A DNA stretch of 64,000 nucleotides, from positions 56,420,001 through 56,484,000 of the forward strand of contig OZ024746.1 in the NCBI GenBank assembly GCA_964016885.1, read 5' to 3'. Positions within the stretch are counted from its first letter, which is position 1; the number at the start of each line of letters is the position of its first letter. The position numbers and the translations under genes were made by a program. Source of the stretch: Eledone cirrhosa (taxonomy: Eukaryota). Positions 1 to 64,000 of this stretch are shown in pieces. Under the pieces are notes generated by a model. It had not been told where the DNA came from. It did not search any database and was given only the letters and a program-made list of their open reading frames with translations.

Positions 1-120
1 GGAAAATCGACTAACTTTTTAAATTCCGTTTGTGATAACATTTTACACGTTTTTATTGTATGTAAACTTCCCCCTTTGTATTTGTCCCCTTCTTTTGTGC
101 CCCTGTGGCTAATAAAGAAA
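1..120 (+). mobile_element. 3' terminus of a Tx1-like non-LTR element (runs off the window start)
   Basis: The end 'tatgtaaac...tgtcccct...gcccctgtggctaataaagaaa' matches the 3' ends of the Tx1 copies at 35942-36020 and 27348-27380 (read on the - strand), including AATAAA. Confidence 0.65.
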
Positions 121-415
121 TATCTACAGATTTAGCATATAGTTATAAGGTTGGTAATTTAAAACTATAATCCAGAGATTTGATTCTGACTTAGTTTTTT
201 TCTATTTAATTGCTAAATCTGTAGATATTGTTCTCTATACAGTAACGGTAAACTCACTTGTAATAATTATTTACACACATCTCACTGTGTAACACACTTC
301 TCTTTGTGAAATATATATTTGCATTTGAGCTCAGAAGGAAATTCTCTATTCTTCTTTGAGCTAATACTATTATTATTATTACAGTGAACTGCGGAATACT
401 CTTAATTCCGATCTT

Positions 416-462
<47 letters not shown>

Positions 463-499
463 TTATATGTATGTATATATATATATATATATATATATA

Positions 500-691
500 C
501 GTTATTCCGGGTTGAATCGGAGGTAACCACAGTAAGTAAGGTACTCAATACATAGCAGAGTATAACAGTTTTAATATAGAAGAGATTCTACAGGACTAGA
601 ACTGTTTCATTCATTAGAAATCATCAGGAATCTCCTGATGATTTCTAATGAATGAAACAGTTCTAGTCCTGTAGAATCTCTTCTATATTAA

Positions 692-695
<4 letters not shown>
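500..695 (-). mobile_element. Penelope-like terminal (pLTR) remnant in (TA)n with a long perfect inverted repeat (567-695)
   Basis: Arms of about 63 bp around a 3-nt loop; contains a hammerhead motif; flanked by (TA)n on both sides. Confidence 0.65.
582..634 (-). ncRNA. Type I hammerhead ribozyme
   Basis: Minus strand reads GAGAUUC-CUGAUGA-UUUCUAAUGAAU-GAAA-CAG-UUCUAGUC-CUG-UA|GAAUCUC: complete core, 7-bp stem I, stems II and III, GUA cleavage triplet. Confidence 0.85.
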
Positions 696-741
<46 letters not shown>

Positions 742-761
742 GTATGCATGTGTATGTATAT

Positions 762-1104
762 ACGCGGGGACAGAAATAATCGGTCTAGATACCCGATCAC
801 GCGGTTAAACCACTAGGAGTGAAGGAAACCTAGCCTTTGTTAGGGAATTCTTCTAGTAGAAAGCAGCTCAGAGAATTGTGTTAACTCCGACATAAACCTG
901 CGGTAAGTAGTTACCGATGATGTTGATAATTTTCTTTTCGGGTTGTAGCTGCTGTCGCTCATAAAATGAGAGGGGCTAAGTGAACAGTCTTTCCTCACTT
1001 AAAAAATAATCTTCAGGCACATGTATTGCACGATTGTATTGATTGATAATTATTAACAATGTTATATTGCCCAAAGCCCATACTCGATAACGAGGGGGCA
1101 GCCG
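762..1104 (+). mobile_element. Short non-autonomous retroelement, (TATG)n-tailed family
   Basis: Shares 'aacctgc...gatgatgttga', 'cacttaaaaaa...cttca' and the 3' 'ctcga(t/a)aacgag..gcagcc' motifs with the copies at 3623-5118 and 19615-20910. Confidence 0.6.
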
Positions 1105-1145
1105 TTATGTGAAAACGTATATATATACGTTTTCACGTATATATA

Positions 1146-1188
<43 letters not shown>

Positions 1189-1195
<7 letters not shown>

Positions 1196-1420
1196 ATCAA
1201 AAGACGGTTAAAGGAGTTCCATGTATTTTATTATGCGCATTTCAAAAACAAATATCATCATGCAATAATATTTGTGTTTTCATCAGATAAAATAGGAAGA
1301 CATGATATGAAGTTTAAAAAACACTTGTGAATAGTTTAGTTTTATATCAACATATTTGTTTTTGAAATGCGCATAATAAAATACATGGAACTCTTTTAAC
1401 CATCTTTTGATCTTATATAT
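1189..1420. repeat. Inverted repeat (arms about 1189-1256 and 1352-1420), Penelope-like pLTR remnant
   Basis: 'taagatcaaaaga...tgcgcatttcaaaaacaaatat' recurs as its reverse complement; a second family copy lies at about 60260-60405. Confidence 0.8.
1224..1294 (-). ncRNA. Type I hammerhead ribozyme with palindromic stem III (dimer type)
   Basis: Minus strand: UAUUUUAU-CUGAUGA-[long stem II]-GAAA-UGCGCA-UA|AUAAAAUA; 8-bp stem I. Confidence 0.8.
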
Positions 1421-1715
1421 TATGTATACTCCAGTCCTACAAACTGTAGAGTGCTTCTTATCCGATATCTGCATTGCTTTATTGTACTACAATAAAACTC
1501 ACCCCCTCATATATATATATATATATATACACAAAATAAGCAATTAAATATATTAAACTAAGATTTGATTATTTTGTATTTCGGCTCAGTAATACATTTG
1601 ATAATTTACATTGAGCCTTTTGTCCTACCGGTAAAAGGCTAGTACTTAGTACTACCCTCCATATTTATAATTATATATAAACGATATATAAGTATAAGTA
1701 TACGTATTATTATTA

Positions 1716-1906
1716 CGGTGAATTGGCAGTGTCGGTAGAGGGTTGGACGCCATGTTTTCTAGCATAGTTACGTCGCTTTACAGTCTGAGTTCAATCCCGC
1801 CGAGGTTAACTTTGCCTTTCATCCTTACGGGGTCGATAAAATAAAGTACCAGTAATGTACCGGGTATTTGCTGGTCTTGTGCCTAAAGTAGAAACACTTA
1901 TTATTA
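1716..1906 (+). mobile_element. tRNA-derived SINE, copy 1, with (TTA) tail
   Basis: A-box-like 'tggcagtgtcgg', B-box-like 'gagttcaatccc', central 'cctttcatccttacggggtcgataaaataaagtaccagt', TTA tail; preceded by TATTATTATTA. Confidence 0.8.
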
Positions 1907-1917
1907 CTATATATAAA

Positions 1918-2110
1918 GGGCGGTGAATTGACAGTATCGGTAGAGGGTCGGACGCCATGCTTTCCAGCATAGTTACGTCCCTTTACGGTCTGAGTTCAAA
2001 TCCCCTCGAGGTTAAATAGGCCTTTCATCCTTACGGGGTTGATAAAATAGAGAACAAGTAATGTACTGGATAATTGCTGGCTTTGTGCCAAAAAGTAGAA
2101 ACAATTATTA
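1918..2110 (+). mobile_element. tRNA-derived SINE, copy 2 (head-to-tail with copy 1)
   Basis: Colinear with 1716-1906; B-box 'gagttcaaatccc'. Confidence 0.8.
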
Positions 2111-2261
2111 CTACTATATATATATATATATAATTAGTGTTGGATTCTTAAACCGTCTGTATGCGGTAGGCCGTATTAGTATTTGTTCTCGGTATGGTGA
2201 ACTAACTGTTGTGTTACCACTTCTATATATATATATGTGTGTGTGTGTCGTACCACTTCTA

Positions 2262-2300
<39 letters not shown>

Positions 2301-2455
2301 TAATGATAATAATTATATTATTTTTCGTTATGTATATACTATACTATACATAACTATAAACAGGAAAAGTCAGTAATGTATTACTACCCTATTACTAGTA
2401 AGGGAAATAAATTCCAGCAGGAATATACATTACACAAGTTATGTTCAAATCATTT

Positions 2456-2507
2456 AATAGCAGACAATTGTTTCTTCCAAACTTCAGTTTGGAGTCATCG
2501 GAGCATT
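2456..2507 (-). ncRNA. Degenerate hammerhead motif
   Basis: Minus strand: CCGAUGA-CUCCAAAC-UGAA-GUUUGGAA-GAAA-CAAUUG-UC; one core substitution and an imperfect stem I. Confidence 0.5.
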
Positions 2508-3622
2508 ATCAATGTTTGTACATGTAATTAACCTCCTATTCAACTCAAGAATCATATAGATACATATATATTGATGTTGTGAACAACAGTTAGTATATAT
2601 AGAGTGTAAACGATGCGACATATATTATACGAGAATTGTACAGAATTAAAATTAATATTAACATTAAAATTAAAAGTACAGAGTGGAATACATGCGACAA
2701 ATAATACAATAGAATAGTCTAATAATTAAAGAGGCATTGAGAAAGAAGTACATATTCAAGCGTCTACAGTTTGTACATGCGTTAGTAATATATATGGGAA
2801 GGAAACAAGCAAATGTATTAGGCATATATGAGTACTGTAGGCACGTTATTACATAAAATATAAGCACTTTAAGCGAATATGTTAGTGTATTATGGAGGAT
2901 GTAAAGCGATGATAGTTTATGTATAGTTCAAATTTGTATGTGTGTAGAATATTCGGTAGAAATCAGGACACGTCATGACTATCCAATTATTTGTAAATCT
3001 AAACGAGTAAAGTGATCTCGTTAGCTTTGGTTCGCAGTTTATCTAGAAGGATAACTGATTTCAAAACTGGGTAGATGGAGCGCCTTAGTTTCCATGGTAG
3101 CAAACTTTCAAGTGGTCAACGTTTTCATCCCCGTGATGAAGATGCACGAGCTCTGACATGGTACCCGGCTTCCGCGTAATGGTCCTTCGCATTTTTCCCA
3201 ATGTGAATTATGGACAAGCAGCATCATATAGATTAGTATTGCTGCAATTGACAAAGGCCTCGGATCGTATCAATGAGGATGGGTAAAGAGACTTCATTTT
3301 AAATGTATAATTTTTAGTTTTTTATTCTTATTAATTCTCTTGTAATACCCAACATTTGATGCGATGTATTTTACTAATACATCGAAAGCGTTAATACCTT
3401 ATATATTTGGTATACATTATAAAACTCTTTTAAAAAAGATTTGCCCCTCTCATTTCTACAATAATGTCATTTTGACGAATCAAAGAAAGGGAAAACCAGA
3501 AAAACACACACTTAAATAGATTTTCCGTGCTATTTCCAATTTCACTTTTTTCTCTATAACCACTGTTTTGTATAGAATCTTACTTCCCTTTTCATATATA
3601 TATATATATATGTATGTATGTA

Positions 3623-4189
3623 AGTACAACCTGTCTCATGGTCGGGTCGTTGGCGACTAAACTGGCAACCCCACCAATGTTTCTTGGTGAGGAGGGTGAC
3701 TTTCGACATCCTGCAGGACTAAAAACAAAACCTGTCAAAGGGCAAAGGAGCTCTTAAGAGTCAATGGCCATCCAAAATCACCGGGAGAGATGACCCCTTA
3801 GCCTTTGTCAAGGCAGAATTCTAGGAGAAGGAAAACTCTGATATAACACCTGCAACGCTGATGGTATCCAATGATGTTGACTTGTTCTTCTTTTTGGTAA
3901 ATATCATCTTGGTTAAGAGAGTGGGACTGGCTTTGTGCAGTGCCTTTGCTCACTATAAAAGCTTCACGGCACAGGCATTGCTTTATATCTGGAGATCACT
4001 CTGCATTTGTCGTCAAATGGTACCATGGGCCCAGCACTATGTGTCAATAATTGTCACAAATGTAGTGTTTGTACCAGAGTTTTCACGTCGCTGGCTGGAC
4101 TAAAAAGTCCCACTCGTTCAGCGCATCGGTAGGGGTTTCTCCTACATGGATATAAAATAGTGGTCATAATCGAAAACGAGTTGGCAGCC
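3623..4189 (+). mobile_element. Short non-autonomous retroelement, unit X
   Basis: Near-identical inverted copy at 20460-20910; ends 'cgaaaacgagttggcagcc' followed by a TATG-like tail. Confidence 0.75.
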
Positions 4190-4224
4190 ACTGTATGTAA
4201 GTATGTATATATGCACGCATATAT

Positions 4225-4549
4225 TTTTCGTTTTGTTTTGCTTTTTGTTTTCGTGGAGTGAGCGATTCTTAGTCTTGATTAAAACCTCTCTGTAAATCCT
4301 GCGACTTAATTTGCATCCAATGATGTAGACCAGTTTCCTTATCGAGCAAATGCATTCGATGTTCAAAAAGTGGAATTGGTCCCATACAAATTCTTTCGTC
4401 ACTTAAAAAAGCTTCAACAGAGGTATCGCATCATATCTGAGATTTTTTGCGATGCGATGTATTGCTTGCCCTAGCAGGACTAAAAAGCCACGTCCGTCAT
4501 GCTCTTACAAGTATCAAGCGATGGCATTATTCGAAATCAAGTTGCAGCC
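4225..4549 (+). mobile_element. Short non-autonomous retroelement, unit Y
   Basis: Aligns by eye with the reverse complement of 20041-20330; same 3' 'gttgcagcc' end. Confidence 0.65.
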
Positions 4550-4604
4550 ATCCTCATGATTATCATATATATATATATGTATGTATGTATTTAGGTATGT
4601 ATAT

Positions 4605-5118
4605 TTCAGATCGCTCGCCAGTGCTACTGGTAACACAGTACTACCTGTCTCATGTTCGGGTCGTTGGCGACTAAACCGGCAACCCCACCAAGCTAACTTG
4701 GTGAGTAGGATGAATTACAAGATCCGGGATGAAATACAAGATCCGGGAAAGGGAGGAGGAACTCAGCAGAGTGAACAGCCTTCCAAATAGTACTTTTATG
4801 TTTTTCTTTACGTGGGAGTGAAAGGCCCCCAGTTGTTGTCAGAACACCTTTCTAAGAGAGGGAAACGATGAAAATAACCTGCGGCTTCGGAAGCATCCGA
4901 TGACTTTGACCAGTTCTCCTTTTCGGGTAGTGTTTTCGATGCTCGGAGAGAGGGATTGAGCAAGTCCAAGGCCTTTCTCCGCTTAAAAAACCTTCAAATC
5001 ACAGACATTGATTGTTCAGGATCTGTTACAGGTTCGTGTGGCTGGCTGTGGCAGAAAAGTGCACCATTTTCTGTAATCTGACAAGCGATTGCAATACTCT
5101 TAGCAGAGTTTGCAGCCA
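4605..5118 (+). mobile_element. Short non-autonomous retroelement, unit Z
   Basis: Aligns with the reverse complement of 19615-19998; ends 'gagtttgcagcc' followed by (ATGT)n. Confidence 0.7.
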
Positions 5119-5149
5119 TCATGTATGTATGTATGTATTTATATGTATG

Positions 5150-8100
5150 TTCTTCTGGTTTTATAATTTCACAAAGTTTTACTAATAGAGAGAGAGTCGG
5201 TTTCTAACATAGACACAAGACTCTCTCATTGAAATGTACACAACATCAACTAGGTAGATATGTATGTATGTCTGCATGCATGCATGTGTAGATATGGATG
5301 TTATTGTATGTGTGGATGTGTATGTTTTGAGTTGTATGTGTGCATGTGTATATGCTTTGTATCTGTATATGTTTATATGCAGTTATTAGATGAAGCATTT
5401 TTGGAATGTTTTACATATTTTTACTGTTCCATTAATGGATTGTACTTGTAATTTCCTAACTAGTTGTGTTCTTTCTGTTCCTGTGAAGCCTAGCTTCTCA
5501 AGATTTGTATTGAGGCAGTTACTAATATATCCCAGTGCCCCAATAATCACAGGCATAAATCTGAAGGTGTAATCAGGGTGGAGTATCTGCAGATTTCTCA
5601 TCAGTTCTGCATAAATATTCTCCTTTTCACTAATCTTTGATATTTTATTGGCATCTGCTGGGCAGCTAATTTCCACTACTGTGCATGTTTTCTTCTCCCC
5701 GTCCCATATCATAATATCTGGTCTGTTATGCCTGCATTTTATTGGGGTTTTTACTGGAATATTCCACCAGTACTCTTTCATATTATGTACATGGATGTCT
5801 TCCACATTGTTGTAGCTTTTAATGTGTTTATTATCGGGGCTATCCTTTTTACGAACTGCATTGTACAGTGTTTTGGCCACTACATCATGCCTCATATGTA
5901 GATAGTACCGCGATGACATCTTTGGGCAGCTGCTGATGACATGGGTGATATCCTCGATGTGAGTTCTGCAGAGTCTGCAGTTGTTATCACATCTAGTTGT
6001 TTTGCCTGCATCCCTATCTCTTTTGTGAATCAGGTATTTCGTGCTAATCTCCTGTTCTTGGATTGCAAAAGCGTATCCTTCAAAGTGGGAGCCAATATAG
6101 CGGTTGTTGGTCCAATATAGATTACTTTCCTTATATATATTACTCTCACTCTGGAGCATCCTGGCAACATACCCATGCATGATTTTTTGCTGATAGGCAT
6201 GCTGTTTTTCATCCATGGATTCACTGCGATACTGCTGAGCGACATTCCTGGGTGTGAGTTTTTGATTATCACGCAGGGAATATCTCACAAGGAGTTCCTT
6301 CCCAACTCTCATTATCTTATCTGTTTCATGCAGATAGACTTGCTCGAGATGCGGGCTCCTACGCTTCGAGGTTCGTAGAGCTTTTCGGAGAGATATGATG
6401 CGACATTCAAATGTTGTCTGGACTGATGTTAGGCCTCTGCCTCCCTGCTTACGTTTCAAGTAAAGGCGGTCTATGTCACTGTTGATGTGGAAGTTTCCGG
6501 TGTTGTTCAGTATTTTTCGAGTTCCAACATCAACTGCTCGGATTTCGTCCATCGTCCAATTGAGTAATCCAAACGTTGGTGTTAGGACAGGCACAGCAAA
6601 CACATTGTGAGCCACTGTTTTGTTTTGCGCAGAGAGTTCCGATGACCAGATCTTTCTTAATCGGGTGTAGTATTCGCTGGTTACGAGTTCTTTATTACAT
6701 ATACCATTATAGGATATGTTCTCATCTATCCCCAGGTATCCGTAGCAGTCCTCATCAGATATCGGTGGAACAGTTAGACCATTGATAACAATGTTGCTAG
6801 ATTGGGTTGTTGTTTTTACCCGCTTTACAGTCATGTATGAGCATTTATCTTGGCCAAACTCCATTCCTATATCCTTTCAGAACGTTGTAACCAGGTCAAG
6901 ATTTTTCTTCATCCCATCCATGTTCTTGGCATAGAGTTTCAGATCGTCCACAAAGAAGTTATGGGTTAGGTTAGTATTTCTGTCCTCCTGTGAGCCAATG
7001 ATGTATCCCTCACATTTCTTGAGCAGAAAAGACAAGGGGTTTAATGACAAGATGAACAATATCACAGAGATACGGTCCCCCTGAAATATACCCCTGCAAT
7101 ATTTTCTTTTATCAGTGAAAATAGAGTCCTCCCTCTCTGTCTTTAACCTTAGCATAGTAGCCCAAGAAGAAGACAGCCTACCTACAGCTCTGACAATAAT
7201 GTCTGGGACTTTAGCAATTTGGAGGGCCTCTATCATCCAAGAGTGGGGAACAGAATCAAAAGCTTTCTTGTAGTCCAGCCAGACTGTAGTCATATTCCTC
7301 CTAAGTTGTCGCACCTCCGACATCGCAGTTTTGTTGATTAGGAGTTGTTCAGTACATCCCCAGACCCTTTTCTTTCCAGCTGCTTGTTCATTTGTGATGA
7401 TGTTATTATTTTCACAGTGATCTTGGAGGAATAGGTTGAGGCAGGCTGTATACATCTTATACATCAGGTTCTGGCATGCAATGGGTCGGTAGTTTTTTGC
7501 CAAGGGGGTGTCTTTGTTCTTGGGGACCAGTAACGTTTGTGCTAATGTCAACCATTCTGGTATAAGTGTATCTCCCTTAAGAACTTGTTGGTAGAGGTCA
7601 GTAAGATACCTCCGATAGAATATTAGTTTTTTGTACCAGTAGCCGACAATCATGTCTCTTCCTGGTGTTTTCTTATCTTGGAGTTTTCCTATCACAGTCT
7701 CAAGGGTACCCTCACTTATTTCGTATGTTTTTGTTGTAGTGTAGGAGCAATAGTTCTTTCGGATTTCTCTTAGCCACACTGCATCCTGGTTGAAATTCTA
7801 CTTTTCACCCCATATTTTTCTCCAAAAGGAATCTATGTCTTTCTGGGATGGGGCCTCAGTGACACTTATTATGTTGCCCTTCATATCTCTATAGACTGAT
7901 GTTTGGTTTCGTCTGAATCTTTTATTAAGCATTTTTCTCTCATCTACCTTCTTCAGGTATCGGCGTTTTTCGCTAACAGCTCTCAATTCTTGTTTGAGGG
8001 TGATCAGCTTATATTGGAGAGTTCTGGTTCTACTGTTACCAAACATCGTCTCTATTTTATTTTTCACTCTTTGTTTGTGAGGAGTGAGGTTTGTTTGTGT

Positions 8101-9257
8101 TTGTTTGCATGTAAGGAGCATTATCACATGTCCTATGTTTTTTCGTAGGTCAGCACTCTTTTTTTCTATTTTAGTTATATATGATGGTATTTTTGGTGGT
8201 GTTTTGTTCTTGTTAATATCTCTGCTATCACCAAGATAATGCTTCACTGTCATTGCTAAGGCATATAAACAGGCGTTGATTTCCCAAAATGTTGGGTTTT
8301 TATCCGTCGGAAATATTCATCCCCTATTTCGTCAATAACACGTAGTATTTCATTATTTCGTTTTTTATTCACCATTGTCATTTTAACACGTTCAGCCAGA
8401 GAGATATTTATACATCAGTTAATTTCTCTCTGGAAGATTTCGTTGTGGGAAATTTTCAATTGTTTATACTTTTGATTATCATTATCGATAGTATTTTCCA
8501 CAACAGTCGAGGTAGACTCGGATGGTATACGTGGTGTCACATTTATTCGATTATTATTATTATTTCTTCGACTATTATTATCGATAGTGTTTTACCCAGC
8601 ATTCGAGGTAGACTTAGATGGTACAGGCATAGTTGTTTCAAGGCGCTGTTCGACCTGGCTGCTAGGAAGTCTAGTCGCATGGCGATCTGTAGCACGTGTT
8701 GTTGATTCCATGCTTGTTGTGGGGGACTTACAATTAATAATATTTATCTTATTTTTACGTTCAACAAACGTCGCTTGTTGGCCTAATTGTTTCGCTGTGA
8801 AATAATTTAGCTCTGGGTGCATTTCGTCCCAGTGTAGCTTCATTCTATTCATATAGCCAATGGAGGGTTTGTTTTTTGCCATTTTATTACAATTAAATAA
8901 ATCATTATTAAGTTCGCAACTCCAAGAGAAATGCGATTTATAATTTCGGTTTCTTCTGTAGCTACAACTGAATAAAGTTTGATTACCTTCTTTGTTATTT
9001 GTCTTCGATACTTCCTTAATTTTCTTGTTGATGTTGTGTTCAGCCATGCTGTTTGTAGCAAATCCTTGTAAAATGAATTATGTATTTAGTCGGATATCTC
9101 TACGAATTGGAATAAAAGGTGTCTTCAGAAGGGATAGTTAGAAGAATAACCAGGACAACCTGGCTGTAGTTGTGGCATTACTGTCTGATTAAGTATTCAT
9201 CTTAAATTTAATAAATAGTCTCCCACGCCAAAATATGCGACTGATCGCGTTGACTGA
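5150..9257 (-). mobile_element. Near full-length R4/Dong-clade non-LTR retrotransposon (family 2) in (CATA)n
   Basis: Single-ORF organisation with RT and RLE; both ends abut (CATA)n on the element strand. Confidence 0.88.
5386..9047 (-). pseudogene. Disrupted ORF: Myb-like N-terminus, reverse transcriptase, CCHC knuckle, restriction-like endonuclease
   Basis: ORF pieces 8592-9047, 7798-8253, 6877-7779 and 5386-6864 (the last three in one frame, split by TAG and TGA). Motifs NYRPIAC, DYKKAFDSVPH, GIFQGD, FVDD, CRLC-x8-H-x4-C, RHD, RPDI, EISCP. Confidence 0.9.
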
Positions 9258-9355
9258 TGGATGGATGGATGTATGTATGTATGTATGTATGTATGTATGT
9301 ATGTATGTATGTATGTATGTATGTATGTATGTATGTATGTATGTATGTATGTATG
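9258..9355. repeat. (ATGG)/(ATGT)n microsatellite
   Basis: Direct reading. Confidence 0.95.
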
Positions 9356-9356
9356 C

Positions 9357-9612
9357 TTGGAGGAACCTGTACTAGAGGTATGGCTATTGGGCTTACGATA
9401 ATAACATTGTTCGTTCGATTCCAGGGTTGCGTGTCGTGTACTTGACCTAAAACATTTCATTTCACGTTGCTCCCGTATTAATGAGTACTCTGGTGAAAAT
9501 GAGTCCCATCAATTACTTGGGGTTTAACCCTAAAATGGGCTGCCATGAAACCGGGATAAACACCGGCTAAAGAAGCCTTCTGGTTTAAGACAGACTTTAG
9601 ACTTTAGACTTT
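9357..9612 (+). mobile_element. Degenerate tRNA-derived SINE with (AGACTTT)3 tail
   Basis: B-box-like 'gttcgattcc', CORE-like 'aaaacatttcatttcacgttgctcc', 'gaaaccgggataaacaccggc', tandem 7-nt tail. Confidence 0.6.
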
Positions 9613-10288
9613 AAACTAGATATGTGTATGCACGTATATACATATGTATATAAATAATTACGTAACAGATTGCTGTTAGAGAACTTTCATCTAATTAATA
9701 TCTATTCTTTTCAATTAACAATTCCTTTGTCTATTACATCACGTATATTACTTTATATATTGTGTTAACTCGAATGGTGAAACATAAAATTTGCACTAGA
9801 CTTATATCATTAATTAAATGTAGATATGCCTCAGCATTGTCGCAGTCTAATGATTTAAACTAGTAAAAGAAGGAAAAAATAAAAGAATATATTTTCTTTT
9901 CAGATCATTTTTTCATTGCGTCTCCTCTCACATCTTCTCTATAGAGAAACGTAAATACAACGCTGTACTGGTGTTGTTGTTTTGTCTTAATATAATCAAT
10001 GTAGTTATTGTATCGCAGTGCATTGAAGTTATTTGTCCTTGACTTAGGACATGTACTCAATATAACACATATTACAGGCTTGTTATTTCTATTGCATCAA
10101 AGATATACCCATATTCACAATGGCTATATAAATATACACACACACAGACACATATATATATATATGTATATATACGCACACACACATATATATATATATG
10201 TATATGTGTGTCTGTGTATGTGTGTGTATATTATAAATGTATATATAAATATATACATATATATTCATATATATATACATATATCATA

Positions 10289-10320
<32 letters not shown>

Positions 10321-12951
10321 AAATATATATATATGTATACATACATACATGTATGCGTCTATACATACATGTATATATACATACATACATACATATAGAC
10401 ATACATATAAACCCACGCACAAACATCTGTACGCCGAAACATTCATAACTACAGACATACACAAATCAATTACATAGAATCAGGTGTATATCTGTTTGGT
10501 TTTGAGTTTGTGATTGTAACTGAAAATGAAAAGACAGCAAGGGTAGAAATTGCTTTTATATGGTTGTTGTTTTTTTCTCTATATATTTTCTACTCACATT
10601 CCATTCTTTCGTTAGTCATCGATATTGCACCGTTATTTTCTCATTTATATTTCTTGCCGAATTTCTTTAGAATTCTATGATGAAACAGAAAGTAAAGCAG
10701 AAGGAGAAAAAAAAACACGAGAAAATTAATAAAAATATTCCTATTATATTGTTATGTGTTTTTTCCTGAATAAGTCACTATCTTTGATGAATCCGTTGAT
10801 ATTAGATAACGATAAATACAAATTAGTAAATTGCCAACACATACGCACATACAAAAATAACATGATGCTATGGTCATTTTTCACCAGAGTAGATTTTCAT
10901 GAATCTTTATATTTTTCTTTAGCGCTTTGCTTTTTAATAGGTGTTATATTGGTTTTTGTTTTCTCATTTTCTCATATAAATGTGTTGTGTTATTTATTCT
11001 AAGTGTAAACAAATTCATTGCAACGTTGAATACAATGCAATGTTTTATGTATAGAAAATCTCGTTAGTTTCTTTACGTGTTACGCAATTTCATTAATGCA
11101 ACACTTTATCTAATTCGTTATTGCCGTTTTACTGCGTGTGTTTCATATATTAAACGGTGTATTTCTCAGCCAGCAATTCCTTTTGTTACATACAATCATT
11201 GAACCATGGTGAATGAGCTCATCTAAGTAATGAGTTTAATGTTTATATTTTCTAAAACATCGTTTGATGTAACGATGTACATTTCATTTTATAGTAGCAA
11301 TATATTTGTGTTATTGTATAGCTAATATAGTATTTAGGAAGTATTTTTCATTTGATTTATCAGAGTGGGAAGGGCAAGCATTTTCTGACCGCTGGGAGAA
11401 AATTAGGATGTTGCCTTCAGATATATAACCTAGACTGGATGTATATTACCTTGTGGATTATGTTATATTAATTATACAACACGTAAACAATTTCCACGAC
11501 GTAAGATAGTTATGGTCGACTGAGATCAATGACATTTATTAATGCAATTTATAACACTTTACTAAAGAATATATGTATAGATGTTTTGCTATTAGAATAT
11601 ATATCGACAGAAGACATCGCCTCATTTTGCATTGGCCGTGTTTTGTTACAATGCTGTATTTCATTATGGAAAATATCTATGAATATTAGCCAACACTCAA
11701 AGTATAGACATGTGTATCGCTGTTAACTGTGATTTGTATAGATGATATACTCAGTCACGAAATAAACATATAAAACCAGGTAATGGATGTATAGTTTGAT
11801 AAAAGTAACTTTTATACGTCTTAACATTTTCTGTTTCTTGTATTACAGATTATGTTGTGGATGTATGAAAATATATAACACTGTTGTTCTAAAATTATTT
11901 TGTTTCAATGGTACACTGTCTTATAGAATATATTTGTAGAGGTTAGTTAACACTAGGTATCGACAGATGTATGCCTTGTGTTTACTAATAATATTATGAT
12001 TGTATATAAATATCTTTATTGGGACAAATCAATCAAGAAAACTCTGCATGATTGCTGAATGCCAATAAGAATTCTAGTTAGTTGTCCCTCAAAATTAACC
12101 ATTGGGCTTAAACAAAATATACAACGGGTACTGTAATCTGAGGTATAATGCATTGGAAAAAGTATTCTTATGTCCATAACTGAACTGAAACTCATTTATT
12201 CCATAGGCCTGTTTAAATGTACGAGGCGAATATTAAAGAAGCAACATAGATTATATCCCCTGAATTTATAGCCGTAGATTGCCCGTGTCAGAAAACGTGC
12301 TTTTTAAGAGAATTATATAGGGTTCTGTGTATTTTGTGTTGAGATCCTACTTAGCGCAACAAAACATTCCATCCTTCAGTGATCGAAAATAGTACTGGCG
12401 ATGATCCAATATATCATAGACTCTGCTCCAAATGTCTGGAACCCATAGACGAGGCTTGTGGATGTGGAGATGAAAGATTCCCTAAAATGAAAGGCCCGAT
12501 GAGCGTGGTGGAGTGGATGATAAAGTTACATATGTGGCAGCGTGTTAGTGAGCAGAAATGGGATCCAATTAGAGGATTTGGAGAGAAAGCGGGAACTGCG
12601 AACGAGAAAGTTCGGTATTTTACTGCAATTTAAAAAATGAAGTCTGGTGGAGTAGATTGCTGATGAAAGACAAACGTCCTATACGTTGAACTTCTTTTTT
12701 CTTCTTCATCCATTGCATGAATGTAATACCACTGATTATATCTGTATTTCCTGTATCGTATTATTGTCTTGTTGAATTATAAATATATAATAAGGTTAAA
12801 ATATCGTAGGAGAGGATGAAGCAGAGGGGCTTGTAACTCCTTCATTCACTCATTCATTTGCTTATATATATAGAGAGAGAAAGTGAGATTTTATTTTTAC
12901 AAAATAAAAAATAACCGAGGTGTCCTACAGGAGTGAAAGTATAAAGAAAAG

Positions 12952-13223
12952 AAGATGAAATCGAAAATGCTACTGGAGTCTTATCTTTAAAAAAATATAT
13001 ATATATTTATTTGGTTCCTTTACCGGTTTCGCAGTTCTTCTGCTTTTCAAAAGAAGAGTTGAGATGGAGGGTCTGTGGTTTTTCTCACATCAGTGATAAA
13101 AACCACGGACCCTCCACCTCAACTCTACTTTTGAAAAGCAGAACAACTGCGAAAGCGGTAAAGGAACCAAATAAATATATATATTTAAAAAAAAATAAGA
13201 CTCCAGTTGCATTTCGATTTCAT

Positions 13224-13226
<3 letters not shown>
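12952..13226. repeat. Long imperfect inverted repeat (about 135-bp arms), Penelope-like remnant
   Basis: Arms are reverse complements with few mismatches; each carries a hammerhead-like 'gcag-aa(g/c)aa-ctgc-gaaa-(c/g)cggta'. Confidence 0.85.
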
Positions 13227-13260
<34 letters not shown>

Positions 13261-13265
<5 letters not shown>

Positions 13266-13795
13266 TTACGTCTCTCATATTATTGTTCTGCAACCCCATG
13301 CATTGAACCACAAAGTTACTAAGACACAACCTAAATATTTGCTAGCATATGTATGAATCTGTGCGTATATATATGTTACTAGATATACTAATTCTTTATA
13401 ATTATCTCCAAATTATTTGTCGAGCAAAATTGGCCAAGATTGCTGGTATGGTAACAGCCAGGCTGCTGTCTTCTTAATAAACCACTTTCCACGGATTGGC
13501 CTCGATGTCACGTGATTGATTCTTTTGAATTTGCCACCGACGCAGTAGGCAGTGATTTTCTCAATGGCTAGGAATTTAGTCCACGCTTTGCTTTTTTCTA
13601 TCCACTGAATTATTTTTGTATAAGTTCCCAGTGTCCACGTATTGCCTGGAAACTTAGCTGAGAATAGCCTTCCCTGATGACGAAAGGCTTCTCTGTACAC
13701 TTCTTCGGAAAGTATGTTTATTCCCTTTCAGAAACTAATTAGTTGGGAGTGAAATTTTTGTAAGTAAGTTAATTTTATAATTTTCTTATTTTACG

Positions 13796-13805
<10 letters not shown>
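13261..13805. repeat. Segment bounded by a 20-bp direct repeat, embedded in (TA)n
   Basis: 'ttattttacgtctctcatat' at 13261-13280 and 13786-13805. Confidence 0.7.
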
Positions 13806-13876
<71 letters not shown>

Positions 13877-15299
13877 TATATTTCCTTTTTTAATTTGTTT
13901 TGTAAGATTTCATATCAGAAAGCGTGTGTTGAACGAGATATTGTTATACTCTGGGACGGCCATGCTGCCAATAAAAACACACGTACATGTTGGCTTCACT
14001 TTAATTTATAATGAATTGAAGTTGGTTCGATTAGCGGATGGTTGTTTATATATTGTTAAAGCTCTTTCGTCACACATTCTGTGACTCCCTCAGTGACTAG
14101 GTTTTGTTTTGCGTGTCTCACCTTTCTTCTGTCCTACACCATCCAGTTGGCTGTTGGGTGCTTATTTTGCTCATGCGTTACACCAGGGTGTGTGTGTGTG
14201 TGTTTATTTATGTGTTTATTTACTCGTCACTAGTTGGTTGTTTCTTATATCTCTTTGTGTCTGATTTGTTTTGTTAATTTGTTTTTTGTGTGTGTCTGTA
14301 TGTCTTCATTTTGTCCTTAATTACTAGTTATGATGTGCTATTCCACTCAAGTTTTTTGTTTAATTTTGGTTGGAGTTTGTTTATGTTAGTCGCTTCTCTG
14401 ATTTGTCTGACAATTGCATCTTTTCTGTGTGTGGGCATCATTTTTATCTCTATGTTCTCTAATGTGCCCCTATATTCTATTTTAGCATTTTGCTGGAGTA
14501 CTGATGAGTTTTTTTTTCCATTCTGGAGTTCTCGCTGTGTTCACTTATCCTTTTTTCCTATGCTATGTTATGTTCTTATCCCTACACTTTCCCCCCGTAC
14601 ATCTCATGCTATATACTACGTTCATAGTTTTGCAGTTAGTTTGCGGGATTAGCTTGCAGACTATGCATTTCCTATCAGCACTTTGAAATGGGTATTTTAC
14701 GAGAATATATTCATTTATGTTTAGTGGTTCACCACTGGATGCAACTGGTAATTTAGTTTAGTTAATCTATATATATATATGTATATATATATTATCATCA
14801 TCATCGTTTAACTTTCATCTCCCATGCTAGGATGTATATGTATATATTAATATATATATATATATGCGTGCCTGTATCTCTGCCTATTTTTTTCATCTTG
14901 AAAATTGCGGCTTAGTTAAAAGAAAATATATCGATAGTCACCAGGGTGGAAACGCACAGTTTCCAGAAGATGCCTACCCAAGCACGTTGCAGTCTTATAA
15001 CTGAAACCATTAATGGATAACAAAATATTAATATCCAGGTTTTTCAACTCATAATTAAAATGTACCTCACTTAATAAATCTAGTATGTTGACACTACACA
15101 ACAGTCATTGCATATTCATGTAATGGAATGGAATGATTATAGACTATAAATGGTCATCATGTTTCCATATCACACATTACCATCGTATGTTTTATCTTGT
15201 AGTTGTGTTTCATTTCTGTATTCTTACTTCTACATTTAATAGTCGCTCTGATATCTTACCCGTATACGTACATGTTATTGTAGAGCTGCTATGGCTGCA

Positions 15300-19075
<3,776 letters not shown>

Positions 19076-19434
19076 AATAAGAATTATAACAATGAACATA
19101 ACAATGATAATGATGATTATGACGATAATGAGAAAAATTGCAAGAAACAGAAGAAATTGAAAAAAAAAAATACGTCATTGTTTTTAACTTTGTTTAAACT
19201 TTAGTTTTGTCGAATTCCGGAAACAAAATCTGATTTTGTTAATTGGATTGAATAAGATATTTTAGTTTCCAATTTACCTGATATAATCAAACCTGCTCAA
19301 AGCTAAGTGGATAAAAAAACTTAAAGAATATAGCGTTAATGTGATTTTAAATTTACCTTTAATTGTTATTATATTCATTTTTATAAAGTCATAATATAAT
19401 AATTTCTATTGTGACTTCATTTATTCATTAATTC

Positions 19435-19610
19435 TTTTTCTATCTGGTTTCACTTATTCGACTACGCCCATGCTGGATCCCTGTCTGTTAGGTGAGTTTT
19501 TGTTAATGTTCTCCATTGCAGCACTATTTCCATCTAGTTTGGTATTTCATTTATCGATTGTGTTATATTTAAAGCCAAACCACTAAGTTATGGGGCATAA
19601 CATATCCTGA
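19435..19610 (-). mobile_element. Degenerate short interspersed repeat resembling an abundant octopus repeat
   Basis: 'tgGtttcacttattcgactacgcccatgctgga' and 'gccaaaccactaagttatgggg' recall a common Octopus repeat (from memory, not searched); related fragment at about 9830-9870. Confidence 0.45.
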
Positions 19611-19614
19611 ACAA

Positions 19615-19998
19615 GCAATCCCGGTGCTTTGAAGGTTTTTTTAAGTGGGGAAAGGCCTTGCCGTCGACAAATGCTACTCTCTGAGTACCGAAACACTACC
19701 CGAAAAGGAGAATATCATCGGATGCTTCCGAAGCCGCAGGGTTTTTTTCTTTTCAGAGTGTCCATCTCCTAGAAAGGTGTTGTGACAACAACTGGGGGGC
19801 CTTTCACGCACTGGTGAAAAAAAAGGGTACTATTTGATGGCCGTTGACTCAGCTGAGTTCCTCCGCCCTTTGCCGGGTCTTGTATCTAATCCTGCAGGGT
19901 GTCCAAGTGGTGGGGCTGCCGGTTGGTTCACCGACAGCCGACCATGAGACAGCTTGTACTGGGTTACATGTTACCAGTAGCTCATGAGAGCGAGCTGA
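19615..19998 (-). mobile_element. Short non-autonomous retroelement, unit Z' (3' truncated)
   Basis: Reverse-complement similarity to 4605-5010. Confidence 0.7.
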
Positions 19999-20040
19999 CA
20001 TACATACAAACATTCATACACACAAACATACATACATTGC

Positions 20041-20430
20041 GGCTGCAACTCGTTTTCGAGTAATGCCAGTGCTTGATATTTAATAATGATCCTCACAGTT
20101 GTAGCCGTTTAGTACTTCTGGGGACATGTCTATGACTAGCAATAACATGCATCTCAAAAAATGGCACATATAACCAATGCACGTGCTTGAAGATTTTTTT
20201 TAAGTGGGAAAGGCTTTACACAGGGCCAATCCCACTCTCTGAACATCGAAAGAATTTATCCATAAAGAACTGCTCAACATAATTCAATGCAAACGAAGTC
20301 GCAAAGGGCGGAAAAAATCAGGACAATCAATGGTCATCGAATAAAGACATTTTTTTTTGGGGGGGGGGGGGCATCGCGAGACTCCTATTCTTCAATAACA
20401 CTTCTCTCTAGGAGAAGATCTCTCTGATAT
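20041..20430 (-). mobile_element. Short non-autonomous retroelement, unit Y'
   Basis: Similarity to 4225-4549; 3' end 'ctcgaaaacgagttgcagcc' followed by (ATGT)n. Confidence 0.65.
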
Positions 20431-20459
20431 AAAACAAACATACATACACTCATGGTGGT

Positions 20460-20910
20460 GGCTGCCAACTCGTTTTCGAGTACGGCCACTACTTTATATC
20501 CATGTAGGAGAACCCCTACCGATGCGCTGAACGAATGTGACTTTTTAGTCCAGCCAGCGACTTGAAAACTCTGGTACAAACACTACACTTGTGACCATTA
20601 TTGACACATAGTTCAGGGCCCATGGTACCATGTGATGACAAGTGCAGAGAGATCTCCAGGTATAAAGCAATGCCTGTGCTGTGAAGCTTTTAAAGTGAGC
20701 AAAGGCACTGCACAAAGCCAGTCCCACTCTCTTAACCAAGATGATATTTACCAAAAAGAAGAACAAGTCAACATCATTGGATACCATCAGGGTTGTAGGT
20801 GTTATATCAGAGTTTTCCTTCTCCTAGAATTCTGCCTTGACAAAGGCTAAGGGGTCATCTCTCCCGGTGATTTTGGATGGCTATTGACTCTTAAGAGCTC
20901 CCTTGCCCTT
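20460..20910 (-). mobile_element. Short non-autonomous retroelement, unit X'
   Basis: Near-identical to about 3740-4189. Confidence 0.8.
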
Positions 20911-21517
20911 ACACTCATACATACATATATACATACATACTTACATATATGTATACATATATACATATATATATACACATACATACTTACATACATACAT
21001 ACATACGTACATACATACATATATAGACAGCAGTGATTTAAATCATGTTCTTTAATGTAAAACAAATTGATCTCTTCTTCAGTTTAAATTACCACTAGTC
21101 CTGTGTGTTTCACCCTCGAACAAAGCCGGATCTTATTTCATTGTCACGTGCTAATACTGCTTTTACTTTCAATGTTAAAAGCAAAAACAAGGAGTTCTCC
21201 ACTTTTCTATGTCAATTCTATTCATGGTTCAAAGTTGTATATTAAGGTCACTAACGGTCTCTATATATTATGTGTATGTCTGAGGAAAAGAAGTAGTATG
21301 TTGAAGAAATGTACATGTTAGTGTGTGGAGGCATGGTTAACGTAGTGGGGACGTAATATGAAGGATTTCAAGTAATCGATAAGGGGGAAAACAGAAGTAA
21401 AACGAATAAACCTCATACAGAATTGAATTGACAACAACCTAACAACAAAAAAAGCAACAATTATTGCACGTATTGTTGTTGGATTTTTCATGAGGATTAC
21501 TTTGTTCGTATTTCATG

Positions 21518-21572
<55 letters not shown>

Positions 21573-21575
21573 GGG

Positions 21576-21633
<58 letters not shown>

Positions 21634-22718
21634 TAGACATTCGTTTCCTCGAAATATTGCAAAAGGAAAGTACCATGTATTGTTTTCACTTTTCGTTTTG
21701 TTTTCTCGTTTTCTTTTCCGGCATGTTTGTGGTTATTGTTATTTTATTTATTGCTATTGTGGTTTTATTTATTACACTTGCTCTTTTGTAGCGAGTGCAC
21801 AGTTCGTTCTAAACCTTTTTCCCCGGAAATTTCCTCTTTACCTTGTTTACCACTCTCTTATTTGACAATCTTCAGTAATCCGATCAGTTTTTCGATTTTG
21901 CTGCAAAGAAATATTTTCGCTTTGTTGATTTAAATAGCTTACAGGTTTTTATTCAACATTTTTGTTCGTTTTATATACGCGTTATTCATCTTTTAAGATT
22001 CTTTCTACGGCTTGGACATATTCTCAAACTATTTTGTTTTTCTCATTATATAGTTCGGGTTGTTTTTCACAAAATTATATTTTTACTATATTTAAGTTTT
22101 TCAACGAAATTTAAAATGAGAAACAAATAATAATAGAAATTTGAAAAAATACAATGAAAAATATGTATTTTTTCTAATCTTCTTTTCCATTACACCTTTC
22201 TTTTCTGTACTATTTTTAATCACCTTATTTTCTTTTCGCTGTTCTTCATCTCCTCGACGAAAGAGCATTGTTTTTCAAGAAAACACGTCTTCAAACAAAT
22301 ATTCTCATTTGCTTCACACATTTCTGTATTAAAGGCATTCGTACTTTTGCAACAAATTTTAATTAAAATTGGCTACAGACCAATCATGTATAATTAACGC
22401 TGACTGGCGTAAGAAGCATAAAAGAATACAAGAAAAAATAGCATAAACATCTTTCAAACAATGAAGGAAATCAACAGCGTTAGGATCCTGGCACTTTACA
22501 GCAAGATTCAATGCAAGGGACATTTCTGTTGGCAGAAAACAATTGAAATCTTTATTTATTACTTCGGAGAGAAATTATGGCCTTCTAGCTCGTCAATGTA
22601 GGACATCTTGAGATATAATCACAGTGATGTGGTTGGCTTTGCTTGCCGCTATATTTAGTTCTAGCAATGTCGGCTTTGTAAGTACATTGCAATTAATATA
22701 TACATAACGGAAAGTTTG

Positions 22719-22721
<3 letters not shown>

Positions 22722-22779
<58 letters not shown>
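22722..22779. repeat. (TAA)n microsatellite
   Basis: Direct reading. Confidence 0.95.
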
Positions 22780-23719
22780 GGGAAGAAGACGCACGAGGTG
22801 ACGGAGGTCATGAAATCGCTCCCGTAAGTTTTGAATTTTTAACATATTTAAATCATTTGTGAAATAACAACTCTCAGTACAAATGCTACGTAAAGCACCC
22901 GGCTTGAGCCCAAAAAAATTCGGACCCAAAATATATTGTTATAAGGCTCAAATATTCAAATATTCAACTTTGTATTGTACACTGTATATCCAAAAAAGAA
23001 AATGGCTATAGATGGAAGACCCCCCCCCCTCCTCTCCTCTGTCTACACTATATAGAACAGCCAAACTCACCAACACCAGAAACTAGATACACCACCCACC
23101 CCATCACCTGTGTACACTAAACACAACAGCCAGATAACGGCATTTTCACCACCACCGCTCACTACGGCCATCATTACCACCATTATCCCATCACCACCCC
23201 CACCACCCCCTTCACTCCTTCACTGCTACCACCGCTACAGCACCATCACTACAGTAATACGGTCACATCACCGCCACCACTGCCTCGGTATCGACATCAC
23301 CACCACCACTGTCTCAGTATCGCTACCGCCGCCAGTCCTCCACTTCTCTCAGCTGGCTGCCGCCACCACATTATAGAATCCCTACTGCTAAAAAAGAGGA
23401 AGGCATCAAAATAGATAGGTAGACTCAAAAGAAAAAAGAAAAAACAAACAACAAAACCAAAGCAGCACAGCAACAACAGCAAAAAACGAGAAAAACAGAG
23501 AAAAACAAAAACAAAAAAAAAACCCCAAAATACGTAAAGAAAATAAGAATGAAGAGAGAAGCAGGCGGACGGACAGAGAAGAGGGGGGAAAAACTAAAAC
23601 TTAAAAAACAAAAACTAAGTCAGACATTCGAACACTACATTACAATGAAACTTATGCTTATTCATTTTGGGGGCCCTTTCTGCCTGTGTGTTTGTTTGTT
23701 TATGTGTGTTCGTATACAC

Positions 23720-26700
23720 ACAAGGGCCAAGTGGAATGGCGGATCCACAGATGGCTATGTAACCATACATTCGCCAATCCTCGATAAGAGTGTTTAAATA
23801 TCGAACATAAACAGTTCGAATAACGGTGAAATGGAGACTAGAACGTCATGTGACAGACTCTCACCCAACAGGTGCCCCCTGGCTCAGCAGCAGGAACCTG
23901 ACTGTCAACCAAATACTGCTGATGTTGGAGGAAGGAGAAGAAGGAAAGGGGCCAGAACCAACTGGACGAAAGAATTGAATAGAACTGTTATGCAATGTTA
24001 CCTGAAAAGTAACCCCAAGGAGAGGGGCTACAGGAGACGGATGCATAACATCTGGAACGAGATTGGTTTATTTAAATTAGATGAACAAAAATTGGCCGGG
24101 CAGGCTCGGGTAATAAGAACTAATGGGTGGATAAGCGAGCTGGAACTGGAGGAACTAAGCAGAGAGAATGGCTTGGAGATGGCGGGTGTAGTATGCCAGA
24201 CAAGCGAGCCAGTGGGAAATGAAGGTGAAGAGGTCCTGAGAACGGAGGAACCACCCGAAGCAGACAATGATCTGAATACTGAGATAAATAATACCTGGAA
24301 CAGAGATACGGCCACTGAGGAGATGAATGCTGACAGGCTAGGACAAGATTCGGTTGATATCCTAAATTTAGTGGTAGATGAATAGAACAATGATAGTGGG
24401 AGACCTATGAACCTAAGATTTGTAGACAGGAAAAAGTTAAAAGAAACAACAGCTAAGGTAAACCAAGTCATCCCATACCTTGAGGCGAGGAGCCTTCACC
24501 AGTGCAACAATATCCTCAAAGCAACAGCAAATACGGTGAGGAAACTACTTGGTATAAAAGCGAGAGGAAACAACAGACAAGAAAGAGCAGAGCCGTGGTG
24601 GAAGAAGCGACTGAGTGGGCAAATCGGGGAAATGAGAAATGACATAGGAAAGCTTGAGTCACTACTGAATGGGACACTAAAAAACATAGGCACTAAAAAT
24701 AGACTGGAAATAAAATACAAAACTAGGAGGAAAAAGCTAAATATTATTATAGAGGAACTGAAGCAACGCATTGTAGCAAAGAGTGCAAAAATCAGGCGAT
24801 ACGAGAACAGAGTCAGTCAGTATAAACAGAACCGCATGTTCGACAACAACCAGAAGATGCTGTTTAGACAGCTTGAGGGGAAAGAAAGAGGCTACGACTT
24901 GATCCCTGGGGCGGAGCAAACTAAAACATTCTGGAGAGGAATATGGGAGCAGGATGTTAGACATAATGTCCAGGCAGGGTGGATTGAGACAGTACAGAGG
25001 GAGATCGGTGAGCAGGCACAACAACAAACTGATTTGAGTATCACAGTTGAAACCCATAAGGGGCAGGCCAAAAAACTAACCAACTGGAAATCACCAGGCC
25101 CAGATGGTGTGCAGGGGTATTGGATTAAACATTTAACATCCCTCCACCCGAAGCTGACGGCCATGTTCAATGACTGCTTGGTGTCGGGTGAGGTGCCAGA
25201 GTGGTTGACAAAAGGTACCACAGTTCTGATAATGAAAGACCGAATCATGGGTAATGATGTTACCAACTATAGACCTATCACATGTCTGTCCGTAATGTGG
25301 AAACTGTTGACGAGCATTGTGTCTGAGGAAATCTACCATCACCTCCACACAAACAACTTGTTACCGGACGAACAGAAAGGATGCCGAAAGAAGTCACGTG
25401 GTACAAAGGACCAGTTACTTATTGATAAGATGGTAATGGGGAATTGCAGGAGGAGACACACTGATCTTGCCATGGTATGGATAGACTACGGAAAGGCATT
25501 TGACATGGTGCCTCATTCTTGGATCACCAAAAGCCTGGAGATCTTCAGGGTGGCAGATAACATCAGACAGTTGCTAGGCAGGAGTATGGGGTCCTGGGAG
25601 ACAGAGTTGACATCAACTGGAGTATCCTTGGGAAGCGTGAAGATCAAGAGAGGTATCTTCCAGGGAGATAGCCTGTCCCCTCTGTTGTTTGTCCTTGCCC
25701 TAATGCCCTTGACCATTATGCTGCGAAAAGTGAGAGCAGGATACAAGTTGGGAAGGGGAGAGCTTACCATCAATCACCTCCTCTTCATGGACGATCTTAA
25801 GCTCTTCGGGAAAAGTGAGAAGTAGTTGGATGTGCTTGTTGACACTGTCCGTATTTTCAGCAGTGATATATGTATGCAGTTTGGTATTGGTAAATGTGGA
25901 GTCATTGTGATGAGGAGGGGTAGGTTGAGCAGAAGTAACGGGATCCAGATACCAACAGGTGAGATGATAAAGGAAATTGACTCTGAGGAAGGATACAAGT
26001 ATTTGGGCGTCCTGGAGGCTGATGGCATAAAGAACAAAAAAATGAAGGAATTGTTAAGAACTGAATACATTCGGAGAGTAAGGAGTGTATTGAAGTCACA
26101 TCAGACCAGCAGAAATGCCATAAACGCAGTAAATTCCCGAGCTGTGTCTATTATTAGGTACAGTGCGGGAATTCTGAGATGGAATGTTGCTGAACAAAAA
26201 GAAATGGATAGGAAGACTAGGAAGCTAATGACTATCTACAACATGTTCCACAAGAGGAGTGACGTCGATAGACTCTACCTAAGGAGATCTGAGGTTGGAA
26301 GAGGTCTTATCAGCATAGAGGACTGTGTTCAGATGGAGAAAAACAACCTATACAAATACGTGACCTATAGTAAGGAGCCAATGCTCAGAACTGTACTGAA
26401 GGAGGGGACAGTAGGCCAGGGGATGTCCAAGGAGGAAATAACATCAAGGAGGAAGAGCAGCCTTAAGGGAAAATCTCTTCATAGTACCTTCTTTGAGAAA
26501 ACTGAATTTAGAGATCCACAGACATGGAACTGGTTGAGAAGAGGAGACCTCAAAAAGGCTACAGAAGGAATGCTAATGGCTGCGCAGGAGCAGGCCCTCA
26601 AAACGAAGTGGTTGAAGCACCATATTTACAAGGAGGAGGCTAGCCCACTGTGCAGGATATGTGGAGAGAGAGAGGAGACTGTGGCTCACATTGTGTCCGA

Positions 26701-27300
26701 GTGTAAACACCTAGCCCAGACCCACTATAAGGGCTGGAGACATGATGTGATGGGCAGGGTGATCCACTGGCACCTGTGCAAAGTAAACAATTTACCACAT
26801 TCTGAGAAATGGTATGAGCATAGGCCAGAGGCGGCGATGGAGAACAATCAGGTGAAGGTGCTGTGGGATTTTAGGATACAGACGGACAAAAAACTGGAAC
26901 ACAATAGACCTGACCTGGTGGTTGTTGACAAAGAAAAAAGATCGTGTCTGATTGTGGATGTGGCCTGCCCTTTCGACACGAGAGTGCAAGAGAAGGAGAG
27001 GGAGAAAATTAACCGATACCAGGACCTAAAGTGGGAGGTGAAAAGGATTTGGAACTGCCATGAGGTCATTGTGATCCCGATTGTCATAGGCGCACTGGGG
27101 ACTATCTCCAAAAGTTTCCAGGGATGGTTAAAGAAAATCGGCCCCGTCACGCTTTTTGGAACGCTGCAAAAGGCATGCTTGCTTGGAACAGCAAGAACCC
27201 TCCGATACGTCCTGAATATCTGAGGCTGCAGGTAGTGGCTTGATATTCATTCCAACGGACTTTCCAGTTAACCAACATCAATGACTGAGATTCAAGGAAT
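23720..27300 (+). mobile_element. R4/Dong-clade non-LTR retrotransposon, family 1 copy 1 (most complete; 5' boundary uncertain)
   Basis: Single RT-RLE reading frame, short 3' UTR, (TAA)n tail at 27318-27347. Confidence 0.92.
23831..27223 (+). pseudogene. 1130-codon Myb-like/RT/CCHC/RLE ORF with two in-frame TAG stops
   Basis: ORFs 23831-24385, 24407-25825 and 25826-27223 share one frame. Motifs WKSPGPDG, NYRPITC, GIFQGDSLSP, FMDD, CRIC-x8-H-x4-C, RHD, RPDL, DVACP. Confidence 0.93.
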
Positions 27301-27317
27301 AACAACAATACTACTAC

Positions 27318-27350
<33 letters not shown>

Positions 27351-27613
27351 TTTCTTTATTAACCACAAGGGTTTACATAAAGTAGACATTAAGGACAGTG
27401 CAGGACAATGCAGGACGGTACAAATGGGCATTTCTGCGTGTAAAAAAAAAAAAAAAACAGAGGATGTAACAAAAATAACAATGAAAATAACAATGAAAAA
27501 TTCCCCAATAGGGGGGAGACTTCGGAGGGACATTTGTGGAGAAAGCCCAGTAAAAAGCCACAATGACCCTGACCACCAAGGCAAGTGCCCTCTCCCAGTT
27601 TTCCACCTTTAGT

Positions 27614-30600
27614 TTACAGATATATACTCAGAGTCGGCCCATTCACTCGGGCCATTCTTGCTTCTCTCACCCATCTTTCAACAAAATGCTGGGAAGAGAG
27701 CACTTCCTTCTCTACTCTGATTTTCCTTTTCAAATGAAATTTGAAAAAGTCAATCAGAGCATCACCGAAGAGGTAAGTGCTCGTCTTCAGCCCTTTCAAA
27801 CGTGTCCACCATACTATCTCTTTCGCCATGGCCACCAGACAGATAAAAACTGCCTGCCCTTCCCGGCTAAAGGAGGAGGGCGGGGCAATCCTCACGATAG
27901 ACTCAGATGATAGCTGGATCCGTCCTAAACGCGACAGCAGGTGTTCGACATAAACCCACAAGTCAGCAATTTTCGGACACTGGACGAGTGCGTGCAGGAC
28001 GGTTTCGTCGCCCTGCGCGCATCTCGGACATGCCCGGCTGACGGCACCTCCATGCCTGTAGAGTTTATCCCGAACTGGCAAGGCTCCTCGGTAGCACTGC
28101 CAGGCCAGAGATTTCTGGAAGTTGTCCATAGGCCCTGGCCCGAAAGTTCTTCCGAAGAGATTGGCTAGTTGATTTTCGTCGACGCCTAGAGTTTCCCCAA
28201 GTACGTCGTCGCTCTTCCCCTCCACTAATCCTCTATAGAACGCCGAGGTGGAGTTTCCACCGATCACATTGCCCGATTGGTCGAGGGCTGTGAGCGCCTG
28301 AAGACATTCCAGTCTCCAGGCGCTCCCTCTCGGTCTTCGCTTGACCCAGGACTGCAGCTCCGTCAAGGAAACGAGCTGGGGAAACACGCGTCTAGCAAAC
28401 GGCGACCACACCTGATCACCGTCGAGGAAGAGGTGGAGATGTCGTAGCCTGAGCGCGTGCCTGCGCATCATCAGCCACGGCATGCCCAGCCCTCCACGTA
28501 GCGGGTGTTGACAACAGATGGACCGCCTGACCATCGGAGCGCGTCCCTTCCACAAAAAGCGAAAGAGCAAACGCTCCAGCACAGTCAGGCGAGGCTTAGG
28601 ACAAGGTACGACGGTCAGGCGGTAGCAGATGACGGACGCGATGTACGCGTTAGCCACCTCCGCTCGACCTTTCAGGGATAGCTTCCTCTCGGCCCATTTC
28701 TGGGTGAGAGAAGCCACCCTGCTCGTCACCTCGTCCCAGTTTTTGTCCGTCTGGAGGTCCGGACCGAACCAGACCCCTAGCAATTTAACCGGTCCGTCCG
28801 TCCAGCGTCCGACGACGCTGTTGGACGGCATGGACCTGCCTCTCCAGGTGCCGAGCTGCAGGCCCACTGACTTTTCCTGGTTGATCATTGCTCCTGTCAC
28901 CGCTTCGTATTCTCTTAGTGTAGTGCCGATCGCCTCGATGTGTTTGGCGTTCGACACCACTACGGTGACATCGTCCGCATATGCTGATACGGATCTTCCG
29001 CATCCTAGTTCGCGCGGGACCCCCTCAACGTCTCCATTTTGTGCAGTAATGGCTCGAGAGTCAATACGTACAAGAGGGACGAGAGGGGACATCCTTGGCG
29101 GACCGAGCGCATGATGTTGAACGGTTCCGAAAGGTGACCGTTCACTCTCACCACAGAGCAGATGTCGCTGTGCATGGCAGCGATCCAGCCTCTGAAGACG
29201 GGCCCAAAGCCAGCCGCCCTCAGGACTGCCGCTAGGTAACGATGGTCGACCCTATCGAAAGCTTTCGACTGATCTAAATTGATCAAGGACCCACCCGTGC
29301 CAGGTTCCCTAGCTACCCTCTCTACGATGTATCGCATGAGGTGGAGGTTGTCGTGGTTGGATCTGTCGGGAATGGCGCATGTCTGCGCCTCTCCCACCAG
29401 ACAATCAACGACAAGCGCCAACCTCTTTGCTAGCACCTTGGCCAAAATCTTAAATTCTGTGTTTAGCAGAGTTATGGGCCGGAAATTTTGTATGTTATCC
29501 CCCTTGTTCGGATCCTTTCTCAGCAGTGCCACCGCTCCTCGGCTCACAGAACTGGGAATTCTCCCGTTCTGTTGCCAGTTGCAGTAGACGTCCGCCAAGA
29601 GGCCTCCGAACAAGTCTGGCATCTGTACGTAAAGTTCATAGGGCAGGCCATCCAAACCAGGCGATTTACCCCTTGTGCAGCCAGTCATTGCCTCCCTTAC
29701 TTCAGCGGCTGTTATCGGCTTTTCGCAACACTTCGCCTCAGTGGCCGAGAGCCGCGGCAGTCCGTCGAGGTAGACACTAAAGTCCATCCCTCTACCCGGC
29801 CCACCGCTGCCCCCGAACAGCTGAGCGAAGTGTCGCTGAAAAGCTTCACACATTTGCCCGGGATCGAGTAGCATGCGCCCGTCGTGGTCCACCAAAGACC
29901 GGATCGTGGCTTTGTTGCCACGACGCGCCTCCGCCACTCGGGCCCATTGAACGGCTTTCGTCCCCTCGTGTCTGAGAGCACGCACCCTTGCTCTGACAAC
30001 GCAGCCTTCGTGCTTTGCATTGAAGAATTGGTCAAGGGCCAATTTCGCCGCAAGCACGTCGGTCGCAATGCCTTTGCTAAGCGCCTCGTCTAATTTTCTA
30101 ACTAGTTCTCCCTCTGCTCTATTTTTCTCTATTGCTAAAGTCTTACTAAACCTAATGGACTCTATTCTAATTGCTCTTTTCAGAGCAAACCACCACTTGT
30201 TGTTGACGATGGCCCCCGTCAACGCCCGCTTAACTAGTTCGCTAATCCGGTCTCTGTAGGCCTTGCGCGCTGGTAAGGACGCGTTTATCTTCCAGTAGCC
30301 GGGTCCTCGTCTATGAAGCCTATCTAAGTCAAGCACACAGATCACGAATTTGTGGTCCGTGTAGCTGACTATCTTGAATTGTGGACAGCCTATGCTAGAC
30401 CTATCTATTTCCCTACAAAATACTCTATCTAGATATGATCTGGATGACCCTATGCGGTTCCAAGTCCACATTGGCACATTTGGGAAATCCAATCGGTACC
30501 TGTCAGACAGTTCAAAACGCCTGAGCAGGTTGGTGAGGCTCTTGCACCCTCCACCCCTATCCACTAATCCCACACAGTCCCAGCGTGCATCTAAGATCCC

Positions 30601-31029
30601 GTTCCAGTCGCCCACTAACACTAAAGAGCGGGACGTTCCAAGAAAGGTCTCCAGACGCCGGAAGAAATCAGGCCGCCCTGCTCCTGTCGGGGCATAGACG
30701 GCCACTAGCCTGAAAGCTTGCCCGTCTCCGCTGGTCACGTCCAGCACCACCAGCTTACCCTCTGGGTCCAGGAAGATGGCCCGTATGGCGAGATCCAAAC
30801 CTCTCCGAAAAAGCACAGCAACTCCTCCACCCGATCCAGGACGGCTGGGAGATGCGTACACATCGTAGCCGCCGAAGATCGGTGCGAAGGCCCGTGCTTC
30901 GGAGATTCTGGTCTCGCTGATGGCCACTACATCTATGTTTAGTGACCTGAGGTCGTTGAGCAGGTGACCCTGCTTCCATGACGACCCCAAGCCACGCGCA
31001 TTTATGCTGCCTATTCTGAGTGAGGTCAT
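27614..31029 (-). pseudogene. ORF2: APE endonuclease, RT, C-terminal CCHC; one frameshift near 29020
   Basis: SINARGL, ISETR, VYAP, GDWN, SYLDR, TDHK; SPGLDG, FRPITLLN, KAFDRVDH, RQGCPLS, YADD; CPRC-x8-H-x4-C. Confidence 0.93.
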
Positions 31030-31064
31030 GTTTAAAATAGAGTGGAAAAGATGGGAACGACCAC

Positions 31065-33159
31065 TTACCGTACTTTTGGTAGAGGAGGGATGGTTTTTAC
31101 ATCCCTTTTCACTTGATCGTCTGGTGAAGGGACCGTTGAATCGTCCCTTCGGCTGGTCGTCGGCTCTTTTAAGAGAATGTCTGAATATACTCTTCGATTG
31201 ATGGTTCCTCCTAGGTCCCTGAAATCACCAACTGCGTTGGGGAATTTCGTTTTAATGTTTGTGTATTGTTTCTGTGCTATTTTTAGCAGTCTTATGTTAG
31301 TTGGCGTTTTGATTGGTGCTGGTATTATGTAGTCCTGTTGTGAAATGTCTGTGTGTTCAATTATGTATGTCATTAGTTTCTTGTTGTGTGTGTTTATTGC
31401 CGTGCATTTGTTTTTCTGGGGGTGGGGTGTGGTTCTGCTATTTTCTTGTCGTTGTTGCTGGGTGTGTGTGTTTTGTTGTTTTGTTTGCGATGTTGGTGCT
31501 TATGGTGGTGGTGTTGAAGGTGTTGTTGGCGGTGTGGTTGTCGTCGGTGGTGATGGTGGTGCTGGTGTGGGTGGTGATGGTGTTGGTGGTGTTGCTGCTG
31601 TGGGTCTCTTTGCAGTAGACTTTACCCTTTTCTCATTTCTTTCCTCCCTTTTCAAAGGTGACGATGCGCTGCTTCTGCGTTTGTGCCTTCTTGCGACCTT
31701 TTGCCATCCCTCTCCCACCTCACACTCATGTCTGATTCTGTGAGGTCGGGGAGAGGTACCAGCTACACTCTTTCACTTGTTGTTGTTGGTGATGTTTGCA
31801 CCGGTGTCTCTGTTGCAGCTGCATTTAGTATTGCTGTTGTTGTTGTTAATGTTTCCACTGCTGCTGCTGTTTTTGATTTCCGTGGAGTGGGTATGGGTGC
31901 CACGGGCCTATCGTTCCTGGTTGCCGTTTGTCCTGTTGCTGGTAGCCGTGGAGCCGGATTCGGAAGGAGGGGGGTTTTCTCCTTTCTCAGGGTCTTCTCG
32001 TTGCAGAAGGCCTGAGGTGAGTCTTCGATCCACAGCGAAAGCATTTCGGGCGTTTACCCTCAACACTTATGGGCAGTTGAGTGCCGTTATCGAAGTCTAT
32101 CACATCCGGGATAGCTTCGATGCACTCCTGGTTGGTTTGGATTAGCATCTCAATGGAGGAGCCGACCCAATCTTCTCTTACTTTTTTCTGTACTTGCAGT
32201 ACATTTGTTTTGTCCTCGATTCCGACGAGGACAGACGCGGCCAGCCAAGAAGGGGTCATTCCGGGGGGGACGTGGGTCAGTTTGACCCTCACAATTTTTT
32301 GCCCGCAGTAGGAGGGCACCAACACCATTTCCTCGCTCCTTAGGGTCACTACTGATTGGGCCTTTGCCTCCTGGGGTGTGGCAAAAAGTACGTCTACAGT
32401 GGCATATTTTTTGCCTCGGGTGATGTGCGTTTTCCGCTGCCACACAGACCCCAAGGCTTTTTGTATTTGGGCCTCTGTGGCTCTTTCCACCCTACGGGAT
32501 TTTGTACTTACTGTACGGTACGTGACCGTACAGTGCTCTTGGGTTTCGAAAAATTTTTCCGCTGCTTTGCAGATTGCTCGGTGTCCGTTCTTTGTCACCA
32601 TCTTCTTCGCTTCCTCTAATTCCTCATTTGTTATGAGGATTGTTTCCAAGTTTTTCGCAATACCTGCAAATGAGATTGGTTTTTCTCTGCTGTTGTTGTT
32701 GTCGTCAGAGCTGCTGGTACTTTTGTTGTTGCTGCAGGTACTACGACTACTGCCTCCGCCGCTGTTGCTGTGGTTGTTGTTGGTGTTGCTGCTGCTAATG
32801 CTGTTGTTGTTTATGCTGCTGGTGATGCTGTTGCGGCTGCTACTGTTGTTTTCATTGTCACTGTTGCTGTTGTTATTACGGCTGCTACTGCTATTATTCC
32901 TGACGTCAGACGAATGAACTGGGTTTTCGTATTTCCCGCACACCTGTTTCGTCGCTGTCGTCGTCGTCGTGGAGAAACCTTGCACGCTTTGCACGAGACT
33001 TTTCTTTTCTTTCGTCACTTGCGAAAGAGAAGGGAGGGAGAGAGACACATTTAAAGAAGGGAGGGAGAGAGACAATCTTCTCTCTGCTGTAGTGATGATT
33101 GAGAAAGAAGAAGACGGAATGAGTGGGAGTGACGTATGAAATTTCTTTTTCGTAGCCAT
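31065..33159 (-). pseudogene. ORF1 (gag-like, zinc knuckle) with two 1-nt frameshifts
   Basis: Pieces match the intact 692-aa ORF1 at 45499-47577; single-base losses near 32011 and 31727. Confidence 0.88.
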
Positions 33160-33397
33160 GTTGTTTTTTTGTTTAAAATGAAATTTTGGGTACAAAACCC
33201 CAATAACTGGTTATTTAACCCCGAAGGGCCAAATAACGGACAGAAAGACCCCTCTCACGAGGAGGAGGGTGTCTTTATCAACAATTTGGTTCAAGTTTTA
33301 AACAGTTTACAATTGTTTTAACGGTTAAAAATTACTATACCTTACAGAGCCGAGCCTCCGTCAACCATGGCATTCAATAATAATAATAATAATAATA

Positions 33398-35925
33398 CAG
33401 GGACCTGGCTGTCAACCAAATACTGCTGGTGTCGGAGGAAGAAGAAGGAAAGGGACCAGAACCAACTGGACGAAAGAATTGGAATAGAACTGTTACGCAA
33501 TGTTACCTGAAGTATAACCCCAGGGAGAAAGGCTATAGGAAAAGGATGCATAACATCTGGAACGAGATTGGTCCATTTAAATTAGATGAACAAAAACTGG
33601 CCGAGCAGGCTCGGGTAATAAGAACTAATGGGTGGATAAGCGAGCTGGAACTGGAGGAACTGAGCAGAGAGATTAGCTTGGAGATGGAGCGTGGAGTATG
33701 CCAGGCAAACGAGCCAGTGGGAAATGAAGGTGAAGAGGTCGAGAGAACGGAGGAACCACCCGAAACAGACAATGATCTGAATACTGAGATAAATAATACC
33801 TGGAACAGAGATACGGCCACTGAGGAGATGAATGCTGACGGGCTAGGACAAGATTTGGTAGATATCCTAAACTTAGATAGTGGGAGAGCTATGAACCTAA
33901 GATTTGTAGACAGGAAAAAGTTAAAAGATACAACAGCTAAGGTAAACCAAGTCATCCCATACCTTGAGGCGAGAAGATTCACCAGTGCAACAATATCCTC
34001 AAAGCAACAGCAAATACGGTGACGAAACAACTTGGTATAAAAGCGAGAGGAAACAACAGACAAGAAAGAGCAGAGCGTTGGTGGAAGAAACGACTGAGTC
34101 GTCAAATCAGGGGAATGAGAAATGACATTGGAAAGCTTGAGTCCCTACTGAATGGGACACTAAAAAACATAAAAACTAAAAATAGACTGGAAATAAAGTA
34201 CACAACTAGGAGGAAAAAGCTAAATATGATCATAGAGGAACTGAAGCAACGCATTGTAGCAAAGAGTGCAAAAATCAGGCGATACGAGAACAGAGTCAGC
34301 CAGTATAGACAGAACCGCATGTTCGACAACAACCAGAAGATGCGTTTTGGACAGCTTGATGGGAAAGAAAGAGGCAACGACTTGATCCCTGAGGGGGAAC
34401 AAACTAAAATATTCTGGAGAGGAATATGGGAGCAGGATGTTAAACATAATGACCAGGCAGTGTGGATTGAGACAGTACAGAAGAAGATCAGTGAAGAGGC
34501 ACACCAACAAACTGATTTGAGTATCACAGTTGAAACTCTTAAGGGGCAGGCCAAAGAACTAACCAACTGGAAATCACCTGGCCCAGATGGTGTGCAGGGG
34601 TAATGGATTAAAAACATAACATCCCACCACCCGAAACTGACAACCATGTTCAATGACTGCTTGATGTCAGGTGAGGTACCAGAGTGGTTGACAAAAGGTA
34701 CCACAGTTCTGATAATGAAAGACCGAATCAAGGGTAATGATGTTACCAACTGTAGACCTATCACATGTCTGTCCGTAATGTGGAAACTGTTGACAAGCAT
34801 TATGTCTGAGAAAATCTACCATCACCTCCACACAAACAACTTGTTACCGGACGAACAGAAAGGATGCCGAAAGAAGTCACGTGGTACAAAGGACCAGTTA
34901 CTTATTGATAAGATGGTAATGAGGAATTGCAGGAGGAGACACACTGGTCTTGCCATGGGATGGAAAGACTACAAAAAGGCATTTGACATGGTGCCTCATT
35001 CTTGGATCACCAAAAGCCTTGAGATCTTCAAGGTGGCAGATAACATCAGACAGTTGTGGGCAAAAGTATAAAGTCCTGGAAAACAGAGTTAACATCAACT
35101 GGAGAATCCTTGGGAAGCGTGAAGATCAAGAGAGGTATCTTCCAGGGAAATAGTCTGTCCCCTCTGTTGTTTGTCCTTGCCCTGATGCTCCTGACCAGTG
35201 TACTGCGAGAAGTGAGAGCAGGATACAGGTTGGGAAAGGGAGGGCTTACCATCAATCACCTCCTCTTCATGGACGATTTTAAGCTCTTCGGGAAGAGTGA
35301 GTAGGAGTTGGATGTGCTTGTTGACACTGTCCCTATTTTCAGCTATGATATATGTATGCAATTTGGTATTAGTAAGTGTGGAGTCATTGTGATGAGGAGG
35401 GGTAAGTTGAGCAGAAGTAACGGAATCCAGATACCAACAGGTGAGATTATAAAGGAAATTGACTCTGAGGAAGGATACAAGTATTTGGGCGTTCTGGAGG
35501 CTGATGACATCAAGAACAAAAAAATGAAGGGATAAGAACTGAATACATTCGGAGTGTAAGGAGCGTATTGAAGTCACATCTGAACAGCAGAAATGCCATA
35601 AGCGCAGTAAATTCCGCAGCTGTGTCTATTATTAGGTACAGTGCGGGAATTCTGAGATGGAATGTTGCTGAACAAAAAGAAATGGATAGGAAGACTAGGA
35701 AGCTATTGACTATCTACAATATGTTCCACAAGAGGAGTGATGTCGATCGACTCTACGTAGGGAGATCTGAAGGTGGAAGAGGTCTTATCAGCATAGAGGA
35801 CTGTGTTCAGATGGAGAAAAACAACCTACACAAATACGTGACTGATAGTAAGGAGCCAATGCTCAGAACTGTACTGAAGGAGGGGACAATAGACCAGGGG
35901 ATGTCCAAGGAGGAAATAACATCAA
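33398..35925 (+). mobile_element. R4/Dong family 1 copy 2, truncated at both ends and degenerate
   Basis: Colinear with about 23890-26447; multiple stops and frameshifts; ends at 'gaaataacatca' running into (TAA)n. Confidence 0.92.
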
Positions 35926-36193
35926 TAATAATAATAATAATGATTTCATTTATTGGCCACAAGGGCCGACATATAGGGGACAACACAATAGACAGGGACA
36001 GTGGGGGTTTACATAGAGATCGAGTAAGTATAAATAACAAAAAACAAAATAACAATAAAAATACAACAATGAAAGTTCCCCAATAAGAGGGATCACCACC
36101 CAGGGTTGACTCAAGCACCCCACCAGTCCTGAGCCACCCGAGGCTCCTAGGGCACCCGGGAACGGCACCCCTCTCCTTCTCGAATTCACCAGC

Positions 36194-39100
36194 CTACAGG
36201 CGCATGATCAGAGTAGGCCCACTCACGCGGGCCATTCTCGCCACATTCACCCACCTTTCAGTAAATGTACTGGGGGGCAGCACTTCTCTCTCCACCCTCA
36301 CCTTCCTTTCCAAGTGAAACTTGAAGAAGTTGATGAGGGATTGGCCGAAGAGAAAAGTGTCTGTCTTCAGTCCTTTCAACCTGGTCCACCATGCAACCTC
36401 TTTCGCTACTGCCACCAGGCAGAGGAAAATTGCCTGCCCTTCCTGGCCAAAAGAAGGCGGCGGGTCAATCTTCACTATGGACTCGGACGATAGCCGGATC
36501 CGTTCTACACGCGACAATAACTGTTCGACATAACCCCACAAGTCAGCAATGCACGGACACTGGACGAGTGCGTGCAGAACGGTTTCGTCGCTCTGCGCGC
36601 ATCTCGGGCAGGTTCGTCTGACAGCATTTCCGTGCATGTAGAGTTTATCCCGAACCGGCAGCGCCCCCCGGTAGCACTGCCAAGCGAGGGATTTCTGGAA
36701 GTTATCCATCGTCCCCGGCTCGAAAGTCCTCCGGAACATACTGGTCAGTTCTACTTCGTTGACGCCTAGAGCCTCTCCTAGTACGTCATCGTACTTGCCC
36801 TCCACTAATCCTCTATAGAAATCTTGAGTGGAAGTTCCACTGACCGCCTTGCCCACCTTGCAGAGTGCAGTGAGCGCCTGGCAACATTCCAGATGCCAGT
36901 AGCCCAGTCTCGGTCTCTTTTTGACCCAGGACTGCAGCTCAGTCAAAGAGATGAGCTGCGGAAAGGCCCGTCTAACAAACGGCGACCACACCTGTTCACC
37001 GTTTAGGCAAAATATCTGGAGATGTCGCAGCCTCAGCGCATGTCTGCGCATCATTAGCCACGGCATGCCCAGCCCTCCACGAAGAGGGTGCTGGCAGCAG
37101 ATGGACCGCCTCACCAACGGGACCCGTCCCCTCCACAAAAATTTGAAAAGGAGCCGTTCCAAATTGGCGAGGCGTGGACGGGGGCAAGGCACAACGGTCA
37201 GGCGGTAGTAGATGACGGACGCGATGTACGCGTTCGCCACCTCCGCCCGCCCTTTCAGTGATAGCTTTCTCTCAGCCCATTTCTGGGTGAGGTTGGCTAT
37301 CCTGCTCGTCACCTCGTCCCAATTCTTATCCACCTGGAGGTCTGGTCCGAACCAAACCCCGAGCAACTTTACCGGTCCGTCTGTCCAGCGCCCAACGACG
37401 CTGTTGGACGGCATGGACTTGCCTCTCCAGGTGCCGAGCTGCAAGCCCACCGACTTTTCCGGGTTAAGTTTTGCTCCCGTCAACCTTTCATATTCCTCCA
37501 AATGGGTGCGGATCACCTCGATTTCCGAGGTGTCCGACACCATCACAGTGATGTCGTCCGCATAAGCGGACGCAGCCTTTCTACGTCCCGGTTCGAGGGG
37601 GATGCCCTGCAACAACTCCAGCTTCCGCAGTAGAGGCTCAAGAGTCAATACGTACAGAAGTGAGGAGAGAGGGCACCCTTGACGGACCGATCGAGAGATC
37701 TGAAACGGTTCCGAGAGGTGGCCATTAACTTTGACCACCGAGCAGATGCCGCTGTACATTGCAGCGATCCAGCTTCTGAAGACGGGGCCGAAGCCAGCCG
37801 CCTCGAGGACAGCCTCCAAGTACCGATGGTCGACCCTATCGAATGCTTTCGATTGATCTAAATTGATCAGAGCCCCACCGAAGCCAGGTTTGCACCTAAC
37901 CCTCTCTATGATGTATCGCATGAGGTGGAGGTTGTCGTGTATGGACCTGGTCGGGATTGCGCAAGTTTGCGCCTCCCCAACCAAATCTTTGAGGACAAGC
38001 GCCAACCTTTTCGCTAACACCTTGGCCAAAATCTTAAACTCTGTGTTGAGCAGGGTTATGGGCCTGAAATTATCTAGTGTGTCCCTCTTGTTCTCGTCTT
38101 TCCTTATCAGCGTCACTACGCCACGGCTCACGGAACTGGGAATGCTCCCGTTCTGCTGCCAGTTGCAGTAGAGCGCTTCGAGGAGATCGGAGAACAAGTC
38201 TGGCATATTTACGTAAAGCTCGTAGGGCAGACCATCCAAACCGGGTGACTTGCAACTCGAGCAGCCGACAAGGGCGTCCTGAATTTCGACTGATGTTATC
38301 GGCTCTTCGCAGCGCTCAGCGTCGGTCGTCGAGAGGCGTGGCAAGCCGTCGAGGTAGGGACTGAAGTCCGCCGCCGTCTCCGACTCACCCATCCTCCCGA
38401 ACAATCGAGCAAAGTGCTGGCGAAAGGCCTCACACATCTGCTTGGAATCGCTCAGTTCGTGTCCATCTCGATCCGTCAAAGACCGAATTGTGGTTTTATT
38501 TCCACGCTGCGTCTCTGCAAAGGGAGCCCATCGGGCAGCTTTGGTTCCCTCGTTCCTCAGAGCACGCGCCTTAGCTCTGACAATGCAACCTTCGTGTTTC
38601 GCATTGAAGAAATGGTCTAGTGCCATTCTCGCCGCTAGCACGTCTGTTGCAATGCCACTACAAATAGCCTCGTCTAACTTAGCTATCAGCCCCTCCTCCT
38701 TTCTATTTTTCTCTATTGCTACTTCTTTGCTAAATCCTATCGAGGTTGCTCTAATCTCTCTTTTGAGAGCCCCCCACCACCTGTTGTTGACAACCCCCCC
38801 TGTCAACTTTTGCTTAACTAAGTTGTTGACCCGGTCCCTGTAAGCTTTACGTGCCGGAAACGACATGTTTAGCTTCCAGTAGCTAGGTCCTAACCTACGT
38901 GTCTTATCTAGGTCGACCATACAGATCACAAGCTTGTGATCTGAATAGGCGACCGTTTTAAAATGTGGACATCCTACACCATTTCTATCTCTTTTCCTAA
39001 TGAAAATCCTATCTATGTACGATGACATATCCTATCTAGATGACCCTATGCGATTGGTCCAGGTCCATACTGGCGCATTAGGGAAATCTAGTCGGTACCT

Positions 39101-39625
39101 GTCAGACAGTTGAAACTGGCTGATCAGGTACTTGAGGCTTTTGCACCCCCCGCCCCTATCAGATACTCCCACACAATCCCAGCGTGCTTCTAAGATGCCA
39201 TTCCAATCCCCTATTAACAGTAAAGGGCGAGACGTAAGCAGAATGTTTTCCAGGCGCCTAAAGAAGTCCGGCCGACCGGCCCCAGTAGGGGCGTAGACGG
39301 CCACCAGTCTAAAGGCACCACCTTCGCTATTGCTCAGGTCCAGGACCACCAACTTTCCGTCAGAATCCCGGAAGATTGACCTTACCTCGAGATCCAGACA
39401 TTTCCTAAACAGCACAGCCACTCCACCTCCCATTCCCGGCAGACTAACAGATGCAAAGATCTGATAATCGTCGAAAATCGGCGCCAGTGCGCGTGTGTCG
39501 GAAATTCTGGTCTCGCTGATGGCAATTACATCCATTCCTAGTGACCTGAGGTCGTTGAGCAAGTGACCTTGCTTCCAGGGCGACCCCAGGCCACGAACAT
39601 TTAAACTTCCTACTCTTATGGCCAT
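36194..39625 (-). pseudogene. ORF2 (APE-RT-CCHC), one frame, interrupted only by a TAG in an apparent 12-nt insertion (about 39020-39031)
   Basis: ORFs 39032-39625 and 36194-39028; reads SSR*DMSSYIDR where family A reads SSRSYLDR; YADD intact. Confidence 0.92.
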
Positions 39626-39654
39626 GCTGGCAGGATGAATGGGAGAGGAAAGGT

Positions 39655-41565
39655 TTACTTACCTTCCGGGGTCTTGTGAAGGTCGGGTGGTTCGACCTCC
39701 ATGGTTTGTGGGGTTTCTTTTGGGAACCCCTTTAATAGTCTTGAGGTGGGTTTTACGTTCGGGGTTCCCAGATCCCGAGGAAAGCTCTTTCGAATTTCTT
39801 TGTATGAGGCGAGCGACATTCGCATCAGAAGCAAATTATCTGGTACGCGAAATGTGCTCGCTTCAAATGTTTCCCCCTCTTTTTCGATGTTTGTGCTTCG
39901 TGCTACATGGGCCATCAATTCCTTGTTGGCCCTTCTGGCAAGCACGAAGTTTTTAATGTTTTGTTGCTCGGGTTTTATTTGTTCATGTGATTGTGGTGGT
40001 GATAGCTTTGTTAGTGTTGTTTCTATTGTGTCTGCGTTTGTTGTGGGTGGGGTGTCTGTAGTTTCTGATGTTTGTGTGTCTATTTGTTCTTGTGTCTGTT
40101 TAGCTTGTTTGCGTTTGGGGGATTTTGGTGGTTGTGTTGGTGATGCTGTGGGGAAAATGTTTGTGTGGGTGGTGTGTGTATTTTTTTTTGTCGGGGTGTT
40201 TGTGCTTTGTGGATTTCTTTTTTTTTTTGTGTTTTGTTTTTTGTATTTTGGGGGACTTTGGTTTTCCCTCATCTTCACTGCTGGAGGATGAGGGGTCTGT
40301 GGCTGTGAGCGTGTTTGTGTCTGAGTGAGTGTTTATGTTCTTGTTCGTGTGTGTATTTTTGGGGGGAGGGGGAATGGGAGAGCTTTCCTCGTTTCCCCCC
40401 TGGGTGTGCAATTTTGGTGGTTCCATTGTTGACGGTGTTGCTGGTGGTCCTTGTCCCGGCGTCGCCAGCAGTGGATTCTTTCGACCCCTTGCGCTTTTCG
40501 GCAGTTGAGGGCAGAAGGCTCGCAAGTGTGTCGTTTCCCCACAAAGGAAACAATGCGGCCTTTTGCCCTCAGTCATTATATGCAACACCCTCCCGTTTTG
40601 GAGGCGGATGTGGTCCGGGATTGCTTTTACGTTTTCGGGTCTGATTTGGAGCAGTATCTCCAGATCAACCCCGGACCAGTCGTCCCTGGCAGTTCTCGTT
40701 GCCTCTACCGGGACTGTATCCGTTCCTTCCACGATTACGCAACCCAGGAGCCACCACATATCAAGTCCTGGTGGAATCCTGGGAATGCGCACACGTGCTA
40801 TTCGTTTTCCCATGTGGGAGGGGTACATTATGACCTTGCTGGTTTTGCAAGAGGTCATTGAATGCTTCACAGCGAGGGCTTCAGACTTGAACAGCACCGA
40901 AACGGTGCCGTATTGCCTGCCCCTCTCTATGAAGTCTGTGTCCTCTCTGATGTATTTCAGTGCGGCTTCTATATCAGCTTGGGCGATTATCGCTGCCCTC
41001 TTTGTCTCTACTGAGATGCATCTGAAATGCACCGTTCTTTTTTCCACTGCCTCAATGGCTTCTGCCGGGACAGTTAAGTTTGCCCAGGTCTGCTCTTGAT
41101 TTAGGATTTTCCAGGCCTGGGCCAACTTTTCCTCTCTGTTGGTTTAGTCGATGCTGTAGCATGGTCTCCTTTTAGCCGCTGCCACAGCAGCGAAGGTGTT
41201 CTTGTTGGTGTTGTCACTGTTGTTGTTCTTGTTGGTGTTGCTGCTGCTATTGCTGTTGTTGTTCTCCCCTGTGTCGTGGTTACCCTCTGTGCTGTTGGCC
41301 TTGTTGGTGCTTCTGCTGTCGCTACTATTACTCTCTGTGCTGTCGTTTTGTTGGTGCTCTCGCTATTACCACCTTCTGCGCTGTTCGGCTTGTTGGTGTT
41401 GGTGTTGTCGCTGTTACCACCTTCCGCACCGCTCGGCCCGTTGGTGCTGGCACTGTCGCTGCTCACACTCGTGCTGGTGGCGCTCCTCGCCCCACCTCTC
41501 CACTCAACGCTCAAGTCGCCGTTGCACGACAGCAGACCCGCCTCTAGGGGGCGTGGCTCTGGCAT
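39655..41565 (-). pseudogene. ORF1 family B (zinc knuckle CFLCGETTHLRAFC) in three frames
   Basis: ORFs 41101-41565, 40100-41125 and 39655-40278 overlap successively. Confidence 0.8.
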
Positions 41566-42055
41566 GTTTTTTTGAGAAAAAAAATATTATTTTTCCAAAA
41601 TAAAGTTCAAATATTTGGGCCAAAAGGCCCAAATATTATGAGTTATTCCTTCACAGGATACAAATGAATGTCTTATAATGCTTCAGCGGTACAAAAAAAT
41701 AAACAATTCTCCACAATTAATCCTCAAAAAATTGCTTACTGACGGAGCTTCAAAAAACGTACATCCACTTTCGTCAATAATAATAATAGTAATAATAATA
41801 ATAATAATGATTTATTTATTAACCACAAGGGTTTACATAAAGTAGACATTAAGGACAGTGCAGGACAATACAGGACGGTACAAATGGGCATTTCTGCGTG
41901 TAAAAAACAAAAACAGAGGATGTAACAAAAAATAACAATGAAAATTCCCCAATGGGGGGAGACTTCGGAGGGACATTTCTGGAGAAAGCCCAGTAAAAGG
42001 CCACAGTGACCTGACCACCAAGGCAAGTGCCCTCTCCCAGTTTTCCACGTTTAGT

Positions 42056-45000
42056 TTACAGATAAGTACTCAGCGTAGGCCCATTCACTCGGGCCATTCT
42101 TTCTTCTCTCAGCCATCTTTCAACAAAATGCTGGGAAGAGAGATCTTCTCTCTCTACTCTGATTTTCCTCTTCAAATGAAATTTGAAAAAGTCAATCAGG
42201 GCATAACCGAAGAGGTAAGTGCTCGTCTTCACCCCTTTCAAACGTGTCCACCATACTATCTCTTTCGCCATGGCCACCAGACAGATAAAAACTGCCTGCC
42301 CTTCCCGGCTAAAGGAAGAGGGCGGGGCAATCCTCACGATGGACTCAGATGATAGCTGGATCCGTCCTAAACGCGACAGCAGGTGTTCGACATAAACCCA
42401 CAAGTCAGCAATTTTCGGACACTGGACGAGTGCGTGCAGGACGGTTTCGTCGCCCTGCGCGCATCTCGGACATGCCCGGCTGACGGCACCTCCATGCCTG
42501 TAGAGTTTATCCCGAACTGGCAAGGCGCGTCGGTAGCACTGCCAGGCCAGAGATTTCTGGAAGTTGTCCATAGGCCCCGGCCCGAAAGTTCTTCCGAAGA
42601 GATTGGCTAGTTGAATTTCGTCGACGCCTAGAGTTTCCCCAAGTACGTCGTCGCTCTTCCCCCCCACTAATCCTCTATAGAACGCCGAGGTGGAGTTTCC
42701 ACCGATCACATTGCCCGATTGGTCGAGGGCTGTGAGCGCCTGAAGACATTCCAGTCTCCAGGCGCTCCCTCTTGGTCTTCGCTTGACCCAGGACTGCAGC
42801 TCCGTCAAGGAAACGAGCTGGGGAAATACGTACCTATCAAACGGCGACCACACCTGATCACCGTCGAGGAAGAGGTGGAGATATCGTAGCCTGACCGCGT
42901 GTTGCGACTCATCAGCTACGGCATGCCCAGCCCTCCACGTAGCGGGTGTTGACAGCAGATGGACCGCCTGACCGTCGGAGCTCGTCCCTTCCACAAAAAG
43001 CGAAAGAGCGAACGCTCCAGCGCAATCAGGCGAGGCTTAGGACAAGGTACGACGGTCAGGCGGTAGCAGATGACAGACGCGATGTACGCGTTAGCCACGC
43101 CTGCACGCCATTTCAGGGATAGTTTCCTCTCCGCCCATTTCTGGGTGAGAGAAGCCACCCTGCTCGTCACCTCGTCCCTGTTTTTGTCCGTCTGGAGGTC
43201 CGAACCGAACCAGACCCCTAGCAATTTAACCGGTCCATCGGCCCAGCGTCCGACGACGCTGTTGGACGGCATGGACCTGCCTCTCCAGGTGCCGAGCTGC
43301 AGGCCCACTGACTTTTCCTGGTTGATCATTGCTCCTGTCACCGCTTCGTATTCTCTTAGTGTAGTGCCGATCGCCTCGATGTGTTTGGCGTTCAACACCA
43401 CTACGGTGACATAGTACGCCTATACTGACACGGATCTTCCGCATCCTAGTTCGCGCGGGACGCCCCTCAACGTCTCCAGTTTGTGCAGTAATGGCTCAAG
43501 AGTCAATACGTACAAGAGGGACGAGAGGGGACATCCTTGGCGGACCGACGCAACATGTTGAACGGTTCAGAAAGGTGACCGTTCACTCTCACCACAGAGC
43601 AGATGTCGCTGTGCATGGCAGCGATCCAGCCTCTGAAGACGGGCCCAAAGCCAGCCGCCCTCAGGACTGCCGCTAGGTAACGATGGTCGACCCTATCGAA
43701 AGCTTTCGACTGATTAAGGCCCCACCCGTGTCAGGTTCCCTAGCTACCCTCTCTACGATGTATCGCATGAAATGGAGGTTGTCGTGGATGGATCTGTCGG
43801 GAATGGCGCATGTCTGCGCCTCTCCCACCAGACAATCAACGACAAGCGCCAACCTCTTTGCTAGCACCTTGGCCAAAATCTTAAATTCTGTGTTTAGCAG
43901 AGTTATGGGCCGGAAATTGTCTATGTTATCCCCCTTGTTCGGATCCTTTCTCAGCAGTGCCACCGCTCCTCGGCTCACAGAACTGGGAATTCTCCCGTTC
44001 TGTTGCCAGTTGCAGTAGACGTCCGCCAAGAGGCCTCCGAACAAGTCTGGCATCTGTACGTAAAGTTCATAGGGCAGACCATCCAAACCAGGCGATTTAC
44101 CCCTTGTGCAGCCAGTCATTGCCTCCCTTACTTCAGCGGCTGTTATCGGCTTTTCGCAACACTTCGCCTCAGTGGCCGAGAGCCGCGGCAGTCCGTCGAG
44201 GTAGACACTAAAGTCCATCCCTCTACCCGGCCCACCGCTGCCCCCGAACAGCTGAGCGAAGTGTCGCTGAAAAGCTTCACACATTTGCCCGGGATCGAGT
44301 AGCATGCGCCCGTCGTGGTCCACCAAAGACCGGATCGTGGCTTTGTTGCCACGACGCGCCTCCGCCACTCGGGCCCATTGAACGGCTTTCGTCCCCTCGT
44401 GTCTGAGAGCACGCACCCTAGCTCTGACAACGCAGCCTTCGTGCTTTGCATTGAATAATTGGTCAAGGGCCAATTTCGCCGCAAGCACGTCGGTCGCAAT
44501 GCCTTTGCTAAGCGCCTCGTCTAATTTTTTAACTAGTTCTCCCTCTGCTCTATTTTTCTCTATTGCTAAAGCCTTACTAAACCTAATCGATTCTATTCAA
44601 ATCGCACTTTTCAGAGCAAACCACCACTTGTTGTTGACGATGGCCCCCGTCAACGCCCGCTTAACTAGTTCGCTAATCCGGTCTCTGTAGGCCTTGCGCG
44701 CTGGTAAGGACGCGTTTAGCTTCCAGTAGCCGGGTCCTCGTCTATGAAGCCTATCTAAGTCAAGCAAACAGGTCACGAATTTGTGGTCCGTGTAGCTGAC
44801 TATCTTGAATTGTGGACAGCCTATGCTAGACCTATCTATTTCCCTACAAAATACTCTATCTAGATATGATCTGGATGACCCTATGCGGTTTGTCCAAGTC
44901 CACATTGGCACATTCGGGAAATCCAATCGGTACCTGTCAGACAGTTCAAAACGCCTGAGCAGGTTGGTGAGGCTCTTGCACCTTCCACCTCTATCCACTA

Positions 45001-45463
45001 ATCCCACACAGTCCCAGCGTGCATCTAAGATCCCGTTCCAGTCGCTCACTAACACTAAAGAGCGGGACGTTCCAAGAAAGGTCTCCAGACGCCGGAAGAA
45101 ATCAGGCCGCCCTGCTCCTGTCGGGGCATAGACGGCCACTAGCCTGAAAGCTTGCCCGTCTCCGCTGGTCACGTCCAGCACCAACAGCTTACCCTCTGGG
45201 TCCAGGGAGATGGCCCGTATGGCGAGATCCAAACCTCTCCGAAAAAGCACAGCAACTCCTCCACCCGATCCAGGACGGCTGGGAGATGCGTACACATCGT
45301 AGCCGCCGAAGATCGGTGCGAAGGCCCGTGCTTCGGAGATTCTGGTCTCGCTGATGGCCACTACATCTATGTTTAGTGACCTGAGGTCGTTGAGCAGGTG
45401 ACCCTGCTTCCATGACGACCCCAAGCCACGCGCATTTATGCTGCCTATTCTGAGTGAGGTCAT
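42056..45463 (-). pseudogene. ORF2 family A, multiply disrupted
   Basis: Fragments 44597-45463, 43673-44488, 42916-43401 and 42056-42994; the YADD region is mutated. Confidence 0.9.
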
Positions 45464-45498
45464 GTTTAAAATAGAGTGGAAAAGATGGGAACGACCAC

Positions 45499-47577
45499 TT
45501 ACCGTACTTTTGGTAGAGGAGGGATGGTTTTTACATCCCTTTTCACTTGATCGTCTGGTGAAGGGACCGTTGAATCGTCCCTTCGGCTGGTCGTCGGCTC
45601 TTCTAAGAGAATGTCTGAGTATACTCTTCGATTGATGGTTCCTCCTAGGTCCCTGAAATCACCAACTGCGTTGGGGAATTTCGTTTTAATGTTTGTGTAT
45701 TGTTTCTGTGCTATTTTTAGCAGTCTTATGTTAGTTGGCGTTTTGATTGGTGCTGGTATTATGTAGTCCTGTTGTGAAATGTCTGTGTGTTCAATTATGT
45801 AAGTGATTAGTTTCTTGTTGTGTGTATTTATTGCCGTGCATTTGTTTTTCTGGGGGTGGGGTGTGGTTCTACTATTTGCTTGTCGTTGTTGCTGGTTGTG
45901 TGTGTTTTGTTGTTGTGTTTGCGATGTTGGTGCTTGTGGTGGTGGTGTTAAAGGTGTTGTTGGCGGTGGTGATGGTGGTGCTAGTGTGGGTGGTGATGGT
46001 GTTGGTGTTGTTGCTGCTGTGGGTCTCTTTGCAGTAGACTTTACCCTTTTCTCATTTCTTTCCTCCCTTTTCAAAGGCGACGATGCGCTGCTTCTGCGTT
46101 TGTGCCTTCTTACGACCTTTTGCCATCCCTCTCCCACCTCACACTCCATGTCTGATTCTGTGAGGTCGGGGAGGGGTACCAGCTCCACTCTTTCACTTGT
46201 TGTTGGTGATGTTTGCACTGGAGTCTCTGTTGCAGCTGCATTTGGTATTGCTGTTGTTGTTGTTAATATTTCCACTGCTGCTGCTGTTTTTGATTTCCGT
46301 GGAGTGGGTATGGGTGCCACGGACCTATCGTTCCTGGTTGCCGCTTGTCCTGTTGCTGGTAGCCGTGGAGCCGGATTCGGAAGGAGGGGGGTTTTCTCCT
46401 TTCTCAGGGTCTTCTCGTTGCAGAAGGCCCTGAGGTGAGTCTTCGATCCACAGCGAAAGCATTTCGGGCGTTTGCCCTCAACACTTATGGGCAGTTGAGT
46501 GCCGTTATCGAAGTCTATCACATCCGGGATAGCTTCGATGCACCCCTGGTTGGTTTGGATTAACATCTCAATGGAGGAGCCGACCCAATCTTCTCTTACT
46601 TTTTTCTGTACTTGCAGTACAGTTGTTTTGTCCTCGATTCCGACGAGGACAGACGCGGCCAGCCAAGAAGGGGTCATTCCGGGGGGGACATGGGTTAGTT
46701 TGACCCTCACAATTTTTTGCCCACAGTAGGAGGGCACCAACACCATTTCCTCGCTCCTTAGGGTCACTACTGATTGGGCCTTTGCCTCCTGGGGTGTGGC
46801 AAAAAGTACGTCTACGGTGGCATATTTTTTGCCTCGGGTGATGTGCGTTTTCCGCTGCCACACAGACCCCAAGGCTTTTTGTATTTGGGCCTCTGTGGCT
46901 CTTTCCACCCTACGGGATTTTGTACTTACTGTACGGTACGTGACCGTACAGTGCTCTTGGGTTTCGAAAAATGTTTCCGCTGCCTTGCAGATTGCTCGGT
47001 GTCCGTTCTTTGTAACCATCTTCTTCGCTTCCTCTAATTCCTCATTTGTTATGAGGATTGTTTCCAAGTTTTTCGCAATACCTGCAAATGAGATTGGTTT
47101 TTCTCTGCTGTTATTGTTGTCGTCAGAGCTGCTGGTACTTTTGTTGTTGCTGCAGGTACTACGACTACTGCCTCCGCCGCTGTTGCTGTGGTTGTTGTTG
47201 GTGTTGCTGCTGCTAATGCTGTTGTTGTTTATGCTGCTGGTGATGCTGTTGCGGCTGCTACTGTTGTTTTCATTGTCACTGTTGCTGTTGTTATTACGGC
47301 TGCTACTGCTATTATTCCTGACGTCAGACGAATGAACTGGGTTTTCGTATTTCCCGCACACCTGTTTCGTCGCTGTCGTCGTCGTCGTGGAGAAACTTTG
47401 CACGCTTTGCACGAGACATTTCTTTTCTTTCGTCACTTGCGAAAGAGAAGGGAGGGAGAGAGACACATTTAAAGAAGGGAGGGAGAGAGACAATCTTCTC
47501 TCTGCTGTAGTGATGATTGAGGAAGAAGAAGACGGAATGAGTGGGAGTGACGTATGAAATTTCTTTTTCGTAGCCAT
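45499..47577 (-). CDS. Intact Tx1 ORF1 protein (692 aa, gag-like nucleic-acid binding, CX2CX4HX4C knuckle)
   Basis: Uninterrupted ORF just upstream of ORF2; CFRCGSKTHLRAFC; N/S- and P/T-rich linkers. Confidence 0.85.
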   Translation of the reverse strand: MATKKKFHTSLPLIPSSSSSIITTAERRLSLSLPSLNVSLSLPSLSQVTKEKKCLVQSVQSFSTTTTTATKQVCGKYENPVHSSDVRNNSSSSRNNNSNSDNENNSSSRNSITSSINNNSISSSNTNNNHSNSGGGSSRSTCSNNKSTSSSDDNNNSREKPISFAGIAKNLETILITNEELEEAKKMVTKNGHRAICKAAETFFETQEHCTVTYRTVSTKSRRVERATEAQIQKALGSVWQRKTHITRGKKYATVDVLFATPQEAKAQSVVTLRSEEMVLVPSYCGQKIVRVKLTHVPPGMTPSWLAASVLVGIEDKTTVLQVQKKVREDWVGSSIEMLIQTNQGCIEAIPDVIDFDNGTQLPISVEGKRPKCFRCGSKTHLRAFCNEKTLRKEKTPLLPNPAPRLPATGQAATRNDRSVAPIPTPRKSKTAAAVEILTTTTAIPNAAATETPVQTSPTTSERVELVPLPDLTESDMECEVGEGWQKVVRRHKRRSSASSPLKREERNEKRVKSTAKRPTAATTPTPSPPTLAPPSPPPTTPLTPPPQAPTSQTQQQNTHNQQQRQANSRTTPHPQKNKCTAINTHNKKLITYIIEHTDISQQDYIIPAPIKTPTNIRLLKIAQKQYTNIKTKFPNAVGDFRDLGGTINRRVYSDILLEEPTTSRRDDSTVPSPDDQVKRDVKTIPPLPKVR

Positions 47578-47791
47578 GTTGTTTTTTGTTTAAAATGAAT
47601 ATTGGGTACAAAACCCCAATAACTGGTTATTTAGCCCCGAAGGGCCAAATAACGGACAGAAAGACCCCTCTCACGAGGAGGAGGGTGTCTTTATCAACAA
47701 TTTGGTTCAAGTTTTAAACAATTTACAATTGTTTTAACGGTTAAAAATTACTATACCTTACAGAGCCGAGCCTCCGTCAACCATGGCATTC

Positions 47792-47821
<30 letters not shown>

Positions 47822-47822
<1 letters not shown>

Positions 47823-50800
47823 TTTTCTTTATTAACCACAAGGGTTTACATAAAGTAGACATTAAGGACAGTACAGGACAATACAGGACGGTACAAATGG
47901 GCATTTCTGCGTGTAAAAAAAACAGAGGATGAAATAAATTAACAAAGAAAAATTCCCCAACAGGGGGGAGACTTCCGAGGGACATTTGTGGAGAAAGCCC
48001 ATTAAAAGACCACAGTGGCCCTGACCACCGGGGCAAGTGCCCTCTCCCAGTTTTCCACCTTTAATTTACAGACACATACTCAGAGAAGGCCCATTCATTC
48101 GGGCCATACTTGCTTCTCTCACCCATCTTTCAACAAAATGCTGGGAAGAGAACACTTCCCTCTCTACCCTGATTTTCCTTTTTCAGATAAAATTTGAAAA
48201 AGTTTATCAGGGCATCACCGAGGAGGTAAGTGCTCGTCTCCACCCCTTTCAAACGTGTCCACCATACTATCTCTTTCGCCATGGCCACCAGACAGATAAA
48301 AACTGCCTGCCCTTCCCGGCTAAAGGAAGAGGGCGGGGCAATCCTCACGATGGACTCAGCTGATAGCCGGATCCGTCCTACACGTGACAGCAGGTGTTCG
48401 ACATAAACCCACAAGTCAGCAATGCTCGGACACTGGACGAGTGCGTGCAGGACGGTTTCGTCGCCCTGTGCGCATCTCGGACATGCCCGGCTGACGAAAG
48501 TCCTTCCGAAGAGATTGGCTAGTTGATTTTCGTCGACGCCTAGAGTTTCTCCAAGTACGTCGTCGCTCTTCCCCTCCACTAATCCCCTATAGAACGCCAA
48601 GGTGGAGTTTCCACCAATCACATTGCCCGATTGGTCGAGGGCTGTGAGCGCCTGAAGACATTCCAGTCTCCAAGCGCTCCCTCTCGGTCTTCGCTTGACC
48701 CAGGACTGCAGCTCCGTCAAGGAGACGAGCTGGGGAAAAACGTCTCTAGCAAACGGCGACCACACCTGATCACCGTCGAGGAGGAGGTGGAGATGTCGTA
48801 GCCTGAGCGCGTGTCTGCGCATCATCAGTCACGGCATGCCCAGCCCTCCACGTAGCGGGTGTTGACAGCAGATGGACCGCCTGACCATCGGAGCGCGTCC
48901 CTTCCACAAGAAGCGAAAGAGCAAACGCTCCAACGCAGTCAGGCGGGGCTTAGGACAAGGTACGACGGTCAGGCGGTAGTAGATGACGGACGCGATGTAC
49001 GCGTTAGCCACCTCCGCTCGACCTTTCAGGGATAGCTTCCTCTCGGCCCATTTCTGGGTGAGAGAAGCCACCCTGCTCGTCACCTCGTCCCAGTTTTTGT
49101 CCGTCTGGAGGTCTGGACCAAACAGACCCTAGCAATTTAACCGGTCCGTCCGTCCAGCGCCCGACGACGCTGTTGGACGGCATGGACCTGCCTCTCCAGG
49201 TGCCGAGCTGCAGGCCCACTGACTTTTCCTGGTTGATCATTGGTCCTGTCACCGCTTCGTATTCTGTTAGTGTAGTGCCGAACGCCTCGATGTGTTTGGC
49301 GTTCGACACCACTACGGTGACATCGTCGGCATATGATGACACGGATCTTCCGCATCCTAGTTCGCGCGGGACCCCCCTCAACGTCTCCAGTTTGTGCAGT
49401 AATGGCTCGAGAGTCAATACGTACAATAGGGACGAGAGGGGACATCCTTGGCGGACCGAGCGCATGATATTGAACGGTTCCGAAAGGTGACCGTTCACTC
49501 TCACTACAGAGCAGATGTCGCTGTGCATGGCAGCGATCCAGCCTCTGAAGACGGGCCCAAAGCCAGCCGACCTCAGGACTTTCGCTAGGTAACGATGGTC
49601 GACCCTATCGAAGGCTTTCGACTGATCTAAATTGATCAAAGACCCACCCGTGCCAGGTTCCCTAGCTACCCTCTATACGATGTATCGCATGAGGTGGAGG
49701 TTGTCGTGAATGAATCTGTCGGGAATGGCGCATGTCTGTGCCTCTCCCACCAGACCACCAACGACAAGCGCCAACGTCTTTGCTAGCACCTTGGCCAAAA
49801 TCTTGAACTCTGTGTTTAGCAGAGTTATGGGCCTAAAATTATCTATGTTATCCCCCTTGTTCGGATCCTTTCTCAGCAGCGCCACCGCTCCTCGGCTCAC
49901 AGAGCTGGGAATTCTCCCGTTCTGTTGCCAGTTGCAGTAGACGTCCGCCAAGAGGCTTCCGTACAAGTTTGGCATTTGTACGTAAAGTTCATAGGGCAGA
50001 CCATCCAAACCAGGCGATTTACCCCTTGTGCAACTAGTCATTGCATCCCGTACTTCAGCGGTTGTATCGGCTTTTCGCAACACTCCGCCTCAGTGGCCGA
50101 AAGCCGCGGCAGTCCGTCGAGGTAGACACTAAAGTCCATCCCTCTACCCGGCCCGCCACTGCCCCCGAACAGTTAAGCGAAGTGTCGCTGAAAAGCTTCA
50201 CACATTTGCCCGGGATCGAGTAGCATGCGCCCGTCGTGGTCCACCAAAGACCTGATCGTGGCTTTGTTGCCACGACGCGCCTCCGCCACTCGGGCCCATT
50301 GAACGGCTTTCGTCCCCTCGTGTCTGAGAGCACGCACCCTAGCTCTGACAAAGCAGAGTTCGTGCTTTGCATTGAAGAATTGGTCAAGGGCCAATTTCGC
50401 CGCAAGTACGTCGGTCGCGATGCCTTTGCTAAGCGCCTCATCTAATTTTTTAACTAGTTCTCCCTCTGCTCTATTTTTCTCTATTGCTAAAGCCTTACGA
50501 AACCTAATCGATTCTATTCTAATTGCTCTTTTCAGAGCAAACCACCACTTGTTGTTGACGATGGCCCCCGTCAACGCCCGCTTAACTAGTTCGCTAATCC
50601 GGTCTCTGTAGGCCTTGCGCGCTGGTAAGGACGCGTTTAGCTTCCAGTAGCCGGGTCCTCGTCTATGAAGCCTATCTAAGTCAAGCACACAGATCATGAA
50701 TTTGTGGTCCGTGTAGCTGACTATCTTGAATTGTGGACAGCCTATGCTAGACCTATCTATTTCCCTACAAAATACTCTATCTAGATATGATCTGGATGAC

Positions 50801-52535
50801 CCTATGCGATTTGTCCAAGTCCACATTGGTACATTCGGGAAATCCATTCGGTACCTGTCAGACAGTTTAAAACGTCTGAGCAGGTTGGTGAGACTCTTGC
50901 ACCCTCCTTCCCTATCCACTAATCCCACACAATCCCAGCGTGCATCTAAGATCCCGTTCCAGTCGCCCACTAACACTAAAGTGCGGGGAGTGGAAAATCC
51001 TCCACAGGCGTTAGTTTTGGTTTTGGCGTGGTGGATGGTGTAGGCGCTGGTGCTAGTTCTGAAGCGTTGGGTGGTGGTGGTGTTGGTTTTGCTGGTGGTG
51101 GTGGTGGTGTTGGTTTTGCTACTGTTGCTGGGGTTGTTGCTGTTATAGTTGCTTCTGTTGTTGCTGCTACAGTTGCTGCTGCCATCTCTGCTACTGGTGG
51201 TGTTGATGGTTGTGTCATTGGGGTGGGTAGGAGAGGTGGCCTCAACCTTTTAGCCTGAGGGCAGAAGGCCCTTAGGTGGGTTCCTTCACCACAAACGACA
51301 CACCTAGGTCTTCTGCCCTCGACAATTACCGTGAGGTGGCTGCCGTCAGTGAGGTCTATTACCTCTGGGATCTCCTCAATGTTTTTTTGGTTCGCTTGGA
51401 TCAGGAGCTCCATCCCTGATCCGGACCAGTTCTCCTGCTTTTCTTTTGCTATTGCTATTATTTGTGTTGGCTTCGATGCCGGCGAGGTCGGCCGCTATTA
51501 GCCAGGGATTTTCGATGGCCGGTGGAACGTGGGTCACCCTGATCTTTACGAGTCTCTGACCACAATAGCTTGGGACGAGTGTGAAGTCGTCACTTCTTAA
51601 TGGGACCATGGAGTGTTCTCTAGCCTCCTCTGGTGTTTCAAAGAACACGTCCACGGTTCCATACTTTTGCCCACGTCTGATGTGGGTTTTTCTTGCCCAG
51701 ACATGTCCCAAAGCATTTTGGATTTGGGACTCGGATGCCCGTTCCACTCGGCGAGATTTTACATTTATTGTTCGATACGACACGGTGCATAGGTGCCGAT
51801 GCTCCATTTTATTAGGTGTGGGGGGGATGAGGCTGACCCTGTACATCTTTCTTTACCATTGTTTGGCATTTTCTAAATCCTCCTGATTTACCGTAAATGC
51901 TTCGAACAGTTTTGCTACTCTGGCGAAACTGAGGGTGGTTTTTATAATGTCATTGTTGTTGTTGTTGCTATCGTTATTTGTGTTAATATTAATTTTAGTT
52001 TCAGCTGTGGTGGTGGTGACGTCAGTCGTCTTTGGTGGGGAAGAGTCCATTTTGCTTCATTTCATTTCGACATCACGAGTTAATTTATTTTTTTCTTCTT
52101 TTGTTTCTGTTGTCGCGGTGGTGGTGGTGGTGGAGGCTTTAACACCTGCAGTAATTGGTAATGGCGGGAAATGAATGTCTGCCTGAGACAAATTTAAAAT
52201 ATTGCTACTGCTTATATTTTTTTTAGTGTTGGCAAACGTAGTAACATTTACAATGCTGGTGTCGGTGTGAGGTGTTAATTTGTGGTATAGGCTTTCAGCT
52301 GCTTGGTGCAGAGGTGAATTAGCCATATTTCTTTCAAAGAAATTTTTTGATGATAATAAAAGTTTAAATTTTGGGCACAAGGCCCCAATCTTTTTGGGTG
52401 TCCTTTTCAGAAAACAATGTATGTGCGCTTATATGTGGTTAACAATAAAATTTTCCACAAATGGCAATTTTTAACAAACGGAAATAACAAACCTTTGCGG
52501 AGCTCACGATGATACGATTTACTACGTAGGTCGCC
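47822..52535 (-). mobile_element. Chimeric Tx1 copy: family C 5' UTR and ORF1 joined at about 50980 to a family A-like ORF2 and 3' UTR
   Basis: 50980-52380 encodes a third ORF1 type (CVVCGEGTHLRAFC). 47822-50980 closely matches family A starting at LVGDWN in the APE domain, with frameshifts and a deletion near 48495. Confidence 0.88.
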
Positions 52536-52625
<90 letters not shown>

Positions 52626-52654
52626 AAGAAGAAGAAGAAGATGAAGAAGAAGAA
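52536..52654. repeat. (TAA)n-(GAA)n compound microsatellite at an element junction
   Basis: Direct reading. Confidence 0.95.
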
Positions 52655-55600
52655 TAGAACTGATATGCAATGTTACCTGAAGAGTAACCCCAATGAGAAA
52701 GGCTATAGGAAACGGATGCATAACATCTGGAACGAGATTGGTCTATTTAAATTAGATGAACAAAAATTGGCCTCGCAGGCTCGGGTAATAAGAACTAATG
52801 GGTGGATAAGTGAGCTGGAACTGGAGGAACTGAGACAGAGAGATTAGCTTGGAAATGGAGAGTTGAGTATGCCAGGCAAACGAGCCAGTGGGAAATGAAG
52901 GTGAAGAGGTTGAGAGAACGGAGGAACTATCCGAAGCAGACATTGATATGAATGCTGAAATAAATAATACCTGGAACAAAGATACGGCCATTGACGAGAT
53001 TTGGTTGATATGCTAAACTTAGTGGTAGATGAATTGAACAATGATAGCGGGAAACCTATGGACCTAAATTTTGTAGACAGGAAAAAGTTAAAAGAAACAA
53101 CAGCTAAGGTAAACAAAGTCATCCCATACCTTGAGGCGAGGAGCCTTCACCAGTGCAACAATATCCTCAAAGCAACAGCAAATGCGGTGAGGAGATTACT
53201 TGGCATAAAAGTGAGAGGAAACAACAAACAAGAAAGAGCAAAACCTTGGTGGAAGAAACGAGTGAATGGTCAAATCAGGGAAATGAGAAATGACATTGGA
53301 AAGCTTGAGTCGATACTGAATGGGACACTAAAAAAGATAGACACTAAAAATAGACTGGAAATAAAGTACAAAACTAGGAGGAAAAAGCAAACTATTATCA
53401 TAGAGGAACTGAAGCAACGCATTGTAGCGAAGAATGCAAAAATTAGGCGATACGAGAGAATAGTCAGTCAGTATAGACAGAACCGCATGTTCGACAATAA
53501 CCAGAAGATGCTATTTGGACAGCTCGAAGGGAAAGAAAGAGGCAACGACTTGATTCATGAGGCGGAACAAGCTAAGACATTCTGGAGTGGAATATGGGAG
53601 CAGGATGTTCAATATAATGACTAGGCAGTGTGGATTGAGACAGTACAAAAGGAGATTAGTGAACAGGCAGACCGACAAACTGATTTGAGTATCACAGTTG
53701 AAACTCTTAAGGGGCAGGCCAAAAAACTAACCAACTGGAAATCACCAGGCCCAGATGGTGTGCAAGTGTATTGGATTAAAACTATAACATCCCTCCACCC
53801 GAAACTGACAACCATGTTCAATGACTGCTTGATGTCAGGTGAGGTACCAGAGTGGTTGACAAAAGGTACCACAGTTCTGATAATGAAAGACAGAATCAAG
53901 GGTAATGATGTTACCAACTATAGACCTATCACATGTCTGTCCGTAATGTGGAAACTGTTGACAAGCATTATGTCCGAGGAAATAACCCATCACCTCCACA
54001 CAAACAACTTGTTACCGGACGAACAGAAAGGATGCCGAAAGAAGTCCCGTGGTACAAAGGACCAGTTACTTATTGATAAGATGATAATGAGTAAGTGCAA
54101 GAGGAGACACACTGGTCTTGCCATGGGATGGATAGACTACAAAAAGGCATTTGACATGGTGCCTCATTCTTGGATCACCAAAAGACTAGAGATCTACAAG
54201 GTGGCAGATAACATCAGACAGTTGTTGGGCAAAAGTATGAAGTCCTGGAAAACAGAGTTAACATCAGCTGGAGAATCCTTGGGAGGCGTGAAGATCAAGA
54301 GAGGTATCTTTCAGGGAGATAGTCTGTCCCCTCTGTTGTTTGTCTTTGCCCTAATGACCCTGACCAGTGTACTGTGAAAAGTGAGAGCAGGATACAGGTT
54401 GGGAAAGGGAGAGCTTACCATCAATCACCTCCTCTTCATGGACGATCTTAAGCTCTTCGGGAAGCGTGAGAAGGAGTTGGATATACTTGTTGACACTGTC
54501 CGTATTTTCAGCAATGATATATATATGCAATTTGGTATTAGTATGTGTGGAGTCCTTTGAATGAAGACGGGTAAATTGAGCAGAAGCTACGGAATCCAGG
54601 TACCAACAGGTGAGATGATAAAGGAAATTGACACTGAAGAAGGATACAAGTATTTGGGTGTTCTGGAGGCTGATTACATCAAGAGCAAAAAAATGAAGGA
54701 ATTGATAAGATCTGAATACATTCGGAGAGTAAGGAGCATATTAAAGTCACATATGAACAGTAGGAATGACATAAGTGCAGTAAATTCCCGAGCGGTGTCT
54801 ATTATTAGGTACAGTGCGGGAATTCTGAGATGGAATGTTGCTGAACAAGAAGAAATGGATAGGAAGACTAGGAAGCTATTGACTATCTACAACATGTTCC
54901 ACAAGAGGAGTGATGTCGATAGACTCTACTTAAGGAGATCTGAAGATGGAAGAGGTCTTATTAGCATAGAGGACTGTGTTCAGATGGAGAAAAACAACAT
55001 ACACAAATACTTGACTGATAGTAAGGAGCCAATGCGCAGAACTGTACTGAAGGAGGGGACGATAGACCAGCGGATTTCCAAGGAGGAAATAACATCAAGG
55101 AGAAAGAGCAGCCTTAAGGGAAAATCCCTTCATAGTACCTTCTTTGAGAAAAACTGAATTCAGAGATCCACAGACATGGAACTGGTTGAAAAGAGGAGAC
55201 CTTAAAAAGGCTACAGAAGGAATGTTAATGGCTGCGCAAGAGCAGGCCCTCAAAACGAAGTGGTTGAAACACCATATTTACAAGGAGGAGGCTAGCCCAC
55301 AGAGGAGAGAGAGAGGAGATTGTGGCTCACATTGTATCCGAGTGTAAACACCTAGCCCAGACTCACTATAAAGGCTGGAGACATGATGTGATGGGCAGGG
55401 TGATCCACTGGCACCTATGCAAAGTAAAACATTTACCACATTCTGAGAAGTGGTATGAGCATAAGCCAGAGTCGGTGATAGAAAACGATCAGGTGAAGGT
55501 GCTGTGGGATTTAAGGATACAGATGGACAAGAAACTGGAACACAATAGACCTGACCTGGTGGTTGTGGACAAAGAAAAAAGATCGTGCCTGATTGTGGAT

Positions 55601-55938
55601 GTGGCCTGCCCATTCGTCACGAGAGTGCAAGAGAAGGAGAGGGAGAAAATTAACCGATACCAGGACTTAAAGTGGGAGGTAAAAAGGATTTGGAACTGCC
55701 ATGAAGTCAAAGAGGTGCCGATTGTCATAGGCGCATTAGGTACTATCTCAAAAGGTTTCTAGGGATGGTTAAAGAAAATTGGCCCCTTCACGCTTTTTGG
55801 AACGCTTCAAAAGGCATGCTTGCTGGGAACAGCAAGAACCCTCCGATACGTCCAGAATATCTGAGGCTGCAGGTAGTGGCTTGATATTCATTTCAACAAA
55901 CTTTCCAGTTAACTAACATCAATGACTGAGACTCAAAG
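52650..55938 (+). mobile_element. R4/Dong family 1 copy 3, 5' truncated and degenerate
   Basis: Colinear with about 23975-27298; complete 3' UTR followed by (TAA)n and (AAC)n. Confidence 0.92.
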
Positions 55939-57539
55939 AATAATAATAATAATAATAACAACATCAACAACAATATCAACAGCAATAACAGCAACAACAT
56001 CAACAACAACAACAATAATAATAATAACACCAACGACGACGACGACGACAACAACAACAACAACAATAACAATTATAATTATATGGAATGTAAAACACCA
56101 GCTATTTACTATCAATCTAAACAAGCCGATTTATGGGGATCAATTCTTGTCGGAGATCAACAGCGATTGATGAGAAATTCAGAAATAATCTTATATATTT
56201 GATCACAATACTTATTGCTTCAGTAATTGAAATAAATTGTCCGATATATTAGCTTGCATTTTATAAAACTAATGCAGAGACGTCATCACAAGTTTGACTT
56301 ACGATATATCAAAATACTTCATTCTATGAAAACCACTCAGTTTATTGTAAAAATATCCATTAGGAATATTGCATATATCATCAATGTATTGTATAAATAA
56401 ATACCTCCTCTAGCTATGATACTTTCGCCTTTCAACGTCGTCTTAATACTTGTGTAGTTTATAAAAGTAACAATAAGCAACACAAATAACTCTTCCCGCT
56501 CATACGTCTTCAATGACTTTGATCTGTTCACGTTGTACACATGTTGTTGCCTTACTATATTTTTCGGAGTTTTAATAATGAAAGAAACAAAATAAAGCAA
56601 TTTAGACCCAGTAAATATATCAATGTATTGTTATTGGGCTAGCGAACTCGTGCCGTTATTAACGACGTCAGTGGCTTCAAACTTATTAAGGTGATGGAGC
56701 CTATGTCTGGTATGCCATAAGACGTACCAATTGGAAAATTGGAGCTTGAATAAGTTAATGGTCTTCATAAACAAACAATAGACATCAGAGTTCATGGCAA
56801 TTCGAAATGTTTAAAGTTGAGATAGATATTGTGACAATGATTTCAAAGATATAATTAAATAGATGATCAGCATGACCGGATATGTAGAAATATATTAGAA
56901 ATATGGGAGAAATATCTATTTTGAAGGAGAAATGTAGTTTGTAGTGTAGTAAATAACAGAGATATGGAATGCATTGAATGACTGTTTGCGTGTCTAAGTG
57001 ACACTCACATATATACATGCACGCAAACACATGTATACATATATGCATTCATACATATATATAAATGCATAAATTCATACATACATGCATACGTACATAT
57101 ATACATAAAATATATACATGCATACTTACATACATACATATATACATACATACATTGCATAGTCAGGTAACCGCAGATAGAGTCGTAGGGGCGCCGCATT
57201 GCCATGCGGTGTTTCTTGAGCATGTTAAACATGGCGGGGCCAATTTCTCTCCAGCCTGCGTACACAAGATTTCTTCCAGCGAAAGATAGAAAAAGAGGGA
57301 GGAGAAATACGAATGAGATATAGAGGAAGAATCAACCACAGTAAAATACTGATACGTACTATCAGACATTCTAACGATTCTGCCAATTTGCCGCCCATAC
57401 GTACATATATCATACATACATACTCTCGAAAAAAGACATATAAACACCAGTATTAAACAGGAAATTCTGCTTGCTATCAACGGAATTTGATTTTGATACA
57501 ATATGTCTCAAAACTTCTATATTCTGGCAAATTAACATT

Positions 57540-58480
57540 TGTTTATATTCCCTAAGAATGACGGTAAACATTATCTTGATGTCCTGCGAAATTACTTATG
57601 ACATGTACAGAAAAAAACACTAAATAAACTATACTCCTATGCAACGGAGTGATGGAAAAATACAATAGAAAAGAAGTTTGGAGACAATACAAGAGCTCTT
57701 CAATACAAGTTGGTTAACCTCAAATAAGAATTGAGAGCTGTTAGAAGAGTGTGGCTGAAAGGAATATGATTGATAAAAATTTCAGCCGAAACCAAACGTC
57801 AGTCCATAGGGTTATTATGAGGAATTCAATAAATTCCACTGAGGTTCTGTCCCAGAAAAAAATAGATATCATCTGGAGAAATATATGTGGTGAGGAAAAG
57901 AATTTCAAATATGATGCATTGCACCAAAAACAAACAGCATCTCTGATGATAATCTTGAACTCTGAAGGAAAGGTTTCAAGATAAGACAACTCCAGGAAGA
58001 TACTTGATTATCGTTTACTGATAGAAAAACTGACTTTTTCTCGGATGATTCTTACCAACATCTACCAGCATGTTCTCCTGGTAGATAAACATACACCACA
58101 CTGGTTGTCATTAGGAAATACACAAAAAAAAGAAAAAACTACGACATTTTCTTGGCAAAACATTCGCATCCAACTCTATGCCATAATATACTGTATAAAA
58201 TATATACAGCATCTCTGAATCTATTTCTCCAATATCAATGACGATAACAATAACATTACAAATAAACAAACAGCTGGAAGGAAAGGAGTTTAAGTATGTG
58301 CATAGCAACTCTTAATTAACAAAGCCGTGAAACCAGAAGTGCGGTGACATAGGAGCAATTCGGTTACAGACTTGCTGAACTATAGGAAATTATTTGATTC
58401 TGTCCACACTCTTGTATGCTAGAGGCCCTTAGATTGACTAAAATCTTTGATAGCATAATCAGAACCATAATAAAACTACT
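57540..58480 (+). mobile_element. Old degenerate fragment related to R4 family 2
   Basis: ORF 57751-57984 (ERNMIDKNFSRNQTSVHR...IDIIWRNICGEEK) aligns with 7798-8253 (ERKMLNKRFRRNQTSVYR...IDSFWRKIWGEK); decayed FDSV-like codons near 58395. Confidence 0.8.
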
Positions 58481-58939
58481 ATTGCTTTAAGACGGTTACG
58501 TTGTGCAACACATTGCAGGAGAATTAAGCAGGATGTTATACACAAGCTACAGTTATTAACAGCCACCCACAAGAGCCACTTTAAAGGAAGACCTGCTTGA
58601 ATATTCATCGATCAACACTCAGTCAACATAAACCGCAATTGTGAGTAGTTGCCAGGAAGAATAGAAAATCGTGAGATATTTTGTTATGTTGTAGTCTCAG
58701 TGATGATGTTCCTTCTCTGAAAGATAGTAATATCCATACATACTCTCCCTTCTTTTGTGCTGATACATCATTTGCTAAGTAATGTATCGCGTAGTCAGTT
58801 AAATGAACATATGCATCCCCTCTATAGAATACGTTTTGTTATTCTCTAACTAGCTGAAGATATATGAATGTATGTATGTGCCTGTTTGTGTGCATCGTCG
58901 TCGTATATGGTATCTCTCCCTCTCCCTCTTGCTCTCTCT

Positions 58940-59008
58940 CTCTCTGGAGGACCTTCTGGGCTCAGTCCAGAATTAGCCGTCGAAACGGCTTGAGCTCAGC
59001 CGTCGGGG
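58940..59008 (+). ncRNA. Degenerate type I hammerhead motif in a Penelope-like remnant
   Basis: CUCU-CUGGAGGAC...GUC-GAAA-CGGC-UUGAGCUCA-GCCG-UC|GGGG; the core deviates from CUGANGA. Downstream 'tattgagta' is shared with the element at 500-695. Confidence 0.5.
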
Positions 59009-59100
59009 TCTTACTTGTTCCTATTACCCACTCTACTACCCTAAGTATTGAGTATTTTGGTGCGTTATGGTCCACCTGGTTCCTTACCACATTTCCTTTG

Positions 59101-59136
<36 letters not shown>

Positions 59137-59461
59137 ACTCTATATCTTTGATATATTGTTTTTGTTTATGCCACGAAACTACGTAGTCGAGGAATTTAGG
59201 AACAGTTTGGGTATGATACATTTTATTACTAATTATATCTAAATGTTTCTTCTCTCTTCATAATGTATTTTTAACTCTGATACTGGTTCAGTCTGGTTCA
59301 AACTGAATTGGTCTGTCCCAGTCATTCATTGAGCAACATCGGTGAAGTTGGCACCCTTAACTCACAGTTGGGTGCGGATGCATTCATGTATATATGTGTG
59401 TGTCCGCATGTATCTGTGTGTTTCTAAATATATATATATATATATATATATCTATATATAT

Positions 59462-59602
59462 AATTTTAAAGATTCCTGGTAAACTTCGGTTGGACACTTT
59501 CTCATTCGTCTGTGGTGATTGTCAAACTGAAATCAATTTGACAATCGCCACAGACGAATGAGGAAGTTCTCCAACCCAAGTTTACCAGGAATCTTTAAAA
59601 TT
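59462..59602. repeat. Imperfect inverted repeat (about 66-bp arms) next to (TA)n
   Basis: 'aattttaaagattcctggtaaactt...ttgtcaaa' and its reverse complement. Confidence 0.85.
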
Positions 59603-59847
59603 CTTCCCACCGAAGTTAACAAAGAACTTGATAGGTCAACCATCTCATAATATAATAATATCATAAAATTTATGATATAATACCATAAAATTAAATCAAA
59701 TATTTTTTACTACTACATGTGAAATCAATCTTTTCCTTTTTTCAAATATACCTAACTGTACCAAGGATCTCACACATTTTCAAATATATATATATATATA
59801 TATATTTATGTAGAAGGTGAGATTTATTGTCGCACAATAAAGCAATG

Positions 59848-59882
<35 letters not shown>

Positions 59883-60077
59883 ACCACACTTAGATATATC
59901 ATTAGAGTTTATCTCATATTGTCATCTCACCTCTCCACCCATTCTTCTCTCATCATACACACATTTTTCCTACGCAAGTGTGAAGGTCTCTATAGACATA
60001 AATATTCTCACTATCTAATAATATATGAGATATTAATTATTCATGTTTCACGTGATATATGTATATACATATATATA

Positions 60078-60177
<100 letters not shown>

Positions 60178-60200
60178 GTATATATATATATATATTTATA

Positions 60201-60265
<65 letters not shown>

Positions 60266-60294
60266 AGATCAAAATATGGTTAGAGAGTTCCAAG

Positions 60295-60365
60295 TAGTTT
60301 ATTATGCGCATTTCAAAAACAAATATTATCATGGGATGATATCTGCGTTCTCATCAGATAAAATA
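60295..60365 (-). ncRNA. Type I hammerhead ribozyme, second copy of the 1224-1294 family
   Basis: Minus strand: UAUUUUAU-CUGAUGA-GAACGCAGAUAUCAUCCCAUGAUAAUAUUUGUUUUU-GAAA-UGCGCA-UA|AUAAACUA. Confidence 0.78.
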
Positions 60366-60399
60366 GGGATACATGATATGAAACTTAAAAATACACTTG

Positions 60400-60452
<53 letters not shown>

Positions 60453-60684
60453 TCACTGATCGCATTTCGCATTTCGGCGGGTAGAAATTAATGAAACGCA
60501 ATTTCCGAGTTGTGTTGGCAAGCGCTCCATGGACGAAAATAGACCAGAGAAATAAACATGTTATAAAGGCCATATAAACTGAGACAGTGATTAACAAGGT
60601 ATCAACCACCTAACCTAAAAAAAACGAAGCAAGTTAAACGGGTCAAACAATATATATATATATATATGTGTGTCTGCGTGTACA

Positions 60685-60721
<37 letters not shown>

Positions 60722-60806
60722 ATGTGTGTGTGTGTGTGTGCGTTTGTGTAAGTGTGCGTGTGTGTCTGTGTTTGTGTATATATATATACTGTATATATAT
60801 TAATTT

Positions 60807-60888
60807 AAAATATTAATGAATATAGACATTCAATGTAATCAAAATATATATTTTGATTACTTTGAATGTCTATATTTATTAATATTTT
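60807..60888. repeat. AT-rich near-perfect palindrome
   Basis: 'aaaatattaatgaatatagacattcaatgtaatcaaaatat' followed by its reverse complement. Confidence 0.85.
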
Positions 60889-60993
60889 GTATTAATATTA
60901 ATAATTCCAGAAAATGTTTTGGCTGTTTAGTGCTTCTAATCTATTGTAAAACTATATTCATTGATTAATCTATGAACCATGTTTAACTTTTGG

Positions 60994-61096
<103 letters not shown>

Positions 61097-62000
61097 ATTA
61101 TATATATTTATATATATGTTATGTGTGGTGTCTGTATGTAAGTATGAATATACCAGAAAGCATAAAAAGATTGACACGGAACTAATTCACATTTATAATG
61201 TCTGAATATCATTCTTTTCCAAACTCGAAACTTCGGTTCTGTTGCAACTAGATTGCAATATACGCCTTGACGAATTTATCATCATAGAATAAAGTTGTAA
61301 GGAACACGGATAAATCTAGAATCATTTTCTGAACTCTTATACAGTGTACAATTAATTTTCTATGCCATTAACTGCCAAATTCTATTTCTTTTCGTATTCA
61401 GTATTCTTTATTCGACAACGAAATTTTATCAAAGCAGTCTCCTTCCGGTTTTTAAGCTTTGTGAGTTTAGATCCGCGAAATAATAGTGATTAATTTGCCG
61501 AAACAGGACTATTGGTTTTAAAGAGGAATATAGCGATCTTGAAGACAGCTAGAATAGATCACTAAACATTACAATGTGTATTGTTACTGCCAGGCTTCCC
61601 GGATGCCATTCTTTTGCCATTAATCAGTAATGTGGTAGAAGAAGCCAATGAGAGGTGAATTATGAAATTCTATCGCCAGGAAACAGGCAATGATCGTACA
61701 AGGAATAGTAATGGCTATTAGTGCGTGTAATGGGTCTTACCTGGGGGGCTATGCACTGTCCATCATCAGACGGAATTTACAGCTGTGTGTATGTATATAT
61801 GTGTATGTATGTGTTCTATGTGCACGTGCAGGTACTTGCGTACCTGTGAGTGTGTATAATGTGTATTACTGAGGGCAAGAGTTAGTGAGACAGAAAGTCT
61901 AGAATCACTAAAATAGTATGTAAATGCCAATTTACATGAGTAAATGCATCTCACACATCCACACATACAAACAACTACATATACACATGTGTACAAATAT

Positions 62001-62080
<80 letters not shown>

Positions 62081-62127
62081 ATGTCTGTGTTTGTACGTAT
62101 ATATATATATATGTCTGGGTGCGTGCA

Positions 62128-62174
<47 letters not shown>

Positions 62175-62205
62175 ATACACACAAACACACACACATACCC
62201 CCCCC

Positions 62206-62241
<36 letters not shown>

Positions 62242-62657
62242 GTATGTGCTTGTGTATTAATAGTTTTCCATACACATACAAGAATTCGGAAGCGTTTCCC
62301 CTTTTAGCACCTAAATATCGTATGATTTTTAATAGAAATACGTTTAAAATATCTGCATATAACCTACCTAAATTACCTGGCTGTAGTAATATAATCAATC
62401 TTGAACTTAGTTCTAGCTGATATTATATTAATTGTGACCGCTGTCCTCTAGCTACGAAATACTTATCAATCAATATAGTTTATATATATAAGGTTGATAC
62501 AGCCACTACTAATATAGGGACGGAGAAAATCGATTACAATCCATTATGTTACTGGTACTTTATTTTACCGATCGAGAAACTAAGAATAGCAATGTTAAGA
62601 CCAGAACGACAAGGGCTGTACCGTATACTGTAATGCATTTCATCCGACACGTGTAGA

Positions 62658-62808
62658 CAGCTTAGCCGAATGGCGATGGTATTCCCTTTGCAAACATTAC
62701 GTTCTGCGTTCGATCCCAATCTGTGACATCTTTGGCAAGTGGCATATACCACTGATAGCCTCGGTCGACCCATTCTTTCTGGGTGAATTCGGAAGCCCGT
62801 CATATAGA
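62658..62808 (+). mobile_element. Degenerate tRNA-derived CORE-type SINE
   Basis: 'tagccgaatgg' A-box-like, 'gttcgatccc' B-box, 'ttggcaagtg...atagcctcgg...gaagcccgtc'. Confidence 0.55.
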
Positions 62809-63069
62809 GTGTACCTATAATTCAAACGGCCAGGCTTGTCATATACTGCTTCACAGTAAATTTTGCTCCGAACTATGTTAGGAGTACACGTGCCTATGGA
62901 ATGCTCAGTCACTTATTTCACAAGTAAGTCGTTTCTTTAATTGTACAACTGAAACACTCATCATCATATTCCAGCACCGTTTATACATGGACTCTTATTC
63001 ATTTCGATATATTTTGAGAAGGACTATGATTTCACCTTCGGCCTATATCTGGAGTTTAAACACAATAAT

Positions 63070-63257
63070 TGCTTCTACTTTTGGCACAAGGCCAGCAATT
63101 AATCCAGTGCATTACTGGTACTTTATTTAATTGACCCCGTAAGGATGAAAGGCAAAGTTAACTTCGGCGGGATTTGAACTCAGATCATAGAGGTCCGTAA
63201 CTCTATGCTGCAAAGCAAGGCGCCCGACTCTCTACTGATACTATTAATCCAGCGCCC
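63070..63257 (-). mobile_element. tRNA-derived SINE (same family as 1716-2110) with a 15-bp target-site duplication
   Basis: Reverse complement aligns with 1918-2110; 'tttaaacacaataat' at 63055-63069 and 63293-63307. Confidence 0.85.
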
Positions 63258-64000
63258 TTTTTAAACAGAATTATTATTGTTTAAACCTGAATTTTAAACA
63301 CAATAATATCAGATATTCAGATATAAGTAATACTGATAGATTCTAGCTGTATTGTTGTTCTAATTACTTTATTGTCTAGATTTTGCCAGAAAAGAGCTCG
63401 AAACAAACACCAATTTTATTTGTGATACGGCGAAACATGGACTACATATTATAATGTGTCCTTTATAACACTCTTTGATTTTATTAAACTAAATTGTTTA
63501 TTTTACATTCTTTATATTGAACTATATATTTTAAGCCACGATCTTAAGCCCGTTATTTCATTATATTATGTTACATTCAATGCTAGTGTTATTATTTAAT
63601 GCATACAAATAGTTTTATTAGCTTCAACTTTATATTATAATCATAGACTATACCTGCTTGTAAAGCTGCAGTTTGTAACGTGTGTTATTTCAAAGGAATT
63701 TAGCTGTTTGTTTGTTTTTCTTTTGTTTGGTTTTTTAATATTTTTTTTAGTAGGTAGAGCGTCGTGTTAGAGGCAGAGAGTCACATTCGTTGGTTTGCGT
63801 TTCGCTTCGTTAATGCAAATAAAGTTGAATCTCATATTTATTGTTCTCTCGCTATAAAACATGCTTAATTAATAAATCAGATTTTAGAATAAAACTTTAA
63901 AACATGATACGTGCACATCTGCCAGTGAAATACGTGTTTAGGGCATTAATTTTATTCAACAGCTAGAAACCTATCATGAAACCATTCCGAAGAAGAAAAG

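Follow-up and report, generated by a model that had tools for sequence, protein, structure and literature searches.

Two unrelated LINE clades share a (TAA)n target in opposite orientations in the genome of Eledone cirrhosa

Background

How do retrotransposons of two unrelated clades come to stand side by side, in opposite orientations, within a single microsatellite? The question is raised by a 64,000-nucleotide stretch of Eledone cirrhosa DNA (hereafter the window), which contains a 33-kb stack of seven LINE copies with (TAA)n between them: three copies are Dong-like, on the plus strand, and four are Tx1-like, on the minus strand. An element with an apurinic-type endonuclease (APE) and one with a restriction-like endonuclease (RLE) also meet in one multicopy target in the case of R1 and R2 in 28S rDNA; these two occupy separate sites in a gene, in the same orientation and with no self-renewing repeat.

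Several components of the arrangement are already known: the use of TAA by Dong, that of other microsatellites by Tx1, and the sharing of a repeat from opposite strands by TRAS and SART. Dong elements (R4 clade; Bombyx Dong, DongAg, DongBg) have a single ORF with a reverse transcriptase (RT) and a C-terminal restriction-like nuclease, and are described as targeting TAA (PMC3812793); Bombyx Dong is reported to self-cleave at the TAA joint (PMC3774820). Kibi, Koshi and the crocodilian Tx1 elements have two ORFs, with APE and RT, and insert into short repeats in one orientation, also in tandem. The passages on Tx1 microsatellite targets in PMC4494074 name (TC)n, (TTC)n and (TTCC)n/(TTTC)n, and do not name (TTA)n. 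TRAS and SART are two families that share one tandem repeat in opposite orientations and form mixed arrays (PMC10088271). Surveys of octopus repeats report Dong-R4 and L1-Tx1 as active, including recent Dong-R4 activity in Octopus vulgaris, and give no targets in the passages concerned (PMC13282606, PMC9115989).

Architecture of the array

The order Dong(+), Tx1A(-), Dong(+), Tx1B(-), Tx1A(-), Tx1C(-), Dong(+), proposed in the initial annotation, was recovered when the sequence was read again, and all seven TAA tracts lie where they had been placed. A (TAA)18 tract that had been missed (22724..22777) constitutes the left remnant of the target, which moves the start of the array 1 kb upstream, from 23720 to 22724. 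Dong-like copy 1 follows (22778..27300, plus strand), full length and 98.6% identical to a dispersed copy, with a 5' UTR at 22778-23830 and a single ORF whose reading frame, from the ATG at 23831 to 27223, is interrupted by in-frame stops at 24383 and 25823. The segment 22778-23719 was considered as a separate element and rejected, since in other copies it is contiguous with the ORF and corresponds to the Dong 5' UTR.

The Dong tail (27301..27348), with AAC/ACT variants at 27301-27318, runs into an (AAT)10 that at the same time flanks the 3' end of Tx1A copy 1 (27349..33375, minus strand), a full-length, frameshifted copy 99.0% identical to dispersed copies. The next tract, (AAT)7 at 33376..33396, is flanked by two 5' ends and is thus the tail of neither element. 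Beyond it lies Dong-like copy 2 (33397..35923, plus), which is missing both ends, namely the 5' UTR and the ~790 bases with which copy 1 ends, and which is 95.4% identical to the nearest fetched copy. An (AAT)6 (35924..35941) separates it from the full-length Tx1B (35942..41775, minus; 99.2% to a dispersed copy), and an (AAT)11 with one AGT unit at 41788 (41776..41808) precedes Tx1A copy 2 (41809..47791, minus), full length, with ORF1 open and ORF2 broken, 96.8% identical to copy 1 and 98.4% to dispersed copies. After an (AAT)10 (47792..47821) comes Tx1C (47822..52535, minus), carrying two internal deletions of ~1050 and 97 bp, its own 5' UTR and ORF1, and an A-type ORF2 and 3' end. The spacer at 52536..52654, again between two 5' ends, consists of (AAT)20 and then ~20 AAG units (52597-52654). 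It leads to Dong-like copy 3 (52644..55938, plus), 5' truncated and the most diverged, at 94.9% to the nearest fetched copy, and the right target remnant is an (AAT)6 followed by degenerate (AAC)n (55939..56072). The statement that only (TAA)n lies between copies needs correction for three spacers, in which AAC/ACT, AGT and AAG units occur.

The two kinds of element

In the window, RT domains are found in both kinds of element and APE domains in the minus-strand kind only. The Dong-like ORF gives a Pfam RT match, lacks an APE and carries a CCHC and an RPD...D..C motif in its C-terminus. An intact relative elsewhere in the genome (L171) has a 1130-aa ORF with FMDD, CRICG...H...C and RPD...VDVACPFD...EK, the last of which we take to be a PD-(D/E)xK-type restriction-like nuclease motif. 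R2 proteins are the best relatives of known structure. Assignment to Dong/R4 is by domain layout and target, as the 165 homologues bear no family names; for homologues of the two kinds of element, the one useful name is that of an Argonauta hians protein. The present elements are unlike known Dong in their ~1050-base 5' UTR and their very high copy number, with Dong-like DNA making up 4.5% of 400 kb of genome background. An HDV-like ribozyme at the Dong-like 5' end was detected neither by Rfam nor by our own descriptor, used without a positive control; such a ribozyme is not known to occur throughout the clade.

The Tx1-like elements encode an ORF1, with a CX2CX4HX4C zinc knuckle in all three types, and an ORF2 composed of an N-terminal APE, an RT and a C-terminal zinc motif (PF03372, PF00078, PF13966). 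Tx1A ends in a 3' hairpin AACC-CTTGT-GGTT followed by AATAAA, and Tx1B in a hairpin GGCC-CTTGT-GGCC; their ORF2 products share 75% identity. The label Tx1C/A was right in setting this copy apart; as a chimera specific to the locus it was rejected, for Tx1C is a genome-wide subfamily with its own 5' UTR and ORF1 joined to an A-type ORF2 in 20 of 20 fetched loci.

Tx1-like ORF2 scores 474 and 388 bits against two elements named by target only, since they run into U2 snRNA (L249 and L242), vs 181 bits against human L1, and in a tree that contained no L1 its clade and theirs are sisters (support 0.95). U2 snRNA is described as the target of Keno (PMC4494074). More distant relatives on metagenome contigs (23-42% identity) have a TAA run of four units in 1 of 80 loci, away from the element end, a count that says little about the wider extent of the target because such contigs mostly stop at element ends. 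ORF2 is open in 31 of 40 Tx1A stretches, which were the best matches to the window and hence biased towards young copies; this is recent activity.

The target site in the genome

A DNA search with the Tx1A 5' end gave seven loci and was replaced by genome-wide pattern counts. ATTATT precedes 2268 of 2314 Tx1A heads (98.0%; 1225 heads on one strand vs 1089 on the other) and 315 of 316 Tx1B heads (99.7%), whereas in 400 kb of background genome, sampled at even spacing, it occurs at 0.11% of positions. Both values exceed the share proposed by Kojima for a target-specific Tx1 family, namely more than 20% of flanks of one kind (PMC4494074). ATAAT occurs within two bases before 455 of 700 Dong heads, a figure lowered by the strict pattern and by additional bases, AAG or A, in the 5' joints of Dong.

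A census of 139 stretches (1.59 Mb outside the window; matches below 80% or 100 bp dropped), most of them chosen by likeness to window copies, gave the same picture at copy level: Tx1 5' ends adjoin ATT in 130 of 143 cases, no tract in 13 and AAT in none; Dong 5' ends, most of them truncated, adjoin AAT in 70 of 81, no tract in 11 and ATT in none. The head counts and the census together bear out the proposal of a shared (TAA)n target present on both sides of the insertions.

The repeats could also be carried on the element RNA, in which case Tx1 would arrive at unspecific sites together with its ATT tracts, and Dong would land in these later. It would fit this explanation that most Tx1 copies are full length and flanked by a tract at either end, and that only 11 of 24 truncated Tx1 5' ends adjoin a tract. 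Against it, 67 of 72 full copies have no duplication outside the tracts (the other five being at imperfect tracts or poly-T), copies L071, L091 and L103 end on GTT and not ATT, the truncated L071 has an 18-bp duplication made of imperfect repeat, and element flanks continue into host GTT, AGT and CTT repeats. We consider RNA-borne tracts very unlikely; the flanking repeats are the target and not cargo.

Pure repeats hide the length of the target duplication. The shorter flank of 19 Tx1B copies has its mode at 15-18 bp (range 6-24), and four duplications of 34-42 bp adjoin tandem copies and may be products of recombination.

Origin of the array

Siblings within the window are 90.5-96.8% alike vs 94.9-99.2% to dispersed copies. 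In a comparison of 53 copies the two Tx1A copies have no private variant in common, and each of the three Dong copies falls on a branch of its own. As the nearest relatives of the window copies are dispersed ones rather than their siblings, the array probably grew by separate insertions.

The alternative that units of element plus repeat were multiplied, for the most part by tandem duplication or unequal crossing-over, does hold for a pure array of ten Tx1B copies (C1:423.36-423.42 Mb), where spacers are a constant 15 bp, two neighbours are identical and variants are private to adjacent copies; it would also account for the excess of Tx1-Tx1 neighbours, 28 of 69 vs 2 of 30 background tracts. 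In the window it is contradicted by the identity values, by the lack of a common private variant among siblings and by their differing ends, and there we regard it as even less likely than carriage on RNA. Less likely again is an assembly artefact, with repeats collapsed or mis-joined at microsatellites: every joint does lie in short repeats, but every copy can be told apart by changes of its own, joints of these types are seen again at dozens of other loci on many contigs, and the genome-wide head counts are independent of this locus.

The array is thus very probably a TAA microsatellite that received seven copies of two unrelated clades, in opposite orientations as predicted nicking of opposite strands would produce, and likely by seven separate insertions.

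Orientation and neighbours

In the census, 42 of 43 Dong-Tx1 neighbours are in opposite orientation, the single exception lying where the microsatellite flips, so that the strict opposition first claimed holds relative to the local strand of the microsatellite. Dong-Dong neighbours are on the same strand in 29 of 29 cases and Tx1-Tx1 neighbours in 52 of 54; two inverted Tx1B fragments adjoin Tx1A (L094, L102).

If the two clades cooperated or depended on each other, mixed arrays would be a selected unit. Such arrays are common, and a short motif, GACGGAGG ... GCTCYYGTAAG, is found in the heads of both Dong and Tx1A. However, Dong stands beside 23 of 69 young Tx1 copies (two sides each), which is not above the 9 of 30 background TAA tracts of at least 4 units, or 7 of 14 of at least 6 units, in this small background. 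Mixing needs no cooperation, since enough TAA tracts already lie beside a Dong to account for it, and cooperation is the least credible of the explanations considered. As for the locus being a landing pad, the target is indeed present on both sides of the copies, but the locus is not special and Dong-Tx1 mixing is no commoner than random use of tracts would give; the shared-target, opposite-strand pattern is genome-wide, at thousands of places.

A model of target use

Genome-wide, each on its own sense strand, Tx1-like copies lie at ATT^ATT and Dong-like copies in (AAT)n. By the logic of target-primed reverse transcription, the Tx1 APE would nick the A-rich strand at 5'-AAT^AAT-3', and also at AAC^AAC, and the Dong restriction-like nuclease would nick the T-rich strand; orientation would be fixed by which strand primes. 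A staggered second cut would duplicate repeat units, ~15 bp for Tx1B according to the shorter flanks of those 19 copies and the constant (ATT)5 spacer of the one, partly duplicated, array. With repeat units duplicated, a tract open to further insertion would remain on each side of the new copy, and elements of both clades could later land between those already there. The 3' CTTGT hairpin may be what the Tx1 RT recognises on the RNA, and an abundant SINE with a CTTGT hairpin could use the same Tx1 enzyme and site.

Relation to known systems

No new class of element is involved, and the array itself is a by-product. The Dong/Tx1 pair works like TRAS/SART and is not a member of it: those are both R1-clade APE elements in telomeric (TTAGG)n, whereas here an RLE and an APE element use dispersed TAA. 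The present Tx1-like elements differ from Kibi, Koshi and the crocodilian Tx1, as described, in their target and in having an RLE element in the same repeat. We found no description of a (TTA)n-specific Tx1 or of a mixed Dong-Tx1 array in the open literature; Repbase Reports, Kojima and Fujiwara 2004, subscription papers or the supplement of PMC4494074 may hold one.

These observations extend the list of Tx1 targets to (TTA)n and present a case of the two classes of LINE nuclease using a single three-base repeat, each probably from a different strand; both enzymes can be assayed on one oligonucleotide. They also explain where octopus Dong-R4 and L1-Tx1 land. The young copies number in the thousands and are often intact, which makes the choice of strand, the length of the duplication and the renewal of the target directly measurable. 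A wider, tentative proposal, to which we give somewhat less than even chances, is that octopods harbour a strand-partitioned TAA community, composed of an undescribed (TTA)n-specific Tx1 lineage, the SINE it mobilises and several Dong families, in which each nuclease class uses one strand and which makes, through duplication of the target, most of the long TAA tracts that it needs. If this is true, the Tx1 APE would represent a new nuclease, cutting the A-rich strand at T^A, and would supply a main octopus SINE with its missing partner.

A SINE with the Tx1 hairpin and site

The abundant SINE, with about one tail per 11 kb, resembles Tx1 in its 3' hairpin and in its ATTATT site. A comparable case is that of SINEU and Tx1-Mar in crocodilians, a SINE with the target preference of a Tx1 that likely moved it (PMC4494074); there the SINE has a U1/U2 head and the target is Mariner, in contrast to the ATTATT site and common 3' CTTGT hairpin here. 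Tx1 is the likely driver of the octopus SINE, judging from hairpin and site, with other LINE families also possible as partner. Among 37 SINE tails in the 400 kb background, 24 are followed by ATTATT and 23 have duplications of 8-21 bp (one of 29), the SINE site being looser than that of the LINE. In the hairpin (seven sequences), changes on both sides are found in three of four pairs.

Structure of the array

Seven LINE copies lie between positions 22778 and 55938 of the window (G000:C6:56420001-56484000) with a TAA tract between each pair, and self-comparison, ORF lists and junction read-outs matched the element order proposed in the initial annotation, namely Dong(+), Tx1A(-), Dong(+), Tx1B(-), Tx1A(-), Tx1C/A(-), Dong(+). 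The array had been placed from 23720; the shared TAA array itself stands, but it opens at 22724 with a (TAA)18 tract, and the ~1050 bases after this tract are the Dong 5' UTR, which is contiguous with the ORF in other copies and whose head (5' end) has 700 exact matches genome-wide. A TAA tract is indeed present at every joint, although one spacer, described as pure (TAA)n, also contains about 20 AAG units. The spacers at 33376 and 52536 are flanked by two 5' ends and are therefore the tails of neither element. Dong copy 2 lacks both ends; it stops at AATAACATC (35915-35941), an internal sequence that resembles its own tail, and internal priming or a microhomology deletion could explain the lost 3' end.

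The two kinds of elements

Pfam searches of the window found RT in both kinds and APE in the minus-strand kind only; RT identity between them is 26% over ~270 residues. In the intact plus-strand copy a single ORF encodes RT together with CCHC and restriction-like nuclease motifs, and the nearest solved structures to this protein are R2 proteins. The label Dong is given provisionally to this kind by domain order, target and motifs that we take to be Dong-like. Ribozymes were sought in the Dong copies, with no Rfam match and none by our own descriptor, run without a positive control.

The Tx1-like ORF2 scored 474 and 388 bits against metagenome elements running into U2 snRNA and 181 bits, far below, against human L1. 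In a tree of 60 RT sequences, built without named references and without L1, the APE elements of the window form a clade sister to these U2-linked elements (support 0.95). Tx1-like metagenome elements (Keno-like) adjoin U2 snRNA in loci L242, L249, L231 and L236, and another Tx1-like element (L244) adjoins 5S rRNA; Keno, a Tx1 family, targets U2 (PMC4494074). A Tx1B relative at 67% identity carries the name Argonauta hians, which points to an octopod as the probable host. The copy initially read as a Tx1C/A mixture does have a C head on an A body, but as a subfamily: in 20/20 fetched loci its own 5' UTR and ORF1 are joined to an A-type ORF2 (95% protein identity to A-type). ORFs are intact in 31/40 Tx1A stretches and 3/20 Dong stretches. 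Over window 33000-48200, contigs of run X4, which is labelled as another organism, cover Tx1A and Tx1B at at least 97%, with nearly no depth on Dong copy 2; a relative thus seems to have very similar Tx1 families and to lack the Dong of copy 2.

Further RT ORFs in Dong orientation adjoin TAA tracts in L084 (7751-9787), L092 (7777-9588), L137 (8218-9999) and L171 (7819-9999), one with a Dong-like C-terminus; a recurrent 3' end, ...GATAAATGCAACTGT(AAT)n, hints at a second family that resembles Dong. Four window heads (22778-22830, 33330-33375, 41730-41775 and 52490-52535) all begin with G, followed by a GCTC-like motif and then, ~30-50 bases in, by a splice-donor-like GTAAG/GTGAG; GACGGAGG is common to Dong and Tx1A heads. 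The heads may contain a common internal promoter.

Target and orientation

The claimed shared TAA target is borne out genome-wide (3.0 Gb): ATTATT lies directly 5' of 2268/2314 exact Tx1A heads and 315/316 Tx1B heads, against a background of 0.11% of positions across 400 kb sampled at even spacing, and ATAAT occurs within two bases before 455/700 Dong heads. The Dong pattern is a strict one; several other heads have a TAA run and then extra A or AAG bases. For Tx1C, 16/18 sampled copies have at least 6 perfect tract bases at the head.

Orientation was tabulated across 139 stretches totalling 1.59 Mb, including 40 background stretches, and matches below 80% identity or 100 bp were dropped. Tx1 5' ends (n=143) follow ATT in 130 cases, no tract in 13 and AAT in 0; Dong 5' ends (n=81) follow AAT in 70, no tract in 11 and ATT in 0, so that neither kind has a wrong-strand 5' end. 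Across a tract, Dong-Dong neighbours run in the same direction in 29/29 cases and Tx1-Tx1 neighbours in 52/54, both exceptions being internal fragments. Orientation had been called strictly opposite for the two kinds, and this holds for 42/43 Dong-Tx1 pairs but not for a single same-direction pair (L146), located on a tract that switches from AAT to ATT. In L096, L097, L123, L124 and L147, Tx1 copies lie in the same host repeat, which consists of a T-run, an ATT tract, a second T-run and TGCAATGGCCATACTCG, in that order; this multicopy element provides a target.

The repeats might instead be cargo on the element RNA, in which case duplication would be expected outside the tracts. Such duplication is absent in 67/72 full copies (shuffled pairs, 1.6), and the remaining 5/72 have imperfect tracts or poly-T. 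Three copies end straight on GTT, so the ATT tail is not templated; one truncated copy has an 18-bp duplication consisting of imperfect repeat. The missing outer duplications, the GTT ends and the spacers between 5' ends argue against cargo.

Beside these observed sites, orientations, flanks and intact ORFs, a mechanism may be proposed on the basis of target-primed reverse transcription, which is well established. The first nick would fall on the strand complementary to the sense strand of the element. For Tx1 this would be the A-rich strand, cut at AAT^AAT; for Dong it would be the T-rich one. The T^A step of the proposed Tx1 nick resembles the L1 cut. A staggered second cut would duplicate several units (~15 bp for Tx1B) and leave two tracts.

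Growth of the array

Window copies are 94.9-99.2% identical to dispersed copies and 90.5-96.8% to their siblings, each being nearer to a dispersed copy. Over their last 1500 bases, the two Tx1A copies have no private variant in common within a set of 53 copies; among 19 Dong copies, the three from the window are placed on three different branches. This pattern agrees with independent insertions at different times, of which those of the two shorter Dong copies are probably the oldest. Elsewhere (L208-L214, G000:C1:423.36-423.42 Mb), ten full-length Tx1B copies stand in tandem with identical (ATT)5 spacers, a likeness gradient, two identical neighbours and variants private to adjacent copies; this pure array looks like the product of unequal exchange, a second route of growth. 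A Dong neighbour is found at 23/69 young Tx1 copies, while 9/30 background tracts of at least 4 units already adjoin a Dong; against this small background, Dong-Tx1 mixing is not enriched.

A SINE with a similar 3' end

The Tx1 3' end forms a hairpin with loop CTTGT, whose A and B stems differ in compensating fashion. The same loop closes an abundant SINE of ~200 bp, ending in GGC-CTTGT-GCC and AGTAGAAAC and often in tandem (window 1716-1895 and 1921-2102, plus strand; 63064-63282, minus strand). The text available for octopus SINEs gives no partner (PMC4758252). Among 37 SINE tails in the 400 kb background, ATTATT follows in 24/37, and 23/37 have duplications of 8-21 bp (one of 29). The SINE is likely mobilised by the Tx1 lineage, one candidate among possible partners.

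Relation to known systems

All ingredients of the Dong/Tx1 system have precedents. R1 and R2 both use 28S. Dong is described on TAA (PMC3812793, PMC3774820); Tx1 targets include TC, TTC, TTCC/TTTC, U2 and transposons (PMC4494074); TRAS and SART insert in TTAGG in opposite orientations (PMC10088271); and most target-specific LINEs fall into three groups (PMC4640811). Octopus surveys report active Dong-R4 and L1-Tx1, their available text giving no targets (PMC13282606, PMC9115989). In the searchable literature, which leaves Repbase and subscription papers outside its scope, neither a TAA-specific Tx1 nor a mixed Dong/Tx1 array was found; the (TTA)n-specific Tx1 lineage, the use of its repeat by an RLE element that enters from the opposite strand, and the likely SINE partner appear to be undescribed there. 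The observation of the initial annotation is confirmed, and its interpretation is supported with limits.

Other observations

A minus-strand RT element at 5386-8106, with a zinc motif and one stop, shows 67% identity to a fragment beyond the right end of the array (57611-58445). An inverted repeat pair (3738-5028 and 19598-20910) matches at 95% in a segment of 454 bp and at 71% in one of 760 bp. In the background locus L148, a tandem repeat makes up open frames 770-2005 codons long, all on a single strand.
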